Shown in pieces: positions 1 through 64,000 of a DNA stretch of 64,000 nucleotides. The notes beneath the pieces are model-generated. The model worked only from the letters and a program-made list of their open reading frames with translations. It ran no database searches and was not told where the DNA came from. The stretch spans positions 16,399 through 80,398 of the IMG/VR virus record IMGVR_UViG_3300023174_007844; one strand, given 5' to 3'. The translations under genes were made by a program, and so were the position numbers. How positions within the stretch are numbered: position 1 is the stretch's first letter; each line of letters opens with the position of its first letter. The stretch comes from a virus.

Positions 1-679
1 GCAAAGGCAATCTATCAAACTCCAGCAATCTATAAGAATTAGAGATTTGCTTACAGATAACGTAAGAACAACTTTTTTGGATGAGTTTGAGTTTCTTATA
101 TTCTTGAACTTGATCATTTGTAAGGGATAATTTCGTCTTTTTTAGTGTTTTGTCTACCACTTCAAGATTTTGCTTTACAGAAATAAATTTGCAGTTTTTG
201 ATAGCATTTCTAACTGTAGATTCGCTTTGTCCAGTGTAGAAAGAAATTGTATTAATTGCCACTGGTCTTTCGTCTTCATACCGAGCAGCAAAAATACAAA
301 TTAGGAGTTCTTTGACAACTTTTTTGCTTTGACTTTGAAGGGCAGACAACGGTACTGCTACTGGTTTTGACCTAGTTATTTCTGGCTTTAAGCGGTCAAT
401 AATTCTATTGATAGAAAATAAACAAACAGTTTTCTTGCCAAATTTTCCATGAGGAGCAGTCCAATACTTGTCAATACCTTTGTCAATAATCTTGTAAACA
501 AAGGTAGATGAATATTGAAATACTTTGCTTGCTATATTGATTATTTCTTCTAGAGGAACGATGCCTGAATTATTAAGGTCTACTAACTTAGAAATAGCCC
601 AAAGTATATAAACATCCACTTCATTGTGTTGTAATACTTGGGCTATAACTTCAGGATTCAGGATTATCGTTTTGGACAT
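1..679 (-). CDS. Putative HTH DNA-binding protein (runs off window start)
   Basis: Hand translation from ATG at 679 (MSKTIILNPEVIAQ...) stays open to the edge; contains HTH-like VAINTISFYTGQSESTVRNAIK; not in the ORF track. Confidence 0.6.
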   Translation of the reverse strand, partial: MSKTIILNPEVIAQVLQHNEVDVYILWAISKLVDLNNSGIVPLEEIINIASKVFQYSSTFVYKIIDKGIDKYWTAPHGKFGKKTVCLFSINRIIDRLKPEITRSKPVAVPLSALQSQSKKVVKELLICIFAARYEDERPVAINTISFYTGQSESTVRNAIKNCKFISVKQNLEVVDKTLKKTKLSLTNDQVQEYKKLKLIQKSCSYVICKQISNSYRLLEFDRLPL

Positions 680-896
680 TATTAGATAGATCTTCTAAAA
701 TTTTATTTGCGCCAGACCAGAAGATGTACTTGTAAACATCTTCTTCAGTATATCCTGGATTTTCAGCCAACATAAGCTGATGAATAAAATGAATTTTATT
801 AGCTAGATTTCCATTGATAAGAATATTCACTGGAATTTCTTCAGGAGCATCATTAAAAGATTGTTTCAATTTTTCAATAATTTCAATGTTGTTCAT
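651..896 (-). CDS. Hypothetical protein
   Basis: 81-aa ORF overlapping both neighbours in the operon. Confidence 0.7.
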   Translation of the reverse strand: MNNIEIIEKLKQSFNDAPEEIPVNILINGNLANKIHFIHQLMLAENPGYTEEDVYKYIFWSGANKILEDLSNNVQNDNPES

Positions 897-1515
897 TTAG
901 TTCTCCCATTTTTATCTTTGCATTCTTAATAAAATTTTTCCAAAGTAGATTTAAATTCTTAAAGTTTTCTTTATGTAAATCTTCATCTATTTGCTTGTAA
1001 ACATTGTCTGTCCAAGTAATAAAATCAGGATTGTAACTATTTAAGCGTTCATATTTCTTTATTTTTTCCGCAAAAGAAATAAGAAAATCAACTTCAGATA
1101 AACCACCGGGATAATTACTAGAATTGTTTTCTTTTTCGAGATATTTTTTGATTGTATTACTAACTTCTCTCATCAGATATTTGACATCAAAATCAACAGT
1201 TTCTATATCAATTTTAGCAAATACAGAGAGTTTATGTATAGCTTCTACAAAATTCAAACCTTCAACATCTTGTACTAGTTGAATCAAATCTCCAGTGGCT
1301 CCGCATCCAAAGCAATTATAGGTATTTGTTTTAGTATTGACACCAAAAGAAGGATTGCCGTCATCGTGATCTGGCATAGGACATCTTGTGTTTGCCCAAT
1401 CAGTGTGCTTAGATATTATGAAGTCAGAATCATATTCCGACTCCATAAATTCCATAATATCAATACTTTTCACTAGATTATCAATAAATTGCCTAGTGAT
1501 TGTAGTTTTATTCAT
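883..1515 (-). CDS. CHC2 zinc-finger protein (DnaG primase N-terminal Zn-binding domain, no TOPRIM)
   Basis: CPMPDHDDGNPSF...YNCFGCGATGDLIQLVQDVEGLNFVEAIHKL; likely start MNKTT at 1515 overlapping the helicase stop. Confidence 0.85.
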   Translation of the reverse strand: MNKTTITRQFIDNLVKSIDIMEFMESEYDSDFIISKHTDWANTRCPMPDHDDGNPSFGVNTKTNTYNCFGCGATGDLIQLVQDVEGLNFVEAIHKLSVFAKIDIETVDFDVKYLMREVSNTIKKYLEKENNSSNYPGGLSEVDFLISFAEKIKKYERLNSYNPDFITWTDNVYKQIDEDLHKENFKNLNLLWKNFIKNAKIKMGELNEQH

Positions 1516-3103
1516 AAAGCATCCAATCAGACACAGAAAGTTCTCTATCATCATCGTAGTTTATAGGTTCAATTTCTTCTTCGTCATCTAAAATTGCTTG
1601 AACATTTCCATTTTCATCACGAACAACTGGATTACGTTTGATAGGAGTTTTGCCGTCAGGACGATCTGATGTGGGAACTTCCTTAACAACTGTATTTCCA
1701 GTTGCAACACCATGTAATGCCAATATTTGTTGCTGCTCTTCTTCTTCCAATTCTGATACTTTATTGTATTCTCTGTTCATGCGAATTGGAAACGGGTTGA
1801 ACCAAGCATCACGCATTTTAACTGGATGAAGAATACAATATCCATGTTCCCGATTGGGCTCCATAGCAATAGCATAGGTACAAAGGTGCATGAGGTTTTG
1901 TCCACCAGATGCAGCAGCCTGATCATAAGACATAAATTTTTTGTCATCTTTAGACTTGCGTGAATCTCTAATTGTCTCACGGTTTATCTGTTGAGCAGTG
2001 AGAACTGGAATATTGTATCTTTTGGCAAGCAAGAATAAACCCTTAACTGCTTGTGATTGATTCTCCCAATCTTTTGCTCCATTGACAGCTTTACGCACGG
2101 TCATATTTCCAATATAGTCAACTACAAGAAGATCTGGTTTGCCTTTTGTAGCAATCAATTCTCTAATTTTTTGATCAATATATTCTGGTGTAGGATCTTC
2201 CATATTGACATCATATTCAAAATATGGGCCATCTTCTTGACCTTTTAAACCATCATAAATTGTCTTCATTTCATCTGGAGAAAGATCAGTGCCTTTGATT
2301 TGGTCATAAGGAATCTCAAAACTTAATGAAACGTGACGAAGCAAACAAAGCCAAGAGTTCATTTCAAAAGAAAGATACAAAACTTTTTTCTTGCACACTT
2401 TATTTGCATGAAGAGCAGAATTTAAAAGCATTACACTCTTACCACCAGAAGAAGGTGCCAAGAAAACAATAATTTGTCCAGGCATCCATCCAAAAGTTTT
2501 AGAATCTATATTGCTTATTCCACATTCAATACCCTTAAATAATTCAGGTTGAGTAAGACGTTTTTCGTACTCTAATTTGAAGAAATCAGCACTATTAGAT
2601 ACATCAAAATTTTGTATTTCAGAAAATTTTTCAGACAGTTCTTCCTGAATATCATCAAGGTCTTTCTGGATAGCTTCTACAGTTTTAGATAGATCACCAT
2701 TAGCAAGAAGACTATTAGATGATTCAAAAGTTTTAGTAAGTGTGCGTAGACCTTTATTCTTTTTAAGCAATGTAGTGACTTCGTAAAAATCATTCTCATT
2801 AAAGTCAAAATTCTCAATCTCATCCCAAAGAGAAATATATTTTCTACGGGTGAAATCTTTGATATTGCTTTCATTCAATGATGATTCAAGTACAAAGCCT
2901 GTTAATAAACTTCCACCACTTCTTTCCCAATATTTCATTATAAAATCGTACATTTTTTGGGTGTAAGAAGAGGTGTCATTTGAATCTATATGAACAAAAT
3001 GATCCCTAGTAATTTGACGTGCAAGAGCCTTATCCATACACTTTTGACTTTTAGTGATGGATGATAGGAACATTATTTCTAGTGAACGTTGATCTAGTTT
3101 CAT
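1508..3103 (-). CDS. dnaB: Replicative DnaB-like (SF4) helicase
   Basis: Walker A APSSGGKS, SFEM, VVDY, AQQINRE motifs; likely start MKLDQ at 3103 (ATGA overlap). Confidence 0.9.
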   Translation of the reverse strand: MKLDQRSLEIMFLSSITKSQKCMDKALARQITRDHFVHIDSNDTSSYTQKMYDFIMKYWERSGGSLLTGFVLESSLNESNIKDFTRRKYISLWDEIENFDFNENDFYEVTTLLKKNKGLRTLTKTFESSNSLLANGDLSKTVEAIQKDLDDIQEELSEKFSEIQNFDVSNSADFFKLEYEKRLTQPELFKGIECGISNIDSKTFGWMPGQIIVFLAPSSGGKSVMLLNSALHANKVCKKKVLYLSFEMNSWLCLLRHVSLSFEIPYDQIKGTDLSPDEMKTIYDGLKGQEDGPYFEYDVNMEDPTPEYIDQKIRELIATKGKPDLLVVDYIGNMTVRKAVNGAKDWENQSQAVKGLFLLAKRYNIPVLTAQQINRETIRDSRKSKDDKKFMSYDQAAASGGQNLMHLCTYAIAMEPNREHGYCILHPVKMRDAWFNPFPIRMNREYNKVSELEEEEQQQILALHGVATGNTVVKEVPTSDRPDGKTPIKRNPVVRDENGNVQAILDDEEEIEPINYDDDRELSVSDWMLYE

Positions 3104-3897
3104 CTTGCGTAAGGCAACCTTATAGTAATGCAATTTCGAAGTAAAGAATTCCAACCAGAACCTGTTGAAATATTCGCAGTTCCATAAGTCAACAAAAAGT
3201 ATGGTTTGCCAGAGTTTACCCTTGATTTTGCTAGTCTGTCTAAATTTTGAGGGAATTGAGGGTGAGTTTGTTTATATTGTTCAATTCCATCGATGACAAT
3301 AAAATCAAGACTCTTAAATTCTTCATTCATCTTGTCAAATTCATCTTTCTTATCAAAATCGCTTAAGACACTTATAATTTCAGTCCAATCATAGTACTTA
3401 GCAGACAAACCTTTTTTGATAGCAGATTGAACTAATACTGCACCGATAAAAGTTTTACCACTACCATTTTTACCATCAAAAATTAGTGATGTAAGTGGTG
3501 TCTTGATATTTCCAGTGTGACGAATAATTGGAGGATCGTTGTTTACAATATCCTTCATATATTTTTCAAAATGCTTAAGTAATACTAAAACTCGTTCACT
3601 GGTTTTAGATTCAACACCAAGATCTCTTCCATGAGAATCTGCACGAATATTCCAATCATCAAGACTTTTACCAATGAAAACTCTTGGTACATTAGCTTTA
3701 GCATAAAGTTCTTTGAGAAATTTTTCTTTCTCACATGAACACATTACAGATTTAGCTTTGTAATTAACAGTGTAGCCCCAATAATCACAAAGAGCGCAAC
3801 CGATACCTTTACTCATTCTAAGGTTTCGTGCACTATCTCGTAAGTTTTCTTTTAAATTATTTAGACCCAATATATCTTCAAAATTAGGTTCAGCCAT
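3100..3897 (-). CDS. DnaC/IstB-like helicase loader ATPase
   Basis: N-terminal CxxC...CxC, Walker A GKNGSGKT, Walker B IVIDG; adjacent to DnaB. Confidence 0.8.
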   Translation of the reverse strand: MAEPNFEDILGLNNLKENLRDSARNLRMSKGIGCALCDYWGYTVNYKAKSVMCSCEKEKFLKELYAKANVPRVFIGKSLDDWNIRADSHGRDLGVESKTSERVLVLLKHFEKYMKDIVNNDPPIIRHTGNIKTPLTSLIFDGKNGSGKTFIGAVLVQSAIKKGLSAKYYDWTEIISVLSDFDKKDEFDKMNEEFKSLDFIVIDGIEQYKQTHPQFPQNLDRLAKSRVNSGKPYFLLTYGTANISTGSGWNSLLRNCITIRLPYAR

Positions 3898-5501
3898 TAC
3901 AAATCATCCTCGTTCTCATTGTATCTCTTAATTTCAGAATTGCTACTGGAGGCATTTCTTGCTCTTTCACTAGCCCAAGATCTCAAGTATTGTATCTCTT
4001 CTTTCATCAATTTAGAAATGGGAACGGAATCTTTAATTGCGTCTACTATGTCTGATGTAATGATTTCTCTTTTGTTATCACTGAATGCTTCGTACAAAGC
4101 TGATTCAATGGCAGCTTCTATTTCCGCACCTGTGAAACTTTCAGATAAATCTGCCAATAATTCCAAATTAAAATTCTTTGGATTTCTGTTTCTTTTCTCA
4201 AGGTGGATTTTAAATATAGTTTTTCTTTCTAGCAGTTTAGGAAGATCTACAAAGAAAATCTCATCAAATCTACCTTTTCTCAATAATTCTGGTGGCAATG
4301 AAGAAACATCATTGGCAGTAGCAACAACAAATACTGGAGACTTTCTATCCTGCATCCAAGTGAGCCAAGAACCTAAGACTCTAGATGTAGTACCGCCATC
4401 TGTTGTACTTGATGCTCTTGATCCAGACATGCCCTTATCAATTTCATCACACCAAAGAATACAGGGAGCTACAGATTCAGCCACTTTAAAAACTTGTCTC
4501 ATATTTTGTTCAGAACTTCCAACAAGACCAGAAAATACTTTGCCCATGTCAAGTCTTAGAAGTGGGAAATTCCAAAATGATGAAATAGCTTTGGCGAATA
4601 ATGACTTACCAGCACCTTGAATGCCTACAAGTAAAATGCCTTTGGGATTTGCTGGCAATCCATAATCTAATGCCTCTAATGAAAAAGCATCTTTACGTTT
4701 TTCGAGCCAAGATTTTAATCCTGATAAACCACCAATACTATTCATATCAGTAGGGTCATCAATCCAATCCAATAAGCCTGATTTACGGATAATATCTTTC
4801 TTTTGTTGAATAATTGATTCAGGCAATAAGGATGTGTGTTTGATCATACAATAGGTACAAACTTGCTCACATTCTGATATTGTCAAACCTCTAAAACAAT
4901 TGACTACATTGTCAAGTTCTTCTTTGGTATATGATGTTTGAAATTTAGCAGCAAGATCAGGTCTTTTAGATGCTTTATCTAAAAGATATGTAATCTTTTC
5001 TGCTATTTCATCTTTACTTGGAAGAGGAAAATCAATTACAGGAACAGATTTTTCTAAATCTGTGGGAAGTTCTAGTGTGGATGAAAGAATAATTATTGCT
5101 TTGTTCTCTGTGGAAAAATCAAAGCTTAAGTTTTTCAATTGGCGGACAACTTTTATTTCTACTTGTCCACGATAGTTTCCAGAACCAAAAAATTTATTGT
5201 AATCTTTCAACACCAAGATACAAAATTTATTCTTTGGAACTATAAGTTTTTTAAACCAGCCTAATACTTCTTCTTGGTCCAAAACACAATCAGATGCTTT
5301 TGCTGGTAAGAATTCTGGAAATGTTGAATGAAGTCCAGAAACGATATCCCATTTTACGAGATCCCAAGAAGTATCAGCTTTGGAACATAAACTTTCCAAA
5401 GCTGACATTACTCTATTTTCTTCTTGAGATACTAAATATAAGACTGTTCTTTTAGATCTTATTAGCAGCTCAATTTCATCTATTGTTTGATTGCTGTCCA
5501 T
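3897..5501 (-). CDS. AAA+ ATPase (Ycf46/SpoVK-like)
   Basis: GIQGAGKS, LWCDEIDK, ATAN, PPELLRKGRFDEIFFVDLP. Confidence 0.9.
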   Translation of the reverse strand: MDSNQTIDEIELLIRSKRTVLYLVSQEENRVMSALESLCSKADTSWDLVKWDIVSGLHSTFPEFLPAKASDCVLDQEEVLGWFKKLIVPKNKFCILVLKDYNKFFGSGNYRGQVEIKVVRQLKNLSFDFSTENKAIIILSSTLELPTDLEKSVPVIDFPLPSKDEIAEKITYLLDKASKRPDLAAKFQTSYTKEELDNVVNCFRGLTISECEQVCTYCMIKHTSLLPESIIQQKKDIIRKSGLLDWIDDPTDMNSIGGLSGLKSWLEKRKDAFSLEALDYGLPANPKGILLVGIQGAGKSLFAKAISSFWNFPLLRLDMGKVFSGLVGSSEQNMRQVFKVAESVAPCILWCDEIDKGMSGSRASSTTDGGTTSRVLGSWLTWMQDRKSPVFVVATANDVSSLPPELLRKGRFDEIFFVDLPKLLERKTIFKIHLEKRNRNPKNFNLELLADLSESFTGAEIEAAIESALYEAFSDNKREIITSDIVDAIKDSVPISKLMKEEIQYLRSWASERARNASSSNSEIKRYNENEDDL

Positions 5502-6318
5502 TTATAAACTTATCGAATTGAAATCTAGGATTGCCTGGATAATCTTCATCTCTCCACCAGGTTTCTTCCTTGTATTTAGTCGTGTATTTAACGAAAATTT
5601 CACGCCAATCAAGCATTTCAAATCCTGGAAGATATGGGGATCTTGATATAGATTTTTGAAAAGTATCAGCTATCAGTTTCTTTTCTTCAGCATTGCCTTT
5701 GGAAAGTGTGGCAAAAAGTTGATTCAATCCAGATGTAAAATCTTCTGCACTAATGTTTTGTGTCTTAGCATAGTAGGTACAAACAATAGGAATGCCAAAT
5801 TTGGAAAACATTTCTTTTGATCTTCCAAGTTTTGCCAAGCTCTTCACTTCATCATAGATATCAATCAGAGGTGCAGAATTATTTGTATTAATTACATCTT
5901 GGTAGTAACGATTCAAATAGTGAGGAAATTCCATAAGTAAGAAGTGTCCTGACCTTTGCATGATTACAGTTTTATTTATGAAGCACCAATCAATAAATTT
6001 CTTGGTCCATTCATTCTTGTCTAACTTATTGTCTTCCATAAAATCAGCAATTATGTTGATGATTTTATTGTCAGAGGTGTAAGTGACTCGGTAAACCCCA
6101 TCAAATGCTTTCTTGTATTCGTTCAAGAAGTAATCTGTGAAATTCTTAGCCGTCCAATCATTAAGATTTTCTGGTGCTTCTTTCAAAGTCTTAATTACAG
6201 GCTTTTTGCGCTGTCGTTTGTTGGCTTGAAATGGATTTACCAATTCAGATTGAAGAGGAACGTGTTGCATATAAATACCTTTCACAAAGTCATAAGTGGG
6301 ATCATTAACTGTCTTCAT
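5476..6318 (-). CDS. Hypothetical protein in replication operon
   Basis: 280-aa ORF overlapping both neighbours. Confidence 0.7.
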   Translation of the reverse strand: MKTVNDPTYDFVKGIYMQHVPLQSELVNPFQANKRQRKKPVIKTLKEAPENLNDWTAKNFTDYFLNEYKKAFDGVYRVTYTSDNKIINIIADFMEDNKLDKNEWTKKFIDWCFINKTVIMQRSGHFLLMEFPHYLNRYYQDVINTNNSAPLIDIYDEVKSLAKLGRSKEMFSKFGIPIVCTYYAKTQNISAEDFTSGLNQLFATLSKGNAEEKKLIADTFQKSISRSPYLPGFEMLDWREIFVKYTTKYKEETWWRDEDYPGNPRFQFDKFINGQQSNNR

Positions 6319-7030
6319 CTTCTACCTCAATCAAATCAAAATTTTGCATCTCCTTTATCTCTTCTAAAGAAGTTTCTTTTACTTTGGCTATGCCATTTTC
6401 TTTATATACTAGATAATTTTTTGATGATATAAGGGCAAATTTTTCTGGAGAGTGAGTAATGAGTATATTTTGTAAACCTAATTCAGTGTTATATTTCTTC
6501 ATAAATTTCAATAAATATTTCATTACTCCATCTTTAGAAACAGCAGAAAATGCTTCATCTAAGAAATAAGCACCTGTGTATCCATTATAAGTTCCAAAAG
6601 CAATTCGCAATATATAGCTGATAATTTCATGCAGTCCTCCTCCACTTGTTCCACGTAAAGGACGTTTTACTAACTCACCATCAATTATTTTTTCCAATGT
6701 TGGCGAAATTGTAAATTGACTTGTATTTTCACTTTCCTTTTGGCTTATTTCTTTCATTTCCATAGTGAAAGTATAATCTTGGCTATACATATCTCTTGAC
6801 CAAGCAGTAACTAATTCTTCAATTGAAGAAATTGCATTAAGTCTGGTTTCTTGTGCTATTTGGCGAATAAATATATTAGCTTTTTTGTTGAGTTCTTTAT
6901 CAACTTCTAACTCTTTTATCTTACTTTCTTGTTCTTCTAAAAGAGTTTGTAAGGTTTTGCGTTCTGCTTCAAGAGTAATCAATTCTCTTTCAAGTTTACT
7001 ACAAAAGCTTTTAATTTGCTGAAGATTCAA
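6305..7030 (-). CDS. SbcC/Rad50-like ATPase, C-terminal half
   Basis: Coiled coil then signature-like TSGGG, Walker B YFLDEAF, H-loop LITH; no Walker A. Confidence 0.85.
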   Translation of the reverse strand: MNLQQIKSFCSKLERELITLEAERKTLQTLLEEQESKIKELEVDKELNKKANIFIRQIAQETRLNAISSIEELVTAWSRDMYSQDYTFTMEMKEISQKESENTSQFTISPTLEKIIDGELVKRPLRGTSGGGLHEIISYILRIAFGTYNGYTGAYFLDEAFSAVSKDGVMKYLLKFMKKYNTELGLQNILITHSPEKFALISSKNYLVYKENGIAKVKETSLEEIKEMQNFDLIEVEDEDS

Positions 7031-7032
7031 GA

Positions 7033-7287
7033 CTACTCTCCTTCAAGTTCAACAACTTTATCTTGTAACTCCTGAAGTTTGCTTTCTAATTCAGATTGCT
7101 TATTTGTAATTAGATTCTTAAGATCTTTTGGTTTGCAGCCATAGTTGTTTTTGCAAGTTTGTACTAAATCATCATATTCAGTTTTAAATTGTTCAAGCTG
7201 CGTAGATAAAACTTGAACTTTACCTTCAGCATTTCCTTTTTTCTTCTTGTATGCTTCGATCTGATCTAGAATTTCTTTAGATGTCAT
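7033..7287 (-). CDS. Small coiled-coil protein (SbcCD-associated)
   Basis: 84-aa heptad-rich ORF between SbcD and the SbcC C-half. Confidence 0.7.
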   Translation of the reverse strand: MTSKEILDQIEAYKKKKGNAEGKVQVLSTQLEQFKTEYDDLVQTCKNNYGCKPKDLKNLITNKQSELESKLQELQDKVVELEGE

Positions 7288-7291
7288 TTTT

Positions 7292-8293
7292 TCATTCCCC
7301 CTTAATAGTCTTGGTATTTACGGTCTTAACAGCATTGATAGCTAAATCAATAATTTCATTGCTTATATTAGCGTTTTCTGCTTTAGTTCTTAGCGCAGAG
7401 ATTTTATCATCAAGATTTGTAAACTGCCATGATGTAGTTCTCATGTTTGCAACCTTAAGTTTGAACTCATGTGTATCTTTCTTAAGTTCTTTTGCTGCTT
7501 GCATTTCTTCAAGCTTAAAAACTTCACTAGCTGGTTTTGCAGATTTAAGCTTGATATATTCTTCGTTTTGAATTTCACCATCCAATGTATAGTCAAGAAT
7601 TAATATTTTAATGTCTTTTTCTAAATTGTCCCTAGACGCTGAATACCTACTGATTGAACCAGGGTTAATAAATCGCTTGCCATCACTTCTTGTTTGCGTC
7701 ATTTCGTGATGTATATGACCTGAAATGACTAGATTTGTATTGGGATGCAAAGGTGTATCCTCGAAAAGATAAGCATATTCAGCAAACCTATCAATTTTTG
7801 TTGAGATCGATGCATGACAAACCCAAATAATTGCTGATGAAGTTGTAAGAAAACCTTGCTTTATTTCTCTGTCTAAAGATGGAGTGTAATGAGCAAAAGA
7901 TATACCCAAAGAAGGTTCATAGTCTGTCTTAATCAATAATCCAGCTGAAATAAGTGTTCCTAAAGCAGTCTTTTCAAGATTTGAAGAACTATCGAGATCG
8001 TGATTCCCTACACAGATATAGATAGGAAATGACCAAGGTTTATTGCCATTTGGTATACCTTTCAAAATTTCTAAAGTTTGATTTCGTAAGAGTGGTCCAA
8101 CTTCATAAACTTCAAATAGATCACCAAGAAGAACAACGGCATCAAGCTTTCTTTCTTCAGCAATTTGCAAACATTCAACAAGCTTTGCTCTGATTGACAA
8201 ACTATAATCATCAAGCCTATTTTTTGGTTGCCTATCCATTAAGTGAATATCACCAACAAACATGACTTTATTTTGTTTAATTACATTCTTCAT
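7292..8293 (-). CDS. SbcD/Mre11-like metallophosphoesterase nuclease
   Basis: GDIH, LGDLF, GNHD, SGHIH, NPGS motifs. Confidence 0.9.
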   Translation of the reverse strand: MKNVIKQNKVMFVGDIHLMDRQPKNRLDDYSLSIRAKLVECLQIAEERKLDAVVLLGDLFEVYEVGPLLRNQTLEILKGIPNGNKPWSFPIYICVGNHDLDSSSNLEKTALGTLISAGLLIKTDYEPSLGISFAHYTPSLDREIKQGFLTTSSAIIWVCHASISTKIDRFAEYAYLFEDTPLHPNTNLVISGHIHHEMTQTRSDGKRFINPGSISRYSASRDNLEKDIKILILDYTLDGEIQNEEYIKLKSAKPASEVFKLEEMQAAKELKKDTHEFKLKVANMRTTSWQFTNLDDKISALRTKAENANISNEIIDLAINAVKTVNTKTIKGE

Positions 8294-9435
8294 GATAATC
8301 TCTGGCACACACAGAATCTTCCACAGGATTCACAGCTTTCAAAATTTTCTCTTGCGTAAATCTCCAAAGATTCAATTTCTATATCACATTCTTTGATAAT
8401 TTGATTTAGTTTTTTGATATCTTCTAATTTAGTATCAATATTTGAGTTTGTATTTTCAATATCAGAATCCAGCTTCTCCATAGTTAATAATTCAGTATGA
8501 ATGGAATCACAGTTTGAAATAAGTTGTCCTATATCACCTTCAGCAATTTCGTAATAATGATTGTAACTCTTTTCGGCAGTTTTATATTGAGTCACTTTAT
8601 TTGAAATATTTTCAATCAAAATAAGACCATCTGATATGTCATTATAATTTTTAGTCAACTCTGGAATAACTGAGCTATAAACTTCTTCAAGTGCTTCATA
8701 TTTGATTTTTTCATTTTTACAATCAACATATTGTTTGTAAGCTTTGTAAAAATCATCAACAAATTCTTCTAAAGTATCAATTTCAGACTCTAAATTTTCA
8801 TAATCTTGAATAAGATCTTTGAGTTTATTGAAATTTTCTATTCTTTCATCAAGATTTTCAAATGGCTTTAATTTTGTTTTAGTTGAGTCAAGTTCAGCAG
8901 ATACTCTTTTTATATCTGCTGAAATTTTATTAACTTCAGAATTAAGTAATGACCCTGCTTGTTCTAGATCATCTATTCTTAGAAGTTTTGAAATATCTTT
9001 TGGTATTGCTGTATCTGTAGAATTGATAAGAAATAATTTATCTTCTTGGTTAGCAAAAGGAACATAAGAATGAGCTGTTCTTGGTGTGTGTCCGATAAAT
9101 TCCACAACATCTTTTGGAAGATCAGAGCCAAATTTTGCGTGTTTGACAAGTTCTTTTCCAAAATACTGATACTCTACTTCATTGACAGTACCTTTGGTTC
9201 GCTTCAAATAGTCGCCATTCTTAAAAATGACAGTGATTTCGGTATTTTTTTGGCCATTTTTGACATCATATGACTTCCATTCATTCTCGAATACAAACAT
9301 AAATGCACGAAATAATGCTGACTTGCCACAGTCAGACGAACCTGTAATTACTGTCAAGCCAGATCCAAAAGTTAAAAAAGTATCTTCGTGATTTTGAAAA
9401 TTCTTTATACGAATGCTCTCTATATGCCTATTCAT
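8290..9435 (-). CDS. SbcC/Rad50-like ATPase, N-terminal half with Zn hook
   Basis: IKNFQNH, Walker A GSSDCGKS, long coiled coil, terminal CESC. Confidence 0.85.
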   Translation of the reverse strand: MNRHIESIRIKNFQNHEDTFLTFGSGLTVITGSSDCGKSALFRAFMFVFENEWKSYDVKNGQKNTEITVIFKNGDYLKRTKGTVNEVEYQYFGKELVKHAKFGSDLPKDVVEFIGHTPRTAHSYVPFANQEDKLFLINSTDTAIPKDISKLLRIDDLEQAGSLLNSEVNKISADIKRVSAELDSTKTKLKPFENLDERIENFNKLKDLIQDYENLESEIDTLEEFVDDFYKAYKQYVDCKNEKIKYEALEEVYSSVIPELTKNYNDISDGLILIENISNKVTQYKTAEKSYNHYYEIAEGDIGQLISNCDSIHTELLTMEKLDSDIENTNSNIDTKLEDIKKLNQIIKECDIEIESLEIYARENFESCESCGRFCVCQRLS

Positions 9436-9917
9436 CTTATAAGCATTGTAGACAATATATCTGGAAAATGCAAGTATACAAATTCAGAGCGAGATCTAAT
9501 TATTGAATTGGGTATATCAAACACATTTGGAATTTCAATTTTATATAGTTCAGCCTTGATCAATTTTATAGGGTTACTGGTCATAGGGCAACATTTATTT
9601 GTTTTGCCATTATGTAATTTATTGCAGCTCATACAAAGAAATTCTGATGATTTAAAATATGGAATAAAAAAATCTACAGTGATGTCAAGTTCTATTTTTC
9701 TAAATTTTAAATATGTATGATTATTGAAGTCTTTGTAATTTTCACATATTTTACGGAATGTTGTGCCTTTATTATCTACAAATAAAGTGCTGGGTATTTT
9801 TATTTCATAATCATTTGTAAAAACAAACTTAGTCTCTGATAAAATACCAGGACTAGCCAAACAGCATAGGAGCTCATTGTTTATTTGTGAAAATCTATAT
9901 TGTGCTGGCTTCTTCAT
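9432..9917 (-). CDS. Hypothetical Cys-rich protein
   Basis: 161-aa ORF, ATGA overlap with the SbcC N-half. Confidence 0.6.
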   Translation of the reverse strand: MKKPAQYRFSQINNELLCCLASPGILSETKFVFTNDYEIKIPSTLFVDNKGTTFRKICENYKDFNNHTYLKFRKIELDITVDFFIPYFKSSEFLCMSCNKLHNGKTNKCCPMTSNPIKLIKAELYKIEIPNVFDIPNSIIRSRSEFVYLHFPDILSTMLIR

Positions 9918-9928
9918 TGGAGGGGAAT

Positions 9929-10126
9929 ATGAAAATAAGTATTGATCGGGATATGCTACTTACTGAATTATACGATTTACGAGCAATATTGACTGAAGCG
10001 GCTTTAGAATCAGATGAAGCAAGGAAAGGCAAATTGAAACTTGATGAAATTTTAACCTTGATTATGAATTCACCACAATCAGAAAATAATTCATCATATC
10101 CAAAGCCAAAGTTGAGGAGGGGCTAA
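9929..10126 (+). CDS. Hypothetical protein
   Basis: GGAGGGG SD before MKISID at 9929. Confidence 0.6.
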   Translation: MKISIDRDMLLTELYDLRAILTEAALESDEARKGKLKLDEILTLIMNSPQSENNSSYPKPKLRRG

Positions 10127-10356
10127 TGACACAAGTAAGACTAGAAGAAATATTGTCTAAAGAAAATATTTCGAATGAAGAGTTGGGAGAAATCCTTGGA
10201 GATATGTTTGTTTCATTCAGCAAACATTTCAAAGAACTCAAAAATCAAATGAATAATCTAAGTGAAGAGATTGACGATTTAAAAAAAGAAATCCAAGCAT
10301 TAGAAGATCAATCTAAACTTGGATTTGGAATAATTTTAGAGGATGAGGAAGATTAG
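10126..10356 (+). CDS. Hypothetical coiled-coil protein
   Basis: TAATG overlap, GAGGAGG SD. Confidence 0.65.
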   Translation: MTQVRLEEILSKENISNEELGEILGDMFVSFSKHFKELKNQMNNLSEEIDDLKKEIQALEDQSKLGFGIILEDEED

Positions 10357-10823
10357 TCTTCCTCATCAGTCATTTGTATTCGCACTAAAAATGGCTGATC
10401 AGTCTCATAACTAGCCCATGTAGAAGAATCAACTTGGTAAACATCTGAACTTCCGGTATATGGGCAAACAATATTTGGTTGGTCTTCTTTGCTATTCATT
10501 TCAACATAAACAACTGCCATACGATCACGGTCTTTCTTTGCTGCAGTTTGGTTAGTTGTTGTATCGAAATTTGCATCAATAACTCCTAATGATCTTTCGC
10601 CTTCTTCAGTAAGGTCATCATCATCCATATCGTCTAGAAGATCAATGTCATCTACTGGAACTTCAATTTCAATGGTTTCTCCATCTCTAACAACATACAT
10701 CTTCTCAAATTTCATATTATGGGAATCACTATCAACACCCATAAGTTCATCCATAGCAGCTCTTGTTTGTTCTTCAGCTGTCTTTTCATCAACAATTACA
10801 CCAGCAACTTTTCGCTCTTCCAT
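10353..10823 (-). CDS. Acidic hypothetical protein
   Basis: 156-aa D/E-rich ORF. Confidence 0.7.
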   Translation of the reverse strand: MEERKVAGVIVDEKTAEEQTRAAMDELMGVDSDSHNMKFEKMYVVRDGETIEIEVPVDDIDLLDDMDDDDLTEEGERSLGVIDANFDTTTNQTAAKKDRDRMAVVYVEMNSKEDQPNIVCPYTGSSDVYQVDSSTWASYETDQPFLVRIQMTDEED

Positions 10824-10831
10824 CTTGTTTC

Positions 10832-11677
10832 CTATGCTATATTTTTGTCAGTAAAATCATAAAGATTAAAATTTATCTTTATTGGGTAGTTCAATCCGCC
10901 AATAGGAATAAATGTAAATACTTCAGGCACATTTTTTTCTACCTTAAGACAAAATACATCTGATTCTTGCTTGACAGATACAAATTCAGTCATTGTAATT
11001 TTACCCTTATGTGAAAATACAAGCAATCCATCACCACCACGAGGAGAGAAAGACATCTTCATAATTCCAGATTTACGAGGGATTACAGTGAGCCTAATAT
11101 CAGAACCATATTGACCCAAAACTGTGCCTTCAATTTTCTCTCCTATTAATACAGAAGATGGGATTTTCATATACACATCAAGAGATTTTTCTAGCTTGTA
11201 ATCTAATTGTAAAACATCAAGATAATTTGTCGGATTGTTCTCTACACCTAATCTGCATATAACCCTGTCATTTTGTTGAAATTCACCCTCGATTATGCCA
11301 GATATAGTTTCTTCTGGTTCTAATTTGCAGTAGACATTCAAAGGAGCAGTTGTTTGTTTAGCTAGGAAGAAATTTTTTATTGAATATGCTCCTGCTCTAT
11401 CTGGTAAATAATGAGCATTAAAAGATTTTTTCAATGATTTCACTTTAAGATCAGAATTCATATAAAATTTTTGTGGCTTGTCTGTTCCGTTTTTATAATG
11501 AACAAAATATCTCACTCTGGTATTTTGTGTAAATTTTTTATCGTGTAGTACTCCTGACTTACAAATTGTTTCTGGGTTGTTCAAGTATAACAAATAAGAT
11601 GTTTGTTGAGAATTTAAAATAAATAAAGCCGCAATCAAACATTTGATCACAGCATATAACTTAAGAGAGAACGCCAT
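10832..11677 (-). CDS. Hypothetical protein with N-terminal hydrophobic segment
   Basis: GGAGGG SD before MAFSLK; YLNNPE motif; beta-rich. Confidence 0.65.
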   Translation of the reverse strand: MAFSLKLYAVIKCLIAALFILNSQQTSYLLYLNNPETICKSGVLHDKKFTQNTRVRYFVHYKNGTDKPQKFYMNSDLKVKSLKKSFNAHYLPDRAGAYSIKNFFLAKQTTAPLNVYCKLEPEETISGIIEGEFQQNDRVICRLGVENNPTNYLDVLQLDYKLEKSLDVYMKIPSSVLIGEKIEGTVLGQYGSDIRLTVIPRKSGIMKMSFSPRGGDGLLVFSHKGKITMTEFVSVKQESDVFCLKVEKNVPEVFTFIPIGGLNYPIKINFNLYDFTDKNIA

Positions 11678-11787
11678 TGTTAAACCCTCCAAGGAATAAC
11701 GTTAAACTAGGTTTAATATTCTAGATATAAAGGGCTGAAAACTCCTAAAAAAGAAAAGTAATCATATCTCTAATTTGGATCTCATTT

Positions 11788-14322
11788 ATGTTCAATTTAA
11801 AAAAACACGTATCAGCTGCAGATTTATCCACAAAAGTATCTCCAGAAGAAATTCCAGGCAGAACGATCGAAGAAAAAGCTGCCTATATTTCTGAATACCT
11901 TGATAGAGAAATTGGTGAAAAATTAGCAGCTGGAGAAATCGGTATTGATGCTGCTTACAAGTTATTGGCAGAAACAAAAGTAACAGGCGTACCACAACAA
12001 TTTGAGTTTCTTGAAAAATACAGAAGTAATATCACTTCTTTAATTCAATCAGCTTGTACTATCAAAGAGCAATTAGAACAAACAGGATTAGATCCGAATC
12101 AAGTTTCTGAGATTATTATCAAGAAATTATTAGAGCGTGTCAATCAAGTATTTATTCCTGAATTGATTGAATTAAGTAGAACATCAAAAAGAAACTCTCC
12201 TGAAGCCACTGAAATTTTAGGAAGATTGCCAGACTATCAAGATCCTGATCAAATTGCTTCTATCAAAACATGGATATCTAAAGAAATTGAGAAAGAAGTA
12301 AATGAGATTATTGACGAATACAAAGAAATTAGAAGTCGTGCATTACAGATTCCTAATTTTGATGATAACGATTTGTCAACTATGCTTACTAATCCTCCAG
12401 CTGAAGCATTAAAAGTATTATTCCCTGATAGAAGGAAAACATCAAAAGAACCATTGCCTTCTAAATTTACAGACCCAACAGTTGTCAGAGATGTTGAAGG
12501 TATTAATGAAGAAATTCAAAAATTAGCTCGTAAAACTAATGTCAAAGGCGATACTGGCTGGACTAAAGTTCTTGCATTATCTGGGAAAATGGGTGAAGAA
12601 GAAATAGCAAGATGGAGCAAATTAATTGATCACCCTATCAAGTTTAATTTGTATGAAATTGTCAAGAATGCAGGTTTATTGTCCGAATTAAGATCTGAAA
12701 GTCCTAAAGTTTTAAGGCAAACTGGTTTTAAAAATCCTGAATTAAGACAACAATTTTATCAAATTTTCTTTCCTCAATTTGATCCTAGCACTGGATTACC
12801 TTTCTTATCAGAATCTGAAATGAGATATATTGATGAGAATTTTCCTGGTCAAAGACCTCAAGATATACCTTTCAATATAGATAGGAGAATGGATGCTATC
12901 AAACGTTCTCAAATAAAGTTGAAAGATAATTATGCAAAAAATAGACTTTATGAATTTATTCAAGAAGGTTACGATGGTCCAGGGATAGTTAAATTAATTC
13001 AATCTGATATGCTATCTGTAGATCCAGCAGGTTTGGCAATACAATTTTATTATAGAAGTATATGCAAATACAATATAAGCCAATTTAGGAGCGATTTGAG
13101 GGATATTGGCTTGACTGAAGTCAGTGAAGCTTTAACATCTCAAAACCATATTCCTGATCCTAATTATAATTTTTTGGGGCTTACTACAAGGTCTACAGAA
13201 GAAGCAAGAATTATAGAAATTTTGAGAAAAGAATTTGGTATTGATGCTATTCCATATCAAGTTTTAGTACCAATTCCCACTGACTGTCCAACGAATGTAA
13301 ATAATTTTGATATTGACTTTATGATTTATGTAGATGTTTTAGAATACATCGATCCAGTCACTTTTCAACCAGTAATCAAGTCAAAAGTTATGTTTGTTGG
13401 AGAATATTTTGGCTACGACAGTGATGACCCCAAAACAATTGTAGATAGAGGAAGACCTTGGGTAGATCCTGATGGCAATGTTTTCACTCCTCCACCACAA
13501 ATTAGTAAAAAAACTGGTGAAGTAATGAAAGAGTATGAGCCTCTTCTTCCTGGTGTTAAAACAAGAGAAGGAAATATATATAAGCTTAAGACATTATGGA
13601 AAAAGAGAACTTATTCTACTCTTGCTCATATTGTTGGCACTGATGCTTTGAGCTTTGAAGAACAAGATTTAAAAGTCCCATTCAATACAATAGCTCAAAA
13701 ATTAGATGAGAAAAATATTATTTATTCTTATTCAGGTTGCAGCAATACAAACAATTTCTGCAAAGCTAAGAAGATGATTGACAATAGTGTTGACTTTGAA
13801 TTACAAGCAAATATTGACAATCCAGATTATCGCAGAATGATGGTAAATGATGACAAGAGAAAATGCATTCGTGCAATTGACTCTGCAATATTACATTACA
13901 AATTACAAAATGCAGTAAAGCAAGCTAAAAAAGAATTCATTGGTAGAGCTGGATTTGATAGAAAGACTATCAAGGAACATCATGATTATGTTGAAAGCAT
14001 CAAGCACAACATAGACAATGCATCTAGAATTATAATAAGTCCTAATTCTACAGCAGAACAAAGGATGTCTGCTCAAAAAATGATAGAAGCAAATCAATCG
14101 GATATGACAACTTTAGAAAATTCACCATTAAGACCGTTCAAGTCAAGAGTTGATGAAATATTATCTGAAAGACAACATGTTGAAAGATTACAACAATTTG
14201 AGCAACTTAAGAATGCTATAGAAAATGGAACAATATCAACTGACTTAAACGAATTACGAAAATCATTAATGGAAATTGATGAGGGTATTTTTGGATTCGT
14301 TACAGATCCAGAAAAATTATAA
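11788..14322 (+). CDS. Large protein with PD-(D/E)xK-like nuclease domain and MFNLKK leader; probable virion protein
   Basis: RSTEEARI...FDIDF...VGEYFG resembles a restriction-endonuclease fold; upstream AGG-N19 motif. Confidence 0.55.
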   Translation: MFNLKKHVSAADLSTKVSPEEIPGRTIEEKAAYISEYLDREIGEKLAAGEIGIDAAYKLLAETKVTGVPQQFEFLEKYRSNITSLIQSACTIKEQLEQTGLDPNQVSEIIIKKLLERVNQVFIPELIELSRTSKRNSPEATEILGRLPDYQDPDQIASIKTWISKEIEKEVNEIIDEYKEIRSRALQIPNFDDNDLSTMLTNPPAEALKVLFPDRRKTSKEPLPSKFTDPTVVRDVEGINEEIQKLARKTNVKGDTGWTKVLALSGKMGEEEIARWSKLIDHPIKFNLYEIVKNAGLLSELRSESPKVLRQTGFKNPELRQQFYQIFFPQFDPSTGLPFLSESEMRYIDENFPGQRPQDIPFNIDRRMDAIKRSQIKLKDNYAKNRLYEFIQEGYDGPGIVKLIQSDMLSVDPAGLAIQFYYRSICKYNISQFRSDLRDIGLTEVSEALTSQNHIPDPNYNFLGLTTRSTEEARIIEILRKEFGIDAIPYQVLVPIPTDCPTNVNNFDIDFMIYVDVLEYIDPVTFQPVIKSKVMFVGEYFGYDSDDPKTIVDRGRPWVDPDGNVFTPPPQISKKTGEVMKEYEPLLPGVKTREGNIYKLKTLWKKRTYSTLAHIVGTDALSFEEQDLKVPFNTIAQKLDEKNIIYSYSGCSNTNNFCKAKKMIDNSVDFELQANIDNPDYRRMMVNDDKRKCIRAIDSAILHYKLQNAVKQAKKEFIGRAGFDRKTIKEHHDYVESIKHNIDNASRIIISPNSTAEQRMSAQKMIEANQSDMTTLENSPLRPFKSRVDEILSERQHVERLQQFEQLKNAIENGTISTDLNELRKSLMEIDEGIFGFVTDPEKL

Positions 14323-14323
14323 T

Positions 14324-15190
14324 ATGGCAATTTATACATCCAACCACTTAGGTAAATGGCACTGGCTCAGATACAATTCAAATATTCTTTTAATTGAAGA
14401 ATTTACATCTGAAATTGCTAGAGCAGTGTCACATAAAAACTTAATACAAGGTTCGGCTGGTGTTCATGTTCTTTCAGTTAATGGAATCACTGAGACATGT
14501 ACTTTGTCATCAGATGTTTTGTTACAATTGCCTCAAGGTCAGAATTTTGTAAATGGAAAAACACCTAAAATTGTTATTCCGCCTTATAATCCAGCGTACA
14601 AAGATATATTTGATTTAATCATTACAGATTTTGCAATTGTAAAAGCAAATCTCGACAGACAATCTTATATGTCTCAAAGAAATTTACTTACTTCAGCTTC
14701 AATTTCAATAGGGAGCAATATTCGCTGTACCTTAAATTACAATTGTCTTTTTGATAAAATGTTTGATGAAATCAAATTTGTTGATGCATATTCAAAAGCT
14801 AATGATTTTTTGGCTAGAACAGCAAAAAATTATGATTGTAGATTTTTTGCTACTGCTGGGTTTGACGAAACTTACAAAGTTTTATCTGGCAATATTAATA
14901 TAAATGTATCATATCAAAAAGTTTATTTACTTAATTTAGAATCAGAGTATCCCTTATATTCACCTCAAGGGTATGAAGTTACAGGTTCTATAGTAATTCC
15001 AGCAAAAAATTGGTATACATTGAGGGATATGTATAAGTCTCAAGTTGTAAAATTAACTAACATATCCATAGTAATTGGCAATAGATACTTAAGATTAGGT
15101 CAAGTTATTGTTGAGGATAGTGTCAAATTGTCTATGGGAGACAACATGATGACAGCAGAAATTACATTCAAGGGATTTGCAAGACTATAA
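14324..15190 (+). CDS. Putative tail-tube-like structural protein (paralog A)
   Basis: Beta-strand rich; colinear similarity to the next ORF; likely start MAIYTS at 14324. Confidence 0.45.
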   Translation: MAIYTSNHLGKWHWLRYNSNILLIEEFTSEIARAVSHKNLIQGSAGVHVLSVNGITETCTLSSDVLLQLPQGQNFVNGKTPKIVIPPYNPAYKDIFDLIITDFAIVKANLDRQSYMSQRNLLTSASISIGSNIRCTLNYNCLFDKMFDEIKFVDAYSKANDFLARTAKNYDCRFFATAGFDETYKVLSGNININVSYQKVYLLNLESEYPLYSPQGYEVTGSIVIPAKNWYTLRDMYKSQVVKLTNISIVIGNRYLRLGQVIVEDSVKLSMGDNMMTAEITFKGFARL

Positions 15191-16128
15191 TGCCTATACT
15201 ATCGCCAGAGTTGATTTCAACTTATTATGCTGTGTCATTACTCAATAAGACTTACATTCTTGATTCTTGGAATGAAAATGTTCAACAAGATGTGAGCGAT
15301 AAATCTTTTATTCAAGGTGATATTGCTAATAGAATTATAGAAGTTAATAACCCTCTTCATCAAGCCACTATATCTGGTCCTATTTTATTATTAAAAGATT
15401 TAGATACAGAGCTTCAGGGAGATACAACATCATTCGTTAATGTAAATAGTTTTAATTACAACAAACCTCCAACAGGTATATATGATATTTTCGATTTATT
15501 GATTGAAAATCTAAATGCAGTTTCTAAACCAATAAATGAAGTCACTGATTTGCCTTTCTTTATTGACAATGGATCAATGAACATAAACTTTTCAGATGTA
15601 AATACCACATTGACTCTGACCAGTATATATCCACAAGGTTTTGAAAGAAATAGTAATTTTCAATTTACAAAATCTTCCGCAATTAAGACATTTGAAGAAA
15701 AGAGAATTTTAGGCAGAACAGTAAAATTTTGGGATTTGAGATTTAGAATTTTTGGAGATTTTTATTCTCTTACACAAGCTAATATAAATGTTAGAGTTGT
15801 AAGTGATAGAAAAACTCATGTAGGCAATAATTACTGGAATGGAAATGTTCATCCAGACTACATTATTAATGGCTACTCTATCACTGGTGATGCTACAATT
15901 TCTATTTTGCCTGAACAATTTGAAAACTTTAGATTATATCAAGCTCCTGGAAGTTTTAATGTATTTCAAAACTCTATTGGTTTCGGATTAATTGATAGAT
16001 ACAGAGGCCATAGATTTATAGATTTTGGAAACTACTTAATTTTGCCCAGAATTGAATTGGACATGAGAACAGGGCAACTTATAACTGCAAGAATTAGTTT
16101 CAATACATTTGTAAGAAGATCTGTCTAG
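15190..16128 (+). CDS. Putative tail-tube-like structural protein (paralog B)
   Basis: FIQGD/LIQGS, GRTVKFWDLRF/ARTAKNYDCRF, GYSITG/GYEVTG shared with the previous ORF. Confidence 0.45.
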   Translation: MPILSPELISTYYAVSLLNKTYILDSWNENVQQDVSDKSFIQGDIANRIIEVNNPLHQATISGPILLLKDLDTELQGDTTSFVNVNSFNYNKPPTGIYDIFDLLIENLNAVSKPINEVTDLPFFIDNGSMNINFSDVNTTLTLTSIYPQGFERNSNFQFTKSSAIKTFEEKRILGRTVKFWDLRFRIFGDFYSLTQANINVRVVSDRKTHVGNNYWNGNVHPDYIINGYSITGDATISILPEQFENFRLYQAPGSFNVFQNSIGFGLIDRYRGHRFIDFGNYLILPRIELDMRTGQLITARISFNTFVRRSV

Positions 16129-16147
16129 CAACCTGTACAAATTTGGT

Positions 16148-16690
16148 ATGCAAGATTTTTTAAAATTTCATCTTTTCTGTGAAGATGAAAAAAAATATGA
16201 AGAATTACCAGATAATACCCTAATTCTATCATTTACCATTCCTGGCAGACCATCAACCAAGAAAACTTCACAAAGGGTGGTTAGAAGAGGCAAATACACT
16301 AAGATTTTGCCATCTGCTCTTTACGAACGATATGAATTACATTGCAAAGAATATTGTGAATATTTCTGGCAAAGATTTAAACTAAACCCCATTGATTTTG
16401 GCATTGGAATAAAACTCAATGTTTATTTAGATTCTTGGATTGTTGGTGATGAATGCGGATATCAACAAGCTCACGGTGACATTATTCAAAAGCATGGAAT
16501 TATTGCTGATGATATGTGGATTCATTGGATGGACAAAGATTCACATATGATTAATTATGATAAGGAAAATCCTAGAGTGGAAGTGGAAATTTACAGATAT
16601 AGACATCCAAAAGAACAATTTAGAAATGAAAAATTAGAAAAGGAAGCAATAAAAGAAGCAAAGAAGAAGAATAAAACAACCAAGGAATAG
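16148..16690 (+). CDS. RusA-like Holliday junction resolvase
   Basis: TIPGRPSTKK, GIIADD, YDKENPRVEVEI. Confidence 0.75.
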   Translation: MQDFLKFHLFCEDEKKYEELPDNTLILSFTIPGRPSTKKTSQRVVRRGKYTKILPSALYERYELHCKEYCEYFWQRFKLNPIDFGIGIKLNVYLDSWIVGDECGYQQAHGDIIQKHGIIADDMWIHWMDKDSHMINYDKENPRVEVEIYRYRHPKEQFRNEKLEKEAIKEAKKKNKTTKE

Positions 16691-16693
16691 TGT

Positions 16694-16975
16694 ATGAGCA
16701 ATATTATAATTGTGGATTTCAGGGACAATGAAGACTTTGAAAATCATCCTTATATATCATATTTGAAACAAACTTTAAATATGATTTCTTATCTTGAAGA
16801 AGCTGCTGAATTGTGGAAGTTGAATGATTTCTTTGTGGAATGTGTTTCAGATTACTTACAAATAAAAAGAGAAAGAGTATTTATTACTAGATTATGGGAT
16901 ATTCCAATTGATTTATCTTCTAATAGGGTGGGAATTATTACCAGTCAATCTTTCTTTCCAATAATTAAGACATAA
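16694..16975 (+). CDS. Hypothetical protein
   Basis: 93-aa ORF following RusA. Confidence 0.6.
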   Translation: MSNIIIVDFRDNEDFENHPYISYLKQTLNMISYLEEAAELWKLNDFFVECVSDYLQIKRERVFITRLWDIPIDLSSNRVGIITSQSFFPIIKT

Positions 16976-17002
16976 AAAAAGCAGGCTATACAGCCTGCTT
17001 TT
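16974..17002. terminator. Bidirectional intrinsic terminator
   Basis: A-tract GCAGGCT-ATAC-AGCCTGC T-tract between convergent genes. Confidence 0.85.
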
Positions 17003-17018
17003 TAGTTGGTTGAGATGA

Positions 17019-17348
17019 TTAGGAATTAGCTACGATGTAATGTGGCTCTGTGTCTGTGATTGTAAACTCACCAGAAACACCAAGAGGCTCAACAATTTCC
17101 TTCATACGCTCTTGAAGCGCAGAAGTGTTCTCATTAAGAGCTTCATTGATAGCATTCAATTGCTGTTGTGCTTGCTGAAGCTGAGCTGCATACTGTTGTG
17201 CGACATTGACAAACTCAAGAACATCTGACTTTTGTGCCTTAAGTTCGAGCAATGACTGGCGCATAGATACTAACTCAAGATACTCATCGTGGGAGATAGC
17301 TGGCTGCTCCTCACTAACAACTGCTGAAACGTCTGTAGACTCGTCCAT
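17019..17348 (-). CDS. Acidic coiled-coil hypothetical protein
   Basis: 109 aa, higher GC than neighbours. Confidence 0.7.
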   Translation of the reverse strand: MDESTDVSAVVSEEQPAISHDEYLELVSMRQSLLELKAQKSDVLEFVNVAQQYAAQLQQAQQQLNAINEALNENTSALQERMKEIVEPLGVSGEFTITDTEPHYIVANS

Positions 17349-17473
17349 TTGATATATATCCTTTTGATCCCTTGATCTGTATTATGATACCCAATAAATT
17401 GTATTTGTCAACCCTTGATATCTGAAAGTTAACAAGGTATCATCCAGATATCTTTATACAATAAAGGCAAGAA

Positions 17474-18163
17474 ATGAAAACAATTTTTTTAAGCCCATCA
17501 GATCTAGCATTTTTACTAGATGATAGTCCTTGGGGATTTTATCAGAAGTATAATCTAGGCATCAAGCGGCCTCCAGTAATTATTCCACGTATCTTTACAG
17601 TAATAGATGTTCTTACTAAAGTTTGCTGTGAAGACAAGAATATGAAGGAATTAAATTCATCTTTTCCTGATGCAATTCTCACTGGAGCAGATCAATGGGT
17701 GAAAAGTAAGCCTATCGTAAATCCAGATTTTCCTGATGTCGAAATAATCCTTCGTGGAAAAATTGATGGTGTATTAAAATTTGCTGATGGATCTCATTCT
17801 GTCATCGATTTTAAAACTTGTGAAATTCAAGAAAAAACTTTGCAGAAATATGTCCGTCAATTATCTTGCTACAGTTATGCTATGGCAAATCCAAATTCTG
17901 CATCAGACTATTCTGTCAAAATTAATGACAAAATTGGTTTATTTGTATATGAACCAAATAAGTTTTCCATTGCTGAAGATGGATCTGCCAATTTGGGTGG
18001 AAAGCTTAAATACATTGAATACGATCTTGATTTAGATGCGTTTGCAGAATTTATCAAGAAAGAAGTGATTCCTCTAATTGCTGGCAAAGAACCACCGCCA
18101 ACAGATGATGATCCTTGTTGGGTGTATATAAAACAATTTGGATTTGAATACGAGGAAGATTAA
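17474..18163 (+). CDS. PD-(D/E)xK RecB-family exonuclease
   Basis: LRGKIDG...VIDFKT...QLSCY. Confidence 0.85.
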   Translation: MKTIFLSPSDLAFLLDDSPWGFYQKYNLGIKRPPVIIPRIFTVIDVLTKVCCEDKNMKELNSSFPDAILTGADQWVKSKPIVNPDFPDVEIILRGKIDGVLKFADGSHSVIDFKTCEIQEKTLQKYVRQLSCYSYAMANPNSASDYSVKINDKIGLFVYEPNKFSIAEDGSANLGGKLKYIEYDLDLDAFAEFIKKEVIPLIAGKEPPPTDDDPCWVYIKQFGFEYEED

Positions 18164-18218
18164 AAACTGTATCAGAATACTAAACAATAATAAGTTTAGT
18201 ATTCTGATTTTTTTAACT

Positions 18219-19169
18219 ATGAGAAAAAACATATCTACCTATAATCACAAGAAATTTGCTCAGTCTTCTAGTAATACAAAAGCAACGTTAGCTAGATTAA
18301 CTAATCCAGACTACATCAAGTCATTGTTGTTGCAACCAAATCTTGGTGACACATTTGCATATTTGTCATTTAGATATGTATTTAGTGACAATGAATTAAA
18401 TATCAAAGATAAAACAGAATTTGATAAAAAAATTTACACCAAAGATAATGTTGATAAATACATAAGATTTCTTGATGTTTTAAATAAAAAAATAAGATTC
18501 ACCGGAAGAGACAAAACAAGATTTGACAAAGGTATAGCTGCAGCTAAAGAACTTATAAACACAAAACTTAAGCAAGTAACTAATACAACTCCATCACAAC
18601 CACAACAACAAGGCGGATCTACAGTTGTTCCTGCAGGTTATGCAGCTCAACAAGTGCAAATAACACCTGAACAAGCCAATAAGCATTTAGGTGTCGTAAT
18701 TCCTACATTAATAACACTTTCAAAAGATAAAGAAAAAATAAGAGCATTTATATCAAGATATTCAATTGAAATTGACGATATTTTGTATGCAATGAATATT
18801 TTGAGAACAGATGCTAAGTATTATGGACAATATAATTCATATAACAAAGATTTATCTGAATTGTCTAAAATTTATTATGATTCTATGTTCCCTGCAGGAT
18901 GGTCAGTTGCTGGAAATTCTGTTTTTGTTCATGATGATAGAACCGTGGCCAATGAAATTTTGAAATTAATTCCAGAAGCAAAAACTAAGGGTGATGCTTT
19001 TACTAAAGCAAATGAAAAAATTAAAATTTTCCAAAATGAATTTCTCGATAAAAACCCCGGAAACACTGATATAGCGGAAATTGCCAATAAAATAAATAAA
19101 GAAATAGACAAATTTAATGGCGACAAAGTAAATGCAGAAAAGATGGGGCGACTTACAAGACTAAAATAA
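18219..19169 (+). CDS. Hypothetical protein with KKFAQ leader; probable virion protein
   Basis: Likely start MRKNISTYNHKKFAQ; AGG-N19-GAATAC at 18153-18180. Confidence 0.6.
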   Translation: MRKNISTYNHKKFAQSSSNTKATLARLTNPDYIKSLLLQPNLGDTFAYLSFRYVFSDNELNIKDKTEFDKKIYTKDNVDKYIRFLDVLNKKIRFTGRDKTRFDKGIAAAKELINTKLKQVTNTTPSQPQQQGGSTVVPAGYAAQQVQITPEQANKHLGVVIPTLITLSKDKEKIRAFISRYSIEIDDILYAMNILRTDAKYYGQYNSYNKDLSELSKIYYDSMFPAGWSVAGNSVFVHDDRTVANEILKLIPEAKTKGDAFTKANEKIKIFQNEFLDKNPGNTDIAEIANKINKEIDKFNGDKVNAEKMGRLTRLK

Positions 19170-19204
19170 AGGGCAATTTTTAATAATTGTTAAAATAGAA
19201 AATT

Positions 19205-20101
19205 ATGTTTACAAAAGAATTTATTAAAATTAGTAAAGTGCTTGATGAATATGGTTTACATAGACAAGCTGATAATTTATTGAAAATTGCCCAACTTGCT
19301 ACTGATCCAAAAAAATTTTATGGACCTACACAAACAGATACAGTAAAGATTAATCCTGATGATTTTGTTAATTATAAAAGTTTAGTATCAACAAAAACAG
19401 ATCTTCAAAATAAAATAAATAGCTTAAAAAAGGGTGATAATACAGATAAAAATGTAGCTCTCAGTTTAGCAACCGAATTAACAAATTCATATAAAAATAA
19501 TAAAATAGATTATTCTTCATACAAAAAACTAATTCAAGACTTAAATTCAAAAGCAAAAGCAAATGATTACAAAATACAAGATGCAGTTGCTATTGGCCCA
19601 ATTAATCCACGAGCTTATCCTGATCCAAGCACAATAAATGAAACAGCTTCGCAAGGTCGTGGTAGAACTCAAAATCCTGACGGATCTTTCACTGATCAGA
19701 ATATACCTATCCAGCTTGCTTCACCTTTTGAAGGAGTAACAGGCAAAGGAGAAACAGCTTTTCCAAATAGAGAGTACAGAAACTTACCTGAATTACAAAA
19801 AGATTGGAATGATTATTTTACAAAGCCTGAATTCAAAAATTCAATACAACAAAGAATTGATGAGATACAAGCAAATGATATAAAGAATAATACAAAAACT
19901 GACACAAGCAAATTAAAAGCGTTGTTAGATAAATCAAATTCTCCAGATGGATTGCAAGTGGGTGATTTTGGAAATGCTGAAGAAACAACCGTGTGTGATA
20001 GTACAGGGAAGTGTGAAAAAGTGAAATATGCGCCAAATAATACATTGCCTACACAAATTTATGGCACAGAATCTAATCCAACTTTTAAGCCTAACAGATA
20101 A
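19205..20101 (+). CDS. Tagged hypothetical protein (LD..G...AD..KIAQ leader)
   Basis: MFTKEFIKISKVLDEYGLHRQADNLLKIAQ. Confidence 0.7.
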   Translation: MFTKEFIKISKVLDEYGLHRQADNLLKIAQLATDPKKFYGPTQTDTVKINPDDFVNYKSLVSTKTDLQNKINSLKKGDNTDKNVALSLATELTNSYKNNKIDYSSYKKLIQDLNSKAKANDYKIQDAVAIGPINPRAYPDPSTINETASQGRGRTQNPDGSFTDQNIPIQLASPFEGVTGKGETAFPNREYRNLPELQKDWNDYFTKPEFKNSIQQRIDEIQANDIKNNTKTDTSKLKALLDKSNSPDGLQVGDFGNAEETTVCDSTGKCEKVKYAPNNTLPTQIYGTESNPTFKPNR

Positions 20102-20105
20102 TAAA

Positions 20106-20297
20106 ATGCCAAAACCATTACATGATTTAGTAGATAAATTATTAGATAATCCTGATTTTTATCCAGAAAAATCTAAAGATGATAGAGAATCTACAGCTTG
20201 GGCAATTGCATATTCAGATTATAATAAAAATAAGAAAAGAAAAAAGAAATCATTTAATTTAAAAGAATATCGTACAGCACAAAAACCAGATCAATAG
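20106..20297 (+). CDS. Small basic protein, ChaB-like, with C-terminal FNL motif
   Basis: Likely start MPKPLH; ESTAWAIAY; ends KKSFNLKEYRTAQKPDQ. Confidence 0.5.
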   Translation: MPKPLHDLVDKLLDNPDFYPEKSKDDRESTAWAIAYSDYNKNKKRKKKSFNLKEYRTAQKPDQ

Positions 20298-20324
20298 ATC
20301 TGGTTTTTTATTTATAATAGTTTT

Positions 20325-21032
20325 ATGACAAAACTATCGCTTATTATGCTTACAAACACTGTAAATAGTGATATTTACAGGATGACACAAAATGCATTAG
20401 ATTCTCTTCATAATTCCATTGGATCTGAGAATTTTAATGTAGTGTTGGTGGAATCAAACAAAGATAGAGAATGGGATTATCGTCATGTAAACTTTTATCT
20501 TAAACCGCCAATTGATTTTAATTACAATACATACTTAAATATAGCAATTGAAAACTGTGATTCTGAATATATTGGGATTGTAAATAATGATGTAAATTTC
20601 CATAAAGATTGGTGGGTCAAAATGGAAGCAGCTATGATTAAGCATGAACTTGACACAGCTTCTCCTAGATCACCCACTGAACAAAATGGAATTGTTCCAA
20701 GAGCTGAGATTAAACACAGATTTACTCCTGAAACTATGGTGAGAGTGGGATTTGAACTTATCATTAATTTTTGTGGATGGTGTTGGATTATGAAGAAAGA
20801 AGTGAAGGATTGGCTCTTTCCCTTAGATGAACAATTTGCTTTCTTTTTCCAAGACAACGATATTATTATGAGATTACAAGAAAAAGGCTGCAAACATGGA
20901 ATGGTTGCAGCTTCAAAGGTAGATCATTATGGGCAAAAATCTCATGGAACATTCAAGGATCAAGAAGAATACATGAAAAATACATTTGCTTTAGAAAAGA
21001 ATTTTATAGAAAAATGGAGGCATCGAATGTGA
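20325..21032 (+). CDS. Glycosyltransferase family 2
   Basis: VVLVES, NYNTYLN, IGIVNNDV, LDEQF..FFQDND, VDH. Confidence 0.8.
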   Translation: MTKLSLIMLTNTVNSDIYRMTQNALDSLHNSIGSENFNVVLVESNKDREWDYRHVNFYLKPPIDFNYNTYLNIAIENCDSEYIGIVNNDVNFHKDWWVKMEAAMIKHELDTASPRSPTEQNGIVPRAEIKHRFTPETMVRVGFELIINFCGWCWIMKKEVKDWLFPLDEQFAFFFQDNDIIMRLQEKGCKHGMVAASKVDHYGQKSHGTFKDQEEYMKNTFALEKNFIEKWRHRM

Positions 21033-21047
21033 TGCCTCCATTTAGTT

Positions 21048-21965
21048 TTACTTATTGAGTAATGACAATTCTTTCATTACGTGTTCAGCAAGTGCTTTTG
21101 TGGTGTTGTATGTCTTCATATGATTCATTACTTCGGATTGGAAATATTCATAATTCTGATCAAGCCACTTTGGATCATTCTTGTCAAAGAAAGCAATCTT
21201 AGTCAATAATGCCTTTGGAAAACGCATCATAGAATATCTTGGACAATTCATGATATCTGGGAACAAAGGAATACATCCATTTCCCATAATTTCATAATGT
21301 CTCAAACAATCCCATCCAGCTTTAGGCATAGTGAAAGCATACTTGGAGAACATGTAATCCTGATAATAATCTGCTTCATTATTGAAAACATAAGTCTTCT
21401 TATCGCGAGGATCACTGTGAGCAATACGACGTTCTTTCTTTTGACCAGCATTTACTTTGTTAGTTGGAAAAGCAAAGCTAATTGGTAGAACGTGTTGCAT
21501 ATATTCTTGAAGATGAACTTGCTTTTGGTCAGGATATAATTCACGCTTAAAGTAAACTACACCATCCTTGACTCTTTCTTCAAGGAACAAGTTAGTATCT
21601 TCGCCATCAACAAAAACAATTTTCTTCTTGTCATAATTTTCAAGTACAAGTTGAAGATGTTCTTGACAACGCCAGATACTTCCATAAACTACATAATCAA
21701 AATACTTGTTACGAATCTTCTTAGTAATGTCTTCACGATCAGCATTGTCAGAAGTGATGTTTCGGCAAATTGTAAAACCACGACCATATTCAGTGGCCAA
21801 TTGTTCATCAGAATAGTCTGAATAAAGATGAAATCTCTTATTACAATCAACTACATCATCGCCAAAAAGCTCCTTGAGTCCAAGAAGCAAACAGTCATCT
21901 TGATAATCAGTTAGCCAAGGAAATTGCTCTGATCTTTGGTTTCCAGAAATATATAGAATCTTCAT
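21048..21965 (-). CDS. Glycosyltransferase-like protein (GT-B type)
   Basis: FVDGED, YFKREL, KAGWDCLRHYEIMGNGCIP; likely start MKILY at 21965. Confidence 0.6.
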   Translation of the reverse strand: MKILYISGNQRSEQFPWLTDYQDDCLLLGLKELFGDDVVDCNKRFHLYSDYSDEQLATEYGRGFTICRNITSDNADREDITKKIRNKYFDYVVYGSIWRCQEHLQLVLENYDKKKIVFVDGEDTNLFLEERVKDGVVYFKRELYPDQKQVHLQEYMQHVLPISFAFPTNKVNAGQKKERRIAHSDPRDKKTYVFNNEADYYQDYMFSKYAFTMPKAGWDCLRHYEIMGNGCIPLFPDIMNCPRYSMMRFPKALLTKIAFFDKNDPKWLDQNYEYFQSEVMNHMKTYNTTKALAEHVMKELSLLNK

Positions 21966-21992
21966 ATAAGTATTGTACACTCCGAAGCAAAA

Positions 21993-22547
21993 TTACGCTC
22001 TCACTTCAATTGTACATTTTACATCAACTTCATAATCAATGCAAAGGTCAGCCAATTTATCTAGCAAATTCAACTGACCAATCATAATAAGATTCATAGG
22101 TTTTGGGTCTGATATAGAAATTAATTCTAAAGCTGTTTCAATTCTTTTTTTCAAAGCTACTGGGTTGTAAGATTTGTTTTTAGAAAGACTTAAAGAATAT
22201 AAAATAGGCAAAATATATTCATTAGTAATTTCTAATCTATTAGTGCCATCTTGAAGGTCACACATAAACAATTGAAAGCTATAAGCTACTAATGGTTTGT
22301 CTTCAATTATATATTCTCTGCAAAATTCATGATCGTAATTAAGCTCATATTTGAAGCTATTGTCTTTTAAGATCTTTTCCCATTCATTCATTGTTCTACG
22401 ATTATTCAATTCTAGAATATCTTGCAACAAAATGAGCATAATTGAGCTATAGTTTGATGGTGGAATTACTTGTCCTTTCCACAAAACATTTTCGGCACTT
22501 GGATGCTGTTTAATATCTGGTTCAAAAACTAAAAGTGTATAGCTCAT
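21993..22547 (-). CDS. Hypothetical protein
   Basis: 184-aa ORF with TAAAAT-N6-ATG start. Confidence 0.65.
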   Translation of the reverse strand: MSYTLLVFEPDIKQHPSAENVLWKGQVIPPSNYSSIMLILLQDILELNNRRTMNEWEKILKDNSFKYELNYDHEFCREYIIEDKPLVAYSFQLFMCDLQDGTNRLEITNEYILPILYSLSLSKNKSYNPVALKKRIETALELISISDPKPMNLIMIGQLNLLDKLADLCIDYEVDVKCTIEVRA

Positions 22548-22567
22548 AATCTTATTTTACATTAAGA

Positions 22568-23038
22568 TTATTCTGGGACAATTAGCTTCTCATATGTTTC
22601 AAAAAATTCCTGAGAAGCAATCCTGTACACTTCAAGATAATTTGGAGAAGGTGAAACAATATAATCTCCAGGCTTTAATGACATTAATCTGCCCCATTTT
22701 GCTACAAATTCAAGTTCAGAACCATAATATCTACAAGCAAGAATCTTACCTTTTGGGATGTAAATTGCACCTTGTTCATAATAATAGAAAAATTTATATC
22801 TACTAAACAACATATCAGAAGGAACGATATATTCTTCTTGACATTCTGTTTGTAAATTTTTCACTACAAAATCGCCTTCTTTTGCATAATTTGTAGTTTC
22901 CAATCCATCAGCGGTCCAAGTTTCTATATATTGATTTAATTGGGCAGGATAAGCATAAATTAAACAAGTTTTAAAATACTCTTGTCCATTGTCTCTTATT
23001 TCAGGAAAAAAATAAGAGTATGCTTCATCTTGTGTCAT
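22568..23038 (-). CDS. PGDYG-like protein
   Basis: Internal duplication AKEGDFVV / LKPGDYIV, ends FFETYE. Confidence 0.6.
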   Translation of the reverse strand: MTQDEAYSYFFPEIRDNGQEYFKTCLIYAYPAQLNQYIETWTADGLETTNYAKEGDFVVKNLQTECQEEYIVPSDMLFSRYKFFYYYEQGAIYIPKGKILACRYYGSELEFVAKWGRLMSLKPGDYIVSPSPNYLEVYRIASQEFFETYEKLIVPE

Positions 23039-23883
23039 CAGGATTCAAGCATTTGTTCGATATTGAAAAGATTAGTTCCGATATCTCTTAGATTGGTATA
23101 TATTTCTGTTAGCTTTTTTACTTGTTCTTCAGGAAGATTATTAGGATTTTCAGCAGTGTTTACCATACGATAATTTTCATCATAATTGCTTTTGACATCC
23201 CCAATTACAGAGGATATAAAACTTTGCATATCATCTAATTTTCTAGAAATTTCATCTACATTTAATTCTGATAATTTAGAAATTACTTCAGAATATTGAT
23301 CAGATGACGTGCCAGATTCATCTCCTAATTCAACTTCTGACCCTCTTCTAATATCTAATTCATCGCGGGTTATATCGTTTTTCTTAAGCCAATCTAATTG
23401 TTGTCTGGTAGGATTTGTGTAAATAGTTGCATTAGCTCTACCATTATTCAAGTTTATTCTCATAGCACCAGTGAGTTCAGAAAGTACGTGTCTATCAGAT
23501 CTATCTTTCAATGCTTCTGGATTTACACCTAATCTTGATAGTAAGTATTTATCAAACATTACGTGAGATCTTAAATTAGGAGTGACAGAACCATCAGGCA
23601 TTACGTAAAATGCTTCATATGGTGTGCTAAAATGTGTGTGGGTTTCTCTTGATCCACTTACCCAAGGACTAGATTGATCAAATTCAGACATAATTTTAGA
23701 AATTTCTGAATTGATAGCTGCAACCATTTCTTGTTCAGATCCATACTTTTCAATTAATTTTCTTTTGATTGTATCTGCATCATCAGTTGATGGATCTATA
23801 TAAGATTTAGAACGAAGCTCATTTTGAATAATTTGTTCTGCTTCTTCTTTGGAAATCGCTTGTTTAATAAATGAATACCACAT
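23038..23883 (-). CDS. MWY-leader protein
   Basis: Likely start MWYSFIKQA at 23883 behind AGG-N19-GTATAT-N7; YVMPDG..H...RI..PTRQQ domain. Confidence 0.7.
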   Translation of the reverse strand: MWYSFIKQAISKEEAEQIIQNELRSKSYIDPSTDDADTIKRKLIEKYGSEQEMVAAINSEISKIMSEFDQSSPWVSGSRETHTHFSTPYEAFYVMPDGSVTPNLRSHVMFDKYLLSRLGVNPEALKDRSDRHVLSELTGAMRINLNNGRANATIYTNPTRQQLDWLKKNDITRDELDIRRGSEVELGDESGTSSDQYSEVISKLSELNVDEISRKLDDMQSFISSVIGDVKSNYDENYRMVNTAENPNNLPEEQVKKLTEIYTNLRDIGTNLFNIEQMLES

Positions 23884-23920
23884 ACCAATAATATACTGGA
23901 AGAAATAAAAAAGACCCTGA

Positions 23921-24475
23921 TTATTCAGAGTCTTGATTGAAATCAAACTTTTGCTGTCCAGATATCAAACTATCTAATTTTTCACTAGTATCACAGCCAT
24001 AATTCATAATATTCTTAAAAGATTGGATTTCTTTACTTGACAAATCTAAATTGAAATGCTTTATTGCTACTTTGATATTTTCTTCCATTTCGTCAGGTGT
24101 AAATATCGAATTGTGAATAGCAAACATTCCACTATCAATTCCTAAGCTATAAGATTCAGGACCAAAATTAAACTTATAATAAAGCAAATGTCTATAAGAT
24201 CCACCTTCTTTATAATAATTTTCAAAAATCATATTAGTGATATGGAAAAATAATAACAATTGATTATCTGTTTCTAAAGATTCAAAATATTCTTTAGCTT
24301 TTTGCTTGTATTCTTCTATAGCTTTTATTTCCATCTCAAAAAATTCTTTATATTCTTCAGAGTTCAAATAGTCAGTAAATGATTTATAACTTTTTCCATT
24401 TATATCTGGCATTGGATTACCTGTACTTTCTCGTATTGAATCTTCTTTGCGTTGTCTAATTTCTTCCCAAGTCAT
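23921..24475 (-). CDS. Hypothetical phage protein
   Basis: GGSYRHLLYYKFNFGPESY..G...G motif. Confidence 0.65.
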   Translation of the reverse strand: MTWEEIRQRKEDSIRESTGNPMPDINGKSYKSFTDYLNSEEYKEFFEMEIKAIEEYKQKAKEYFESLETDNQLLLFFHITNMIFENYYKEGGSYRHLLYYKFNFGPESYSLGIDSGMFAIHNSIFTPDEMEENIKVAIKHFNLDLSSKEIQSFKNIMNYGCDTSEKLDSLISGQQKFDFNQDSE

Positions 24476-24476
24476 A

Positions 24477-24698
24477 TTAATCTTTTACAGGTTCAATATG
24501 AATACACTGGGCTTCTTCTTTTCTCAATGCAATATGACTTTCTCTGCAGTTTACAACCATCATATTTGTATGTTGTTTGTTGAGAATTTTTATTTCACAA
24601 CCAGGATTAAAACCTAATTCGGAAAGTCTTGTTCTGACAGTTCCGCATATTGATTCAATCCTATAAGTTTCACCAGCATAACCATCAAACAAAGTCAT
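24477..24698 (-). CDS. feoA: FeoA domain protein
   Basis: RTRLSELGFNPGCEIKI...IALRKEEAQCI. Confidence 0.8.
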   Translation of the reverse strand: MTLFDGYAGETYRIESICGTVRTRLSELGFNPGCEIKILNKQHTNMMVVNCRESHIALRKEEAQCIHIEPVKD

Positions 24699-24699
24699 T

Positions 24700-25146
24700 T
24701 CACCACCACAATTCAAACCAAAGTTTAGAAAGATATTCTACCGCTAAACGAACATCATCAGTAAGTTTTTTTCTTTCTTCGATATCTACTGAATTGAAAT
24801 ATTGGTCTGTAGCATAATAATTTTCAAAAGCTTGTACGATAAATCTCAACTTTTCGTAATAAGATTCTTCAGTTTCACCATTTGCAATTCCATTATTTAC
24901 ATCCATAAATCTTTTCAATCTAGGAATAATAAATAATGCCATAGTGCGATCTAAATGCCAAGTTTCTGTGTCATCAAAACCATTTAAAAATCTTTGCTGA
25001 CGATGTTGTTCTTTTCGTTCTGAATCTTTTTCGTAAACATCATCAGCAACACTAAAGCAAATATTCTCAAGACCCTCTGGCTTTATAGATAATTGCAAGA
25101 AGTCTTTTGATTTCTTCTGGGTCGATTTTGATTCTTTTTGGCTCAT
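24700..25146 (-). CDS. Hypothetical phage protein
   Basis: GFDDTETWHLD...IIPRLKRF...LWW. Confidence 0.7.
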   Translation of the reverse strand: MSQKESKSTQKKSKDFLQLSIKPEGLENICFSVADDVYEKDSERKEQHRQQRFLNGFDDTETWHLDRTMALFIIPRLKRFMDVNNGIANGETEESYYEKLRFIVQAFENYYATDQYFNSVDIEERKKLTDDVRLAVEYLSKLWFELWW

Positions 25147-25148
25147 CT

Positions 25149-25343
25149 TTATCGCTCATTTTCTTCTTTATTGGCTATATCGTAATAATTCATACCATTA
25201 CGTAAGCACCAAACTGAAAGAGCGCCTAAAAGAAAATCTGATGGCAATGTCCCAGTGGTTTTCCATACATGAGTTATAGCTACCAGAGCAACTACATACC
25301 AAAGTAAACCTGCAGCCTTGTTGTTGTCAATTTTATCTTGCAT
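25149..25343 (-). CDS. Small membrane protein
   Basis: Two hydrophobic segments; TATAAT-N7-ATG. Confidence 0.6.
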   Translation of the reverse strand: MQDKIDNNKAAGLLWYVVALVAITHVWKTTGTLPSDFLLGALSVWCLRNGMNYYDIANKEENER

Positions 25344-25388
25344 AATATTTATTATATCATAAAAAAAGAAGGCTGTAAAGCCTTCTTT

Positions 25389-25631
25389 TTATTTACTGAA
25401 TTCTTGAAAGTATGGGCATTTTTGATAGCCAGAACCATCTCGTACCCATCCATTACCTTTGCAAGTTTCTTTGCCTTTCCCCAGACATTCACAAACTCCA
25501 ATTGGTTTACCATTTCTGATAATCATATTGTCAATTTTAGCTTGCTCTTCTGGTGTAAGGTCTAGAAATTCAGCAATAGATCCAACACGAAATCCAGCTT
25601 CTTCTAAACGCTTCTTTTTCTCATCAGTCAT
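25389..25631 (-). CDS. Antitoxin-N-terminus-like peptide fused to a Cys-rich tail
   Basis: MTDEKKKRLEEAGFRVGSIAEFLDLTPEE then CEC..C..CP. Confidence 0.55.
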   Translation of the reverse strand: MTDEKKKRLEEAGFRVGSIAEFLDLTPEEQAKIDNMIIRNGKPIGVCECLGKGKETCKGNGWVRDGSGYQKCPYFQEFSK

Positions 25632-26037
25632 CGTATTCGTCTTCTTCATCATCAGATTCATCTAATGCTACTGCCAAATCTCCTGGTATTACGTCCCACA
25701 TAAAACCCTTATCTTCAAGAGTATCCGTATTCCAAGGTTCTAATTCTTCAAGCCATTCTCTATAATCTTGGTATTTCTCATTATAAAGATCTTGAAGAGT
25801 GTCAAAGTCCAATTGATATTCTTTGCCATAAAATTTCATAGCTTTGTCAAAATATCTACAATCAGAATCTATTTCAAGATAAGCATAGCCTTCTTCATTA
25901 AGAGGATCTCTGCTAGTGCCAAGGAAAGAATAATCACTAATAATGTCAATGATATTTAAATCACTTATAAGTTCAAGATCAACTTTCCAATAATCGTGTC
26001 TACCACAGTCTATAGCTTGAATTGTAACTTTTTCCAT
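25624..26037 (-). CDS. Hypothetical protein
   Basis: 137 aa, ISDYSF...YLEIDSDC. Confidence 0.65.
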   Translation of the reverse strand: MEKVTIQAIDCGRHDYWKVDLELISDLNIIDIISDYSFLGTSRDPLNEEGYAYLEIDSDCRYFDKAMKFYGKEYQLDFDTLQDLYNEKYQDYREWLEELEPWNTDTLEDKGFMWDVIPGDLAVALDESDDEEDEYDD

Positions 26038-26039
26038 AA

Positions 26040-26633
26040 TTAAAAACCTTTCGCTATTGTTGCGCTACGATGATCTGCCATATGAAAGAATTCAGCTTCT
26101 TTTGTCTTAGGGAGAAAAGCAGCACCCCATTCTACCCTGCCATGATGAGAAAGTAAAATATGACTTAAGTTTTCCTTTAATTCTTTTGGAAAATCATTTA
26201 TTTGATCCATAGCAGAATAAACCCACATTGCAGACAAACATAAATGTCCAATGATTTTGCCTGTTTGCGTAAAAGTGTAATAAGCTTTATTATCAACTAT
26301 TTCTTGCAATTCATACTCTTCTATTTTAGCAAGATCATGAAGTAATGCAGCAGAAATTAGTAAATCTAAATCGAGATTTTCATATTTGTATGACTTTAAT
26401 AATTCACAATCAAGAATACAAAACTCAGCCACTTCAATAGAATGCTCTAAAAGACCACCAGGATAAGCATGATGCATTCCTTTGGCTGCTGGAGCTTGTT
26501 CAAATTGGCTTCTATATTTTCCATTTTGCCCAACAAGATTTGCGCATAATTCAGATAAATATGGATTTTGAATTTTATTAATTAAGACATCAAGTTTTTT
26601 TAATAAAATCAAATGTGCTTCTGTTGTAATCAT
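26040..26633 (-). CDS. HD-domain 3'-5' exoribonuclease YhaM-like (no OB fold)
   Basis: APAAKGMHHAYPGGLLEH, LLHDLAK, IGH, HILLSHHG. Confidence 0.85.
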   Translation of the reverse strand: MITTEAHLILLKKLDVLINKIQNPYLSELCANLVGQNGKYRSQFEQAPAAKGMHHAYPGGLLEHSIEVAEFCILDCELLKSYKYENLDLDLLISAALLHDLAKIEEYELQEIVDNKAYYTFTQTGKIIGHLCLSAMWVYSAMDQINDFPKELKENLSHILLSHHGRVEWGAAFLPKTKEAEFFHMADHRSATIAKGF

Positions 26634-26782
26634 GGTGCTATTTTCTTTGCTATCCACTTTGCTAATCTAATAAAAATTTTCACTGCTAATGCTATCAGTG
26701 TACCTAATATTGCAATGATAATTATTGGCCCAAAAGGCAATAATACCCAATGAACTGCGTTGAGCCAATCAAAAAATGTCAT
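26630..26782 (-). CDS. Small membrane protein
   Basis: Hand-translated 50 aa MTFFDWLNAVHWVLLPFGPIIIIAILG...; ATGA overlap with HD gene. Confidence 0.55.
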   Translation of the reverse strand: MTFFDWLNAVHWVLLPFGPIIIIAILGTLIALAVKIFIRLAKWIAKKIAP

Positions 26783-26784
26783 GT

Positions 26785-26997
26785 TTAATCTTCTGGATAC
26801 ACTTTCTTTGGCTCTATGATTAAACTATAATTAACTTTTTCTTCTTCAAAACAATATCTTAATGAATCCAAAAACTCTTTTCTATCATTGTAATAAAGTT
26901 TTTGAAGCATCTTAATCATTTCTTCTTCTGACACTTCTGAATCTTCATCACCAGTAATATCAATGTCAAAAGATAAATTCAATTTGTATTTGGCCAT
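26785..26997 (-). CDS. Hypothetical protein
   Basis: In operon; likely start MAKYKL. Confidence 0.6.
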   Translation of the reverse strand: MAKYKLNLSFDIDITGDEDSEVSEEEMIKMLQKLYYNDRKEFLDSLRYCFEEEKVNYSLIIEPKKVYPED

Positions 26998-26998
26998 T

Positions 26999-27247
26999 TT
27001 ATTCTTCATCTACCTTTTTGTTACCGTCAACAATATGGTCTGTATCCCAATAATCAATGTCCCAATCATCAGCAATTAAATCACGAGGTTCTAAACCAAG
27101 AGTCCAATCCATCAATTCACAATCATCACTGTAATGATACACAAAGACTTCTTCATCTTTGTCGTAATACATATATTTTTGTTTCCAGGAAGTTCTAGTG
27201 ATTGGTTCACCTTCCATCAAAGCATCTAACACTTCAGAAAATTTCAT
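26999..27247 (-). CDS. DUF2829 / Tad2-like protein
   Basis: MKFSEVLDALMEGEPITRTSW...DLIADDW. Confidence 0.7.
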   Translation of the reverse strand: MKFSEVLDALMEGEPITRTSWKQKYMYYDKDEEVFVYHYSDDCELMDWTLGLEPRDLIADDWDIDYWDTDHIVDGNKKVDEE

Positions 27248-27600
27248 TTGATTTCTCTTATTTTATCAAAAATTTTATTCCAATTATTGTCATCAACTAA
27301 ATCAATAGTAAATTCTTCTTCTTCACCTGTGTCGTGATTTATGCTATGCCATAAACCTTGCAAATTCCATATTTTGATATCAAGAGATGAATCAGTGTTA
27401 TTTATATTCCATTCTAAAATGACATCATCTCCAACAGCAAATATTTTGGGCAAAGATAAATCTCTGGGATAATTTTTGGTCAAGAAATCAGAAAGCAAAA
27501 CCAAATCTTCAGTGTAAAGTTCAGTGTATTCATTTGCTATCCAACCATTTGAAAATATTTCTTCAAACCTATCCCAAAAGTAAGTGAATTTTTCTTTCAT
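27244..27600 (-). CDS. Hypothetical protein
   Basis: ATGA-coupled ORF. Confidence 0.6.
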   Translation of the reverse strand: MKEKFTYFWDRFEEIFSNGWIANEYTELYTEDLVLLSDFLTKNYPRDLSLPKIFAVGDDVILEWNINNTDSSLDIKIWNLQGLWHSINHDTGEEEEFTIDLVDDNNWNKIFDKIREIK

Positions 27601-27812
27601 TCTTGATTTACTTTCTTGAGAGTGTATTTTGCTTCCATAGGTAATATAAGAAATTTTATCTCCATCCAGTCAGTTTCACCAGATTGATGCTTTACTTTAT
27701 TCTGTAGCTTATTATCCTGAAATCTCCAATAAGTGGTATTTTTCTCATCTTTCACACACAGAATATGCCCAGAATTTAAAATTTCAATTACCTGTGTTGG
27801 AATAGGAAGCAT
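27597..27812 (-). CDS. Hypothetical protein
   Basis: Coupled ORF. Confidence 0.55.
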   Translation of the reverse strand: MLPIPTQVIEILNSGHILCVKDEKNTTYWRFQDNKLQNKVKHQSGETDWMEIKFLILPMEAKYTLKKVNQE

Positions 27813-28081
27813 TAATCAACCTCAAAACTTTTCCTAAATGTTTCTCTAACATTTTGATCCCACAACAATTCAGATGCAAAACCAAGAGTACCAGAGTCAA
27901 AATGAATCCAAACAGTTTTACCATCATCAGAAAGACTTACTTCTATAATATCATTTTTATTGTGTTGAAATTCTTCACAACAAATATGGGCAATTTCTTG
28001 TAAATATTTTTTGAATCTAACAAAACTATAAATACGCCCTCTTACATATTGTTCACTTAATATCTTTGGATCAGCTTCCAT
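27812..28081 (-). CDS. Hypothetical protein
   Basis: Coupled ORF. Confidence 0.55.
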   Translation of the reverse strand: MEADPKILSEQYVRGRIYSFVRFKKYLQEIAHICCEEFQHNKNDIIEVSLSDDGKTVWIHFDSGTLGFASELLWDQNVRETFRKSFEVD

Positions 28082-28271
28082 TTAACACTCGCAATGATAA
28101 GAAAAACAAAGCACTCAACATCCCACTAATAATTAGTAAAGAAGAAGTGAATTGTAAAAAAGATCGATCTTTTACAACCACAGTCTTATATGCCCCTATG
28201 AGAAAGTAAGACCAACTCATAAGAGCAAATAAAAAGACAATGGATAGAATTATAATCTTAATATTTTCCAT
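28071..28271 (-). CDS. Small two-TM membrane protein
   Basis: Two hydrophobic helices. Confidence 0.6.
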   Translation of the reverse strand: MENIKIIILSIVFLFALMSWSYFLIGAYKTVVVKDRSFLQFTSSLLIISGMLSALFFLSLRVLNGS

Positions 28272-28803
28272 CTTTTATGTCCTGTTGATGTTTATCCACT
28301 TCTGCCACAACATCAACACTTTCCCAATCATCAGCAATTAAATCTAAATAAATAAGCTTGCCGTATCTAGCATATTTACCAACACCCCAATCAGGATGCC
28401 AACTTTTACGTCTGATTGTTTTTCCGGCATTTAAATCATCCAATACATCTTTGAATAATTTATTTGGAACCACAACCCAATCTTCAGCAAAAAGATCTTC
28501 AGTGGTGATTGTAGATTCTGCGTGATCATATTTTTTAGGAAATAATGTAAGACTAGGGTTGCCTTCTCTTGACATCATTTTGCCATGCCCTAACATTTTG
28601 ATAGCCCAATTGATATCTCTCTTAAGCTCGATATTATTCACCTTAAGAAAACTATCAAAATTACTTCCAATATGCTTGTTCTCTAAAGCATAAGGCAAAT
28701 AATCTTCACCTGGATCGATATAATTCATAGCTGCCTTATTCAATTTTGCTTTTTTAATTTCGACATCATAAAAATATTTTTGATTTTTAGGTAATTTATC
28801 CAT
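28258..28803 (-). CDS. Tandem DUF2829/Tad2-like domain protein
   Basis: INWAIKMLGHGKMMSREG...DLFAEDW and FKDVLDDLNAGKTIRRKSW...DLIADDW. Confidence 0.65.
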   Translation of the reverse strand: MDKLPKNQKYFYDVEIKKAKLNKAAMNYIDPGEDYLPYALENKHIGSNFDSFLKVNNIELKRDINWAIKMLGHGKMMSREGNPSLTLFPKKYDHAESTITTEDLFAEDWVVVPNKLFKDVLDDLNAGKTIRRKSWHPDWGVGKYARYGKLIYLDLIADDWESVDVVAEVDKHQQDIKDGKY

Positions 28804-28874
28804 ATCTTATAATACCATAAAAAAATGAACTTGTAAGAAATCCTTACAAGTTCATTAACACAAAAACAATCTAT

Positions 28875-31574
28875 CTATAATAATTTAACATCAGGGAAGC
28901 TTGTCAATACCTCAAATCCCATGTTGTCCCAGTGTCTTTCATCAGCAAAAGGTCTGAAATTAATCCAATATGAGTTTTCAGGACCATAAGTTCTAACTTC
29001 ACCAATTTCATTCCATGTATGGTAGATCAAGTGAGCAAAATTAACATTTATATCTTCGAATGGAAAATCAACTGGCAAAGTAGAATCAGCTACTAAATAA
29101 CCATCTTCAATTGCCACCACTCTATTTTTGGATATATATAAGTCAAATTGTGATCGTCTATCCAATCCTTGCCAAGTTCTATTTAATGGCTCGTTTAATC
29201 TTTGAACACTAGGTCTGAAGAAAATATCACCTTCAAATAAACCTGTAGTTGGATTTTTTGAAGCTCTGTAAATTATTGCACCAGAACGAGTAGTACAATA
29301 AGCATCCATCAATTTTGTAAGTTTATTTTTTGAATCTTGACTTACCCACCAATAATCTGGGTTGAAATCAATATTATCTAATACTTTCAATGTGTCAGAA
29401 GTAAGTTCATACTCATTGACACCACCAAAGTCAGCAAATCTAATCCAAGTTGATCTAGGTACAGCTCCAGTATTCATAGTAAAAGCTGGAAATTTACCAT
29501 TGTCATTAAAATTAGCAGTCCATTTTATTTCAGTAAAAGAAGGTTGATCATTAATAGAATTCACTTTGAATGTACCAACTTTATATTCAGTGCGATAATC
29601 AACTCTTCTATAAGGCGCTGGTAAATTCCAAGGGGCACTATCTCTTCCAGCAAATTTTACTGGAATATTGTAAGATTTTCTAGAGCCATCTGGATTATAA
29701 CCAGTGTCTACATTCATATTGTAACTGTTAGCATTTATTGCCCATCTGAATAATTTACCAGATAATGTATTTTGTGCAATTTTGTCAGCTGCTTTACCAG
29801 AATATACTACTTCTCCAGCAGGCAACAAAAGAATATCACACCATCTTCTGCCACTAAAATGGGGATCAACTTCAAATGTCAGGTGTAATACTTTGCCACC
29901 AGATATATTTGCAGTTTTCTTCGGGCTCATCAGCATCACGCCATTACTAACGTGTGATGGAGTTGATGATTGACCCAAGGTTCCACCATCATATATAGTG
30001 TCCATAAAGTGAGAACCCATTAAGAATACGGTTGAAGCAGATGTATCAAGATCATCTAAGAAGAATGACCATTTATCGTTTTCATACCATCTTAAAATGA
30101 CATCACTTTTGTTCCAATATTGCCAATTTCTTCCAAATCTTTGTTCTACTACATCTAACTTTTGTGGCATTTGAACAATCGGTTGGAAGTTTCTAAAGTT
30201 GTCAAAGAATACTTGTTCACCAGCTAAAGTTTTTTGAATTGTGGTTACTTTATATGGTGCTGATTTTGTAAGTACTATTGGATTATTAGATGGATCTCCG
30301 TGACCATTTACTCCAGCATGAACTTCACCACTTGGACCACTTGCACCAGGACCTATCACGCCATCAATTTGTTGATATGGACCAAACTTATCTAATGCTT
30401 CAACAATAAGATTATATGATTGGTTGCTTGTCAAACCATTCATTTCAACCATATTATAGCCTGAAGAATATTTAACAGTATTTGGATTATTTTCTACATA
30501 AACTTTATAGTCTGCAGCACCAGGAACCAAATCAAATTTTACAACAACACTGTCATCGTTTGGAGTGTATCCTGTAATATTAACAGGAGTTGAAATTGGA
30601 TCTGGTGGACCAAATCTTGTTATTATATCTGCTGCTGGGCCAAATGTTTCTTGCACTGTAAAATGATTTTTATTCACAGAAGCAACAACATATCTGTAAG
30701 TTTTGCCAGATATTACATCTTTGTCTATGTAATATTGAGACCATAAATTGGCTGCAATTAAAGTTCCATCTCTGTAAATATTATATGCATTTGGAGAGTC
30801 CTGGCCATTAATTTGTTGATCTTGCCACTTTATGAAATTTCTTGGCTTTCCATTATTCCATTCAGGGACAGCAACATATTTGCCAGGAGTTGATGGAGGT
30901 CTAGTAGTCCATCCGAAATTATAGTTAGGAGCAAATTCACCTCTTGCTAAACTTAAAGCAGAAGGCAAAGATTCTAATCCATTTTTATCAACTGCGGTAA
31001 CTGTATATGTCCAGCCTTCACCAAACACCAATTGACTTACTGTAAATGAATTAGTATTCGAAGAACCAATTTTTTGACTGTATCTGTAAATATTGTAGGA
31101 TACAGCTTCAGGACTAGGATCCCAAACTAACTGATCATAAGCACCATTATTCCACAAACCAAATGTTCGTAAATTGACAGGAGCTTCGGGATTCTTCAGA
31201 ACTAATAATGGAATAATTGCAGTGGAAACATTTGACATCTGCAAAAAACCAGATGGTACAACACCACAAACATAGTAATCCCATTTGTCACGGTATTTTA
31301 CATTTCTATCAATGAAAATATTCTCGTTATTTACAAGTTTCGCATAAGGCTTATAATAATCAGGTTTGGTACCTTGACCAACCTTATAAATAAAATAACG
31401 AGTGCATTTAGGTATTAAGTCCCATCTTAATTTGACGTGATAATTAGATGGAGTACCCACGCAGTAGCACAATTCTACTTGAGAAGAAAAATTCTTTACT
31501 TGTGGTGGTTTTTGAGCCCACGCACAGGAAACAAATGTGTATAAAAACACAAATAAAACAATAGCTTTCTTCAT
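28875..31574 (-). CDS. Secreted multi-fibronectin-type-III protein
   Basis: GGAGG SD, signal peptide MKKAIVLFVFLYTFVSCAWA, repeated W...YNIYR...Y.VTAV FN3 patterns. Confidence 0.75.
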   Translation of the reverse strand: MKKAIVLFVFLYTFVSCAWAQKPPQVKNFSSQVELCYCVGTPSNYHVKLRWDLIPKCTRYFIYKVGQGTKPDYYKPYAKLVNNENIFIDRNVKYRDKWDYYVCGVVPSGFLQMSNVSTAIIPLLVLKNPEAPVNLRTFGLWNNGAYDQLVWDPSPEAVSYNIYRYSQKIGSSNTNSFTVSQLVFGEGWTYTVTAVDKNGLESLPSALSLARGEFAPNYNFGWTTRPPSTPGKYVAVPEWNNGKPRNFIKWQDQQINGQDSPNAYNIYRDGTLIAANLWSQYYIDKDVISGKTYRYVVASVNKNHFTVQETFGPAADIITRFGPPDPISTPVNITGYTPNDDSVVVKFDLVPGAADYKVYVENNPNTVKYSSGYNMVEMNGLTSNQSYNLIVEALDKFGPYQQIDGVIGPGASGPSGEVHAGVNGHGDPSNNPIVLTKSAPYKVTTIQKTLAGEQVFFDNFRNFQPIVQMPQKLDVVEQRFGRNWQYWNKSDVILRWYENDKWSFFLDDLDTSASTVFLMGSHFMDTIYDGGTLGQSSTPSHVSNGVMLMSPKKTANISGGKVLHLTFEVDPHFSGRRWCDILLLPAGEVVYSGKAADKIAQNTLSGKLFRWAINANSYNMNVDTGYNPDGSRKSYNIPVKFAGRDSAPWNLPAPYRRVDYRTEYKVGTFKVNSINDQPSFTEIKWTANFNDNGKFPAFTMNTGAVPRSTWIRFADFGGVNEYELTSDTLKVLDNIDFNPDYWWVSQDSKNKLTKLMDAYCTTRSGAIIYRASKNPTTGLFEGDIFFRPSVQRLNEPLNRTWQGLDRRSQFDLYISKNRVVAIEDGYLVADSTLPVDFPFEDINVNFAHLIYHTWNEIGEVRTYGPENSYWINFRPFADERHWDNMGFEVLTSFPDVKLL

Positions 31575-31645
31575 TTTCAACCTCCCCAGGTTTATTTTTT
31601 GGTTAGAGAGCTATTGTTTTATTCTTGATTTAATAGGGTGATACT

Positions 31646-31894
31646 TTATAAATTATTGAATTCTACCTCTTCATAAATCTCCCAAACAGGTCCAGCATTA
31701 TTCAAAATATGCTGATGGAGACGGATAAATTCTTCCCAATTGTAATAAAATTCATTACCCATACTATCCATCAATTTTTCTTCAACACGATAGATATAAT
31801 AATCTTCAGGCCACTTTCTAGATCTTGTCTTCAATCCTAATGCAATTAATGGACGGGTAATTTGACTAAACAACTTCACGACTTTTCTCCACAA
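31646..31894 (-). CDS. Hypothetical protein, distant DUF2829-like
   Basis: GLKTRSRKWPEDYYIY...WEIYE. Confidence 0.5.
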   Translation of the reverse strand: MWRKVVKLFSQITRPLIALGLKTRSRKWPEDYYIYRVEEKLMDSMGNEFYYNWEEFIRLHQHILNNAGPVWEIYEEVEFNNL

Positions 31895-32423
31895 TATGTT
31901 TCAAAACGATTGCAGCATTATAAGCATCCCAATAAGGATCGTGCTTCTCTCCAACAAACTTTAATCCCAACTCTGCCAAAGATCGTTCTAGCCCATTATT
32001 GTAAGGCTTTCCCATAACCAAACTATAGAGCAAAGATATATTTAAGTATTCATTAGAGAAAGGATATCTACATTGTTTCTCACGACATTCACTATACATT
32101 TTCTCATCATCATTACCCCAAGCAGCACAAGGTATAGATTTTGAGTTAAGATCTTTCATAACCATCTTGCACATATCACCAAAATCTTCGCCATTATCAG
32201 CTTGCTCTTTTGTAATTCCAGTGATTCTAGTGCAATATTCAGAAATTTCACTTCTTATGGGCTTGCAAACAATATTGAAATTGCCAGATATTTCTAAAGT
32301 TTTCATATCCAAAATGCAAGCCCCAAGAGCTATTACTTCACGATATTTATGAAAATTCTCCCGCCCTTCCCAACAAGTAGCTTCAAGATCAAATATTACA
32401 ATTCGATCACAATTGAAAGTCAT
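31866..32423 (-). CDS. DEDDh 3'-5' exonuclease (ERI-1/KapD-like)
   Basis: IFDLEATC, ITGIT, AWGNDD, HDPYWDAYN. Confidence 0.88.
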   Translation of the reverse strand: MTFNCDRIVIFDLEATCWEGRENFHKYREVIALGACILDMKTLEISGNFNIVCKPIRSEISEYCTRITGITKEQADNGEDFGDMCKMVMKDLNSKSIPCAAWGNDDEKMYSECREKQCRYPFSNEYLNISLLYSLVMGKPYNNGLERSLAELGLKFVGEKHDPYWDAYNAAIVLKHIVEKSREVV

Positions 32424-33036
32424 TAAGTAAATTTCCCATCTTCAAATCTGACAATATCCTATCATAATCCAAAGTGTTGTTTGCCCAATAACTATCACGG
32501 AAATATTGAATAGAATCGTAATATTCTGCACGATCATCAAAGTGAATAATTACGGGACATTCTCCAACATCGTTTAATACCTTCTGTAACAACAATCTTC
32601 CAGTACGACCATTGCCATCTATGAAAGGATGAATTACCTCAAAGAAATGATGAATATACAAAGCAGCATCAAGAGGATTAACTACACCATTCTCAACTTC
32701 TTTCATTATGTCTTTGGCAAATTTGTACCATCGTTCCATAAGAGTAGGAATTATCATATGGTTTGGACATAATTCATGACCAATATAAACATCTTCTTTA
32801 CGATATTGCCCAGAACTATTTCTTTCCTCAAAATAAGGAATACCACGAGTGAGAAATCTATGAATGTCTAATGGAGTACTAGCATTTAATTCCCAGCCAT
32901 CAGACAAAGCAAAATTCAAAGCCTGAAGATGATTATCATACATATGACAACCAGGATAATTACCCAGATAACCTGGCTGAGGATCAATCAAATTACTCTC
33001 ACAAATAAAAATATGTTTCCAAGATTTAACAAACAT
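32407..33036 (-). CDS. Fic domain protein
   Basis: Canonical HPFIDGNGRTGR. Confidence 0.92.
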   Translation of the reverse strand: MFVKSWKHIFICESNLIDPQPGYLGNYPGCHMYDNHLQALNFALSDGWELNASTPLDIHRFLTRGIPYFEERNSSGQYRKEDVYIGHELCPNHMIIPTLMERWYKFAKDIMKEVENGVVNPLDAALYIHHFFEVIHPFIDGNGRTGRLLLQKVLNDVGECPVIIHFDDRAEYYDSIQYFRDSYWANNTLDYDRILSDLKMGNLLNDFQL

Positions 33037-33142
33037 TTCTACACCTCAAAAGCTTAATATCATATAAAAGCAAACACAACAATATAACAGAATATATTAA
33101 TGTGATACAAAATTTAAATCACAACTAGAGAAGGAGAAAATT

Positions 33143-33337
33143 ATGTCCATCTTATCAAACATATTAAAGAAAGCTGCCGGAGTACCAGAAGTTAATCTTA
33201 ATAAACTTCCATTTGCAAACAAAATTGTAGGAGACTGGGAAACTAAAAGCATGGAAGACCTTGTCAAACAACTTCCAAAAGAAACTATCCACAGACTTAT
33301 CGACGTTTGTAATAATGAACTTAAAACAAGAAGTTGA
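33143..33337 (+). CDS. Hypothetical protein
   Basis: AAGGAG SD. Confidence 0.65.
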   Translation: MSILSNILKKAAGVPEVNLNKLPFANKIVGDWETKSMEDLVKQLPKETIHRLIDVCNNELKTRS

Positions 33338-33566
33338 AAATAGTTAGAAGATTATTTGTTTTCTTTGTAATCGGTTTCATCACTTATCTTTTATTATCAA
33401 TGAAATAAAAGATTTATCTGGAGGGAAAGTATGAACGACAAAGATAGAAAACGTGATGCTTTATTTGTAATCTTATATAGCATTATAGGATACTTGATTA
33501 TTCTCATAGCAACAAGATAATAATTTGTAAAAGGTTATAAATTATAAAATTATAAATAAATAAATT

Positions 33567-34595
33567 ATGTTAAGAATTTCTACATCTGCTTGTTTATCAT
33601 ATGCTAAACTTTGTGACTCATATGGATATTATGAACAAGCAGATTTTTATGAAAATTTAGTAAATGTAAGATTGTCTCAATTAAATTACGATTACGAAAA
33701 ACAACCAGCTTGGATTAAGGAACAATCAGCTCCTGAAAAAGCTTTCTTTCAAACATTACAATATCCATATAAATTATTAGAAAAATCAAACGCTTCTGCA
33801 AAACAAAAAGATCTCATAACAGATGCTGCGTTTGGTTCTATGGATGCGTTTGATGTAGCATTCACCTCTCCACAAGCAATTCAAGCTGCAAGAAAAGCAA
33901 AAGATTTAGCAACCTTAATAAAGAATAATCCAGCTGCAGCAGAATCTGCAAAAAAAGCAGCTACACAAATTTCCACCAAAATACCAATATTAAGTAAACT
34001 TATTTCAATAACACCTTTTATAGGCGTTTTAATTAATCTTTATTTGTCAAGACAAGAGATAGCAAAATATTTTGACCTTATCAATAATGGAAAATTTGAT
34101 GAAATTTGGAATGATCCTGAAGAAAGATCCAAATTTATTGAAATCGTAATAATGACAATTGCAGGTGCTTTAACACTACCTGTTGTTGCAGCTATACCTG
34201 TATATGGACAAATTATGTTTGCCACAGGAACAGCTTTATATGCTGTTTCAAGCACACTTACTTTAGGTCGCACAGCTATTGACGCTTATTTAGTAGGTAC
34301 AGGTGAAAAAAATTCTGTAACTGAAGCAATTAGTAAAGATGATTATTCTTTAGAACAAAATGAAATAGTTGGAATATTACAAGGCACAAGTCAAGATATT
34401 AAAGACGCTGTCAAAATTGCAGCAAAACACCTTAAAAATAACCCAGCAGCCAAATATATTGAAATTTTTGCATTACCTGAAATAAAAAATTATCCTTGGA
34501 TACAATCTCACAACACTCCCGAAGATAATCTCAAATATAATAAGTTTATGCAAATATTATCAATTTTAAGAAAATTATCTAAACGCTCTAAATAA
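33567..34595 (+). CDS. Tagged protein with hydrophobic hairpin
   Basis: Leader YAKLCDSYGYYEQADFYENLVNVRLSQ; hydrophobic IVIMTIAGALTLPVVAAIPVYGQIMFATGTALYAV. Confidence 0.7.
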   Translation: MLRISTSACLSYAKLCDSYGYYEQADFYENLVNVRLSQLNYDYEKQPAWIKEQSAPEKAFFQTLQYPYKLLEKSNASAKQKDLITDAAFGSMDAFDVAFTSPQAIQAARKAKDLATLIKNNPAAAESAKKAATQISTKIPILSKLISITPFIGVLINLYLSRQEIAKYFDLINNGKFDEIWNDPEERSKFIEIVIMTIAGALTLPVVAAIPVYGQIMFATGTALYAVSSTLTLGRTAIDAYLVGTGEKNSVTEAISKDDYSLEQNEIVGILQGTSQDIKDAVKIAAKHLKNNPAAKYIEIFALPEIKNYPWIQSHNTPEDNLKYNKFMQILSILRKLSKRSK

Positions 34596-34619
34596 AAAAC
34601 CCCCAAGAGGGGGTTTTTT
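34594..34619. terminator. Bidirectional terminator
   Basis: AAAAAACCCCC-AAGA-GGGGGTTTTTT between convergent genes. Confidence 0.85.
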
Positions 34620-34621
34620 AT

Positions 34622-35812
34622 TTAGAAAAGTTTTACTTCAAAATCTTCTTCTTCAGATGAATCTCTTGGGATTGTAAAACCATATGTTTTCATAACATAT
34701 TGAATTAAATTGTTTGCAATATGTTCGCCCAAATCAATCAGAGCCATGTTATAAAGTTCTTTTTTTGTTATGCCTGGTTTTATAGATCCATTGTTTTTCT
34801 TTCTTGTTAAATATTTTTCCATAGTTTCAATAGGGGTATCAAACAATTTTGCTTTTTTTCTATCAGCATCAATTTCATTTGTTAAGCGCCCTACATTTGA
34901 ACCATCTGTGCCTGTTGCCTTTGGAGCATCAGGTTTTTGTTTTCCTTTCATTAAAGCTGCCGTACCAGCAGCTGAAGCACCAGAAAAAAGCAATGCTGTA
35001 ACTGCAGGACTCATAGTTCTCTTCCAAGGTCCCATGCTATACAAATAACTTCTCATAGGAATTGTGCTGTGTTGAAGTACTTGTTCAATCATATTGTCTG
35101 TAGTGAAAGAATTGTCATACAACATTCCTCTCAATTGCCTTTCGGAAGCAATACTAGCTTTGATTTGGTTTGCATTTTCCATATTTCTTGGAATTCCATA
35201 CGTACTACAAACGTGATCTATTGCTGTTTCTATAAGTGCAACATGAGCATCTCTCATCTGAACAAGTTCATTTTCTAAAGGACTTACTAATTGTTCTCTT
35301 TCTCGTGGATGAGCTTCTAACCAATCATCAATTTCATCATCAGCTAAATGATGCATTCTCTTAATTTCTTCAATTCTAGTGTCGTAAAGAGTTTTCCATC
35401 TTGCATATAACTGTGGAAATTCTTTTTGCTTAGATTGGACTTGTCTGTAAGCTGGTTGTAGAGCATTGATGATGCGATCAATTAATCTTGAATTGCTTCT
35501 ACCAACCATTGGATTATGACCACTTACATTTTTTTCATCATCTAATAATTCCAAAACTTCATCATAATCAGGTACAGTTCTCATGCGATCTATAACATTT
35601 GGACCTCTACTTAAATCACGTACTTGTCTTCTGGCCCTCGCTGATTCATCACCAACTCCACGTATTCTGTCAACAAATCTTCTCCAACCAGTTTGAAATG
35701 GATTTTGAGCTTCTTTGATTAAGTTGTCAATTTTGTCAGCTGATTTATAATCTCCATCACGATCAGCTTCCATAGCCAATTTTATGTACTTGTTTAATTG
35801 ATTTTCTTGCAT
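34622..35812 (-). CDS. Tagged protein with Ala/Gly hydrophobic segment
   Basis: Leader YIKLAMEADRDGDYKSADKIDNLIKEAQ; AVTALLFSGASAAGTAAL. Confidence 0.7.
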   Translation of the reverse strand: MQENQLNKYIKLAMEADRDGDYKSADKIDNLIKEAQNPFQTGWRRFVDRIRGVGDESARARRQVRDLSRGPNVIDRMRTVPDYDEVLELLDDEKNVSGHNPMVGRSNSRLIDRIINALQPAYRQVQSKQKEFPQLYARWKTLYDTRIEEIKRMHHLADDEIDDWLEAHPREREQLVSPLENELVQMRDAHVALIETAIDHVCSTYGIPRNMENANQIKASIASERQLRGMLYDNSFTTDNMIEQVLQHSTIPMRSYLYSMGPWKRTMSPAVTALLFSGASAAGTAALMKGKQKPDAPKATGTDGSNVGRLTNEIDADRKKAKLFDTPIETMEKYLTRKKNNGSIKPGITKKELYNMALIDLGEHIANNLIQYVMKTYGFTIPRDSSEEEDFEVKLF

Positions 35813-35893
35813 AATGTATAGTCCTAAAATACAAACTCTCTTATTTTATATTACAGAATATTTCTAACACACCTTTTTAAGTATAAGAAAAGA

Positions 35894-36691
35894 ATGCATG
35901 AATACTTAAATTTAGATTGTATTGAATATCTTAAAACACTTAAAGATAATTCCGTAGATCTCATTCTCACTGACCCTCCATACTTTATTGGATACGATGG
36001 AGGCAAAGGATGGGACACTCAATGGAATTCAGATCAAGAATATCTAGATTGGTGCGAAAAATGGACTAAAGAATGCGCTAGAATCTTAAAACCTAATAAA
36101 ATGATGTGTGTGTTTGGAACTTTAAAATACAATACATTCTTGCGCTATAGATTAGATATATTAGATAAACTACCAAACTTCTTTCAACAACCAGAAATTA
36201 TATGGTCTTACAATTGGGGAGGAAGAAGTAAAACAAATTTTGCTAGAAAACATGAGTATATTTGGTGCTACTCTAAAGAAAAAACTTTTACTTTTAATGC
36301 TGACAATGTAAGAACTGAACGTAAACAAAAAGTAAACATTAGAACAGGTAAAGAATACGAACAAGGAACTATCCCAACCTGTGTATGGGAAAAGAACAAT
36401 CACACAACTAGCAAAGAATATTGTAATTGGCATCCCACTCAAAAACCAATTAGCATATTAGAAAGATTCGTTCAAGCATACACAAATCCAGGAGAAACAG
36501 TATTAGATATATTTAATGGTGCTGGATCAACAATGATAGCATGTGAAAATACTGGACGAATCTTCAAAGGATGCGAAATAGATCCTGAATATTATGAAAA
36601 ATCAATTGCAAGATATACTACACTTACTGGAAAACAATATAACAATAACTTAATAAAAGTGCCAGGAAAGAAAACCAAAAATAAGGTATAA
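35894..36691 (+). CDS. DNA N6-adenine/N4-cytosine methyltransferase (beta class)
   Basis: DPPY, HPTQKP, LDIFNGAGST, GCEID. Confidence 0.92.
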   Translation: MHEYLNLDCIEYLKTLKDNSVDLILTDPPYFIGYDGGKGWDTQWNSDQEYLDWCEKWTKECARILKPNKMMCVFGTLKYNTFLRYRLDILDKLPNFFQQPEIIWSYNWGGRSKTNFARKHEYIWCYSKEKTFTFNADNVRTERKQKVNIRTGKEYEQGTIPTCVWEKNNHTTSKEYCNWHPTQKPISILERFVQAYTNPGETVLDIFNGAGSTMIACENTGRIFKGCEIDPEYYEKSIARYTTLTGKQYNNNLIKVPGKKTKNKV

Positions 36692-36753
36692 AACCTATAG
36701 AGCATTGAAGCCCTATTCTATATTGAATAGGGCTTTTTTATTTGGGGGATCTT

Positions 36754-36993
36754 ATGAAAATTGACTTTGAAAAAATATTCTTTTACTTTATGCTAGTGAT
36801 TGTTAGTGGTAGTATTGGATATGCACTCAAACCTGCAGAACCAGTTGACCAAAAAGAACTTGAAAGAAAATACCAAAATCAACAACAAGTATGTACAGCT
36901 GCTATGCATATGATGGCAGATTTTTCTAAAAAAAATTACTATCAACCCAAAACCAAAAAAGAATGGGCCATAGAAAGAATGATGAGCAGATGA
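36754..36993 (+). CDS. Small membrane-anchored protein
   Basis: GGGGG SD-like run; N-terminal TM. Confidence 0.55.
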   Translation: MKIDFEKIFFYFMLVIVSGSIGYALKPAEPVDQKELERKYQNQQQVCTAAMHMMADFSKKNYYQPKTKKEWAIERMMSR

Positions 36994-37177
36994 CACTACT
37001 AGACTTACAAATAAATTTATATATTGACAACCTTACCAACCCTAAGGTAAAATAAATTATGAAAGAACAACGCAAACTAATAGAAAGAATTTTTGGAATG
37101 GTAGTAGTAATTGCAACAATGATTATTCTCAAAGTAGCTTGCGATTAGATTTTTCTTTGGTATAATAGTTTTGATGG

Positions 37178-37459
37178 TGGCCAGTAGCACAATGGCAGTG
37201 CATTTGACTGTGGATTGATAGCAGCTTATTAGAGTAATTTAATATAGAAAATTGTCGAAATTCAGTGAAAGCTAAGTCGAAAGATATGCCAACACTGAGC
37301 CAAGCCCGTAAGGGAAGGTGCAGAGACTATAATGACAACATCCTACTAGGTATTGCTAAGGATGATGGTATAGTCCAGACTACAAACAGATTTATCTGGT
37401 AGTGAAAACTATAGTAGTAAGTAATCAAAGGGTTGATAGTTCGAGTCTATCCTGGCCAG
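37178..37459 (+). tRNA. tRNA-Asn(GTT) interrupted by a group I intron (exons 37178-37211, 37422-37459)
   Basis: Acceptor TGGCCAG/CTGGCCA, D-arm GCAC/GTGC, spliced anticodon arm TTTGA-CTGTTAA-TCAAA, T-arm GATAG-TTCGAGT-CTATC. Confidence 0.9.
37212..37421 (+). mobile_element. Group I self-splicing intron, 210 nt, between tRNA positions 35/36
   Basis: Exon ends in U, intron ends in G; P1 CTGT/GCAG with U.G; P10 GATTG/TAATC; P AATTCAGTGAA, Q AACACTGAGC, R CAGAGACTA, S GGTATAGTCC. Confidence 0.9.
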
Positions 37460-37547
37460 TAAATAATCCTCATATTTATTTATGGGGATTATTTGTTTTA
37501 AAGGGTATAATTGTATTTGATTCGAATAAATTATTGGTAGTACAAAA

Positions 37548-38333
37548 ATGAATACTACCAAAGGAAATTTAGATATGAAAAAATGCAAAAAATGTGAAAA
37601 TCAAATACCCACTAGGATATATTTAGAAGATAAACTGATTTTAACTAAAAATCGCTTATATTGCTTTGACTGTTCGCCTTTCAAACAACATAATTTAAAG
37701 CAAACACAAACAACTTCAGACAAACCTATAATGAATACTTGTCGTGTATGTCAAAAAGATTATCCTGCAGGGCATCATCAACATAAGAGTATTTGCAATA
37801 CTTGTCGTACTACTAGTTCAAGACAAAATAAAAAAAGAAGAGCCGTTGAATATATGGGAGGCAAATGTATAGTTTGTAATTATGACAAATGTATTGCTGC
37901 ATTGCATTTTCATCATATAGAACCTCACGAAAAAGAATTTGGTTTTTCAAGCAATATGACCAAGCCATTTGAAGTTTTGCAAATTGAACTTAATAAATGC
38001 ATTATAGTTTGTTCAAATTGCCATTCAGAGATACACGCTGGCTTATTTGAGATAGATGAATATGTTGTTCTACAAAATGAAATCAGGCAAACTTACATTC
38101 CAGAAACAAAGCCAGTAGTAAATTATGCACCTGTTGTAAAGATTTCTAAAAGACCTGATAAAGAAACTTTAGAAAAACTTGTTTGGGAAATGTCTTGTGT
38201 CAAAATAGGCGAAATGTATGGCGTTAGTGATAATGCTGTAAATAAATGGTGTAAATTTTATGGTATCAAAAAACCTGGAAGAGGTGATTGGGAAAAAATA
38301 AAATTTGGAAAGCTTGAAATACCAAAACATTAG
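37548..38333 (+). CDS. HNH endonuclease with Zn ribbons and C-terminal HTH
   Basis: GGKCIVCNY...LHFHHIEP...KCIIVCSNCHSEIH; KIGEMYGVSDNAVNKW; alternative start 37575. Confidence 0.85.
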   Translation: MNTTKGNLDMKKCKKCENQIPTRIYLEDKLILTKNRLYCFDCSPFKQHNLKQTQTTSDKPIMNTCRVCQKDYPAGHHQHKSICNTCRTTSSRQNKKRRAVEYMGGKCIVCNYDKCIAALHFHHIEPHEKEFGFSSNMTKPFEVLQIELNKCIIVCSNCHSEIHAGLFEIDEYVVLQNEIRQTYIPETKPVVNYAPVVKISKRPDKETLEKLVWEMSCVKIGEMYGVSDNAVNKWCKFYGIKKPGRGDWEKIKFGKLEIPKH

Positions 38334-38350
38334 GGTATAATCCTTGTGAT

Positions 38351-38423
38351 GGCCTGTTAGTCGAGTGGTTAAGATGCCTCCCTTTCACGGAGGAGACCAG
38401 GGGTTCGATACCCCTACAGGCTA
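38351..38423 (+). tRNA. tRNA-Glu(TTC)
   Basis: GGCCTGT/ACAGGCT, CCTCC-CTTTCAC-GGAGG, AGGGG-TTCGATA-CCCCT. Confidence 0.93.
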
Positions 38424-38447
38424 TTTGTGGTATAATGTATTTGTTGT

Positions 38448-38518
38448 TCTCTGGTGGTGTAACGGTAGCACAGAGGTTTTTGGTGCCTTTAGTTGGAGTT
38501 CGAATCTCTACCGGAGAA
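38448..38518 (+). tRNA. tRNA-Gln(TTG)
   Basis: TCTCTGG/CCGGAGA, GAGGT-TTTTGGT-GCCTT, TGGAG-TTCGAAT-CTCTA. Confidence 0.88.
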
Positions 38519-38523
38519 CCTTT

Positions 38524-38594
38524 GCTCCATTAGTATAAAGATAGTACGGATCTCTTGTAAAGATTGGGTAGGCGTTTGATTCGTCTATGGAGCT
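38524..38594 (+). tRNA. tRNA-Thr(TGT)
   Basis: GCTCCAT/ATGGAGC, GATCT-CTTGTAA-AGATT, AGGCG-TTTGATT-CGTCT (atypical T-loop). Confidence 0.8.
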
Positions 38595-38624
38595 CCTTTC
38601 CCTTTTTTGTGATATAATAAAGTT

Positions 38625-38780
38625 ATGAACGAAACAATTTTATTTTCAATTTTATTTGCTTTAGTGGCAATAATCTTCGTCTTGTTATTTGTTGTAATTT
38701 TCCAATTGAAAAAAATGACAAAATCTTACGACAATAATTTTGAGTCTTTGAACAAAAAGACAGCTAAATTGGTGGAATAA
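38625..38780 (+). CDS. Small membrane protein
   Basis: Hand-translated 51 aa MNETILFSILFALVAIIFVLLFVVIF; TATAAT-N6-ATG. Confidence 0.55.
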   Translation: MNETILFSILFALVAIIFVLLFVVIFQLKKMTKSYDNNFESLNKKTAKLVE

Positions 38781-38783
38781 ATT

Positions 38784-38921
38784 ATGAGTATTACATTAGC
38801 ATCTTGGATATCGGCTGGCATTATAGTTGCATCATCTACGGCATTTACTCTTTATTTTAATTATCGCTTAGATAGATTGATAAAGATGCTTGACTCTATG
38901 ATTACTGACCGACCAGAATAA
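38784..38921 (+). CDS. Small membrane protein
   Basis: Hand-translated 45 aa MSITLASWISAGIIVASS. Confidence 0.5.
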   Translation: MSITLASWISAGIIVASSTAFTLYFNYRLDRLIKMLDSMITDRPE

Positions 38922-38937
38922 TTCGTATAATAATTTT

Positions 38938-39567
38938 ATGAAACTTAGTGATGTATTAGAAGAAGAATTTTTCTCTAGATCAAATTTAATTAATTATTTG
39001 ATTGGATTATATGGTTATAAGTCATATTTAGAGATTGGTGTCAATGATGGAATGAATTTTGAAAGGGTCAATTGTCCATATAAAGTTGGAGTAGATCCAG
39101 AAGACAGATATGACAAAATCACTTTCAATGTTACTTCAGATGAGTTTTTTGATCAGAATAAAGAAACATTTGATATTGTTTTTATTGATGGTTTGCATGT
39201 ATCAGGTCAAGTTATTAAGGATATCCGTAACAGCTTAGATATCTTGAATCCTAAAGGTACAATTGTGATGCATGATTGTCTTCCTGTAGCTGAGATAGTT
39301 CAAAGAGCAGAAAGAGAATCTCATCATTGGAATGGTGATGTTTGGAAAGCTTTTGCTCATTATAGGTCTGATCCAAATCTTACTATGTTTACGATTAGAA
39401 CTGATCAAGGTTTAGGTGTCATAAAAAAGGGCAAACAAGAACCATTTGACTTGCCTGAAACTTTAGATTTTGAATTTTATTCTAAAAACGTTATTAATCT
39501 GATGTCTGTTTTTGAAATTAGAGCTTCTCTTGATTTGATTGCTCAATTACATAAAAACAATTTTTAG
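38938..39567 (+). CDS. Class I SAM methyltransferase (Methyltransf_24-like)
   Basis: YLEIGV, TSDEFF, FDIVFIDGLH, IVMHDC, WNGDVWK. Confidence 0.85.
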   Translation: MKLSDVLEEEFFSRSNLINYLIGLYGYKSYLEIGVNDGMNFERVNCPYKVGVDPEDRYDKITFNVTSDEFFDQNKETFDIVFIDGLHVSGQVIKDIRNSLDILNPKGTIVMHDCLPVAEIVQRAERESHHWNGDVWKAFAHYRSDPNLTMFTIRTDQGLGVIKKGKQEPFDLPETLDFEFYSKNVINLMSVFEIRASLDLIAQLHKNNF

Positions 39568-39621
39568 TAAAGGCAAAAACGTTTACAATAATCAATAATA
39601 AAATAGTTTATAAATCAACTA

Positions 39622-39945
39622 TTGAAAGTGATTATTATGCGTCCCTTTGCCTTTAAACATCAGCAATATCTTTTAGAAGAGATATGCAAAAATACTACAA
39701 TTTTGCCCAATCATAAGTTTGTCAGCAGAAAACATTCAGGAGAATTTTCTGCTGTTTTAATCTATCCCAATGAAGCTAGAAAAATCTATTTAGAAGGTTT
39801 AGGTTTTAAGGTTTTTATTGATGAACATTATGACAAGAACCGACTTTTATTTAGTGATGAAAAATTATTAGAATGGTTCTTGGATGATAGCAAAATATAT
39901 CTAACTTTTGAATTTAGTTTGAAAAGCATCTATCTTATGAAGTAA
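39622..39945 (+). CDS. Hypothetical protein
   Basis: Preceded by AAAGG-N19-CAATAA. Confidence 0.55.
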   Translation: MKVIIMRPFAFKHQQYLLEEICKNTTILPNHKFVSRKHSGEFSAVLIYPNEARKIYLEGLGFKVFIDEHYDKNRLLFSDEKLLEWFLDDSKIYLTFEFSLKSIYLMK

Positions 39946-39977
39946 AATAATCCCATCGAATTCGATGGGATTATTTT
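39944..39977. terminator. Perfect 34-bp palindrome / terminator
   Basis: AAAATAATCCCATCGAA-TTCGATGGGATTATTTT. Confidence 0.75.
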
Positions 39978-39995
39978 TTTAAGGTAAAATAAATT

Positions 39996-40319
39996 ATGTC
40001 TGAACGAGAATGGGTTGATAAGATAAAAAAAGAATGTGTGTTAAATGTTGGTAATTTCGACACTAAATATGCAATTCAGTTAGTTGGGAGAAGTGGTAGT
40101 AAGATTGGTATTGTTTCTCTCAATAAGCAGTTTATGAGTGTTGATATAATTGACAAGCAAAAATATGAGCGGTTTTATGATCAATTTTACTCTAGAAATA
40201 ATAAAGAATCTCGTGCTCCATTAGTTATAGATTATCATATTGAACATTCTATAGGCAGGGCTGGATTTAAGGAATTGTGGGATTTTTTTTACAAGAAAGT
40301 TAAATCTAGGGTAAAATAA
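39996..40319 (+). CDS. Hypothetical protein
   Basis: TAAAAT-N5-ATG. Confidence 0.6.
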   Translation: MSEREWVDKIKKECVLNVGNFDTKYAIQLVGRSGSKIGIVSLNKQFMSVDIIDKQKYERFYDQFYSRNNKESRAPLVIDYHIEHSIGRAGFKELWDFFYKKVKSRVK

Positions 40320-40338
40320 AAATAGGAGAATTAATTTT

Positions 40339-40602
40339 ATGGATGCTGCAGATTGGATTGGTTTGATTTTAGGAATTCTACTTTCAGTTTGGGCTAATAA
40401 AAGAGGATATGCTTGGTGGGCTTTCATCTTAGCTAGTCCTATTGTTGGTGCTATTGCTTTAGGAATTTTGCCTAACTTAGCTGAGCCTGGAAAAGAGTTT
40501 GAAAATAAGGAAGAATTAGTAAGAAAAGGAAATACTACAGGAATGTGGATTTCTGGACTAACAATTGGCTTCCTAATGATTATTGGAGCTTTGAATAAAT
40601 AA
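40339..40602 (+). CDS. Small membrane protein
   Basis: AGGAG SD; three hydrophobic segments. Confidence 0.7.
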   Translation: MDAADWIGLILGILLSVWANKRGYAWWAFILASPIVGAIALGILPNLAEPGKEFENKEELVRKGNTTGMWISGLTIGFLMIIGALNK

Positions 40603-40628
40603 AAAAGGGGAGAATTTTCTCCCCTTTT

Positions 40629-41576
40629 TTATTGGTTTCTGTAGTAGTCTAAAAGTAATTTGACACTATCTTCCAAGGTGTACTTAGGTGTCCAATTTGT
40701 CTTTTCATAAAACTTGTCAACACTAGGAATTTGAAGAGTTACATCTACAGGCCTAAGTAAGTTTGGATCTTCTTTTGAAACAATTTTACAATTTGCTTGT
40801 TTCTTAAGTTCTTCAAGAAAATCCCCTACTCTTACAGGGACAGTTGAACCAATATTGTATGCTTCTCCAATTTCGCATTCTTTAGCAGCAATCCAATAAG
40901 CTTCAACAATATCTCTTACATCAAGCAAAGTTCTTACAGAGTCTAAGTTTCCATGATAGAGAACATCTTGTTTTCCACGTTCAATATCTACAATTTGTTT
41001 TGCAAATGCGCTGGAAAAAATATCTGGCCTTCTTGGATTTATATAGCCAAAAGCACGAGTAATTACACAAGGTATTTCATAAGATCTATAATATGACTTT
41101 ACTAATTTTTCTTGTGTTAATTTACTAATAGCATAAACATTTACTGGATCTATACTTTGAGATTCTTTGATTGGTACTTCATCTGGTCTTACTTGCCCAT
41201 ACACTTCAGAAGTACCACAAAATTGAATCATTGGTTTTTGATTTAAGATTCTTAATGCTTCTAATAAATTTAAGGTTCCATTTACATTATTATTGAAAAC
41301 AGAGCTTGGCGTAGTAAATGATAATTTTACATTTGCATTGGAAGCCAAGTGGAAAATGTAATCAGGTTTTGCTTCTTCGAGAGTTCTAATTAAGCTTCCA
41401 AGATCCGTCAAGTCACATTCAAACATTTTTATCTTAGAAAAAACTCCCGATTTGTTTTTTCTATCAGTATGCCATCTCGAAATACCTTGAATTTGAATAT
41501 CAGGTATTGTCGAAAGGTGTTCAGCTAAGTAAGTAGCTCCACTTCCATTGATTCCTGTAATGAGTGCGTTTTTCAT
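40629..41576 (-). CDS. GDP-mannose 4,6-dehydratase / RMD-like NAD-dependent epimerase
   Basis: LITGINGSG, PDYIFHLA, TSEVYG, YAISK, HGNLDSVR, LLRPVD; likely start MKNAL at 41576. Confidence 0.88.
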   Translation of the reverse strand: MKNALITGINGSGATYLAEHLSTIPDIQIQGISRWHTDRKNKSGVFSKIKMFECDLTDLGSLIRTLEEAKPDYIFHLASNANVKLSFTTPSSVFNNNVNGTLNLLEALRILNQKPMIQFCGTSEVYGQVRPDEVPIKESQSIDPVNVYAISKLTQEKLVKSYYRSYEIPCVITRAFGYINPRRPDIFSSAFAKQIVDIERGKQDVLYHGNLDSVRTLLDVRDIVEAYWIAAKECEIGEAYNIGSTVPVRVGDFLEELKKQANCKIVSKEDPNLLRPVDVTLQIPSVDKFYEKTNWTPKYTLEDSVKLLLDYYRNQ

Positions 41577-41599
41577 AAAGGTATTATACATTCCAAATT

Positions 41600-42007
41600 T
41601 TAGTCTTCAAATTGTTGATCATATCCATCTTCATCAGGCAAGAGAATATTCAAATCTTGGTCTGCTGAAAAATGACAATATGATAAATCTGAATGAGTAA
41701 TAAGTAATTTCATAAAGATTTGATAAATAGATGGATCAGTGCTATAAGGTGTAAAGTACTGTAAAACTTTATCATAATTAACAAGAATGAATGGTTTATC
41801 ATTCAAGCTAACAATATAAAATCTATTAAGTTTTGTTTCAACAAAATGTCCTTGTAAACCAGGGACATTTTTCTTTAACAGCTCCCAATCAGCACCAATA
41901 TTGTTATGAATTGAAAAGATATTTCTGCCAAAATCTCTTAATTTAAATATTTCTTCCACTGAGAATGAGGTTTTTCTAGGTAGGTTATAGATATCAATTA
42001 TTTTCAT
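41600..42007 (-). CDS. Hypothetical protein
   Basis: 135-aa ORF with upstream GGTATAAT. Confidence 0.6.
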   Translation of the reverse strand: MKIIDIYNLPRKTSFSVEEIFKLRDFGRNIFSIHNNIGADWELLKKNVPGLQGHFVETKLNRFYIVSLNDKPFILVNYDKVLQYFTPYSTDPSIYQIFMKLLITHSDLSYCHFSADQDLNILLPDEDGYDQQFED

Positions 42008-42046
42008 CTTACTTGCATTATACCTGATCTATGGTATGCTATTCCC

Positions 42047-42226
42047 ATGAAACACAAGATTACAATTATCGATGAAAACTTTGAAGAGAAAAGTCTTGAA
42101 ATGACTTATGCTCAATTGAAAGAATTGAATCGATGGTTAAACATATATTTAAACACTGGCAAAACAATCGAATATAAAATTGAAAAATCAAAGAAAAAAG
42201 TTGAAGTTGTTAGTGCACAGATGTAA
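42047..42226 (+). CDS. Small hypothetical protein
   Basis: Hand-translated 59 aa MKHKITIIDENF; TGGTATGCT-N6-ATG. Confidence 0.55.
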   Translation: MKHKITIIDENFEEKSLEMTYAQLKELNRWLNIYLNTGKTIEYKIEKSKKKVEVVSAQM

Positions 42227-42254
42227 AGTTGTGGTATAATTAGAGTGTTAATAA

Positions 42255-42327
42255 GCAACCGTAGCTCAGTGGATAGAGCAAATGCCTTCTAAGCATTTGG
42301 CCACAGGTTCGAGTCCTGTCGGTTGTA
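42255..42327 (+). tRNA. tRNA-Arg(TCT)
   Basis: GCAACCG/CGGTTGT, AATGC-CTTCTAA-GCATT, ACAGG-TTCGAGT-CCTGT. Confidence 0.95.
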
Positions 42328-42386
42328 TCAGAAAAATCTCATCCTAAACAGATGGGATTTTTCTTTTTAAACCAGAATAAATTATT

Positions 42387-42764
42387 ATGTGGTATCGAAT
42401 TTCAGCAAAGAAAAAAGTTAGCTTAGTTATTGTATTTAATGGCGATAAAGTTTTGTTAGGTGAAAAATTGTCTGGCTATGAAATTCCTGGCGGTCATGTT
42501 GATTATTTAGAAGATGAAAAAGATTGTGCCAGAAGAGAATTGGAAGAAGAAACTAACTTAAAGATATCTAAAATTAAACTTTTGCGCACTATGGATATGC
42601 CTGACAAAATTGTTTATGTTTATTACACTAATAATTATTCTGGTGATCTCTTAGCTGGAGATGATTTAGTAGGAGCAAGTTGGCATAAAATAAATGATTT
42701 GCCCAAAATAAAATTTAATGGTGCTGAATTAATTTCTGAAGCATACGAAAAAAGCTCCTCATAA
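42387..42764 (+). CDS. NUDIX hydrolase with MWY leader
   Basis: Nudix box GGHVDYLEDEKDCARRELEEETNL; MWYRISA. Confidence 0.9.
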   Translation: MWYRISAKKKVSLVIVFNGDKVLLGEKLSGYEIPGGHVDYLEDEKDCARRELEEETNLKISKIKLLRTMDMPDKIVYVYYTNNYSGDLLAGDDLVGASWHKINDLPKIKFNGAELISEAYEKSSS

Positions 42765-42778
42765 GGGAGCTTTTTTAT

Positions 42779-43795
42779 TTAGAATGAAATGTGTTTATAT
42801 CCAGATTGTTCTAGGAATCTTAGAAATTCTCTTCCGTCAAATCCTCTTTGTTGTCCTTCCCAAATGGTTTTTTCTATTAGTTTTTCTCGCCATTTTTTAT
42901 AATTAGGGCAATTCCAATCAAACCAATTATTTTCTAGTAATTTGAGATTAAGAACAGTTTGATTTACATTTGTTGAATAAGGAAATTTCCAAAACTTAAA
43001 TTCAGGGTTGTATTTTTCTTTTGTAGTATCAAAATATAATTGATTTCCAAGACAAGCCTGAGAAGCATCCAATAGATCGAATAAATCTTTATCTGCCCAA
43101 ATAATCATCCATAGTGCTTCATAACACCACCCAGAATATCCATTAGATTTATTAGGATCTTTTTCAATTAATTTCTTGAATTTTTCCTCTCTTGACAATC
43201 CTCTTAAGTAGGGGTGATACATGTCTATATCTTGAAATAAATAATCTGGTTTTTCAGCTTCTTCTAATAATTGAAATATCTTTTCATCTGTATTCCAATA
43301 AATTAAGTTTTCATAAAAAGAAATTGGTTTTTCTTGAATTTTTTCTCTAGATACATAAAAAATTTCACCAGGACCAAAACAATAAAGGTATTTACTAATA
43401 TTATTGTCATTAATAAAACCTAGTCCTAATTTGTGAGCTATTTCTCGAATGGGATTTAATCTAACCCAACTAGATGAAAATTGATTATAAATTGGTCGTG
43501 CATAACAAAAGGAACCATATCCAGCTGTTAGTGTGCTTTCGATAGCTAATAATGGTTCATGAACATGATCATCTGGAATAGCTTGAGAATAAATAACAAA
43601 ATCTGGCAAGTTGTTATAATTTTCAATAATCCATTTTATAAATATTGTTTGATTACTTGTATTCTTGTCTACACAAATATCATCTGGTTCTGGATTATTT
43701 CCAACATGAAAAACTGTTTTAGGGTATTTTAATTTATTGATGAAAATATCTCTATCTTCATTATTATGAATAATTATAAAGTGTTTATTTTGCAT
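42779..43795 (-). CDS. DUF3431-like protein
   Basis: KWIIENYNNLPDFVIYSQ, FYVSREKI, YEALW. Confidence 0.6.
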   Translation of the reverse strand: MQNKHFIIIHNNEDRDIFINKLKYPKTVFHVGNNPEPDDICVDKNTSNQTIFIKWIIENYNNLPDFVIYSQAIPDDHVHEPLLAIESTLTAGYGSFCYARPIYNQFSSSWVRLNPIREIAHKLGLGFINDNNISKYLYCFGPGEIFYVSREKIQEKPISFYENLIYWNTDEKIFQLLEEAEKPDYLFQDIDMYHPYLRGLSREEKFKKLIEKDPNKSNGYSGWCYEALWMIIWADKDLFDLLDASQACLGNQLYFDTTKEKYNPEFKFWKFPYSTNVNQTVLNLKLLENNWFDWNCPNYKKWREKLIEKTIWEGQQRGFDGREFLRFLEQSGYKHISF

Positions 43796-43959
43796 TTAAA
43801 TCCTCAAGTAAATTATACGCAGAAAAAAAATTTATTTTCTAGAATATAACACATGGAGGATATCTTAATGAAGGGAAAATTATCACCAACGGAGTTGACA
43901 ATTTGCATAATGACAATATTAACATTACTTGCAATTTTCATTCCAATATTTTTATTAGC

Positions 43960-44556
43960 ATGGTCAGGTTATTAATCGATTTATTACAAAAATTTTTTTC
44001 ATCTAATAGGCATTTCGGGAATATAAGAACAAAACACGAAACGTCTGCCCCTTTAGAATGGAAAGAAAGTTTTTGGGATAAACTTAAAAAAGACAAATTA
44101 TTTTCTCCAATAGATCTTAATAACAAAGAGCATTTCAAAGAAATAAGAATAAAGATAGGCAAGAAGTTTATTGTTCTTGCTATTAATATATTTTTGATAT
44201 CTTTCACATTCAATATTATTAAAGATTCTTACAACATAATTAGAGCAGATTATTTGTTAATGAATAGTTCAAAGATAGATTTTTCCAATGATTTGCCAGA
44301 AAATTTGAAAAAAGAAGAGCAAAACAAAATCGAATCTTTGAGCAATTATATAAAAAGAAAAGATTTAATAAATATTGCAAAAACTACAGCAGAATTATCT
44401 ATATATGCCAAATGGAAAGAGTATTTTATAAGTGATAGAAAACAAAAATTTATAAAGGAAAATCAAGATGCAATTAAGGGAAATATATTTTCTTTCTTAA
44501 ATAATTTATTTATTTTGTATTTGATATTGAAGAAAAAAATTACCCGTCAACAATAG
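43960..44556 (+). CDS. Membrane protein
   Basis: Two hydrophobic segments; likely start MVRLLI. Confidence 0.55.
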   Translation: MVRLLIDLLQKFFSSNRHFGNIRTKHETSAPLEWKESFWDKLKKDKLFSPIDLNNKEHFKEIRIKIGKKFIVLAINIFLISFTFNIIKDSYNIIRADYLLMNSSKIDFSNDLPENLKKEEQNKIESLSNYIKRKDLINIAKTTAELSIYAKWKEYFISDRKQKFIKENQDAIKGNIFSFLNNLFILYLILKKKITRQQ

Positions 44557-44911
44557 AATAAGAAATACAAGTGGTGGGTGATCCGAAACCTTGTAAATAT
44601 CTCACTTTCACTGATTCAACAAATCTGCTTGTATCATCAGGAATTATTTCAGCTCTTACTAATAGATCAACAATAGGTTTTACAATATTGTCTGGATCGC
44701 ATTTTAGTTTCCATTGAAGATCGGCAAGAATTAGAATTTCTATTTCAATTGGATAATTTGTTGCTGGTAATAAATTGTCTTTAATGATTGAAATGTTTTT
44801 ATCAATCCAATCATTATATTTTTTACTTTTCACCATTTTGCCACGAGCAATAGGCGCATACATTTTGTTTGCAGAGAAAGGTTCTTGGATAGTGCAAGAC
44901 TTTTTAAGCAT
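44540..44911 (-). CDS. rusA: RusA-like Holliday junction resolvase
   Basis: PFSANKMY, DPDNIVKPIVDLL, IIPDD; likely start MLKKS at 44911. Confidence 0.8.
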   Translation of the reverse strand: MLKKSCTIQEPFSANKMYAPIARGKMVKSKKYNDWIDKNISIIKDNLLPATNYPIEIEILILADLQWKLKCDPDNIVKPIVDLLVRAEIIPDDTSRFVESVKVRYLQGFGSPTTCISYSIVDG

Positions 44912-44961
44912 GAAGGTTTTATACAGAGCAAATGTGAAAGCCAGTATGGGGGTGGGAAAAA

Positions 44962-45552
44962 ATGGATACTTTTTTTTGTGAATTGGGCAGTGATAAGTAT
45001 ATAAGAGAAAATTTTTTTTCTGACTATCAATACAAAGGGACAATGGTTGAAGTTGGAGGGGGACATCCAGAATTATATTCAACATCAAAACATTGGATAG
45101 ACAATGGCTGGAGAGCGATCATTTTTGAACCACAACCTAAATTTTTTGAAATGCATAAAAATTTAAACAATGAAGTATATGATGTTGCAATTTCAAATGC
45201 TTGTGGTGAAGATATAGACTTTCATATTTGTAAAGATTCGATGGGTATGTCAGCTTCAGCTTTAGCACATAGAATTGGACAATACAATTTAGATCAAATA
45301 ATTAAAACTAACACTATAACTTTGGACAAAGCTTTAGATGTTATTGATGTAAATAAAATTGATATTGTAAATATAGATGTTGAAGGCTGGGAATTGGAAG
45401 TTATGCAGGGTTTTAGCCCAGAAAAATATAATTTTCCTCTTATTGTACTTGAAAACTTTACTAGAAGTTCTTCATATATAGAGTATATGGAAAAAATTGG
45501 TTATAAATTAATTTGGAATCTTGAATATAATTATTTATTCCAACATGAATAA
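44962..45552 (+). CDS. FkbM family methyltransferase
   Basis: VEVGG, FEPQP, TLD, IDVEGWELEVMQG, IVLEN. Confidence 0.88.
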   Translation: MDTFFCELGSDKYIRENFFSDYQYKGTMVEVGGGHPELYSTSKHWIDNGWRAIIFEPQPKFFEMHKNLNNEVYDVAISNACGEDIDFHICKDSMGMSASALAHRIGQYNLDQIIKTNTITLDKALDVIDVNKIDIVNIDVEGWELEVMQGFSPEKYNFPLIVLENFTRSSSYIEYMEKIGYKLIWNLEYNYLFQHE

Positions 45553-45593
45553 TAATTTTGTATTGATATAAGAATAAAGGATACTATTTCCTA

Positions 45594-46679
45594 ATGTGGT
45601 ATAAAATAGCCCAGCAATTGCAACTTCCTGGTTTAGATGTAGAGCAATCTTCACCAACAACAAGAGAAAAATCTAAGCCAAGAGAAGAATCACCAGAACT
45701 TTTAGAAACTCAAAAAAATCCTCAAAGTTTATTCTTTAGTGATTGGGCTAAAGGTCATTACGTGCCAGAAGAACCTGTCTATCACGGAACAACTCACGAA
45801 TTTGATAGATTTGATATTGACAAAGGTTCAATGAGTAATTATTTTGGTCCAGCATTTTATTTTACTAGTGATGAAGAAGATGCTTCAAAAAATTACACTG
45901 GTACTGGGCCTGATCAAGAAAGAAACATTGAAAATCTTCAATATAATTTGCTTGATCAATATGATGAAGACGAATATTATCTATGGAATTTATATAGTGA
46001 TGATCCAAGATATAGTAGAGAATTCAATGAAGACGGTAAACCATATAACCCAAGTTATCTAGCAGAAAAAATTGCCAGAGATACAATTTTAGGACCCAAT
46101 AAACCTAGAGTAATTCCTGCTCACGTTAGAATGAAAAACCCAATTCATCTAACTAGTTCACAGGATGCAGAACATCCAGAAAAAGTTTTCATTGATGATA
46201 TAGAAGGTAGTATGGACTTTTTAGGGAAAAGAATCAATCCTTCTGACAACCATAATTTGAGCACAGTTATATCAAAACTTCACAATATTATAGTGGACTA
46301 TTGGGATTATGATATTGCTAATGAAATTTGTGAAGAATTAGTGCAAGATAATTCTGTTGGATTTGATGAAGAAATTTCAGCCTCTTCATTGATCATGGAC
46401 CTAATTAAAAAATTAGAATTTTATGATAGTGATCAAGATACTCAGTTTAAAGGTGATATTGTCAAAAGATTTATTAATTCACTAGGACATGACAGTATTG
46501 TCATGGATCCTAATCAATTTTTCAGAATGTACTCTCAAAAGAAACCAATCAAACATTACATCACCTGGAATCCAGAAAACATTAAACACGCCAGAGAAAA
46601 TATAGAGTTTGATCCAAAAAATCCTGTTATCACTGCTAAGAGTGGTAAAATTAATTTATGGAAGAATTCTTTGCTGTAG
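45594..46679 (+). CDS. ADP-ribosyltransferase-like (ART-PolyVal type) protein with MWY leader
   Basis: VYHGT...FDRFD...FGPAFYFT...A..Y, MKNP, GHDSI. Confidence 0.65.
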   Translation: MWYKIAQQLQLPGLDVEQSSPTTREKSKPREESPELLETQKNPQSLFFSDWAKGHYVPEEPVYHGTTHEFDRFDIDKGSMSNYFGPAFYFTSDEEDASKNYTGTGPDQERNIENLQYNLLDQYDEDEYYLWNLYSDDPRYSREFNEDGKPYNPSYLAEKIARDTILGPNKPRVIPAHVRMKNPIHLTSSQDAEHPEKVFIDDIEGSMDFLGKRINPSDNHNLSTVISKLHNIIVDYWDYDIANEICEELVQDNSVGFDEEISASSLIMDLIKKLEFYDSDQDTQFKGDIVKRFINSLGHDSIVMDPNQFFRMYSQKKPIKHYITWNPENIKHARENIEFDPKNPVITAKSGKINLWKNSLL

Positions 46680-47020
46680 TTTTCATCGAATGTATGATGG
46701 AAAATAATAGATGTTTCTCTGACAAAGATTTTTATAAATTATTAAAAACCCAAAGACTAGATAAATCAAAAGTAAATTTCAATCAACTTATGCAAGCATT
46801 TTTAATTGAATTTGAATTTGATAATTATGAGATTTTAGACAATATATGGCAGCCTAAAGGATCATTTGTTTCTCATAAAGCAATTTGGAATATAATTGAT
46901 GAATTAGAGTTACATTTAGAAGTGGAAAATTCATTGGGTGGATTTTACGAAACAAGTTGTGATGTAGTACAGAAAATTAATAATTATCTTTGGTTATGCG
47001 AAAAAGAAGCCTCCCAATAA
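46658..47020 (+). CDS. Hypothetical protein
   Basis: 120-aa ORF. Confidence 0.55.
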   Translation: MEEFFAVVFIECMMENNRCFSDKDFYKLLKTQRLDKSKVNFNQLMQAFLIEFEFDNYEILDNIWQPKGSFVSHKAIWNIIDELELHLEVENSLGGFYETSCDVVQKINNYLWLCEKEASQ

Positions 47021-47055
47021 AGGGGGGCTTCTTTTTTTATAAGAAACTTATTGAT

Positions 47056-47520
47056 ATGTATGCTGAAAAACTCTTAAGGATAGCAAGTAAATTAGATAGC
47101 TTAGAACAGTATAAGTTAGCAGATAAATTTCTAAAACTTGCTCAAGATATGTCTGTTCCTTATTATGTATATCCCACTCAGCAAAAATATGATTATAGAA
47201 ACAGAATACCAATGAAACGAGATTTCACTGGCAAATCTACAACAGAAATAGATAATAAGTTTGGTCAGGATGCAAAAATATATTTACAACAATTAATAAA
47301 AGATCCATTATTATTTGACCATCCACAATCAAAAATAATGTTAGACACTATATTAAATGATCCTGACTATAAAATGAATCAATCCTCTTTAGTCAATATG
47401 GTTAATATATATCGAAATCATTATGAGCAACTAAATGACAATAGAAATGATATTCATGCAATTGCTGATTTGGAACCAGAATTACACAAGCACTTAGACA
47501 ATATGTTGAGTAAAACTTAG
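47056..47520 (+). CDS. Tagged hypothetical protein
   Basis: Likely start MYAEKLLRIASKLDSLEQYKLADKFLKLAQ at 47056. Confidence 0.7.
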   Translation: MYAEKLLRIASKLDSLEQYKLADKFLKLAQDMSVPYYVYPTQQKYDYRNRIPMKRDFTGKSTTEIDNKFGQDAKIYLQQLIKDPLLFDHPQSKIMLDTILNDPDYKMNQSSLVNMVNIYRNHYEQLNDNRNDIHAIADLEPELHKHLDNMLSKT

Positions 47521-47529
47521 GAAAACTTT

Positions 47530-49317
47530 ATGTGGTACAACAGAACAATTTTAGCAGCAATACAAGATGCAATCAACGCCTTGCAATCAAAAGGTGTAAG
47601 TGATCAGATTATTCAGTTTGTGCACTCTTTGCCTAATGACAAAAAAGGTAAAGCAATTGGTGCGTTGAATCAAAATCCTTCTATGATGATTGATGATTTG
47701 AAAAGTTTATTCGAATCAGGTTATAAGCCTTCAAGTCAGGAATTGCAACTTGTTAAAGATTATGATCCAAAATTTCAAAGTTGGGCTTTATACCAATACA
47801 AACAATTAAGAGCTAACAAATTAAATGATGATCCAAAAGATGATAGATGGGAATATAAGCAACCATTAACTGGTTATGCTGGCATTAAAGATGATCTAGA
47901 TAAGGTTCACGATTTTTTTAGACATCATACTCTAGATAATCCTAACTATAACATTGGAACAAAATCATTTCAAGAAGCTTTTGATGATTCTGATGAGTGG
48001 CATAATGCTATGGCTCAAAGAGGATCTGGAAAATTCTATTTACCATTCAAGAGAGATGAATCTGGAGAATTGATTGACGAAAAGATTGTTCATAGATTTG
48101 AAGATGGATCTATGATTGTAAGAGTAGAAGATCCAAACGATTTAGATGTTGAAGGCAATTTTATGCATCACTGTGTAGGCTCATATGCAGACAGTGTTAA
48201 GTATGGAGATTGTACTATTTATTCTTTGAGAAATAAATTTAATAATCCAGAAGCAACTATTGAAGTTGGCAGAGATGGAAAAGTTAAGCAAATCAAGGGC
48301 CCAAGCAATTCTGAAATTCACGATGAGGATAAAGTAGAAAAAATTGCAGAATTCTTTGAAGGCAGAGATGACATTAAGAAAAAAGCTGGAGAAGGTTGGG
48401 TTCATCAGAGAGCTAGAGAATGGGATCCTAGCGAAGTAGATTGGTCTATCTATCCTGATGATTTGAGATATTCTATAACTGAGGCTGCTTACGGTCCATA
48501 TCTTGAAGATTATGATGATGAAGATCACGGAGACTTTGCTAGATTTGGAATTACTGCTAATGAGTTTGACCAAAATGAATTTACTGAGCAAAATATAAGA
48601 AATGTTGATATGGCTGATATTGTCAAAGAAGCAACTAAAGCTATAGATGAAGGATTGAAAAGCAAACCTTATGGAAGAACTTTTTCTTTAGAAGATTATG
48701 ATATCAATGAATTAGCTGACACTGTTGTAAGTGTTGCTTTTGATAAATTAAAAAGAATTGTAGATGACATTTATTTACCTGATCCAACACAAGAACCAGA
48801 TTTTTATGAGCGTCGTGGTGGAGTAGAAGCATACAAACTTAAAACAGCAGAAAGTTTATTAAGCAATAATCCATTAACAGATTTGCTTTATCATTTTGCT
48901 GATCGTTATGATGAATATGCAAGATATATGGATGATAATTTTGGTTTTAGCTTGGATGAGAATGAATTTAATTTAGATCAATCTGCTTTTGGGGCTATGG
49001 ATAATTCTTCAGATAAATTAAGTTTAGAAATAGCTAAAAAGATTTTTGAAAAATATGAAAATGATGAATCAGTGCAGAAGTTTGAAGAATTACTAGGAAC
49101 AAAGTTCATCTTACCTAATTTGCAAGATTATGATGTTGAATATAAACCAAAAATGAATTATATCACTGGTAAAGAAATGTACACAGAAGATCCAGCTCAA
49201 TTAAGATTCCAAGATCTTCCAGAAGGTGAATCTTTCAATTTAGCTAGACATAGAAAGAAACAACAGAATCTTGAAGATGATAATTTAGAAATTCCTTTTG
49301 AAGATGATTTTGAATAA
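47530..49317 (+). CDS. PcfJ-like domain protein with MWY leader
   Basis: LDVEGNFMHHCVGSY...IYSLR...ATIEV...QIKGPSN; C-terminal FNLARH. Confidence 0.75.
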   Translation: MWYNRTILAAIQDAINALQSKGVSDQIIQFVHSLPNDKKGKAIGALNQNPSMMIDDLKSLFESGYKPSSQELQLVKDYDPKFQSWALYQYKQLRANKLNDDPKDDRWEYKQPLTGYAGIKDDLDKVHDFFRHHTLDNPNYNIGTKSFQEAFDDSDEWHNAMAQRGSGKFYLPFKRDESGELIDEKIVHRFEDGSMIVRVEDPNDLDVEGNFMHHCVGSYADSVKYGDCTIYSLRNKFNNPEATIEVGRDGKVKQIKGPSNSEIHDEDKVEKIAEFFEGRDDIKKKAGEGWVHQRAREWDPSEVDWSIYPDDLRYSITEAAYGPYLEDYDDEDHGDFARFGITANEFDQNEFTEQNIRNVDMADIVKEATKAIDEGLKSKPYGRTFSLEDYDINELADTVVSVAFDKLKRIVDDIYLPDPTQEPDFYERRGGVEAYKLKTAESLLSNNPLTDLLYHFADRYDEYARYMDDNFGFSLDENEFNLDQSAFGAMDNSSDKLSLEIAKKIFEKYENDESVQKFEELLGTKFILPNLQDYDVEYKPKMNYITGKEMYTEDPAQLRFQDLPEGESFNLARHRKKQQNLEDDNLEIPFEDDFE

Positions 49318-49323
49318 TTAAAA

Positions 49324-52300
49324 TTATATCTTTTTTCTTAAAATATAGGTTAGTTTATCTGCTAACCTATATTCTTTTTTAAAATCCAATTTTTGAGCGA
49401 TTTTCACCATAGAGTTTACAAAGGCAGTGGTAAGTTCTTCATCTTCTTCAGGTACATCTTCTTCTGACGCAAATGGATCAGGCAATTCTTTTTGTGTTTC
49501 AGGCGGTGTTGGTCTTTTTCCTTTCATCACTTGGCCAGTTTCTTCATCAAAATATCCAGTGCCATATTTTGATTTTCTTTCATATGCAAGAATTTTCGGA
49601 GCAAGGTTAGGATACATATGAACTAATGCTGCTCTTATCTCTGGCATTATATTTACATAAACATCTCCGTTCAAAACTTGCATTTCAAAAAATTTAGGAT
49701 AATTTCTTAATAAATGTAATTGATGATTTAAATTTGGACGATTTCTAAAATAACTAAATATGTCTAAATTATAAAAATTTGGATCTTCTTTTACTTCTGG
49801 ATAATAATGTGTATACAAATCCAAAAATTCTAACATAATATCTGGTGTAAAGTCTTTGAAAGAGTCGATTTCTTCATCACTAAATTTTCTTTTTTCTAGT
49901 ATTTTTGAGAGGAATTCAAATGCATAACTTCTACCACGATGTAATACTCTGTAAAATTCAGATCTTACATATCTGTTGCCATCTAAAAATTGATTTATAT
50001 AGTCTTCATATAGCCAAGGTGTTTTTTCAATGTCTATATTAGACATAAAATATCTAGCAGAAATGTTATTCATTTTTCTCTGCAAAAATTCTTTAATTTC
50101 TGGATCTTCTAAAAATTCTTGTGGAATAAACCTTAAAATGTTTGCAAAATCATTTTCATTAAAATTTAAATTACTTCCTATCCAATCAGCAAAATGATCA
50201 ATATTCTTAAAGAAATTTTTCCAGAAATTTATATCTTGTATTGCATTTTGAAATTCTTGAATAGCATCTCTGAAATTTTCTTTTGCCTCATCACTCATCT
50301 CAACTTCTTCAAATTTCTTAAATAATTTGCCATCATTGTAAATAGCCCATAATAAAGTTTGATTTGCATTATGAGGGATAATTTCTTCTGGTCTATCTTT
50401 GTATGCGTAATGAGCGTCTTTTAAGATTGTTTGTTCGTGCTCTTTAAGATCAAATGCAAAATTTATGGTTGGATTATTACTCCAATCATATTGATAAGTT
50501 CCACTATATTCGTCAAAATTATTAAATGAAAATTCACGTAAAAGATCTACATTTTTTATTTGGTTAATTAATGAAAGATCAAAAGGATCGCTGGGATTGT
50601 AATATTTAGTAATATCTTTGGAAGGTTTGGGACATAAAATTGAATACTTTACTTCTTCAAATACCCCAAGTTCTTTTGCTTTTTCAAAATCATTTTTATC
50701 AAAACCAGTTGCCATTGCCACTTCTTTAATAAGTGATTTATCCCCTGATTGCAATACGACATTTTTTAAATCATTTTTTGGAAAAGCCGAAGTGTAATCT
50801 ACTAAATCATTATCTGTCAATCTATTTTTTGCATACAATAAAAATAATTTTGGATCTTCAAAAATTAAATTTCGTACACCATTTGGAACAAAAGTTTTTA
50901 CAGTGCTAATATATTTGATCAATAAATCTCTGTCGTTTAAATCTAATAATAAATCAGCATCATTAAGGCGAACTCCAATACCAGTTTGTAAGTTATCGTT
51001 TTCTATCAAAGTTTCAAGATAAATTCTTAAAAAATCTGGTTTTTCTTTTAAGGTTGGTTGTGCAATTTCATCTATACCGCCCTGTTTTTCGATTAATTGT
51101 TCAAATAAATCTTTTCTATTTAAGTTTATTAAATCAATTTGCATAAGAGGGCTAAATCTTCTACCACCTATAATTTGACTTCTTAAATATGAAGTAAGTA
51201 AATTTTTGTTTTTTCTAAAAAATTGATATTGCGTTTCAGAAAGTTGCAAACCAGTGTTGACATATTTCATCAACAAATCTTCACCACCAACACTTCTAGA
51301 TAAATATTCTAAAACTTCATCTTTTACACGTTTACCTAAACCCATCCATCTTGAAGTATAGAATTTAGCATCAGGGTTATTAAGGATGTACGCAATACCA
51401 GATCTATCTGAAACCTCTTCTATGATATCTAAACTATTTTTATCTATTCTTTGAATGTCACTATCTTCGCCATTGACTTTAGATTTTCCAGATTGCCATA
51501 AAAGTATATCTTCCACACCCAAAGCAGCTATATAGTTAAAAGTGCCATTTTGTAATCTTTCTTCTGTAGACTTGGGTTTGTTCTTAAGAATTAATTCTTC
51601 TTGACCAGTTTCAGGATTTGGTCTTGTTGCTTGTAAATTAATTCCCTTGCTAGTTAAGTATTGAGAATACTTATCCCAATCCCATCCATTTGTAAGTTGA
51701 TGTCCGGTTATATTTGGAATGTCTGTTAATAAAACATTTTCTGAAGCAAAATCAATTGCAACTTTTCTTTGATTTTCTGTAGGAGGATTGTTATCAAAAA
51801 CTACAAAAAAAGAAGCATCGTGACTATCTCTATAAGATTGCCACATATTATTTGGGCCTTTATAGCCAATACACCAACTTGTATCATCACCAACTAATCT
51901 TCTACCATCGTTGGCATTATTTATCTCAAATATCCTTATAGAATTATCTTTATTTGCTACAACAGGAACATCTTCTGTTTCAGTGTTTGTAGCTTGTTCT
52001 TCAGCTTCTAAAATAGGAAATTGAGCGTGTATATATTCTGTTAATTTAATCGCATCATCAAAAACTTCGTCGTTTATTTTGACAGCATTTTTACTAACTG
52101 AAAATTTAGTAATTCTTCTTGAGTCAATATATTTTTGTATAGCTTCTACATATTCATCTGCTTCAATATTACGAGCTAATATCCAAGCAGCAAATACTTG
52201 ATACTTTTGATCATATTTCTTTACTGTTTCTCTTAAGTCTTGATAATATTCTGCATCTTTACCCAAATGATTGCAAATTGCTTGAATATCTTCTTTTATG

Positions 52301-52335
52301 CCAGCTGTGATGATCCTAAAACTATACCTTTTCAT
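49324..52335 (-). CDS. Large protein with TSWCIG domain and C-terminal tag
   Basis: GDDTSWCIG...NMWQSY...FFVVFD; ends MVKIAQKLDFKKEYRLADKLTYIL. Confidence 0.7.
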   Translation of the reverse strand: MKRYSFRIITAGIKEDIQAICNHLGKDAEYYQDLRETVKKYDQKYQVFAAWILARNIEADEYVEAIQKYIDSRRITKFSVSKNAVKINDEVFDDAIKLTEYIHAQFPILEAEEQATNTETEDVPVVANKDNSIRIFEINNANDGRRLVGDDTSWCIGYKGPNNMWQSYRDSHDASFFVVFDNNPPTENQRKVAIDFASENVLLTDIPNITGHQLTNGWDWDKYSQYLTSKGINLQATRPNPETGQEELILKNKPKSTEERLQNGTFNYIAALGVEDILLWQSGKSKVNGEDSDIQRIDKNSLDIIEEVSDRSGIAYILNNPDAKFYTSRWMGLGKRVKDEVLEYLSRSVGGEDLLMKYVNTGLQLSETQYQFFRKNKNLLTSYLRSQIIGGRRFSPLMQIDLINLNRKDLFEQLIEKQGGIDEIAQPTLKEKPDFLRIYLETLIENDNLQTGIGVRLNDADLLLDLNDRDLLIKYISTVKTFVPNGVRNLIFEDPKLFLLYAKNRLTDNDLVDYTSAFPKNDLKNVVLQSGDKSLIKEVAMATGFDKNDFEKAKELGVFEEVKYSILCPKPSKDITKYYNPSDPFDLSLINQIKNVDLLREFSFNNFDEYSGTYQYDWSNNPTINFAFDLKEHEQTILKDAHYAYKDRPEEIIPHNANQTLLWAIYNDGKLFKKFEEVEMSDEAKENFRDAIQEFQNAIQDINFWKNFFKNIDHFADWIGSNLNFNENDFANILRFIPQEFLEDPEIKEFLQRKMNNISARYFMSNIDIEKTPWLYEDYINQFLDGNRYVRSEFYRVLHRGRSYAFEFLSKILEKRKFSDEEIDSFKDFTPDIMLEFLDLYTHYYPEVKEDPNFYNLDIFSYFRNRPNLNHQLHLLRNYPKFFEMQVLNGDVYVNIMPEIRAALVHMYPNLAPKILAYERKSKYGTGYFDEETGQVMKGKRPTPPETQKELPDPFASEEDVPEEDEELTTAFVNSMVKIAQKLDFKKEYRLADKLTYILRKKI

Positions 52336-52376
52336 AACATTTTTATTCCATTATTTAGTATACAGTTTCCTATTTC

Positions 52377-52440
52377 GCATCCCAAAACACAAAAACAGGG
52401 GCTGCTTTTTCAAAGCCCCTGTTTTTGTGTTTTGGGATGC
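52377..52440. repeat. Perfect 27-bp inverted repeat (10-nt loop)
   Basis: GCATCCCAAAACACAAAAACAGGGGCT / AGCCCCTGTTTTTGTGTTTTGGGATGC. Confidence 0.9.
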
Positions 52441-52446
52441 TCCTAA

Positions 52447-52779
52447 CTACTTTTGAATACCATCAGGACGACCTTGCTTGCCACCACCCTGACCACGACC
52501 AGCAGAACCATCTACTCCGCCACGATCTACAGTTGGAAGAGTAGTCTTTGCCACAAGCTTCAATCCATCAACACTAAATTGATAAAGAGTGTTACCTGAA
52601 ATGACATAAACATAATTGCCAGAAGCAGCTACAGAAGAACCACCCCCAGCACGTCCACCACCTTGACCAGGACCAACCGGACGAGGAGCATCCTGACCTT
52701 GGAAGCCACCTGGAACCTGTGCAAAAACGACACCGAGAACAGCCAAAGAAGCTGCAAGAGAGACGAGCACTTTATTCAT
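52447..52779 (-). CDS. Small secreted Gly-rich protein
   Basis: Signal peptide ...VVFA-Q; VAASGNYVYVISGNTLYQF; higher GC. Confidence 0.75.
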   Translation of the reverse strand: MNKVLVSLAASLAVLGVVFAQVPGGFQGQDAPRPVGPGQGGGRAGGGSSVAASGNYVYVISGNTLYQFSVDGLKLVAKTTLPTVDRGGVDGSAGRGQGGGKQGRPDGIQK

Positions 52780-52918
52780 AATTTTTACCTCTGTTCAATA
52801 GACGAACAATAGTATTATATGTTCAATAAATGAGTGAAAGATTAAGATAGATCTTTTAGCAAACAGAAACAAAAAAAAGATCTACTTTCGTAGATCTTTT
52901 TTTCTAATTTGCTAAAAA

Positions 52919-53818
52919 TTAATTGCAGCCTTGATAATCACCAGTAGCCCAGAGACAAAGATCTCCTACTGCTTTCTTGTATTGAACAGCCTTAGCGTGT
53001 CCATCTACAAAAATACAGTTGACAGTACCAGTATGTCTAGCACCAATTTTATTCAATCCTGTTGCAGCGTCGAGAGTGCCACCAGATGCACTCCAGTTTG
53101 CGTTTCCAAGATTCTTCCAATAATACTTATATTGGCTACCTTGTGAATTTACATATGTTTGGATAGCAGCAATATCTGAAGTAGTAAATTTAGTAGTATC
53201 AAGTAAACCTGATTCATTCATTACATCTGGAACTACACCATAGTAAGAAGCATCAGATACAAGAATAATTCCAGCAGGTCTGGAAACGCTAGCTGCTGCA
53301 ACACTTTGTGGATTACCACTAGCATCAGCGAATGAACCAGCAGGACTCATCCAAGCATCATTATGTCCATATGAGTTTTGTCCACCATAGTTTGTTCCCA
53401 ATGCTCCTGGTGCATTGAAATTGATCTTTGCTTTATCTCCTGGTGCAAAAGCAGTTGGATTGCTAGGACACTTGAATAAAGTATAGTTCTTTACATATGG
53501 TTGAAGTAAGTGTACCCAGTAATAACGCATAGAAGAATTTGCATCGTAAGCACTAGCAGCTGGATCTCCTACATACTGAGGACAAACCTGAAATGCGCCA
53601 GAAGCATCACGGCAGTTGAAACGGTGTGGGTAATAGTTCTCATCATAGTCTTGGACATACATCATAGTAGATGTACCAATCTGTTTCATATTAGATAAGC
53701 AGGATGCAGAACGAGCCTTATCACGAGCCTGGGCAAAAACAGGGAAGAGAATTGCAGCCAAAATAGCGATGATTGCAATGACAACGAGGAGTTCAATAAG
53801 AGTAAACGCTTTTTTCAT
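52919..53818 (-). CDS. Prepilin-type N-terminal cleavage/methylation protein, DUF1559 / H-X9-DG family
   Basis: [36 protein letters not shown]...CLSN.KQ; C-terminal [16 protein letters not shown]. Confidence 0.93.
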
Positions 53819-53941
53819 TTTTTAGTTTCCTTTTAGAAATCTGTAATTATTATTCCACTAAATAAGTAAAGATATATTAAGAGAAATAAATAATTTCTTA
53901 ATAAAAAGGAGCGCATATCCTAAACTCTCTATAATAAAAAT

Positions 53942-54430
53942 ATGAAATACAAAATTACAATAAAAGGCGCAAAAGAACAGAAGTATCTTTTCCTAGATAT
54001 AGATGGAGTGATGAATTCTTTCAATGATTACAATGTGACAGGCGAAGAATTCCTAGATAAAATAAATGATATATCTTTTGTAATTAGTAAGAAACAAATA
54101 GATCTTTTAAACCAAATAATAGAAAAATATAATCCTAAAATAGTGCTGTCTTCCTATTGGCGCACAAGATATCCAATAGAAAAAATAAATAAGATATTTA
54201 AAGAAAATGGATCGAAATGCGCAGTGATAGCAAAGACAGATGAAAAAGGCGAAGAACACAAAGACAGATGGGAACAAATAAAAAGATTTATAGATAAAAA
54301 CAACATAGAAAACTATATAATATTAGATGATGATAGTTTGGGCAATAAAGCCAAAAATCATATCAAAACAGATCCATACAAAGGTTTAGAAAAAGAACAT
54401 ATAGACAGAATAAAAAAGATATGGAAATAA
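53942..54430 (+). CDS. HAD phosphatase (Swiss-Army-Knife RNA-repair-like HAD)
   Basis: FLDIDGVMN, IVLSSYWR, YIILDD, GL. Confidence 0.8.
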   Translation: MKYKITIKGAKEQKYLFLDIDGVMNSFNDYNVTGEEFLDKINDISFVISKKQIDLLNQIIEKYNPKIVLSSYWRTRYPIEKINKIFKENGSKCAVIAKTDEKGEEHKDRWEQIKRFIDKNNIENYIILDDDSLGNKAKNHIKTDPYKGLEKEHIDRIKKIWK

Positions 54431-54466
54431 ACTAGTGAAAATCAATATTACAGAGAATAATATATT

Positions 54467-54955
54467 ATGAAAAAAGTAATTGCTGGATACATAGAACTCG
54501 CAAATATTCTTGATGATGCTGGACACGAACAAGAAGCGCAAGAATTTACTGAACGTGCTGTCAAACTAGCTCAAACTCATCAATCATCAACTAATCCAAG
54601 AAAATTAGAATCTTTTAAAAGTATGGTTAATCAAGACGCAGCAAAAGCAACTGATTTAATTATGCAAGCAATGAAAGGTGAAATTTCAAAAGATATGCTT
54701 AATTCAGAAATAAAAAGCATGTTGAAAAAACAAGAATCATATAAGAAAAATGAAAATATCAGTAAACATGATGAAGATATATTATTAAATAGCATAGTAA
54801 ATAATAATAAAACCAAATCATCAGATGGCCCAAAGTTCAAAACAGTTCAAGAAGCAAGAAACTATTACAGCCAAAAACATGTATTTAGAACTACTGAAGA
54901 AGCTGAACAATTTGAAAAAGAAAAAAATCAATTCTTTAAGTCGCAAGGAAGATAA
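54467..54955 (+). CDS. Tagged hypothetical protein
   Basis: YIELANILDDAGHEQEAQEFTERAVKLAQ. Confidence 0.7.
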   Translation: MKKVIAGYIELANILDDAGHEQEAQEFTERAVKLAQTHQSSTNPRKLESFKSMVNQDAAKATDLIMQAMKGEISKDMLNSEIKSMLKKQESYKKNENISKHDEDILLNSIVNNNKTKSSDGPKFKTVQEARNYYSQKHVFRTTEEAEQFEKEKNQFFKSQGR

Positions 54956-55114
54956 ATGAAAAAGAAATTGTCTCCAGAACAAGAAGCATTATTAAGTAAA
55001 TTCAAAAGCGCAAATAATAATGGTGCAAAAACTTCTATAGATAATAAAAATGAAAAGGCTCTGACAAATGCGCCAAAGCCTCAAATAAGAAGAAGTGGTA
55101 GTAGAGGGAAATAA
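54956..55114 (+). CDS. Small basic protein
   Basis: Hand-translated 52 aa MKKKLSPEQEALL...RRSGSRGK. Confidence 0.5.
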   Translation: MKKKLSPEQEALLSKFKSANNNGAKTSIDNKNEKALTNAPKPQIRRSGSRGK

Positions 55115-55354
55115 TTAGACCGGCTGTGTCCAATCTGGGCCAGCAAGAATAGCTAAAATTTCTTCATATGTATGATAGTCAGATTTGGTAGTGAGACTTT
55201 CAACACAAGTTGGAACCGTATCTCCATCCCATTTCACAAAAGTCTTAGTGCCATCAACACTCTTGCGCAATGTATCAGCGCTAGTCTCTAAAACCTGCAA
55301 AAAATCAATTAGTGAAATTTCATCCACACTAAAAATAACAAATGTTCTGTTCAT
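55115..55354 (-). CDS. Conserved small phage protein
   Basis: Likely start MNRTFVIF; TLRKSVDGTKTFVKWDG...YEEILAIL..PDWT. Confidence 0.65.
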   Translation of the reverse strand: MNRTFVIFSVDEISLIDFLQVLETSADTLRKSVDGTKTFVKWDGDTVPTCVESLTTKSDYHTYEEILAILAGPDWTQPV

Positions 55355-55427
55355 AGTAATATTATAAAAGAAGGTGAGATAAATCTTCTTACTGTACATT
55401 AACATATAAATACCTTTATTTTTTGGA

Positions 55428-55817
55428 ATGATAATGAACAGACGAATCTTAATATCAATGAATGAAATTTGTGAAGAATTAGATAAATTGAATCTTGTGG
55501 AAGCATCTAATGAAATAACACGAGTTATGATGAAAATTGCACAAGAAAACACTAATCTTCTTGAAGAAGGAAGTTTAGTTGATTCTCCTCAATTTGCTGC
55601 TTGGACAAATTTTGGCAAATTTTTAGCCAAAAAAGATCCAGATTTTATTGCTCCAATAAAACCTAGAGTTTCAGTGATAACTTATGAAGATGTAACTGAC
55701 AAAGCACTTGCAGAATATCATACTTATAAAAATAACAAAAAACAAACTTCTAAATTTACTTATGAAGAAGAAAATAAACTCAAACAATTAGCATTAAATG
55801 CAGATAGGGCAAGATAA
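55428..55817 (+). CDS. Tagged hypothetical protein
   Basis: MNRRILISMNEICEELDKLNLVEASNEITRVMMKIAQ. Confidence 0.7.
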   Translation: MIMNRRILISMNEICEELDKLNLVEASNEITRVMMKIAQENTNLLEEGSLVDSPQFAAWTNFGKFLAKKDPDFIAPIKPRVSVITYEDVTDKALAEYHTYKNNKKQTSKFTYEEENKLKQLALNADRAR

Positions 55818-56161
55818 TGGGAAAATTTATTAAAACAGCGCTTCTTCAACAAAAAGAAAGATTAGAACAACAAGAAGTACAATTAGAAGAGGTGAGAAAA
55901 GGCGAACTTTATAAATCATTACAAGATGGCCTTTCAAAACATCACAAAACAGTGGATCCAAAGAATTTTGAAGATTTATTTGAAAAAGTGAGAAAAGGCA
56001 ATCCTAGCGATCCATTAGAGATCCAATTAAGTAAAGCTGGCCTTTATAAACAAAAAAATAATGTAGAAGACAAAACATTTACAGAAATATTAGAAGAAAT
56101 TGAAAAAGGTTTTCCTAAAGAAATTATAGAGATTCAATTAGATCCTAGAAGATATGAATAA
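55817..56161 (+). CDS. Hypothetical protein
   Basis: MGKFIKTA start; TAATG coupled. Confidence 0.6.
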   Translation: MGKFIKTALLQQKERLEQQEVQLEEVRKGELYKSLQDGLSKHHKTVDPKNFEDLFEKVRKGNPSDPLEIQLSKAGLYKQKNNVEDKTFTEILEEIEKGFPKEIIEIQLDPRRYE

Positions 56162-56612
56162 ATTAGTAAGAATAGCCCAACAATTAGACAAAAATGGCCA
56201 ATATAAAGCTGCTGACAAGATAGCTTCCATTTTACTTATGGCCATACAATATAAACAAGATTTAGAAGATGGTATTAGGGCTTTATTCAATTATTATGAT
56301 GAAAGAACATTAACAAGATTACTAAAACAAACAAATATTTTAGAAAATAATGGTGATATATCTTCTCGCCCATTCGATTATAACGAATTGATGCAAGAAC
56401 TAAATAATTTTGAAACAATATCACCAGAAGACATGCCAACAAGATCAGGAAATAATAATTATCAAAATTTAGAAGAAGTAAAATCTTCTATCATGAAAAC
56501 AATTGAAATTATAGACAAATTCCAAATATCAATAGCAAATGCACACGATGTTCAAAGAGAACAACAAAAGAAAATACAAGATTTACAGGGTGATATTATT
56601 CCCGACGAGTGA
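56154..56612 (+). CDS. Tagged hypothetical protein
   Basis: MNKLVRIAQQLDKNGQYKAADKIASIL. Confidence 0.7.
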   Translation: MNKLVRIAQQLDKNGQYKAADKIASILLMAIQYKQDLEDGIRALFNYYDERTLTRLLKQTNILENNGDISSRPFDYNELMQELNNFETISPEDMPTRSGNNNYQNLEEVKSSIMKTIEIIDKFQISIANAHDVQREQQKKIQDLQGDIIPDE

Positions 56613-56825
56613 AATTAATCTACAACAAAATATAAAACAATAAATTACCAAACTGTAAAGAGCTATAGCATTCCTATAGCTCTTTCTCTTTTCCCAATTA
56701 TATAAATGCAAATAATACGCAGCAACCCACATCAATAATGCATAAAGAAACCATTGAACTAAGTTTTCACTCTCACTTGCCCATATGAAATAAAAATATA
56801 ATTGTATCCCAAAGATTATTCTCAT
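56583..56825 (-). CDS. Small membrane protein
   Basis: Hydrophobic 80 aa, coupled to upstream gene. Confidence 0.5.
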   Translation of the reverse strand: MRIIFGIQLYFYFIWASESENLVQWFLYALLMWVAAYYLHLYNWEKRKSYRNAIALYSLVIYCFIFCCRLISLVGNNITL

Positions 56826-57547
56826 TAGAAATCTTCTGGATATGTTAGTTTAGAATCACTTTTCATTTCTAAACACTCTGGACGACCTATCATTTTATAT
56901 AATGGATTCCAATCATGTATAGTGTTCGAATCATGGTATGTGTTTATATAAAAACCATACACAAGATTTGAATAAGATTTCACCCATAAATCAAGCAAAT
57001 CATGGCCATCTTTGTAGCCTTGAACCCTAAATGTTTTTCTTAATCCTAAAAATTGTTTTGGTATGTAAAAAAATGTATCTACAACTCTTGGCAATCCAGA
57101 ATCGAGTTTTCTATTCTCATACCAACAAACACATGGAAATTTTACAACCTCATCATTTACATTAAATAAATTGATAAATTCATCCCTCAAAAATAAATCA
57201 TTTCTTGATATTACTAAAAAATCATAATCATTTTGCTTAAACAAATATTCTATATTATCTAATGCTTTTTGAACACCATAATATTGAGACAAATCATGCT
57301 GAGACTTAAAATTATAACTTTGTATATCTCCATAAACATCCATTAATAATTTGTCATAATTTGTTGACACAGTATCTAATGCAACATGAATAACATTGCC
57401 CTCTAATTGTAATTTAGAAAAGAGTTTTTTATGTGTGTTGGCAGCCTCGATTTGATCATTAATAAAATTTCTAGAGCCAATAATTCTACTAAATTGCCCT
57501 CCTTCTCGAAATGACTCACCTCTAATTAAAAACAATCCTTTTTTCAT
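56825..57547 (-). CDS. Putative glycosyltransferase-like protein
   Basis: LIRGESFR, YDFLVISRNDL, VVDTFF. Confidence 0.5.
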   Translation of the reverse strand: MKKGLFLIRGESFREGGQFSRIIGSRNFINDQIEAANTHKKLFSKLQLEGNVIHVALDTVSTNYDKLLMDVYGDIQSYNFKSQHDLSQYYGVQKALDNIEYLFKQNDYDFLVISRNDLFLRDEFINLFNVNDEVVKFPCVCWYENRKLDSGLPRVVDTFFYIPKQFLGLRKTFRVQGYKDGHDLLDLWVKSYSNLVYGFYINTYHDSNTIHDWNPLYKMIGRPECLEMKSDSKLTYPEDF

Positions 57548-57554
57548 AAAACTA

Positions 57555-57779
57555 TTATAAAAGAATATCTCTCTTCCAACTTTCTAATATTGAAGAAATA
57601 TTAGTACCGAAACATCCTTTCCATTTTGGCGCAGGAATGTCAAACTCGTCCAAATCCACTTCATATATTTTTAAGTAATAGTCTGCGCTTAAAATATAAT
57701 AAAATTCCATATCTCCAAAAAATATTTCTTTTCCCTGATTATCTAAAATATAATCCCGAAATTCTATCAAATTTTTCAT
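57555..57779 (-). CDS. Hypothetical protein
   Basis: Likely start MKNLIEF. Confidence 0.5.
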   Translation of the reverse strand: MKNLIEFRDYILDNQGKEIFFGDMEFYYILSADYYLKIYEVDLDEFDIPAPKWKGCFGTNISSILESWKRDILL

Positions 57780-57867
57780 TGCTTGGAAATAATACATATA
57801 AATAATATAAAGGGAAAAAATAATTTGATTTGTAAAAAGATTATAACAACCTACACAGGAACAAAAA

Positions 57868-58689
57868 ATGAATAAGAGACAAATAGTAGCATCCCTAAAT
57901 AAAATAGCAAATGAACTTGACGATTCAGGTATGTACATAGAATCTAAATCTGTCACAAATGTCATGAAAAAATTAGCACAATCTAATTTTATCAAAAATA
58001 GATTTATTGAATTACACCCACAAATTCAACAAGAAATTGATAGACTAAAATCTGCAAAACCAGGCTCAGGGCTAATTGAAATATCAGATATTTACACTAA
58101 TAATAGATATTGGAATATGCCATCATTTATTGATGAAAAAAATATTTCACAAAGAATCAAGCAACTACAAAGCCCAGAATATCAAAAAACACTTGCAGAA
58201 AAAAGACTTAAGTTCATTTCTAATAAATTAGAAACAGAAAGATTATCAGATACCGATAGACAAACATTATTAAACGATCTTAAATATCTTAAACAATTCG
58301 TGTCAGCTCAAAATCTTTCTGATAACCCAGAACTCAATTCCCAAAAACAAACACCACAAACCGCATACGAAAGAATGCAACAAACAGAAGCTGAAGAACT
58401 AGATAAACTGAATCCTAAACCTATTGATTATAACCAAAAAGTATATGAGATTGTCTTTAAAGAAATGAGGAAAGCATACCCAAGTAAATCAGATACAGAT
58501 ATAGGACTCTCATTGTCTAATAAAACAAATCTTCAAGGATATAAAGAAATCAATAAAAATCCTGAACTTAGAGATAATATCCTAAATGCTATAAGAATTT
58601 TTTCTAGCAAATTTATGGATGCAGAACAAGCATACAGAAAACTAAGCGGAATATTTATGAGCAAAATAAGTTTTTCGGGAGTGAGATAA
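57868..58689 (+). CDS. Tagged hypothetical protein
   Basis: MNKRQIVASLNKIANELDDSGMYIESKSVTNVMKKLAQ. Confidence 0.72.
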   Translation: MNKRQIVASLNKIANELDDSGMYIESKSVTNVMKKLAQSNFIKNRFIELHPQIQQEIDRLKSAKPGSGLIEISDIYTNNRYWNMPSFIDEKNISQRIKQLQSPEYQKTLAEKRLKFISNKLETERLSDTDRQTLLNDLKYLKQFVSAQNLSDNPELNSQKQTPQTAYERMQQTEAEELDKLNPKPIDYNQKVYEIVFKEMRKAYPSKSDTDIGLSLSNKTNLQGYKEINKNPELRDNILNAIRIFSSKFMDAEQAYRKLSGIFMSKISFSGVR

Positions 58690-58717
58690 AAAAGAGGAGC
58701 AAAGCTCCTCTTTTTTA
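58687..58717. terminator. Bidirectional terminator, copy 1 of 3
   Basis: AAAAAAGAGGAGC-AAA-GCTCCTCTTTTTT. Confidence 0.88.
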
Positions 58718-59308
58718 TTTAATCACATCTTTTAAAGTTTTACTTATTAAATCCCAATTTTTGCCTCTAATAATATCATCTTTACTCTTATTAAATATTT
58801 CTATAACCTTACTATCAAAACGCACAGAAACATAAGAATTACCACTAAATAACCCTTCTAACAACCTGAAAACTTTTTCATCATCGCAATAAAACCCAAT
58901 ATAACCCACCACTTCTTTCTTTCCACTACATATATCGCTAAACTCTCTATAACTAAAAGGAATCTCCCAATTAGGATCCATTAAAAAATATTTATTATCA
59001 TTCTCGCAATTATTTAACCATAAACCAATAGTGCGAATCTTTTTCCTATCACCCAAAAGATTTTTCCAAGCCTTATCAATGAAATTCTTTGTGCGATTAT
59101 GGCCCTCGCAACTTGGCAACGTGTCATAACCATTATTGTTCAAATACTTTACAATACTCTTAATTTTTGGATCTAAAGTGTCATCAAGCTCTGCACTATT
59201 AAAGCTATCACTCTTGCGCTTCTTAAAATAATACCAAAGATTATGATCCTCACTGTAAAACCAATCATAATACTTCAACTTGTCAACACCAATTGGACTA
59301 ATTCTCAT
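58715..59308 (-). CDS. Hypothetical protein with LN..G..T..SCEGH motif
   Basis: LDPKIKSIVKYLNNNGYDTLPSCEGH. Confidence 0.65.
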   Translation of the reverse strand: MRISPIGVDKLKYYDWFYSEDHNLWYYFKKRKSDSFNSAELDDTLDPKIKSIVKYLNNNGYDTLPSCEGHNRTKNFIDKAWKNLLGDRKKIRTIGLWLNNCENDNKYFLMDPNWEIPFSYREFSDICSGKKEVVGYIGFYCDDEKVFRLLEGLFSGNSYVSVRFDSKVIEIFNKSKDDIIRGKNWDLISKTLKDVIK

Positions 59309-59389
59309 AATGTATTTTTATTCATATCAAAACAAGATTCCTAAAAGGATACAATAATAAATACTTAAAATATTACTATGGAGACCATA

Positions 59390-59884
59390 ATGAATAAAAG
59401 AATAATTTTATCATCCCTAGCAAATATAGCTGACGATTTTGAAAACAGTCACGAAATTCTTTTAGCTAATAGAATCAATCTAATTATGACCAAATTAGCT
59501 GAAAAAGAACAAGACTGCCCAGATGCAACACAAGATATTGAACTCAACCTCAAAAATAGACAAAAAGCTATCAATGAACACGGATATGGACCAGCTGACC
59601 CATCACAACCAAATGACAAATTCTGGAAAAAGAAAATGGATATGTGGAAAGTGGATGACCTATCAGAAGTGAAAAACATGCTATGCGGTAACTGTGCTGC
59701 TTTCGATATTACAACAAAAACAATGGACTGCATAGAAAAAGGCATAGGAGAAGATGCCACAGAAACCATAAACGCAGGAAAACTTGGCTACTGTAAATTC
59801 TTAAAATTTAAATGTGCAGCCAAAAGAACTTGTGACGCTTGGGTGACAGGCGGACCAATAACTGACAAAAAAGATAAGAAATAA
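59390..59884 (+). CDS. Tagged Cys-rich (metal-binding) protein
   Basis: MNKRIILSSLANIADDFE...LANRINLIMTKLAE; CGNCAAF, GYC, FKCAAKRTCDAW. Confidence 0.72.
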   Translation: MNKRIILSSLANIADDFENSHEILLANRINLIMTKLAEKEQDCPDATQDIELNLKNRQKAINEHGYGPADPSQPNDKFWKKKMDMWKVDDLSEVKNMLCGNCAAFDITTKTMDCIEKGIGEDATETINAGKLGYCKFLKFKCAAKRTCDAWVTGGPITDKKDKK

Positions 59885-59885
59885 A

Positions 59886-59916
59886 TAAAAAAGAGGAGCA
59901 AAGCTCCTCTTTTTTA
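59886..59916. terminator. Bidirectional terminator, copy 2 of 3
   Basis: Identical to 58687-58717. Confidence 0.88.
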
Positions 59917-60915
59917 TTCTATTACTTCTGTATCACTATTATCTGGCTCATAACTATCAAGATATTTCTTTACATCAATATAAAGATTTGTCAAATATTT
60001 TGCAATTTGTCTTATATATTGAGGATTTAAGTTTCTAATTATCTGTGAAAATAATAAATCATCGATGGTATATTGAGTTGTTTCTTTAATATTATTATAA
60101 AGCTCAGATGTTTTATATGAACTGCTAACATCTTTGATATTTACTATGGTTTGTATTAGAACTTTGAACTGCTCCAAAAATATCTCTTTACCTTTTTCTC
60201 TATTTTCATAATAAGTGTGAAATGTATGAATTAAATGATCGAAGCTGAAAAAAGTATCAAACTCAGATCTTATTGCTCTTAATTCACTTGGGTTTGCGTA
60301 ATAAAATTCAGAAAGGCCAAAAATTGAATCTTTTCTTCTGTCTAATTCCTTAAGGACTTTTTTTCTTTTTTTCCGCATTTCTGCATCAACTGGTTTTTCA
60401 TAACTACTTGTATCGCTCCAATCAACCGTCAAGTCTCTTGCAAGATCATATCTGGCATCTTCTCTTGAGCTTGATAACGGTTTTTGATTTGGAAGCGATT
60501 TATAAGTGCCAAAATTATCTGTTGAATGTAATTTGCCAGAACCTATATATAATTCTTTCTTACGAAAAGGTAACAAATCTTCAATAGCATGTATAATCTC
60601 GTGCTTTAATGTCGATTTCAAATAATTCAAATTTAGATTTTGATAGTGATATATATTCACAACAACTTCATGAGTTTCAGGATCATAATATGCTCCAGCT
60701 GTATCTGCTGAGCCTTCTGCATAACTAAATTTAAGATCTTTCAATTTGTTATCAGGAATATTTCTAAAATTTTCTTGAAATAAATCAATATCTAATTTGT
60801 ACTTGCCATTTGTATCAATGACTTTTGAAGCGTTAATAGCATTGTCAACATCCTGCTCAAATGTAGGACTCACAATTGACCATAATGACCCTTGTTTCGC
60901 AAATTTATACCACAT
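59914..60915 (-). CDS. Zincin-like metallopeptidase with MWY leader
   Basis: AGAYY, TLKHEIIHAIE, YYANPSELRA; MWYKFAKQ. Confidence 0.75.
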   Translation of the reverse strand: MWYKFAKQGSLWSIVSPTFEQDVDNAINASKVIDTNGKYKLDIDLFQENFRNIPDNKLKDLKFSYAEGSADTAGAYYDPETHEVVVNIYHYQNLNLNYLKSTLKHEIIHAIEDLLPFRKKELYIGSGKLHSTDNFGTYKSLPNQKPLSSSREDARYDLARDLTVDWSDTSSYEKPVDAEMRKKRKKVLKELDRRKDSIFGLSEFYYANPSELRAIRSEFDTFFSFDHLIHTFHTYYENREKGKEIFLEQFKVLIQTIVNIKDVSSSYKTSELYNNIKETTQYTIDDLLFSQIIRNLNPQYIRQIAKYLTNLYIDVKKYLDSYEPDNSDTEVIE

Positions 60916-60968
60916 ACCTATATAATACTGGAAACAACATTGTCTCCCCTAAACTCTGACACTAACAA

Positions 60969-61001
60969 TAAAAAAAGAGGAGCTTTGCTCCTCTTTTTTT
61001 A
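60969..61001. terminator. Terminator, copy 3 of 3 (inverted)
   Basis: AAAAAAAGAGGAGC-TTT-GCTCCTCTTTTTTT. Confidence 0.88.
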
Positions 61002-61002
61002 T

Positions 61003-61236
61003 TTAATCTCTAGGATCCCAAAATGGATTGTTTCTCTTATACTTTTCCTCTGCAATACTAACACCCATAAGATTAGTGTAGCCCTCAATCATTCTACCTA
61101 TAAGAGATTTCCATTGCGCCGAAAATGATTCCAAACCCGCTCGACCACCCCTCTCACTATAAACTAAAAATGCTTTCTCTACACCAGCATCCGTTATTGA
61201 TTCTTCTAACTCTTCCTGTGAATATTTAGTAAACAT
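61003..61236 (-). CDS. Hypothetical protein
   Basis: AGGAG SD and TGATATAAT upstream. Confidence 0.65.
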   Translation of the reverse strand: MFTKYSQEELEESITDAGVEKAFLVYSERGGRAGLESFSAQWKSLIGRMIEGYTNLMGVSIAEEKYKRNNPFWDPRD

Positions 61237-61264
61237 AATTTTCTCCTGCCCATATTATATCACA

Positions 61265-61680
61265 CCTTGTCTCCCCTAAAATCTGATAAAACTCTGACAA
61301 AAATTATTATCAAAGAATAATAAAAACAAAGTCAGAAAATTTATCAGAAACAAGGCCCAAAAACTATATACTAATACTAGGGCAAAAAAGATACCTAATA
61401 ATTACCAAAAACAATAAAACTTAACCACCCCCCCCCTCTAATCCTGGGCCAAAATGTAGGGAAGAAAATTAATATATAATCCTGGGGCAAAAAAGATACC
61501 TAATCCTGGGGCAAAATGATAAAATTTAACCACCCCCCCCCATACTTCTAGAAAATTATGGGGCAAAGGTTATGGGGCAAAAACTAGGGTGCGATTTCTT
61601 CACATATGGCCTTTTTTTTGATAGGGGGGAGCGGGAACCCAAAGAATATTCTAACATACCCCCCCCATGCCCTTTAGAAA
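61265..61680. repeat. Non-coding repeat region with GGGCAAAA direct repeats and poly-C/G tracts; candidate origin or packaging site
   Basis: About 6-7 GGG(G)C(C)AAA copies; GGGCAAAAAAGATACCTAAT twice; TTAACCACCCCCCCCC twice. Confidence 0.65.
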
Positions 61681-61689
61681 AGATGGATC

Positions 61690-62049
61690 TTACAAACAAT
61701 AACGAATAGAAGAGTCTTCTAAACATACAAGACTCATAGCAGCAAGACTATTATACTTATCATCTCTAACAATAGGGTAGTCTAAATAACAGACATCTTC
61801 TCTATATAAGGTCTTCCATATAAACAAGGCTACTTCTCTCTCTACAATTATAATAGTATCAAGTTGTCTGCTAGGTAGTTCAACAACACGATTGAACCTT
61901 GTAGGATTGAATCGTATACCGTCTTTTATTATAGGGTTAGACTTGTTTGCAACCAATTTACATGACAAACCCTGGGGCATAATTGTCTCCCAAGAGTTGT
62001 CTATCATCAATGCTATAACGTGGTCTGTCTTATTTATTATCTTTAACAT
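61690..62049 (-). CDS. Hypothetical phage protein
   Basis: MLKIINKTDHVI; VVELP...IIVEREVA...VRDD. Confidence 0.6.
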   Translation of the reverse strand: MLKIINKTDHVIALMIDNSWETIMPQGLSCKLVANKSNPIIKDGIRFNPTRFNRVVELPSRQLDTIIIVEREVALFIWKTLYREDVCYLDYPIVRDDKYNSLAAMSLVCLEDSSIRYCL

Positions 62050-62108
62050 TCTTCCATACCATATAACTAAATACACATAACCACATAAGCATACATAAAC
62101 ACAATACG

Positions 62109-62387
62109 TTAGTTATAATGAGTAGTATATAACTCATATTCTCCCCCTGTCTGCTTGTTAGAAATTTCTATCATTTCATCCCAAGTGACTAAGTATCCTA
62201 TCATACCTGCCAATGATTTAGATTTTGTTTCCCAGCTCCTACCTATTTCTTCATTCAGGAATACAGCAAGTTTTCCAGTCAATGTTGACTTAGCATGTTT
62301 TCCAGTAAGGGGATTAACATATACCCACACGTCAGATATCATATTTTGAAAATCAACAGGGTATAATTCTGGCTCTACATCGTTCAT
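62109..62387 (-). CDS. Hypothetical protein
   Basis: Likely start MNDVEPE. Confidence 0.55.
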   Translation of the reverse strand: MNDVEPELYPVDFQNMISDVWVYVNPLTGKHAKSTLTGKLAVFLNEEIGRSWETKSKSLAGMIGYLVTWDEMIEISNKQTGGEYELYTTHYN

Positions 62388-62406
62388 AATATATTTATAA
62401 AATATC

Positions 62407-62434
62407 TTGACAGGTATATGACTAATGATATAAT
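62407..62434 (+). promoter_or_regulatory. Sigma70-type promoter, leaderless
   Basis: TTGACA-N16-TATAAT with TGn; ATG 6 nt downstream. Confidence 0.8.
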
Positions 62435-62440
62435 AATGGC

Positions 62441-62722
62441 ATGGAAACAACATACCTTGTTCAAAAAGTAGAAATCCGTTCACAACACTTAATGGGCGAA
62501 ACCAACTCCCAAACCCCCAACACATGGAAGGATACAAAATTCTCTTGGGAAAAATTGAATGAAATCGCACATTCAGCTCTTGATATGATTGTAAACGGTT
62601 ATGGCAAAGAATTTTTCAAGAAACTTGTAGTAACAGTGACTTACACTATTGCTGATGGTGATGACGTGCAATACGCTATTGACTGTGGATTTGACGAAGA
62701 AGGTGAAATCTACTGTTCATAA
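62441..62722 (+). CDS. Hypothetical early protein
   Basis: Directly behind a consensus promoter. Confidence 0.7.
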   Translation: METTYLVQKVEIRSQHLMGETNSQTPNTWKDTKFSWEKLNEIAHSALDMIVNGYGKEFFKKLVVTVTYTIADGDDVQYAIDCGFDEEGEIYCS

Positions 62723-62727
62723 TCTAA

Positions 62728-62835
62728 TAAAGATAATTCCCAAGAATTTTTCTTGGGAATTATCTTTAGGTATGGTAAAAACCATACCTAAAAAATTTTG
62801 TCAAATAAAAAAAGGGGGTTTTTCAACCCCCTTCC
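62728..62835. terminator. Three tandem inverted repeats between convergent genes
   Basis: 19-bp (62728-62768), 12-bp (62765-62792) and GGGGGTT/AACCCCC stems. Confidence 0.75.
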
Positions 62836-62838
62836 TAA

Positions 62839-63180
62839 TTATGCTTCTTCTTTGACTTCAAGCGCACGGATGATGTACTTGATTTGGTCTACTTCAGCCT
62901 TAATACGTGATTCATTTGCACGAGCGGTTTCCAAGAGAAATTCTGCTTCACGCTTTGCAATAATCAAATCTTGGGTCTTTTCAGAAACCTTAGCATTACG
63001 GGCTTCTGCATTGCTACCTAATTCTTTTGGGTCTACTTCACGGTAGATGAGATTTACAGCATCTTCAAGAGCGTAAACACTTTTCTTGTAAGTGATATTG
63101 GTTTCAGCTGTTTTGTCAATAGCCTTTGTATACTGTCCTACAGCATTCATAAACATCGTGATAACTTCTTGCTTGTTCAT
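62839..63180 (-). CDS. Coiled-coil hypothetical protein
   Basis: AAGGAG SD; GSNAEARNA motif. Confidence 0.7.
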   Translation of the reverse strand: MNKQEVITMFMNAVGQYTKAIDKTAETNITYKKSVYALEDAVNLIYREVDPKELGSNAEARNAKVSEKTQDLIIAKREAEFLLETARANESRIKAEVDQIKYIIRALEVKEEA

Positions 63181-63248
63181 TTCTAAACTCCTTGGTTCGA
63201 TGACTAATTATATCACTAACACTATACCTTGCAAGTTATTTTTTTAAT

Positions 63249-63276
63249 TTGACAGGTATATAGTTTATGATATACT
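63249..63276 (+). promoter_or_regulatory. Sigma70-type promoter, leaderless
   Basis: TTGACA-N16-TATACT with TGn; ATG 6 nt downstream; shares TTGACAGGTATAT with 62407. Confidence 0.8.
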
Positions 63277-63282
63277 ATTCTT

Positions 63283-63501
63283 ATGAAACTTGAACAGGTA
63301 TTGCCAATGCTCCGTGATGGTAAATGCATCACCAGAGAGAGAAAAACCAAAGACGATATCACCATGATTTACTTTGTAAGAATTATTGATGATAGATTAA
63401 AGTTTATGTTCTTAACGTCAAAAGGTGAACAAATCTCTTGGGCATATTACACTTTCAAGACAGAAGACGTTATGGTAGATAATTGGGAGATAGCAGGATG
63501 A
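63283..63501 (+). CDS. DUF2829/Tad2-like protein
   Basis: MKLEQVLPMLRDGKCITR...EDVMVDNWEI. Confidence 0.6.
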   Translation: MKLEQVLPMLRDGKCITRERKTKDDITMIYFVRIIDDRLKFMFLTSKGEQISWAYYTFKTEDVMVDNWEIAG

Positions 63502-63818
63502 CTTTAGATATAATTAATCGTTTGTTTTATGTTGTTGTTTGGGGTGGTGGATTCTTTGCGTTTTGGCAGATTACAAAGCATATGCCTAAAACACTATATA
63601 CATTATTGGAATGCATCTCAGTAATGTCAGTTACTGTTTTATGTATGGCTCCAATTTCTGCTTTATTAGAATACATCTTGGGTGGCAACATTGACACTAC
63701 AATGATGTTTGCAGTAGGTCTTTGTGGAGTAGGTTTGTTGAGCGGAATTTGGATGGTTATGGTACAATCATCAAGAGCATTACAGGGAAAGAAGGAATAC
63801 CAATATGTTATTCTCTAG
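63498..63818 (+). CDS. Three-TM membrane protein
   Basis: ATGA overlap; three hydrophobic helices. Confidence 0.65.
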   Translation: MTLDIINRLFYVVVWGGGFFAFWQITKHMPKTLYTLLECISVMSVTVLCMAPISALLEYILGGNIDTTMMFAVGLCGVGLLSGIWMVMVQSSRALQGKKEYQYVIL

Positions 63819-64000
63819 GAACGGTTTCAAGACTGTAGATACTACAGAAGAGTTTGTCAAGCAAGTGTTAGAGTTTGGTCAAAAAGACTTAGTCTTAAGC
63901 GTAACACATAGTAATGGTGTTATTGATATAGTTGTAAGTCCAACAATGGATGCTATAGAAGCAGACATATACCATTTCCTTGATGATGAAACAGAGTTGA
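63805..64000 (+). CDS. Hypothetical protein (runs off window end)
   Basis: AAGGA SD, MLFSRNGFKT... open to the edge. Confidence 0.5.
   Translation, partial: MLFSRNGFKTVDTTEEFVKQVLEFGQKDLVLSVTHSNGVIDIVVSPTMDAIEADIYHFLDDETEL

Follow-up and report, generated by a model that had tools for sequence, protein, structure and literature searches.

An uncultured freshwater giant (jumbo) phage and its relatives probably possess a second promoter class, likely read by a SigH-like sigma factor of the phage and giving rise to leaderless mRNAs. Three observations carry this reading: positional enrichment of a motif upstream of start codons, conservation of its two boxes at a fixed spacing, and the presence in relatives of a SigH-like gene. 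The phage contig is 80 kb long, and the window, the whole stretch of DNA analyzed here, covers 64,000 nt. A preliminary description of the window had listed 14 sites with an AGG-N19-[G/A/T]AATAA-like, non-sigma70 motif and interpreted them as late promoters read by a phage sigma factor; we confirm its observation in part, and its interpretation is partly supported.

Enrichment of the motif upstream of start codons

All 14 listed sites are present and their coordinates and sequences match the description. As written there, the motif is too degenerate to show up as a word. The free pattern AGG-N19-DAAWAH was not enriched in the window (19 matches vs 24.3 expected from shuffles), AGG-N19-GAATAA occurs once (0.68 expected), and a PWM scan gave 35 matches compared to 18-37 in Markov shuffles, genome-wide counts being no higher than shuffled ones. 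The excess over chance lies in the position relative to start codons. On the 80-kb contig, AGG is found at -36..-34 from the ATG in 10 genes vs 2.94 expected (p=9e-4). In a 358-kb relative, G003, a replicate test limited to regions without homology to the phage contig gave 10 genes vs 2.74 expected (p=5.6e-4), and 7 vs 1.16 among genes without a Shine-Dalgarno sequence (SD; p=2e-4). Another relative, G005, had 9 vs 1.95 expected overall, while its replicate restricted to non-homologous promoters was weak (3 vs 0.63, two of the three in hairpins). An unbiased test of k-mers at -38..-32 ranked AGG, AAGG and AAGGA at the top, level with the canonical TTGCA/TGAC. The motif is therefore more frequent than in shuffled DNA when anchored on start codons and not as a free pattern across the window.

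The missing window-wide enrichment would fit the absence of any separate class, with weak host-type promoters or chance accounting for the sites and AGG being supplied by terminator arms, TAA-AGG junctions, by-eye selection and AT-rich DNA. We consider this improbable, as the positional enrichment repeats in non-homologous DNA.

Motif structure

The consensus is RWAGGA-N18-GwAwAA, which can also be written as RWAGGA, 18 nt, (G)wAwAAw. Among 22 non-redundant sites aligned on AGG, A is found at -1 in 17, at +3 in 12 and at +24 in 20, the last of these speaking against chance, and G at +22 in 9 (41%). Information content is low. The two boxes keep a more constant distance from each other than AGG does from the ATG (33 to 37). 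AGG is placed where the TTG of a -35 hexamer would be, 23 nt start to start from a -10-type hexamer. Over 10 orthologue groups, mismatch fractions were 0-0.13 at -2..-1 and 0-0.17 at +22..+27 vs 0.23-0.67 in the spacer; because AGG served as the anchor of the footprint alignments, conservation of AGG itself is in part built in. In orthologous promoters the spacer changes, but both boxes and the distance between them are preserved, most clearly at 53907, 57811 and 52371-. The second box is often sigma-A-like, reading TATAAT, TAAAAT or TATTAT in several sites. The term non-sigma70 is appropriate for a distinct class with a -35 box other than TTGACA, but does not strictly apply to the second box.

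Promoter sites and their conservation

We graded seven of the 14 sites as good, four as ambiguous and three as weak, one of these being rejected. An additional good site, overlooked in the description, is the best PWM match in the contig: at 53907 (53905..53935, plus strand), AAAAGGAG-N19-TATAAT (53930-53935)-N6 leads to ATG 53942 of a phosphatase-like gene with a Pfam match to HAD_SAK_2. G003 preserves AAGGA, TATAAT and the distance between them, although hardly any of the 19-nt spacer is the same. At 57811 (57809..57839, plus strand), AAAGGGA and the TTGTAAAAA box are followed by a leader of ~25 nt and an AGGAA Shine-Dalgarno ahead of ATG 57868; G000, G001 and G003 keep AGG, 19 nt and TTGTAAAAA, and the spacer has diverged. 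Site 52371- (52343..52373, minus strand) has a ATAGGAAAC box and G-GAATAA at 52348-52343 before ATG 52335, and would drive a 1003-aa ORF. Its block AAATAGGAAACTGTATACTwAATAATGGAATA shows no differences among five relatives; upstream sequence is unrelated in G003 and downstream sequence is different in G004, so the footprint runs exactly from box 1 to box 2. TATACT inside the block is an alternative -10.

Site 33532 (33530..33560, plus strand) combines an AAAAGGT box with AATAAA at 33555-33560 and ATG 33567 without SD. It is conserved in G001, a footprint of little weight because this is a close relative, the closest of the three with a SigH-like sigma factor. Sites 33532, 52371-, 53907 and 57811 are all remote from stop codons and hairpins and have two-box footprints around a diverged spacer, which argues for a promoter class of its own. 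At 19170 (19168..19198, plus strand), an AAAGGG box and TAAAAT/AAATAG at 19193-19198 precede ATG 19205, 6 nt past the box and without SD; TAAAGGGCAATTTT and TTGTTAAAATA recur at the G001 orthologue, whose protein is just 40% identical. Site 59342- (59314..59344, minus strand; TTTTAGGAAT, ATAAAAAT box, ATG 59308) is conserved in G003 (149069-), with changes confined to the spacer and to positions after the box. Back to back with it lies the plausible site 59346 (59344..59374, plus strand; AAAAGGAT, TAAAAT/AATATT box, ATG 59378 with a second in-frame ATG 12 nt later), for which no orthologue was found. The divergent intergenic region here is 69 nt long, and its two AGGA boxes together make up the palindrome TCCTAAAAGGA. 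Site 60950- (60922..60952, minus strand; TTTAGGGGAGAC, G-TATTAT at 60927-60922, ATG 60915) precedes a gene for a 333-aa MWY protein and has a conserved counterpart in G003 (152708-) whose spacer has diverged. A second copy of its AGGGGAGACAA box, at 61277-, is not in register with an TGATATAAT box, so the box may be a regulator site too.

Such an out-of-register copy is what a protein-binding site would give, and sigma-A-type -10 boxes stand in register at 53907 (TATAAT), 60950- (TATTAT) and 19170 (TAAAAT). Both could reflect the host housekeeping sigma factor acting at the second box with a phage activator or adaptor on AGGA, as with MotA/AsiA of T4. T4 middle promoters (MotA box and sigma70 -10, with AsiA) likewise combine a host-like -10 with an upstream box other than TTGACA, and AsiA has been mentioned in jumbo phages (PMC7824862). 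However, the AGG of the phage promoters lies at the exact -35 position with the canonical 17-nt hexamer spacer, whereas the MotA box centers at -30, and many second boxes (GAATAA, TAAAAA) are without the T at hexamer position 6 needed by sigma-A. Such appropriation of the host sigma factor is rather unlikely.

Ambiguous, weak and rejected sites

Ambiguity arises from AGG or TGG in a terminator arm (23918-, 47021, 42353) or from a TATAAT alternative (37502), and the former supports an origin of these triplets in terminators. The AGG of 23918- (23890..23920, minus strand; G-TATATT box, ATG 23883 of an MWY protein) belongs to the 3' arm of a terminator hairpin of -12.6 kcal/mol, and that of 47021 (47019..47049, plus strand; G-AAACTT box, ATG 47056) lies where loop and 3' arm meet in a strong terminator (hairpin -25.5 kcal/mol). 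G001 and G005 retain the latter module, and in both the gene begins with MWY. Site 42353 (42351..42381, plus strand) reads TGGGA, not AGGA, with G-AATAAA at 42376-42381 and ATG 42387 of an MWY protein, a NUDIX hydrolase; its TGG falls within the terminator that follows tRNA-Arg, on the 3' arm. The G003 orthologue reads TAAGA...GGAATAA, and an unrelated G003 locus (195233+) has GGGAGATTTTTCTTTTTAA-N3-GAATAAAT in common with 42353. The sole exact AGG-N19-GAATAA in the window, 37502 (37500..37530, plus strand), precedes an HNH endonuclease gene (ATG 37548), and TATAAT (37506-37511) starts directly after its AGG.

Two sites are weak. At 11731 (11729..11759, plus strand), AAAGGGC...GAAAAG lies 57 nt from ATG 11788, without SD, and the second box is not kept upstream of the G003 orthologue. 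Site 39571 (39569..39599, plus strand; AAAGGC...CAATAA, 66 nt to ATG 39637) offers no footprint because it has no orthologue. A TAA stop directly precedes 19170, 47021 and 39571, as would be expected if TAA-AGG junctions supplied the motif. We rejected 18153 (18151..18181, plus strand), which likewise fits a chance origin: its AGG lies within upstream coding sequence ending at 18163, and a terminator hairpin (-11.7 kcal/mol) has GAATAC as its 5' arm.

Leaderless transcripts and downstream genes

Most sites have no Shine-Dalgarno sequence and 5-7 nt between the end of the second box and the ATG; the transcription start would therefore fall at the start codon or beside it, and the mRNAs are predicted to be leaderless. 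The short distance from AGG to ATG without SD noted earlier holds for nine sites, with AGG (or TGG) 32-36 nt before the ATG. An SD is lacking in 32 of the 54 genes with at least 30 nt of upstream spacer, and 6 genes of the phage contig and 20 of G003 have TATAAT precisely at -12. A -10 box 5-7 nt from the ATG without SD resembles known leaderless mRNAs; a difference is that the phage builds both host-type and AGG-type promoters in this way. Intergenic gaps peak at 35-39 nt, the length of one such promoter. At tRNA genes, GGTATAAT is found 14-20 nt or less from the 5' ends.

The proposed link between the motif and peptide tags was borne out in G003, where genes whose products begin with MWY are enriched for the motif (5/7 vs 16/179, Fisher p=2e-4). 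The late timing and the virion role of tagged proteins put forward in the description gained no support. Genes behind the sites include several enzymes, namely the HNH endonuclease, the NUDIX hydrolase and the HAD_SAK_2 phosphatase-like protein, and the remaining ones are mostly without family. Capsid and terminase profiles had no match in the 358-kb G003. Genes with TATAAT promoters were correctly set apart as another class: canonical TTGACA-N16/17-TGnTATAAT promoters are separate and clustered in a putative early region. An example at 62407..62434 (plus strand; TTGACA-16-TG-TATAAT) ends 6 nt before ATG 62441 and is predicted to be leaderless, and similar promoters lie at 63249-63276 (+) and 63234-63207 (-). 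In G003 this class is clustered at 153-200 kb. Host-type TTGACA/TGnTATAAT promoters would serve the clustered, probably early, region, and the AGG class, whose timing we infer, would serve dispersed non-early genes including those with MWY-start products.

Candidate sigma factors

SigH promoters carry AGGA and GAAT separated by 17-18 nt (PMC12456013). The resemblance, previously described as loose, is close, since both boxes and the spacing match AGGA-17/18-GAAT. Compared to SigH (Spo0H) promoters of Bacillota (Bacillus subtilis, Clostridioides difficile, Sporomusa), the phage promoters (RWAGGA-N18-G-A/T-A-A/T-A-A) have a looser second box, with G in 41% and often TATAAT/TAAAAT, and mostly abut the start codon.

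The phage sigma factor that had been postulated elsewhere in the genome has a candidate in relatives. G003 encodes four sigma-70-family ORFs above Pfam cut-offs (region 2, region 4, or both). For one of these, of 227 aa, SigH models take all the top places among NCBIfam matches (E 1e-31 to 4e-26), followed by a generic ECF model (E 4e-14); this presumed sigma of the promoters is a diverged phage protein, and its scores of 105-110 bits are far under the NCBIfam equivalog cut-offs of 208-295. The ORF is present in G001, G003 and G005 with 91-100% identity, and homologues carry the JGI name 'sporulation-specific sigma factor'. It was not found on the phage contig; in G001 it lies ~5 kb past the point where that contig ends, and in the phage it would lie just off the contig.

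The other G003 sigma factors are two ECF-like and one SigB/F/G-like, and the phage contig has a zinc-finger sigma-like ORF. With four such ORFs in G003 and at least three other sigmas in the lineage, a real promoter class could have a different reader, be it another phage sigma, the zinc-finger ORF or a host SigH. GGAAC is a common ECF -35 core; AGGAAC or AGGAAAC occurs at 5 of the 22 sites, and at -38..-32 there is an excess of AGGAAC/GGAAC (4 vs ~0.7 expected). ECF -10 boxes, however, are usually CGT- or GTC-like, unlike the A-rich second boxes here. The published SigH pattern is matched in box sequences and 18-nt spacing, and the SigH-like ORF ranks with the better-conserved proteins of the lineage (91% identity). 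A different reader therefore appears unlikely, and the most likely one would be host core RNA polymerase combined with the SigH-like sigma factor of the phage itself.

Replacement of the housekeeping sigma is also seen with SPO1 gp28 and gp33/34 and with 'group 2' jumbo-phage sigma factors, and SPO1 middle promoters have an AGGAGA-like -35 box. The phage lineage differs in its SigH-like sigma family, another consensus and several co-resident sigmas. Phage sigma cascades replace the host housekeeping sigma in going from early to later genes (PMC13401047, PMC7824862). Since the boxes fit the SigH class encoded by close relatives, the AGG promoters would represent this known phage strategy of re-aiming host RNA polymerase, carried out with an unusual sigma factor.

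Results and Discussion

The window covers positions 16399-80398 of an IMG/VR virus contig of 80,398 bp. The contig has a G+C content of 32.6% and encodes DNA polymerase III alpha, ribonucleotide reductase, RecA, RecJ and a DnaB-like helicase. With a completeness of 22% as estimated by CheckV, it represents only part of a phage genome of about 360 kb. The sequence was found in lake and freshwater DNA metagenomes; for window 52300-61300, every listed source was a DNA metagenome and no RNA runs carrying the sequence were listed. A search of INPHARED returned no near relative or near-identical phage. Relatives in IMG/VR include G001 (113.6 kb, syntenic with the contig at 84-90% DNA identity across aligned blocks), G002 (the same phage as G001) and G003 (358 kb, 89% complete, 72-91% identity over a common stretch of ~94 kb), together with G005 (120 kb) and several contigs of lesser length.

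The preliminary description listed 14 sites in which AGG is followed, after about 19 nt, by an A-rich second box, and all 14 agreed in position and sequence when the window was read again. As a free word, this motif is not above chance: AGG-N19-DAAWAH was observed 19 times in the window versus 24.3 expected from shuffles, AGG-N19-GAATAA once versus 0.68 expected, and matches to a weight matrix derived from the sites were no commoner than in Markov shuffles. Word frequency alone therefore gives the motif no support, but an excess does appear when it is anchored to start codons. AGG begins at -36..-34 from the ATG in 10 of the 103 called contig genes, versus 2.94 expected from other upstream positions (p=9e-4). 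A pre-specified replicate in G003, restricted to genes outside the region homologous to the contig, gave 10 versus 2.74 expected (p=5.6e-4), and 7 versus 1.16 for genes lacking a Shine-Dalgarno (SD) sequence (p=2e-4). An unbiased ranking of k-mers at -38..-32 also placed AGG, AAGG and AAGGA at the top, equal with the canonical -35 words TTGCA and TGAC. The corresponding counts in G005 were 9 versus 1.95 for all genes and 3 versus 0.63 after removal of homologous promoters; this replicate adds little because the non-homologous set is so small and two of its three members lie within hairpins.

We aligned 22 non-redundant sites on AGG, which is itself the selection criterion. In this AGG-anchored numbering, A is found at -1 in 17 sites and at -2 in 13. 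The second A of the downstream box (+24) is near-invariant (20/22), and A is also frequent at +26 (14/22) and +27 (17/22). A wAwAAw hexamer begins 23 nt downstream of the AGG start, and this start-to-start distance is the exact geometry of -35 and -10 hexamers with a 17-nt spacer. The distance from AGG to ATG ranges from 33 to 37, the distance between the boxes being tighter. In nine sites the hexamer ends 5-7 nt from the ATG, while 57811, 11731, 37502 and 39571 have a leader between the second box and the ATG.

Among genes with an upstream spacer of at least 30 nt, 32 of 54 have no SD. These 32 genes show enrichment of G at -33/-32 and of T at -26..-16, together with a -10-like pattern at -12..-6. 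With the SD absent and the promoter -10 box placed 5-8 nt before the start codon, most AGG-type promoters are predicted from sequence to yield leaderless mRNAs.

Host-type promoters in these phages are built for leaderless starts as well, with TATAAT exactly at -12 in six contig genes and 20 G003 genes, often right behind a terminator hairpin and T-run as a compact terminator-promoter-ATG module. Gene starts listed for this host-type build are at window 20325, 25343-, 28803-, 38625, 38938, 53942, 57547-, 62441 and 63283 (a trailing minus marks the minus strand). The window has four tRNA genes, which are all that Rfam returns at its gathering threshold. GGTATAAT lies 14-20 nt ahead of the 5' ends of tRNA-Glu, tRNA-Gln and tRNA-Arg (window 38334, 38429 and 42233), and primary transcripts would therefore begin near the mature 5' end. 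Another copy of GGTATAAT, the fourth, stands at 37159 ahead of a tRNA-like sequence called neither by ARAGORN nor by Rfam at the gathering threshold. The gene at 18219 (region 18164-18219) starts 5 nt past a terminator T-run, with no SD and no recognisable promoter.

SigH-type promoters of Sporomusa, B. subtilis and C. difficile have a -35 AGGA and a -10 GAAT separated by 17-18 nt (PMC12456013). This published spacing amounts to AGG-N18/19-GAAT and is therefore the same as that first described for the window and as that of our alignment, with its G at +22. The likeness to SigH promoters proposed at the outset holds for the AGGA box, with AAGG and AAGGA as top k-mers and A at +3 in 12 of the 22 sites, and for the spacing. 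The GAAT box, however, is loose, since its G (at +22, or AGGA plus 18 nt) is present in 9 sites and its T in 12.

The further proposal of a non-sigma70 promoter is likewise borne out in part. AGG and not TTGACA occupies the -35 position, but sigmaA-like -10 hexamers with A2 and T6 are present at 53907 (TATAAT), 60950- (TATTAT) and 19170 (TAAAAT). The A2/T6 pattern is missing from 52371-, 42353 and 37502 (all GAATAA) and from 57811 and 59342- (both TAAAAA). None of the sites within 46000-64000 is among the stronger housekeeping consensus matches listed for that stretch. Canonical TTGACA/TTGCAA-N16/17-TGATATAAT promoters, which also stand 6 nt from the ATG, form a group separate from the AGG type; they are concentrated between 153 and 200 kb in G003 and between 62.4 and 63.3 kb in the window, and AGG-type sites are scattered across the genome. 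When upstream regions were sorted by a mixture model with three classes, the TTGACA...TGATATAAT promoters separated cleanly as one class, and the AGG sites were merged with terminator-proximal promoters. An activator bound at the AGGA box and acting with the housekeeping sigma factor would accommodate the sigmaA-like hexamers; the GAATAA and TAAAAA boxes fit it less readily, and we consider this explanation distinctly unlikely.

The individual sites differ in quality. We regard 19170, 33532, 52371-, 57811, 59342-, 59346 and 60950- as good, and 53907, missed in the preliminary description, is the top-scoring site of the contig. The sites at 23918-, 47021 and 42353 (which has TGG) are ambiguous, as their box forms the 3' arm of a terminator hairpin (-12.6 to -25.5 kcal/mol), and so is 37502, where TATAAT starts directly after AGG; 11731 and 39571 are weak. 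We rejected 18153 as a promoter, its AGG lying inside the upstream coding sequence and its second box being a terminator 5' arm. A repeated (T)GTCAGAGTTT...TTTAGGGGAGACAA, with copies at 60950- and 61277-, precedes two adjacent genes at unequal distances to their -10 boxes and may be a regulator site, instead of or besides a -35 box. Divergent gene pairs are spaced by exactly one or two promoter lengths. At window 59308-59378, such a pair is separated by a gap of 69 nt in which back-to-back AGGA boxes form TCCTAAAAGGA; at G003 289849-289885 the gap is 35 nt and the two promoters overlap fully. The commonest distance between genes in G003 is 35-39 nt.

Sites of the ambiguous kind, and the counts of the free word, are what would be expected of a mixed artefact, made up of terminator arms, sequence around stop codons and chance matches in AT-rich DNA. 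The start-anchored excess and the conservation of the sites point the other way, making such an artefact very unlikely. Diverged orthologues keep both boxes and their spacing and not the spacer sequence. Compared with G003, the 19-nt spacer of 53907 is almost wholly changed, and a three-way comparison at 57811 shows AGG, 19 nt and TTGTAAAAA all retained. At 52371-, five relatives share an unchanged block bounded by the two boxes, and the upstream region with the site at 19170 is kept though the encoded protein is only 40% identical overall to its G001 orthologue. The mean fraction of mismatches in ten orthologue groups is 0-0.13 at -2..-1, 0-0.17 at +22..+27 and 0.23-0.67 in the spacer. Since the alignments are anchored on AGG, conservation of these columns is in part built in; conservation of the second box and of the spacing is comparative evidence independent of that anchoring. 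For some genes (19205, 57868, 59378 and a contig gene at -7919), conservation is limited to the promoter and the first 37-70 residues, the remainder being replaced or diverged; the match to the G001 orthologue spans 37 residues for 57868 and 68 for 59378.

A phage sigma factor encoded elsewhere had been anticipated. Searches of the 80-kb contig for sigma domains gave no match, nor did it contain the SigH-like ORF that is common to G001, G003 and G005 at 91-100% identity. In G001, this ORF occupies 85508-86185, ~5 kb beyond the point matching the end of the contig. G003 has four sigma-70-family ORFs (64302-64868, 68634-69317, 203372-203911 and 219958-220527). One of them resembles SigH, another is clearly ECF-like, another comes closest to SigB/F/G-FliA models and the remaining one matches only the generic sigma-70/ECF model. 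The gene at 64302-64868 has its own TATAAT 6 nt ahead of the ATG. The 227-aa ORF at G003:68634-69317 matches sigma regions 2 and 4 above cut-off (PF04542, 28.9 bits; PF08281, 31.3 bits). Its five best NCBIfam matches are all SigH models (E 1e-31 to 4e-26), followed by generic ECF at 4e-14, and its homologues, roughly 120 of them, are annotated by JGI as 'sporulation-specific sigma factor'. Since the SigH models (NF006147, NF006148 and TIGR02859) score 105-110 bits versus equivalog cut-offs of 208-295, we call the ORF SigH-like and not a SigH family member. Another candidate, a sigma-like 324-aa ORF on the contig (L001:4821-5795, minus strand), had no sequence match in Pfam, NCBIfam or PDB; G003 has its orthologue besides the four ORFs.

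These findings suggest that the promoters are probably read by the host core polymerase carrying the phage SigH-like sigma factor. Such a polymerase would recognise RWAGGA and (G)wAwAA and would begin transcription on or beside the ATG, producing leaderless mRNAs of a non-early gene set. The other sigma-70-family ORFs of G003 and the absence of the SigH-like ORF from the sequenced fragment leave room for a different reader, either another phage sigma factor or the host's own SigH; given the SigH-like ORF in three relatives, we find this rather unlikely.

The motif had also been linked to genes with N-terminal peptide tags, and in G003 this link was upheld for genes whose products start with Met-Trp-Tyr (MWY). 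Among G003 genes with their own upstream spacer, an AGG box precedes 5 of 7 MWY genes versus 16 of 179 others (Fisher p=2e-4). MWY genes within operons have an ordinary SD and no AGG box, and for this reason we rejected two other readings of AGG, as an SD serving a small ORF upstream and as a signal tied to the MWY codons. MWY genes (ATGTGGTAY) start at window 23883-, 42387+, 45594+, 47530+ and 60915-, and 15 more are found in G003. The gene at 47056 encodes a product starting MYAEK here and MWY in the G001 orthologue.

The sites had further been proposed as late promoters of virion genes. Enzymes are among the products encoded downstream (HNH endonuclease, NUDIX hydrolase, HAD_SAK_2 protein), and most products had no family in PHROGs and Pfam searches. 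MWY proteins carry NUDIX, ART-PolyVal/DUF3990, PcfJ-like and weak SprT-like domains and are otherwise unrelated. NUDIX, ART-PolyVal, PcfJ-like and SprT-like domains are types seen in injected 'polyvalent proteins'. One possibility, which we regard as doubtful, is that the SigH-like sigma factor serves a dedicated leaderless regulon whose products are small stand-alone enzyme domains of this kind (ADP-ribosyltransferase, NUDIX, PcfJ-like, SprT-like) with N-terminal address peptides (MWY... and others). Promoter, leaderless start and tag would then form a portable cassette marking proteins for capsid packaging and injection into the next host.

Structural matches in G003 are few and weak (baseplate-hub and head-protease-like), and the capsid and terminase Pfam models PF05065 and PF03237 had no match there. 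An 899-aa protein at window 28875-31574 (minus strand) has a signal-peptide-like N-terminus, an fn3/RGI-lyase-like beta domain and a repeat match to a PHROG 'major tail protein'; its start has a strong GGGGAGG SD and is not leaderless. A gene-free stretch of 453 nt that includes window 61434-61666 (minus strand) has three spaced runs of G8-9, two of them followed by TGGTTAA(A/G)TTTTAT.

Conclusions

It is textbook biology that phages redirect the host polymerase with sigma factors of their own, and cascades of such factors are well known from SPO1 (PMC13401047) and from jumbo phages (PMC7824862). In the paper library that we searched, no paper connected SigH-like factors with jumbo phages or described such a factor together with its promoter set in giant phages. 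If our reading holds, it would supply a defined sigma-promoter pair that is open to study in vitro with no need for the phage in culture. It would also hint at a host that has a SigH-compatible core polymerase, uses SD sequences and TGnTATAAT promoters and tolerates leaderless mRNAs. Promoter geometry itself would set leaderless translation in two promoter classes, and a sequence rule would be available for sorting the unknown genes of uncultured 360-kb freshwater phages into regulatory classes.

Follow-up and report, generated by a model that had tools for sequence, protein, structure and literature searches.

Why should ten proteins that have nothing else in common carry the same short peptide at one of their ends? 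The question is raised by a 64,000-nt stretch of viral DNA (IMG/VR record IMGVR_UViG_3300023174_007844, positions 16,399 to 80,398; hereafter the window), in which a preliminary description had noticed such a peptide tag and proposed that it docks diverse cargo on the prohead scaffold and is then clipped off. Judged from sequence, the tag probably serves as a removable label by which cargo is loaded into the capsid, and capsid addressing combined with protease trimming is the best reading of our data, with a probability that we put at roughly 45%. The contig that contains the window represents 22% of the genome of a lake phage that is a relative of Bacillus phage G. The head module is absent from this 80-kb contig, so all evidence concerning the head comes from relatives. 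The tag occurs in a clade of uncultured lake phages with genomes of 300-360 kb, where it is placed on one end of dozens of unrelated, fast-changing proteins. The tag is absent from phage G, Tunturi_5 and the 485-kb record LR745208, all of which share the capsid protein family, and blastn and tblastn searches of 50,697 phage records returned no match for the window region, for ORF 56154 or for the 1003-aa protein described below.

All ten tag segments proved to be where they had been reported. We built a profile exclusively from 54 tags found in three other genomes. Among the 662 stop-to-stop frames that the 80-kb contig contains, it recovered every one of the ten (E from 5e-15 to 1.4e-5) and matched nothing else in the window; below E=1, its only additional matches were two variant tags elsewhere on the contig. 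When profiles were made solely from the ten by leaving one out at a time, seven of the ten were recovered at E<0.01. Nine tags are N-terminal, eight of these on the plus strand. The best match belongs to ORF 57868-58689 (273 aa; tag 57880..57987, E 5e-15), whose tag subtype is the most frequent one in databases and has the residues K-L-A at 57970-57978. Next among the N-terminal tags are those of ORF 19205-20101 (298 aa; 19205..19312, E 7e-11), with K-I-A on the cargo side at 19283-19291, and ORF 47056-47520 (154 aa; 47056..47163, E 4e-10), with K-L-A at 47134-47142. Two tags match at E 8e-10: that of ORF 55428-55817 (129 aa; 55446..55550; K-I-A at 55533-55541) and that of ORF 56154-56612 (152 aa; 56154..56255), which has both R-I-A (56169-56177) and K-I-A (56217-56225). 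In a full-length model of the latter protein, the second helix of the tag continues into a cargo helix without a linker. ORF 54467-54955 (162 aa; tag 54473..54580, E 2e-7) has K-L-A at 54563-54571; ORF 33567-34595 (342 aa; tag 33576..33686, E 3e-7), the cargo of which contains two hydrophobic segments, has R-L-S at 33669-33677; and ORF 59378-59884 (168 aa; tag 59402..59509, E 1.4e-5), with a cysteine-rich C-terminus, has K-L-A at 59492-59500. On the minus strand, the N-terminal tag of ORF 34622-35812 (396 aa; 35696..35803, E 1e-7) has K-L-A in its first helix (35774-35782) and ends in IKEAQ, with no strict triplet. The tenth tag, also on the minus strand, is C-terminal: it closes the 1003-aa ORF 49324-52335 (tag 49327..49425, E 5e-11), is preceded by an acidic linker and has K-I-A in its first helix, again on the cargo side (49396-49404).

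Similarity had been said to stop at an Ala-Gln pair. The sharp stop is real, the Gln is not part of it (43% conserved): the conserved boundary element is [KR]-hydrophobic-[AS], and one residue past this triplet conservation is at background. Beyond the boundary we detected no BLAST similarity among the ten window cargos, in agreement with the preliminary description. The same triplet also marks a second class of leaders, MWY[KR]x[AS], which are 6-7 residues long and start 37 proteins, occupying residues 4-6 in 31 of them. Such a leader, MWYKIAQ, begins ORF 45594-46679 (45594..45614, plus strand), which adjoins tagged ORF 47056 and probably belongs to the tag system. Other copies in the window are MWYKFAK of ORF 59914-60915 (60895..60915, minus strand), adjoining tagged ORF 59378; MWYRISA of ORF 42387-42764 (42387..42407, plus strand); MWYN of the PcfJ-like ORF 47530-49317 (47530..47550, plus strand), located between two tagged ORFs; and the less canonical MWYSF of ORF 23038-23883 (23863..23883, minus strand).

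The tag is about 35 residues long (range about 26-38), and the helical hairpin predicted for it is borne out by an AlphaFold2 model consisting of a helix (residues 3-19), a turn and a second helix (23-45), with a pLDDT of 87.8. Its net charge varies from -3 to +6 and is not uniformly basic. Comparison of the tag profile by hhalign with 59 repeat units of canonical TPR arrays of the kinesin-light-chain type, the arrays themselves having been found with the tag profile, gave a probability of 96.9% and an E of 1.3e-10 over 30 columns. Taking the profile comparison and the model together, the tag is a solitary TPR-like unit and not a new fold: it has the helix-turn-helix of a 34-42-residue unit with the canonical small/large pattern, as do kinesin-light-chain-type units (Pfam TPR_10 and TPR_12). 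However, TPRs form tandem arrays of at least three units, stacked into a solenoid, whereas the tags are single units at protein termini. Nor do the tags reach the curated Pfam thresholds for TPRs. Just one of 34 has sub-threshold matches (TPR_2/8/10/1); the best, E 3e-4, scores about 20 bits where 27 are required, and in the window only the tag of ORF 54467-54955 shows a match, a weak one, to TPR_2. Searching PDB sequences with the tag profile yielded nothing significant (the best were Nup93 and designed TPR proteins, E 0.04-0.3), and a Foldseek search of the PDB with the tag model found generic hairpins only, at E 1.4 or worse. These nearest structural matches are hairpins that dimerise or bind partners. 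We also considered, and dropped, mimicry of the ribosomal L12 N-terminal domain, because the match, a viral L12 cluster among generic hairpins in an Atlas structure search, consisted of 42 helical residues only. Identity with a known functional domain had been named beforehand as evidence against a capsid tag; a known domain type is indeed matched, in the form of TPR units, and this match does not contradict a docking role.

The portability of the tag among unrelated cargos, as originally claimed, is also evident outside the window. When every 45-residue protein terminus of two genomes was clustered without bias, the tag emerged as the single large cluster of termini common to otherwise dissimilar proteins; the second-largest cluster (8 termini) was an ordinary nucleotide-binding fold. 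The profile matched 1217 representative proteins among 1.84 billion searched, and in the 266 matches examined the tag was N-terminal in 196, C-terminal in 28 and internal in 2. Some natural proteins have two or three tags; these seem to be adjacent tagged genes that were read as a single one. Tagged proteins make up about 6% of the proteome, or about 10% if MWY leaders are included. Pfam and PHROGs suggested no function for the cargo of any of 20 tagged proteins; two cargos have hydrophobic, membrane-like segments. The cargos are mostly genome-specific, although the major capsid proteins of these phages are 97-98% identical. Could this be an ordinary paralogous family that has kept its N-terminal domain while the rest diverged, the tag having no addressing function? 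Some of the small tagged genes do stand in tandem arrays, which suggests local duplication. However, we consider such an origin very unlikely, since the shortest cargos have about 60 aa and the longest about 1000, the tag may sit at either terminus, conservation ends abruptly at one position, the 32 tagged proteins of two genomes fall into 28 cargo clusters, and databases contain near-identical tags joined to wholly different bodies. A further possibility is that the starts of these genes are conserved as DNA, for instance as recombination cassettes or regulatory sequence, and encode no peptide signal; conserved 5' ends next to hypervariable bodies could in principle favour cassette exchange. 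This idea is contradicted by codon usage and is scarcely credible: codons differ in 52% of identical-residue pairs of the tags, Leu being encoded by both TTR and CTN, and the MWY leaders vary likewise. Since synonymous codons vary freely at conserved residues, selection acts on the peptide.

What links the peptide to the head? We compared three near-complete genomes of relatives (G001, G004 and G006). Among 175 proteins of G001, the four with the largest excess of [KR][LIVMFT]A all belong to the head module and include the protease/scaffold fusion, with 19, 9, 9 and 5 sites against 5, 1.5, 1.7 and 1.0 expected (z 4.2-6.3). The chance that the top four would all fall within the 14 head-module proteins of at least 200 aa is about 3e-5. 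Seven control motifs, reverse and permuted forms among them, were flat (z -2 to 1.2). The excess is repeated in G004 and G006, but the four proteins are orthologous across the three genomes, so this is one observation rather than three; in phage G, gp19 and gp21 show a weaker excess. The four-residue form [KR]h[AS][QE], where h is hydrophobic, is not enriched in the head proteins, which places the residue after Ala outside the motif, and that residue is variable in the tags. The triplet lies on the cargo side of the hairpin in 38 of 48 N-terminal tags and in 7 of 8 C-terminal ones, where it is in the first helix, and within cargo it is weakly depleted (24 occurrences against 33.9, sd 5.8). Thus, the motif over-represented in scaffold and protease proteins also lies between leader and cargo, as expected of a propeptide. 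A search of the relatives for tag-like elements in the scaffold-like proteins, and for cryptic tags in the head-module proteins at large, yielded none. The head protease domain is the N-terminal part (the first ~300 residues) of the protease/scaffold fusion, which has 1379 aa in G001; it matches phrog_18299 and, weakly, NF045541 of NCBIfam, matches no T4 gp21 model and has no sequence relative in the PDB. The excess in head proteins and the cargo-side position support, indirectly and at the level of sequence, clipping at K-x-A as first proposed.

On the other hand, K-x-A in the second helix falls on the usual TPR consensus, in which position 27 is Ala, and its role could be structural alone. 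The tag might then address the capsid and yet stay on, like the helix-turn-helix coat-binding end of a scaffolding protein, with K-x-A serving TPR-like packing. The variable residue after Ala would fit this, as would the C-terminal tags, which stop a few residues beyond the hairpin, and the 10 of 48 N-terminal tags that have no strict boundary triplet. We nevertheless regard an uncleaved tag as unlikely: MWY[KR]x[AS] leaders have the triplet but no hairpin, and the triplet is enriched in head proteins that are not TPRs, whereas its reverse and permuted forms are not.

Two further observations tie the tag to head assembly. In G001 and G004, a tagged protein of 146-150 aa is kept between the terminase and the portal. 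In addition, AAAGG precedes 11 of 20 tagged genes and 24 of 184 others (p 4.8e-5), a result that becomes borderline once corrected for the number of k-mers tested; a longer upstream regular expression, used first, had been composed after viewing the sequences. Five head-module genes are among the untagged AAAGG carriers (p 0.002). The tagged head-module gene and the upstream AAAGG common to tagged and head genes provide indirect support for the link. Both are left unexplained if the hairpin instead docks or oligomerises at a hub other than the capsid, be it a host complex, a phage cytoplasmic assembly or other tags, with hairpins pairing into helical bundles and the C-terminally tagged proteins of about 1000 aa acting as platforms. 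Such a hub has several points in its favour. TPR units serve protein-protein interaction generally, the nearest structures are generic hairpins of the dimerising or partner-binding kind, some proteins have two or three tags, certain cargos look membrane-associated, and most tagged genes lie outside the head module, scattered through the genome. However, it would reduce to coincidence the likeness between the triplet flanking the hairpin and the motif of head-assembly proteins, and no candidate hub was found; all things considered, we find it doubtful.

Known systems offer several parallels for capsid addressing. In phage P22, the C-terminal helix-turn-helix of about 40 residues of the scaffolding protein docks on the procapsid and can bring in cargo that is fused to it. 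That hairpin is a domain of one protein, whereas the tag is a family found on many; the P22 hairpin binds coat protein by a basic face, the net charge of the tags varies from -3 to +6, and the tag profile revealed no sequence similarity to it among PDB sequences. Encapsulin cargo-loading peptides and microcompartment encapsulation peptides are likewise short, terminal, found at either end and linker-joined, and bring diverse cargo to one shell, but the shells and sequences are different and these peptides are not removed. Another parallel is the capsid-targeting sequence (CTS) of T4, an N-terminal leader on the otherwise unrelated, dispensable and fast-evolving proteins IPI-III and Alt (PMC9026906). 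It is unstructured, strictly N-terminal, 10-19 residues long and cut by gp21 at L/I-x-E (PMC9026906). In both cases a leader sits on unrelated, variable, non-core proteins and ends in a motif that also marks core or scaffold proteins, and the predicted fate of tagged proteins (prohead core loading, trimming and ejection with the DNA) is the same. Unlike the CTS, the tag is a TPR-like hairpin at either terminus, ends in [KR]-h-A and occurs, at some 6% of the proteome, in a phage G-related lineage with a different protease; neither the CTS length, nor L/I-x-E, nor a T4-type prohead protease was found for it. Giant-phage head proteins, such as SPN3US gp245 and phiKZ gp175, have N-terminal propeptides cut at A-x-E (PMC10052503). 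There, too, many head and ejection proteins have leaders that are cleaved off at a short motif, as we propose for the tag, and this motif recurs in propeptide and scaffold regions, but there is no single portable sequence, and motif and protease family both differ.

Returning to capsid addressing with trimming, the tag would be a portable docking module, placed at either end of rapidly replaced accessory proteins. Concerning docking partner, cleavage, packaging and ejection, we infer the following course of events. Tagged genes would be expressed along with head genes, and the hairpin would dock the protein on the assembling prohead core. The head maturation protease would then cut at [KR]-hydrophobic-Ala between hairpin and cargo, and the freed cargo would remain in the capsid and enter the host with the DNA. 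The MWY[KR]x[AS] leader might represent a minimal version of the same signal. A more general proposal, which we offer tentatively, is that the TPR-like hairpin and MWY[KR]xA make up a capsid-loading code that works from either end. The scaffold of these phage G-related lake phages would read the code, and a head protease with a hitherto undescribed specificity for [KR]-hydrophobic-Ala would erase it, so that each virion may deliver some 25-40 different, rapidly exchanged cargos to the host, about one-tenth of the proteome.

Packaged and injected phage proteins are usually anti-defence or host-takeover factors. If the proposed role is correct, sequence alone would suffice to list such proteins for an abundant, uncultured group of freshwater jumbo phages, and a head protease family with no assigned cleavage specificity would gain a testable one. 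A folded tag that works at either terminus would also be worth trying as a means of bringing foreign proteins inside large capsids. Leaders that address cargo are known from a handful of proteins in T4; here a non-T4 lineage would have expanded this principle independently, with another type of signal. Should the general code hold as well, sequence would be enough to read off the arsenal that an entire uncultured clade injects.

All ten copies of the tag, a hairpin of about 35 residues at one end of otherwise unrelated proteins, are present in the window where the preliminary description had placed them, and BLAST found no similarity among the ten cargos (the remainder of each protein), in line with the claim that these are unrelated. 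The HMM check that had been proposed was run with a profile from 54 tags of related phage contigs only (G001, G004 and G006); it recovered all ten window tags (E-values from 5e-15 to 1.4e-5), no further match within the window and two variant tags upstream of it on the same contig. Leave-one-out profiles built from the ten window tags recovered seven. When all 45-residue termini of two proteomes were clustered, after removal of pairs alike beyond the terminus, the tag was the sole large cluster (37 termini), and the 32 tagged proteins of two genomes fell into 28 cargo clusters. The clustering also caught a variant subclass missed by the first profile (FQKLAQ...LE..G....AN..H..F.K.SQ), located at contig bases 8479-9845, upstream of the window, and at 208450, 222633 and 224088 in G001.

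The tag is, as judged from sequence and modeling, a solitary TPR-like unit, because a hairpin is predicted by AlphaFold2, the profile matches TPRs and the TPR packing positions are conserved. The model obtained from the tag alignment bears out the helical hairpin proposed earlier: helix 3-19, a three-residue turn and helix 23-45, with a mean pLDDT of 87.8 that drops past about residue 40. Among 1.84 billion representatives, the highest profile scores belonged to kinesin-light-chain-type TPR arrays of NB-ARC/NLR-like proteins; among the matches with many aligned stretches, the best were NLR-like proteins whose canonical TPR arrays aligned with the tag one repeat at a time, and hhalign gave a probability of 96.9% for the tag profile against 59 such TPR units. 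Pfam TPR matched one of 34 tags, below threshold, and PDB sequence and fold searches with the tag returned generic hairpins only. The conserved positions (Ala 95%, Leu 89%, Asp 96%, Gly 82%, aromatic 92%, Ala/Ser 99%) are those at which a TPR hairpin packs. Codons vary freely at these residues, indicating that selection acts on the peptide. There are two forms of the tag, a short one and one longer by a turn of helix B. In the wider tag set Asp, Glu, Pro, Asn and Gly abound in the sequence that follows; in ORF 56154, however, helix B runs on into a cargo helix. The phage tag may have been derived from such a TPR repeat or have converged on its pattern.

The window represents bases 16399-80398 of an 80,398-bp IMG/VR virus record (CheckV completeness 22%), and has a G+C content of about 31%; a nucleotide comparison with 50,697 phage records gave no match. 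Searching IMG/VR with the 1003-aa tagged protein identified close relatives, including G001 (358,269 bp, 89% complete); this contig shares synteny with that of the window, the encoded proteins being 45-99% identical. G001 encodes a large terminase, a portal and a 284-aa major capsid protein, which shares 47.5% identity with gp27 of Bacillus phage G, as well as a protein of 1379 aa whose N-terminal domain is a head-maturation protease. The capsid protein of G001 is 97-98% identical to those of other tag-bearing contigs, namely G004 (316 kb), G006 (300 kb) and G008 (261 kb). Lake and freshwater metagenomes from several studies contain more than half of the sampled DNA words. Given the relatives' genes, the gp27-like capsid protein and these metagenomes, the window's phage is a member of an uncultured clade of freshwater jumbo phages, distantly akin to phage G. 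The left part of the window carries replication genes (DnaB-like helicase, AAA ATPase, SbcCD-like nucleases); an AAA ATPase at 3897-5501(-) belongs to PHROG 8638 (E 1e-142) and shares about 30% identity with ATPases from phages of Mycobacterium and Pseudomonas. Encoded among non-structural genes, a 901-aa protein at 28875-31580(-) has an Ig-like segment matching 'major tail protein' PHROGs and, below threshold, a rhamnogalacturonan-lyase beta-sheet domain; its role may be structural or in host binding.

We counted about 25 tags in G001, 22 in G004 and six to eight in G006, and none in phage G, Tunturi_5, a 485-kb uncultured relative or complete smaller phages picked up by chance DNA-pattern matches. 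In the same 1.84 billion representatives, a 34-tag profile matched 1217 proteins at E<=1e-3. The tag was single and N-terminal in 196 of 266 examined matches, C-terminal in 28 and internal in two; 35 proteins had two or three tags. Part of the latter resemble neighboring tagged genes read in one frame, the inner tag retaining a Met-Asn-Lys-Arg start; others are TPR arrays in which just two or three repeat units score. Database proteins P0001-P0003, P0121, P0126, P0130 and P0213 have two or three tags, the inner ones keeping their own Met start; true fusion, the loss of stops or, in some relatives, a reassigned stop codon could explain this. A single TAG or TAA lies within some of the tag matches in G001, G004, G008 and a further contig, G002. 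Cargos are mostly confined to one genome despite near-identical capsid proteins across these genomes, and none of 20 tagged proteins tested contains a known domain. Tagged genes form arrays: six pairs are adjacent where 1.5 would be expected (p 0.002). Large paralogous proteins are encoded in a convergent block at 47530-49317(+) and 49324-52335(-) in the window, 72846-80511 in G001 and 34141-47680 in G004. It comprises one to three C-terminally tagged proteins of about 900-1000 aa, sharing their N-terminal ~400 residues, and adjoining PcfJ-like proteins of about 590 aa whose leader starts with Met-Trp-Tyr (MWY).

The hairpin is followed by a conserved element consisting of a basic (75%), a hydrophobic and an Ala/Ser residue (80%). 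Of the 'AQ' boundary proposed earlier, the Ala/Ser part thus holds; the Gln part, conserved in 43%, does not, and a four-residue motif including Gln/Glu is not enriched in head proteins. In the 1379-aa protease/scaffold and a 562-aa head protein of G001, the most enriched gapped pairs are R.A and K.A. With composition corrected by within-protein shuffles, [KR][LIVMFT]A occurs 19 times in the former (5 expected) and nine times in the latter (1.7 expected), nine times in a 344-aa (1.5 expected) and five times in a 527-aa head protein (1.0 expected). These four rank first to fourth for triplet excess among 175 G001 proteins of at least 200 aa; a tagged protein comes next. Seven controls, in which the motif was reversed or permuted, or acidic residues replaced the basic ones, or Ser or Gly replaced Ala, were flat. 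In G004 and G006, too, head-module proteins take the first four places (at 125-139 kb and 187-200 kb; 40-62 kb, loci L011-L012, in G001), but the three genomes are akin, so that this amounts to one observation seen three times. By the same measure, capsid protein and portal showed no clear excess (z -0.1 to 1.3, phage G), and the annotated phage G protease gp19 and its neighbor gp21 showed a weaker one. The protease domain of the 1379-aa protein weakly resembles the protease part of prohead-protease/capsid fusions and has no sequence relative in the PDB. These sequence patterns make [KR]-hydrophobic-Ala a candidate cleavage motif of this lineage's head protease. Of 48 N-terminal tags, 38 have the triplet on the hairpin's cargo side, as do seven of eight C-terminal tags, where it falls inside helix A; cargo bodies contain 24 against 33.9 expected (sd 5.8), a slight, non-significant deficit. 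On the other hand, K-x-A in helix B falls on TPR consensus positions, and therefore a docking tag that stays uncleaved, or one that serves a non-capsid hub, is a real alternative to a cleaved head address.

Further observations link the tag to head assembly. G001 and G004 both retain a tagged protein of 146-150 aa, encoded between terminase and portal. AAAGG, identified by an unbiased discriminative k-mer search, occurs 12-80 nt upstream of 11 of 20 tagged genes versus 24 of 184 others; the p value, 4.8e-5, is borderline once multiple testing is considered. Among the untagged genes with this element are five of the nine head-module genes that have an upstream gap and four genes immediately upstream of tagged ones (p 0.002). 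TATAAT-like boxes are rarer at tagged genes (4/20 versus 66/184). 

A second leader occurs as well: 37 of 1114 proteins (3.3%) of G001, G004, G006 and another phage genome, G000, start with MWY, and WY is the most frequent dipeptide following the initiator Met in the four genomes. In 31 of the 37, residue 4 is basic and residue 6 is Ala/Ser, so that these leaders carry the same triplet as the tags; codons of the MWY leader vary too. MWY genes form their own arrays and are also interleaved with tagged genes; in the window the leaders lie at 42387-42407(+), 45594-45614(+), 47530-47550(+), 23863-23883(-) and 60895-60915(-). Carriers include a PcfJ-like protein, several proteins of no assigned function and a conserved portal-adjoining gene in G001.

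The tag and boundary-motif evidence fits the logic of T4, carried out with other components. In T4, proteins attach to the core through short N-terminal capsid targeting sequences, which gp21 cleaves off at a motif found in the core proteins as well (PMC9026906). In SPN3US, propeptides of head and ejection proteins are removed at A-x-E (PMC10052503). In the present phages a folded TPR-like hairpin, placed at either end of the protein, would serve as the address, and [KR]-hydrophobic-Ala would be the cut site. Leader-addressed cargo is already known from T4, and our literature searches found no description of this tag. What is new is the type of signal, a solitary TPR-like hairpin, its use at both termini, its occurrence in a lineage akin to phage G, the companion MWY leader and a candidate protease specificity.

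Follow-up and report, generated by a model that had tools for sequence, protein, structure and literature searches.

A portable N-terminal Met-Trp-Tyr tag on unrelated proteins of uncultured freshwater giant phages and its exchange with a longer leader

The window analysed here is a stretch of 64,000 nucleotides, positions 16399-80398 of an 80,398-bp viral record that CheckV assesses as about 22% of a genome; unless stated otherwise, coordinates are those of the window. Five of its ORFs, all present where an initial annotation had placed them, open with ATG-TGG-TAY, encoding Met-Trp-Tyr (MWY):

23038..23883, minus strand: MWY gene 1, a 281-aa protein without family; tag MWYSFIK at 23863-23883
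42387..42764, plus strand: MWY gene 2, a 125-aa NUDIX hydrolase; tag MWYRISA immediately ahead of the fold's first strand
45594..46679, plus strand: MWY gene 3, a 361-aa ART-PolyVal-like protein; tag MWYKIAQ
47530..49317, plus strand: MWY gene 4, a 595-aa PcfJ-like protein; tag MWYNRTILAA
59914..60915, minus strand: MWY gene 5, a 333-aa HExxH metallopeptidase-like protein ("zincin"); tag MWYKFAKQG

The NUDIX assignment of the initial annotation is borne out by PF00293 (56.7 bits against a cut-off of 21.1); the NUDIX box reads Gx5Ex7REUxEE, with the REUxEE core intact and the final Gly of the box changed to Asn. Its PcfJ-like call agrees with PF14284 (51.3 bits, cut-off 25, profile positions 55-141 of 147), and seven of seven orthologs of this protein (59-85% identity) start with MWY[NSY][RK]T. 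The ART-like call stands by score (PF18760, 36.1 bits, cut-off 31.2), with a match that is partial and aligns profile positions 8-45 of 140. In this protein MWYKIAQ is followed by a conserved QLQLPGLDVEQ, a variable K/E/P-rich linker and, from near residue 60, the domain. Of 41 homologs, 37 start with MWY[KR], two carry MWY after a probably mis-called start and the two without it are N-terminally different fragments. The evidence for the label "zincin", also taken from that annotation, consists of an HExxH that does not vary, a SprT-like match below threshold and weak fold matches: H105, E106 and H109 are unchanged across an alignment of 15 members with identities as low as 24%; the SprT-like profile scores 18.9 bits, under its cut-off of 25.6; and the structural model, which has no Foldseek match at E <= 0.001, aligns best in VIA-align with SPRTN (Z 7.0, rmsd 3.6, 96 aligned) and PprI/IrrE (Z 6.8), the tool's caution mark being 8. 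A tblastn search against cultured phages gave no match to it. All 74 zincin homologs, down to 28% identity, begin with MWY[KR]xAKQGS[LV]W, one of them after a probably mis-called start; the invariant residues are M1, W2, Y3, A6, K7, Q8, G9, S10, W12, H105, E106 and H109. No Pfam or PHROG family was found for the 281-aa product of MWY gene 1; its MWY is kept in two 93%-identical orthologs, in one of which the first ATG is the MWY start.

Across both strands of the record, ATGTGGTAY occurs at six sites, five of which are starts of long ORFs. Given how often W and Y occur in this proteome, 0.07 MWY starts would be expected among the 115 called genes against the five observed (Poisson P = 1.6e-8), and this count over the record bears out the earlier judgement that the recurrence was very unlikely by chance. 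The Ala noted within a few residues of MWY also recurs: of 30 distinct MWY tags collected, 24 have A or S at position 6, and 24 have R or K at position 4. The starts appear to be genuine, with an in-frame stop 2-11 codons 5' of the ATG in four of the five genes; in the exception, MWY gene 1, 27 open codons and a TTG precede the start at 23883, which on the sequence is slightly less certain than the other four. That MWY reflects chance, or an ancestral N-terminal domain common to paralogous proteins, has the shortness of the motif in its favor and nothing else. The P value, the placement of the bodies in different Pfam families and the absence of similarity beyond about 8 residues speak against it; we regard this explanation as refuted.

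The codons of the tag (TAT/TAC, GCN, GGN and those for K/R) differ among orthologs while the residues are constant. For instance, the Tyr codon of the NUDIX tag is TAT in the window and TAC in the ortholog of a relative, G002, and that of the PcfJ-like tag is TAC in the window and TAT in G002. The 5' contexts of the MWY genes vary as well, some having a -10-like box next to the ATG, others an AGGA, and others again an overlapping stop. Since synonymous codons vary while MWY stays, and the upstream contexts differ, selection acts on the tag at the protein level. Three stretches resembling promoters adjoin MWY starts, their function being predicted:

60916..60950, minus strand: promoter-like stretch TTTCCAGTATTATATAGGT, ending at the zincin start codon, with a -10-like hexamer 6-8 nt before the ATG
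23884..23915, minus strand: similar promoter-like stretch TTCCAGTATATTATTGGT, ending at the start codon of MWY gene 1
42360..42386, plus strand: promoter-like stretch CCAGAATAAATTATT, with GAATAA 6 nt 5' of the NUDIX start codon

The first of these is nearly identical 5' of the zincin orthologs in the relatives G001 and G002 (proteins 47-48% identical), and a stretch of the same type precedes an unrelated 342-aa MWY protein in the relative G003. The third lies downstream of a tRNA-Arg and a T-run and is conserved in G002, and the PcfJ-like gene has an AGGA about 8 nt 5' of its start and no adjacent -10-like box. These arrangements bear on the possibility that the conserved element is a nucleic acid, with ATGTGGTAT forming part of a promoter/initiation signal of leaderless transcripts and the residues being a by-product. 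It would accommodate the -10-like hexamer 6-8 nt before the ATG in three or four of the five genes, the TATAAT exactly 6 nt before the ATG in many other genes here and the nearly identical promoter-plus-MWY stretch ahead of unrelated bodies. However, the synonymous changes within the tag among orthologs largely refute it; moreover, some MWY genes have no box beside the ATG and instead an overlapping stop codon or an AGGA, positions 4 and 6 are conserved as residue classes, and the long leader described below equals the tag at the peptide level. We therefore consider this possibility very improbable. Two upstream motifs were considered and rejected: CCAG[AT]A[TG] as a promoter, being frequent within genes and placed before the ATG in only three MWY genes, and GAATAA 6-7 nt before the ATG as a class, its members (the NUDIX gene, one long-leader gene and two untagged genes) being too few.

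The initial annotation had proposed checking whether homologs of the tagged enzymes elsewhere lack the leader. Among the 150 nearest NUDIX representatives, the MWY start is absent from 143 and present in seven, in which it lies 5-17 residues ahead of the fold; the zincin and ART-like proteins offer no such contrast, nearly all detectable homologs being tagged (74 of 74 for the zincin; for the ART-like protein, fragments aside). In the zincin model, pLDDT is below 50 at residues 1-9 and 86-95 from residue 10 on; although invariant, residues 1-9 are modelled as unpacked, with the tag outside the fold. The tag is portable because the NUDIX spacers vary, the ART-like tag precedes a variable low-complexity linker and the zincin tag is unpacked. 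The evidence thus supports MWY being a short, portable peptide label on unrelated bodies, selected as protein. To this extent the "address label" first proposed stands as a label; the address is the more tentative part.

A further gene and four context genes relate the tag to a longer N-terminal leader:

47056..47520, plus strand: leader-swap gene, a 154-aa protein; 30-residue leader at 47056-47145 ending K-L-A-Q, then D-M-S-V-P
19205..20101, plus strand: context, a 298-aa protein; long leader ending L-K-I-A-Q at residues 26-30
54467..54955, plus strand: context, a 162-aa protein; long leader ending V-K-L-A-Q at residues 32-36
56154..56612, plus strand: context, a 152-aa protein starting M-N-K-L-V-R-I-A-Q-Q-L-D, which matches the tag of MWY gene 3 from K/R on
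57868..58689, plus strand: context, a 273-aa protein; long leader ending K-K-L-A-Q at residues 34-38

Orthologs of the leader-swap protein in relatives carry MWYRxAQ in place of the 30-residue leader, at the same junction. In the family (68 homologs) the 30-aa leader occurs in about 45 and a 7-aa MWY leader in 19, and both forms always join the body at the same point, [AS]Q before DMS. The tree of the bodies requires at least ten leader exchanges. The structural model predicts a leader hairpin (helices 2-15 and 19-33), disorder at residues 35-47 and a helical body; a terminator-like hairpin (47010-47027) lies 5' of the gene. Common to both leader forms is a unit of two hydrophobic residues, K/R, a hydrophobic residue, A/S and Q, and on sequence comparison the MWY tag reduces the last turn of the long leader to its minimum and places it at the N-terminus. 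Since a given body may carry either MWY or the 30-residue leader, with the same terminal unit, MWY is not the independent second class of tag that the initial annotation had made of it. The full K-h-A-Q unit is found in one of the five window tags, that of the ART-like protein; the NUDIX, PcfJ-like and 281-aa tags deviate after MWY, and therefore MWY itself is the invariant part. MWY and the long leader may have different recognisers.

The pattern [KR]-hydrophobic-[AS]-Q, written after the leaders had been seen, occurs 11 times within N-terminal stretches of 45 residues here, against 0.86 in shuffles. Applied unchanged to the non-MWY proteins of G003, which is a relative and not an independent lineage, it gave 22 against 2.6. 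An unbiased exact 3-mer scan for N-terminal enrichment, covering 170 words, found none that was significant (lowest P 0.0012), and searches of Pfam and PHROGs assigned the long-leader proteins to no family. The long leader also bears on whether the N-terminus is a stability signal, in which an uncleavable Met-Trp-Tyr, or the N-terminus exposed by cutting, sets timed degradation or protection. Bulky second residues block methionine aminopeptidase, so that Trp at residue 2 would leave the Met uncleaved, and the confinement of M-W-Y to the extreme N-terminus fits recognition of a free N-terminus. Against this, the tag swaps with a 30-residue hairpin in which the equivalent unit is internal, and one degron for at least 15 unrelated proteins per genome is hard to explain; we hold this reading to be improbable.

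The relatives are phages of about 360 kb with a capsid protein that shares 49% identity with its counterpart in Bacillus phage G, and the tag is carried by a freshwater clade of uncultured giant phages, distant relatives of that phage. The matching sequencing runs are DNA only, from lake and freshwater metagenomes, with no RNA run listed, and no cultured phage bearing the tag was found. In phage G, none of five MWY sites lies at a gene start and the first 50 kb hold no N-terminal K-h-A-Q; neither phage G, the Tunturiibacter phage Tunturi_5 nor the uncultured record LR745208 has a clear excess of MWY sites. By comparison, G003 (89% complete) has 15 MWY starts among 391 genes, and the 15 bodies belong to different Pfam families or to none. 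The zincin is unlikely to be a leader peptidase, as it is absent from this genome with its 15 MWY proteins.

No head genes lie within the 80,398-bp record, and the head module was followed in G003, G005 and G006. Directly upstream of the portal gene, all three encode a 175-aa MWY protein, for which, as for most MWY proteins of G003, no Pfam or PHROG family was found. Their head maturation protease, which matches phrog_18299 (E 3.6e-21) and shares 38% identity with gp19 of phage G, begins M-Y-[RK]-V-A-K-G-G. Both the MWY neighbor of the portal gene and this tag-like N-terminus speak for a link to the head. The protease contains three copies of the motif, spotted post hoc among seven head proteins (about 0.4 expected), and their conservation says little because the three orthologs are 79-87% identical. 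A complex predicted between the protease domain of G003 and the N-terminal 45 residues of that genome's MWY ART-like protein scored 0.01, which is uninformative either way. In G003 the head genes start behind a plain Shine-Dalgarno sequence, as most MWY genes do not, and the two sets share no upstream motifs; as the start types differ, their co-expression is not indicated.

We favor as the best explanation, with about even confidence, that MWY[KR]x[AS] and the long leader are a head-assembly address by which cargo is loaded into the prohead. On this explanation, the unit in either leader form would be recognised during head assembly, and the tagged NUDIX, ART-like, PcfJ-like, metallopeptidase-like and family-less proteins would be loaded into the prohead. 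The head maturation protease would then probably remove the leader by cleaving at the A-Q junction or close to it, as with the capsid targeting sequence (CTS) of the T4 internal proteins, and the tagged enzymes would enter the next host along with the DNA. The ART-PolyVal and PcfJ-like domains, typical of DNA-delivered proteins as the initial annotation had remarked, are in keeping with delivery. The tag and leader could instead be docking or processing signals for a non-capsid machine of the phage, such as a hub gathering enzymes at a replication or takeover site, or an activating protease, with the proteins left unpackaged. Portability and leader exchange suit any shared receptor equally, most tagged genes sit among replication and accessory genes outside the head module, and their start types are unlike those of the head genes. 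Nevertheless, we consider such a machine rather unlikely, given the tagged protein adjoining the portal gene in three relatives, the tag-like N-terminus and internal motif copies of the head protease, cargo domains of the DNA-delivered kind, and the lack of any candidate hub. More specifically, the capsid address might take the form of a two-size, plug-and-play loading system of the ~360-kb freshwater clade, in which a 30-residue hairpin and a 6-7-residue MWY[KR]x[AS] share one receptor, are trimmed by the protease at A-Q and are frequently switched; we advance this version tentatively.

Among the closest known parallels is the CTS of phage T4, the sole conserved part of otherwise diverse internal proteins, which takes these proteins to the prohead's scaffolding core and can also load foreign ones into the head (PMC3012670). 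Like the MWY tag, the CTS of IPI-III and Alt is a short N-terminal peptide and the only feature common to diverse proteins, separable from the fold and transferable between bodies, and its cargo includes an ADP-ribosyltransferase, here an ART-like protein. At its end the T4 signal has a cleavage site of the Glu type, where the junction here has Gln, and no likeness in sequence is apparent. The MWY tag is also shorter (6-7 residues), has an invariant Trp-Tyr, and coexists and swaps with a 30-residue hairpin leader; and packaging and cleavage, proven for the CTS, are proposed for the tag.

In the giant phages SPN3US, phiKZ and 201phi2-1, many head and ejection proteins likewise bear N-terminal propeptides that the prohead protease removes at a short motif. 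However, that motif is A-x-E, most of the propeptides are 111-254 residues long, no common 6-7-residue tag has been described for them, and the lineage is unrelated, the capsid protein of the MWY clade resembling that of phage G. Two of the propeptides of SPN3US head proteins are only 20 and 24 residues long (PMC10052503). The polyvalent and MuF-fused effectors of phages and conjugative elements share the ART-PolyVal and PcfJ-like cargo domains. These effector domains, fused in one giant polypeptide with a head-anchoring domain, are generally believed to enter the recipient cell along with the DNA. In other phages, PcfJ is embedded in larger proteins, more than 470 residues from their start. 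In contrast, the domains in the window stand as separate small ORFs (125-595 aa), each with its own start and tag, and are not the fused effector domains that define polyvalent proteins. Encapsulin cargo-loading peptides are short terminal peptides that direct diverse enzymes inside an HK97-fold shell; they are alike in being a small address on swappable cargo and differ in that the shell is a cellular nanocompartment and not a virion, and in that the peptide is usually C-terminal and of other sequence.

A literature search on MWY in phages returned only unrelated papers and none describing the tag. If it is a capsid address, MWY[KR]x[AS] would be the shortest capsid-loading tag known, and six or seven residues would turn ordinary giant-phage enzymes into injected tools of host takeover or anti-defence. 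The injected proteome of uncultured phages would then be legible from sequence, with at least 15 MWY and about 20 long-leader proteins per genome, and so small a tag, with a longer natural counterpart for comparison, could serve conveniently to bring foreign proteins into phage heads. By swapping leaders repeatedly on one body, nature has already run an experiment that marks the functional boundary, the A-Q before D-M-S, and this opens the cleavage hypothesis to direct test. An A-L-A-Q in the capsid protein was rejected as evidence of a cleavage site, since phage G conserves it too despite having no tag system; from its conservation it is probably structural.

Peptide tags that begin M-W-Y, with the general form M-W-Y-[KR]-x-[AS], were found to open five genes of the window with otherwise unrelated bodies, each ORF beginning with ATG-TGG-TAY:

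23883 (-), 281-aa protein without a family
42387 (+), NUDIX protein (56.7 bits)
45594 (+), ART-like protein (ART-PolyVal, 36.1 bits, partial coverage)
47530 (+), PcfJ-like protein (51.3 bits)
60915 (-), putative zincin, a protein with an HExxH motif

Across both strands of the whole record there are six ATGTGGTAY sites, five of which are the starts of these genes. Given the residue frequencies (W 1.4%, Y 4.6%), a set of 115 genes should contain 0.07 MWY starts vs the five observed (P = 1.6e-8), which bears out the initial annotation in its claim of five unrelated ORFs starting in this way. As a negative control, the 497-kb genome of Bacillus phage G has five ATGTGGTAY sites, equal to the count for the reversed pattern, and none of them starts a gene. 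A degenerate DNA pattern for MWY[KR]hA[KQ]Q (h, hydrophobic residue) recovered 30 IMG/VR stretches, about 20 of them true gene starts, and added two further MWY families of 146 and 155 aa. Over 30 distinct tags the consensus is M-W-Y-[R17 K7 S5]-x-[A18 S6]-[Q11 I7 K5]; in the window, four of the five tags depart from K-h-A-Q after MWY. We examined four large records further, which were picked for a pattern match and thus contain one site each by selection. In one of them, the related phage record G003 (358 kb, 89% complete), there are 17 MWY sites, of which 15 open genes; the reversed pattern, as control, has 2. Five consecutive MWY genes of 232, 213, 74, 259 and 386 aa, for which no Pfam family was found, lie at 226.9-229.2 kb of this record (stretch L062, 1936-5429, minus strand). 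None of the cultured phages in the searched collection carries the tag, and a full-text literature search for 'MWY' with 'phage' returned unrelated papers only. The tag is confined to one phage clade.

That the tag is portable between bodies is established by its distribution within the tagged families. The NUDIX family is large enough for the comparison with homologues proposed in the initial annotation: MWY opens 7 of the 150 nearest cluster representatives and is missing from the start of the other 143, so that most homologues indeed lack the leader, and in the tagged proteins spacers of 5 to 17 residues separate the tag from the first strand. In the ART-like family 37 of 41 homologs start with MWY[KR], and in two others it follows a start that was probably mis-called; the order is tag, a conserved QLQLPG stretch, a variable K/E/P-rich linker and the domain. 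All seven PcfJ-like orthologs (59-85% identity) start with MWY; in larger proteins of other IMG/VR phages (L075-L088) distant PcfJ domains are preceded by more than 470 residues, whereas in the window clade the PcfJ-like domain has a tagged gene to itself. The G003 counterpart of the 281-aa gene (L059 ~2968-3057 (-), G003 119056) has two stop codons after 29 residues and may be a broken copy.

For the zincin, MWY[KR]xAKQGS[LV]W is present in all 74 homologs at identities down to 28%, and the tag residues together with HExxH form the invariant columns of the alignment. In its AlphaFold model, residues 1-9 have pLDDT <50 vs 86-95 for residues 10-60, so the invariant tag is predicted not to be held in place by the fold. 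A role for the zincin as the leader peptidase was considered and judged unlikely: it is absent from G003 (89% complete) and would therefore be cargo.

The setting of the tags meant that a signal in the nucleic acid had to be weighed, since three or four of the five MWY genes have a -10-like hexamer 6-8 nt 5' of the ATG and many other genes of the record have TATAAT exactly 6 nt ahead of it, as in leaderless transcription. Against it, the codons of the tag vary among orthologs in related records (TAT/TAC, all four Ala codons, three Gly codons, K and R alternating) while the residues stay constant. MWY genes also stand behind AGGA or directly adjoin the stop codon of the preceding gene, and a longer leader contains an equivalent of the tag as an internal peptide (see below), all of which leaves the nucleic-acid explanation very improbable. 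Selection of the tag at the protein level is thus established. As to the promoters, TATAAT stands at a distance of exactly 6 nt from the ATG in at least six genes without a Shine-Dalgarno (window 20325, 38625, 38938, 53942, 57547 and 62441), and with a 7-nt gap in one at 25343, which suggests that leaderless transcripts are widespread in this phage. A nearly identical promoter-like stretch plus MWY codons (window 60916-60950 (-), L002 ~9975-10000, L003 ~4535-4558 and L061 ~3010-3031 (-)) stands before the zincin in three phages and before an unrelated 342-aa protein in G003 (BLASTP E 0.33); promoter and tag may be transferred jointly, as one cassette.

The relationship of the tag to the longer leader is seen in a gene whose homologs carry either:

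Window 47056-47520, leader-swap gene, 154 aa, just 5' of the PcfJ-like gene and behind a terminator-like hairpin

Residues 1-30 form one of the long leaders of this genome, ending F-L-K-L-A-Q immediately before D-M-S-V-P, and its 131-aa ortholog in the related record G002 has M-W-Y-R-L-A-Q followed by D-M-S-V-P. Of the 68 homologs, about 45 carry the 30-residue leader and 19 a 7-residue MWY leader, and in both types [AS]Q always directly precedes the DMS of the body. When the bodies alone are placed on a maximum-likelihood tree, from a short alignment of 124 columns and 63 rows, 11 changes of leader type are needed, at least 10 of them forced by well-supported branches. Recombination between co-occurring phages is likely, and recombination at the leader junction is what such an exchange is. 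In the model of the 154-aa form two helices, 2-15 and 19-33, make the leader a hairpin (pLDDT 65-69); residues 35-47, among them invariant ones, are modeled with low confidence, and the body is helical (pLDDT 80-90). W-Y-[KR]-h-A-Q mirrors h-h-[KR]-h-A-Q, the final turn of the long leader, shifted to the N-terminus. The equivalence of tag and longer leader at a fixed junction is established; as one body carries either form, MWY is not the separate tag class that it had been taken for.

The unit common to both leaders was searched for with the regex [KR][ILVFMY][AS]Q, which has 17 matches in the record vs 4.5 in shuffles and 11 in the first 45 residues of proteins vs 0.86 (maximum 5 in 500 shuffles). 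Because this regex was composed after the leaders had been seen, and an unbiased exact 3-mer scan gave no significant word, we repeated the count with the regex unchanged on the whole of G003, with genes called by a fixed first-ATG rule. Its 376 non-MWY proteins have 22 matches in the first 45 residues vs 2.6 in shuffles (maximum 8 of 300), a rate about four times that in the remainder of these proteins. The count thus replicates the first one, but not in an independent lineage, since G003 is a relative with homologous leader proteins.

The recognizable genes of the window's record (80,398 bp, of which the window is bases 16399-80398; G+C 32%; 22% complete by CheckV) belong to replication and nucleotide metabolism, namely ribonucleotide reductase-sized ORFs, a RecJ-like exonuclease, a primase, a UvsX-like recombinase, a DnaB-like helicase and an AAA ATPase; the many remaining genes are small and without a family, and no capsid, portal or terminase genes were found in this 22%. 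Head genes are present in the relatives: phage G gp27 shares 49% identity with the capsid proteins of G003 and G005, and phage G gp14 shares 31-33% with the portal proteins of G003, G005 and G006. In these three records an MWY protein of 175-177 aa is encoded directly upstream of the portal gene, and downstream of it is a protease gene:

L055 7856-11995 (-), 1,379-aa protein, protease domain plus extension, with orthologs in L091 and L092

Over residues 1-330 there is a match to the head maturation protease family phrog_18299 (E 3.6e-21) and, at 38% identity, to phage G gp19, which has only 300 aa; the fused extension is of about 1,100 residues. The protein starts M-Y-[RK]-V-A-K-G-G, resembling the zincin tag minus its Trp, and has h-h-[KR]-h-A-Q at residues 304, 773 and 1146, the first about 60 residues past the protease domain. 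These three copies, vs about 0.4 expected for this length, are suggestive only: they were noticed post hoc in a set of seven head proteins, and identity between the three orthologs is 79-87%.

Portability, protein-level selection, equivalence at a fixed junction and restriction to one clade together agree with a short peptide being read by a common receptor. The peptide could instead be a docking or activation signal acting outside the capsid, which we regard as unlikely, or a stability signal, which seems less probable still. We favor the assembling head as receptor, on account of the tagged protein encoded beside the portal gene, the protease with its tag-like N-terminus and its internal copies of the motif, and the kind of cargo; the head would recognize the tag and its protease would trim the leader. 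We put the chances of this reading at about even. What else it involves is inferred, and after MWY only one of the five window tags keeps to K-h-A-Q. Its model is the capsid targeting sequence (CTS) of phage T4, likewise a short peptide conserved on otherwise diverse proteins: it is the sole conserved element of the internal proteins and can load foreign proteins (PMC3012670). Propeptides of SPN3US head proteins are as short as 20 and 24 residues (PMC10052503). On this reading the MWY tag would be a CTS-like leader.

As to the phage itself, near-identical DNA is present in lake and freshwater metagenomes from several studies. ARAGORN and a gathering-level Rfam scan gave no intron family, window 37178-37459 included, and listed the following and no other tRNAs:

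Window 38350-38596 and 42255-42327, tRNAs, four in all

Two large ORFs have no Pfam or PHROG match, one of 844 aa (window 11788-14322 (+)) and one of 1,003 aa (49324-52335 (-)). A 299-aa ORF at 52919-53818 (-) has, as read from the ORF list, a prepilin-type N-terminus, which is unusual in a phage and may hint at the host.

Follow-up and report, generated by a model that had tools for sequence, protein, structure and literature searches.

A predicted group I intron inside the anticodon of a tRNA-Asn(GUU) gene of uncultured phages

Group I introns of phages are familiar from protein genes, including td, nrdB and sunY of T4, genes of SPO1 and Twort, and genes for DNA polymerase, RNR and terminase. 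A group I intron in a bacterial tRNA gene, that of Azoarcus tRNA-Ile, belongs to subgroup IC3. T4 SegB is a free-standing homing endonuclease in a phage tRNA cluster, and the psbA intron of cyanophage S-PM2 together with F-CphI provides a precedent for collaborative homing.

According to a review of 2014, every phage intron known at that time lay in a protein gene, although phages carry many tRNA genes (PMC3984707). Devoto et al. (2019; PMC6784885), who knew of no earlier phage tRNA introns, described 'enigmatic' tRNA introns in Lak megaphages, and Lui et al. (2021) report group I introns in some tRNAs of CPR genomes. A preprint by Williams (2020; bioRxiv 10.1101/2020.01.27.920355) raises the number of settings of bacterial tRNA group I introns from four to 21, includes an 'Asn.4Ug' entry in its seed alignment, and cites a group I database in which the family with the classical tRNA-Leu(UAA) intron is IC3. 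By that count, the list of classical hosts (Leu(UAA), fMet, Ile and Arg tRNAs) offered in an original prediction made for the DNA studied here is out of date. The kind of intron considered below is known in bacteria, as Asn.4Ug, and its phage setting is poorly documented in the open-access literature, where we found no description of group I introns in phage tRNA genes.

The split tRNA-Asn gene

The window, that is, the whole stretch of 64,000 nucleotides analysed, covers positions 16,399 to 80,398 of IMG/VR record IMGVR_UViG_3300023174_007844. The record is an uncultured fragment with a CheckV completeness of 22%, and its viral nature is indicated by its inclusion in IMG/VR and by PHROG matches. 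ARAGORN with introns allowed places a tRNA-Asn(GUU) gene at window positions 37178-37459 on the plus strand (anticodon gtt, 'actgt-intron-taatc', intron of 210 nt), with the intron between anticodon nucleotides 35 and 36. Of 30 trial in-silico splice joins, only 37211|37422 gives a tRNA-Asn with a 7-nt loop, and the coordinates and the 35/36 split named in the original prediction are thus exact. The spliced cloverleaf has 72 nt and stems of 7 bp (acceptor), 4 bp (D), 5 bp (anticodon) and 5 bp (T) with no mispairs, together with the T loop TTCGAGT, discriminator G and a GUU anticodon. The predicted ligated junction reads ...GACUGU|UAAUCAAA..., and the anticodon loop of the predicted mature tRNA, CUGUUAA, is of the ordinary type. 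In keeping with the Asn.4Ug label, the gene is a tRNA-Asn, the intron follows loop nucleotide 4, a U occupies position -1 and a G ends the intron. We consider the gene to be very probably a functional phage tRNA-Asn(GUU) gene interrupted by a compact, ORF-less IC3-type group I intron in the 'Asn.4Ug' setting.

The promoter-like site listed in Table 1 ends 11 nt upstream of the tRNA start and is conserved in the relatives L249 and L399 (related loci are cited by L numbers throughout). The hairpin that follows the gene is kept with compensatory changes in L399 and is absent from the consensus-scan list. Flanked by the promoter-like site on one side and by the hairpin and its T-run on the other, the split tRNA-Asn appears to form its own transcription unit.

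Table 1. Features of the split tRNA-Asn gene, its intron and its surroundings, in window coordinates
Feature	Position	Strand	Basis and remarks
Promoter-like site, TTGCGA-16-TATAAT with TG extension	37139..37166	+	Consensus scan, 10/12 matches; putative function
tRNA-Asn(GUU) exon 1	37178..37211	+	ARAGORN -i; acceptor strand, D arm, 5' anticodon-stem strand, C32 U33 G34 U35
P1	37206..37226	+	Read from sequence; exon GACUGU (37206-37211) with guide GCAGCU (37221-37226)
Group I intron, 210 nt, IC3-like, no endonuclease ORF	37212..37421	+	RF00028, covariation, MFE fold
P2	37228..37243	+	6 bp, GUAA (GNRA) loop; all 6 pairs change on both sides across the family
P3	37252-37256 with 37334-37338	+	100% paired, compensatory change at all 5 pairs; encloses P4, P5 and P6
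P4	37262-37267 / 37293-37298	+	98% paired
P5	37271-37289	+	CUAAG...UAUG 11-nt-receptor-like motif, GAAA loop; 89-97% paired
P6	37299-37319	+	GUAA loop; 91-95% paired
P7	GACUAU 37325-37330 with AUAGUC 37370-37375	+	Putative guanosine-binding helix; encloses P8
P8	37339-37344 / 37359-37364	+	Compensatory changes at 4 pairs
P9	37379-37383 / 37414-37418	+	99% paired; followed by AAG with terminal G 37421
P9a	37387-37398	+	Inner hairpin of P9
P9b	37400-37411	+	GAAA loop; 100% paired, both-sided changes at all 4 pairs
tRNA-Asn exon 2	37422..37459	+	ARAGORN -i; U36 A37 A38, 3' anticodon-stem strand, variable loop, T arm, acceptor strand, discriminator G
Hairpin with T-rich tail, likely terminator	37465..37499	+	Read by eye
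Free-standing HNH endonuclease gene, 261 aa	37548..38333	+	phrog_2255, E 2e-33
tRNA-Glu(UUC), tRNA-Gln(UUG), tRNA-Thr(UGU)	38350..38596	+	ARAGORN, Rfam; uninterrupted; cluster kept in about 40 related contigs
tRNA-Arg(UCU), uninterrupted	42255..42327	+	ARAGORN; empty site for the L249 paralogous intron

Identity and structure of the intron

A local cmscan of 451 nt aligns positions 37202-37397 with the full Rfam model RF00028 (Intron_gpI, model positions 1-253) at 83.5 bits and an E-value of 6e-22, well above the gathering score of 50; Infernal with group I covariance models was a check proposed in the original prediction. The match is reproduced by a separate Rfam search of the viral record. 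It is missing from Rfam scans of the whole 64-kb window at both thresholds, and since the local scan recovers it, the miss reflects loss to speed filters rather than absence. A second, weak Intron_gpI match at window positions 45070-45240 (15.9 bits) lies inside an FkbM methyltransferase ORF, is not reproduced locally and was rejected as spurious. The interrupted gene is likewise unseen by default tRNA finders: ARAGORN with default settings and the Rfam tRNA model, applied to the window, find four other tRNAs and not the split tRNA-Asn, as the original prediction had expected of standard scanners. Because routine tools miss both gene and intron, phage tRNA inventories, and the arguments on codon usage and host that are derived from them, are incomplete.

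The helices P1-P9 were drawn by hand and then checked on an alignment of relatives. The window copy has the pair U37211.G37221 at its 5' splice site and ends in G37421; this U.G pair is kept in 29/29 aligned relatives, and a terminal G stands at the intron 3' end in every listed copy. In P7, 5/6 pairs are invariant in 29/29 relatives. The core is compact, having no P5abc or P7.1/7.2, only 3 nt between P7 and P3', and a P5 that is a single hairpin. GNRA loops on P2 and P9b and the CUAAG/UAUG motif in P5 are present at the level of sequence, and the tetraloop-receptor contacts typical of IC3 introns (L2, and L9 with P5/P8) are putative here. An MFE fold independently recovers the non-pseudoknot helices P2, P4-P6, P7, P8 and P9 (z = -2.8). 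The intron contains a single ORF, of 45 aa with a GTG start, and an endonuclease ORF is absent.

Relatives were gathered by scanning IMG/VR with a P7'-P9 motif, which gave at least 119 loci. ARAGORN -i with long introns returned many ghost calls and was replaced by a custom half-tRNA finder that requires tRNA halves, a U before the intron, a G at the intron end and a 7-nt loop. At least 50 interrupted tRNA genes, mostly tRNA-Leu(UAA), occur among the loci, a tally to be set beside the statement of 2014 that every phage intron known at that time lay in a protein gene. Among the matches listed, the interrupted tRNAs are Leu(UAA) at 34/35 (at least 52), Asn(GUU) at 35/36, Lys(UUU) at 35/36, Arg(UCU) at 33/34 and 34/35, CAU at 33/34, and Gln(UUG); an interrupted Thr(UGU) comes from a separate scan, and we read its position as 34/35 by the U.G rule. 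IC3 tRNA introns thus appear to be common in uncultured phages, and phages may be vehicles that carry them between bacteria.

Full-length alignment is possible between the window intron and 12 introns at the classical Leu(UAA) 34/35 site, with a mean column identity of 61%. These 12 are included in an alignment of 29 phage tRNA introns, on which the P1-P9 model pairs 89.4% of cells, as against 31-42% when the partners are slid. Both-sided (compensatory) changes are found at 39/59 pairs, and 0/500 shuffles reach any of the pairing or covariation measures. The covariation and the Leu(UAA) alignment indicate that the window intron is an ordinary member of the family to which the classical tRNA-Leu(UAA) intron belongs. 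The proposal that a group I intron resides in a phage tRNA is accordingly well supported by the covariance-model score, the covariation across 29 tRNA introns, the natural empty sites described below and the viral nature of the record.

Several other searches were less productive. An IMG/VR pattern combining exon end and guide, with 14 specified bases, returned chance matches only, and a generic P7 pattern found introns in protein genes, none of them close to the window intron. A blastn search against cultured phages gave short core matches only, inside RNR, DNA polymerase and terminase genes. A scan of genome contigs yielded mostly ordinary tandem tRNAs and one true split tRNA, L348.

Other members of the collection have features of their own. 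Seven IMG/VR loci (L406, L431, L433, L463, L484, L485 and L423) are split tRNAs with a UAA anticodon interrupted at the classical 34/35 site, and their variable loop is short (class I), which sets them apart from bacterial tRNA-Leu. The tRNA-Lys(UUU) gene at L245:1847-2576 (minus strand) has a 657-nt intron at 35/36 with an ORF for a PD-(D/E)XK endonuclease (Pfam PDDEXK_5, E 3e-21), and a related family of HNH proteins, about 165-180 aa long, is encoded in twelve other long tRNA introns.

Splicing itself is expected from membership in the group I family. The 3' end of exon 1, GACUGU, would pair with the intron guide GCAGCU to form P1, in which a U.G wobble marks the splice site. A free guanosine, bound in P7, would attack after U35, the terminal G (37421) would then replace the guanosine, and the freed 3'-OH of U35 would attack before U36, so that ...CUGU would be joined to UAAUC... 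and the GUU anticodon created. A protein helper may be needed. In the window allele P1 contains an A.C mismatch at A37207, leaving 4 contiguous pairs, whereas other alleles (types 2 and 3, described below) have GGCUGU exons with which the guide forms every pair; on this comparison the intron seems to have come to the window allele secondarily. The original prediction also included a P10 (GATTG/TAATC), which is weak; it can be drawn in the window copy but is not kept in homologues with a TAACC 3' exon. L499 retains GGATTG beside a TAACC exon, and the first six intron nucleotides vary (GGATTG, AAATTG, GAACAG, AAATAG, GAAAAG) and do not track the 3' exon. P10 as drawn is probably fortuitous.

Empty sites, expression and mobility

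Related loci were gathered through the neighbouring HNH protein and the upstream methyltransferase, giving about 40 contigs, all from related phages with a tRNA-Asn, Glu, Gln, Thr cluster in common. Some of these contigs exceed 300 kb, which, considered with the 22% completeness of the window record, indicates very large phages. The intron (209-211 nt) occurs in at least 14 contigs in copies 94-98% identical to that of the window, all core elements intact, and many other contigs have an uninterrupted tRNA-Asn at the same place. The tRNA-Asn bodies are of three types, starting TGGCCAG (type 1; window and L492), TCCAACT (type 2; nine loci) and TCCTTAA (type 3; L500), and exon identity between types is 56-58%. 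Two of the three bodies also exist without the intron. The intron-less genes of L503, L504, L508 and L509 are identical to the joined exons of L500, and the intron-less L501:2845-2917 equals the ligated exons of the window except for a 1-nt D-loop indel and two compensated anticodon-stem pairs; these empty-site tRNAs score 73.8 and 66.6 bits on the Rfam tRNA model. Empty sites in L501, L503-L516, L522 and L528 thus amount to a presence/absence polymorphism at a conserved site. Because empty-site alleles match the predicted ligated exons, the junction CTGT|TAA is supplied by nature, in agreement with the CTGT|TAATC junction originally foreseen. In an alignment of the window with L249 and L399 the flanks are conserved, the exons replaced and the intron conserved. 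The finding of a near-identical intron in three bodies that are only about 56% alike, two of which also occur intron-less, shows by comparison that the intron is mobile at the DNA level.

The phage is present in lake and freshwater metagenomes, and 89-97% of the sampled sequence words occur in the lake runs X1-X3. Contigs from three lake metatranscriptome studies cover positions 37217-37456 at 95-99% identity. One of them continues into a type 2 exon 1 and is thus an unspliced precursor of a relative. These contigs cover the intron and exon ends only, and no ligated junction is seen in them; RNA libraries can contain DNA, and the uncovered flanks carry no weight. A reader might suppose from this, and from the P1 mismatch in the window allele, that the intron no longer splices and that the split tRNA-Asn is a pseudogene. 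However, the intron persists with its core complete in all the copies counted above, and the exons still fold into faultless cloverleaves, intron-bearing alleles showing compensatory changes. For example, one T-stem pair is A-U in the window and G-C in L492, both intron-bearing, which speaks for use of the split gene and hence for its splicing. We regard a dead relic as extremely improbable and continue to treat the gene as functional.

A paralogous intron has a different distribution. At L249:6308-6549 (minus strand) the orthologous tRNA-Arg(UCU) contains a 231-nt group I intron at 34/35, and a blastn comparison of the window with the L249 tRNA-Arg breaks at 42288/42289, within the uninterrupted window gene. 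Over 59 nt the L249 Arg intron matches the window Asn intron, at the 3' end of the latter. Elsewhere in the window, positions 33521-35874 constitute an indel of about 2.35 kb: L249 and L399 join 33520 directly to 35875 and lack the ORFs 33567-34595 (+) and 34622-35812 (-).

The intron may move with help in trans from a free-standing enzyme, for which the neighbouring HNH is a candidate, by reverse splicing into tRNA-Asn RNA with the 4-6 nt of P1 pairing as the guide, or by recombination between co-infecting phages. The window HNH protein has no Pfam match at E 0.01, and its name rests on PHROG and on CxxC / HxxxH-type motifs. Across loci L491-L540 the HNH gene occupies a slot after tRNA-Asn or after tRNA-Glu, resembling free-standing homing endonucleases like T4 SegB. 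In collaborative homing, this enzyme would cleave the uninterrupted tRNA-Asn gene of a co-infecting relative, close to or at the point of insertion. Repair from the HNH-bearing genome would then copy in the ORF-less intron, and the intron would shield the genome that carries it from cleavage. Such a route is suggested by the start of the HNH gene only 90 nt downstream of the split tRNA, and by the close relatives in which an HNH (75-93% identical) directly follows tRNA-Asn, since 10 of 11 such contigs have the intron and the sole exception, L501, has two changed anticodon-stem pairs adjoining the insertion site. Longer relatives of the intron family, moreover, encode HNH endonucleases inside the intron.

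The wider distribution does not follow this pattern. The association in 10 of 11 contigs is confounded by close kinship, and in a sister group, whose tRNA-Asn is mostly uninterrupted, an HNH 50-54% identical follows tRNA-Glu and precedes tRNA-Gln. L535 has the intron and no HNH in the cluster, L532 has the intron and only a 36% relative beyond tRNA-Thr, in L519 and L540 the intron is accompanied by the HNH in the other slot, an HNH goes with an intron-less tRNA-Asn in about 13 contigs, and L522 and L528 have neither. Joint inheritance is therefore not what is found: all four combinations occur, with the HNH in two cluster slots, and as intron and HNH each occur without the other they are separate mobile elements. 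Repair from the conserved outer flanks would also be expected to co-convert the exons, which differ right up to the intron, and the window HNH is unlike the intron-encoded HNHs beyond the catalytic motif. A helper role for the HNH is possible, but the distribution does not support it, and we judge collaborative homing to be unlikely.

The lack of co-conversion next to the intron speaks for a route at the RNA level, in which the excised intron would reverse-splice into tRNA-Asn transcripts of any body through P1 pairing with (G/A)CUGU and would be fixed by reverse transcription and recombination. Such a route could account for the same intron in three exon bodies with little in common outside the anticodon loop, for an intron without an endonuclease gene, and for paralogous introns elsewhere among the tRNAs of this phage lineage, which obey the rule of a U at -1. 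Nevertheless, an unsystematic look at the window noticed no reverse transcriptase, DNA fixation of reverse-spliced group I introns has to our knowledge never been shown in nature, and the same pattern may have arisen by two recombination events that replaced the exons around an intron already in place. Mobility by way of RNA is quite improbable in our estimation. The more general proposal is that an ORF-less intron spreads among diverged tRNA-Asn genes, with paralogues among tRNA-Arg and other genes, in huge freshwater phages and without exon co-conversion, in a manner that fits RNA-guided reverse splicing, or an endonuclease acting in trans with very short conversion tracts, better than classical homing; we put it forward tentatively, as an unlikely reading. 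If it were true, this phage lineage would be a natural test system for the long-proposed reverse-splicing route of group I intron transposition. In any case, the three exon backgrounds, with their sites filled or empty and the HNH present or absent, provide a comparative set on the mobility of an intron lacking an endonuclease.

The original prediction raised a speculative link to anticodon nucleases, according to which the intron would not be a neutral selfish insert but would hide the anticodon loop from such host enzymes, or would time the supply of tRNA-Asn. The precursor, as read, indeed lacks a normal anticodon loop, and the interrupted phage tRNAs among the matches listed (Asn, Lys, Arg-UCU, Thr, Leu-UAA, Gln) read A/U-rich codons. 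However, the mature loop is ordinary, so that splicing removes any protection; intron-less alleles are common in sister phages, which do well; and the set of tRNAs hit is what would be expected from the U(-1) rule and the tRNAs that phages carry. The link finds no support here, and we consider an adaptive role very unlikely.

Comparison with known systems

The group I introns of phage protein genes resemble the window intron in being of the self-splicing type, as predicted here, and in being often linked with HNH or GIY-YIG endonucleases; they differ in lying in coding genes and in belonging mostly to subgroup IA, whereas the window intron lies in a tRNA. T4 SegB and F-CphI of S-PM2 share with this locus the presence of a free-standing endonuclease, in a tRNA cluster and adjoining an ORF-less intron, respectively, but the window enzyme is an HNH rather than a GIY-YIG protein and assorts independently of the intron. 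The tRNA introns of Lak phages (PMC6784885), like that of the window, occur in very large uncultured phages, are highly conserved and show presence/absence polymorphism. They were not assigned to group I, whereas the window intron is, judged by its sequence, a clear-cut group I ribozyme.

Further counterparts are tRNA introns of bacteria and plastids. The classical cyanobacterial and plastid tRNA-Leu(UAA) intron (Leu.3Ug) has the P1-P9 architecture in common with the window intron, which is located in a different tRNA and one nucleotide further 3'. An example of the same setting is L348 (L348:6328-6730), in the Candidatus Paceibacterota MAG JBBDVD010000031.1, where a tRNA-Asn contains a 331-nt intron at 35/36; together with the Asn.4Ug entry in the seed alignment, this example bears out the remark in the original prediction that 35/36 Asn introns occur in Patescibacteria. 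L348 and the window share the same tRNA and site, the U at -1, the terminal G, the guide GCAGC and the P7 core. They differ in that L348 belongs to a bacterium and, at 331 nt, has extra peripheral helices, whereas the window intron belongs to a phage and has 210 nt.
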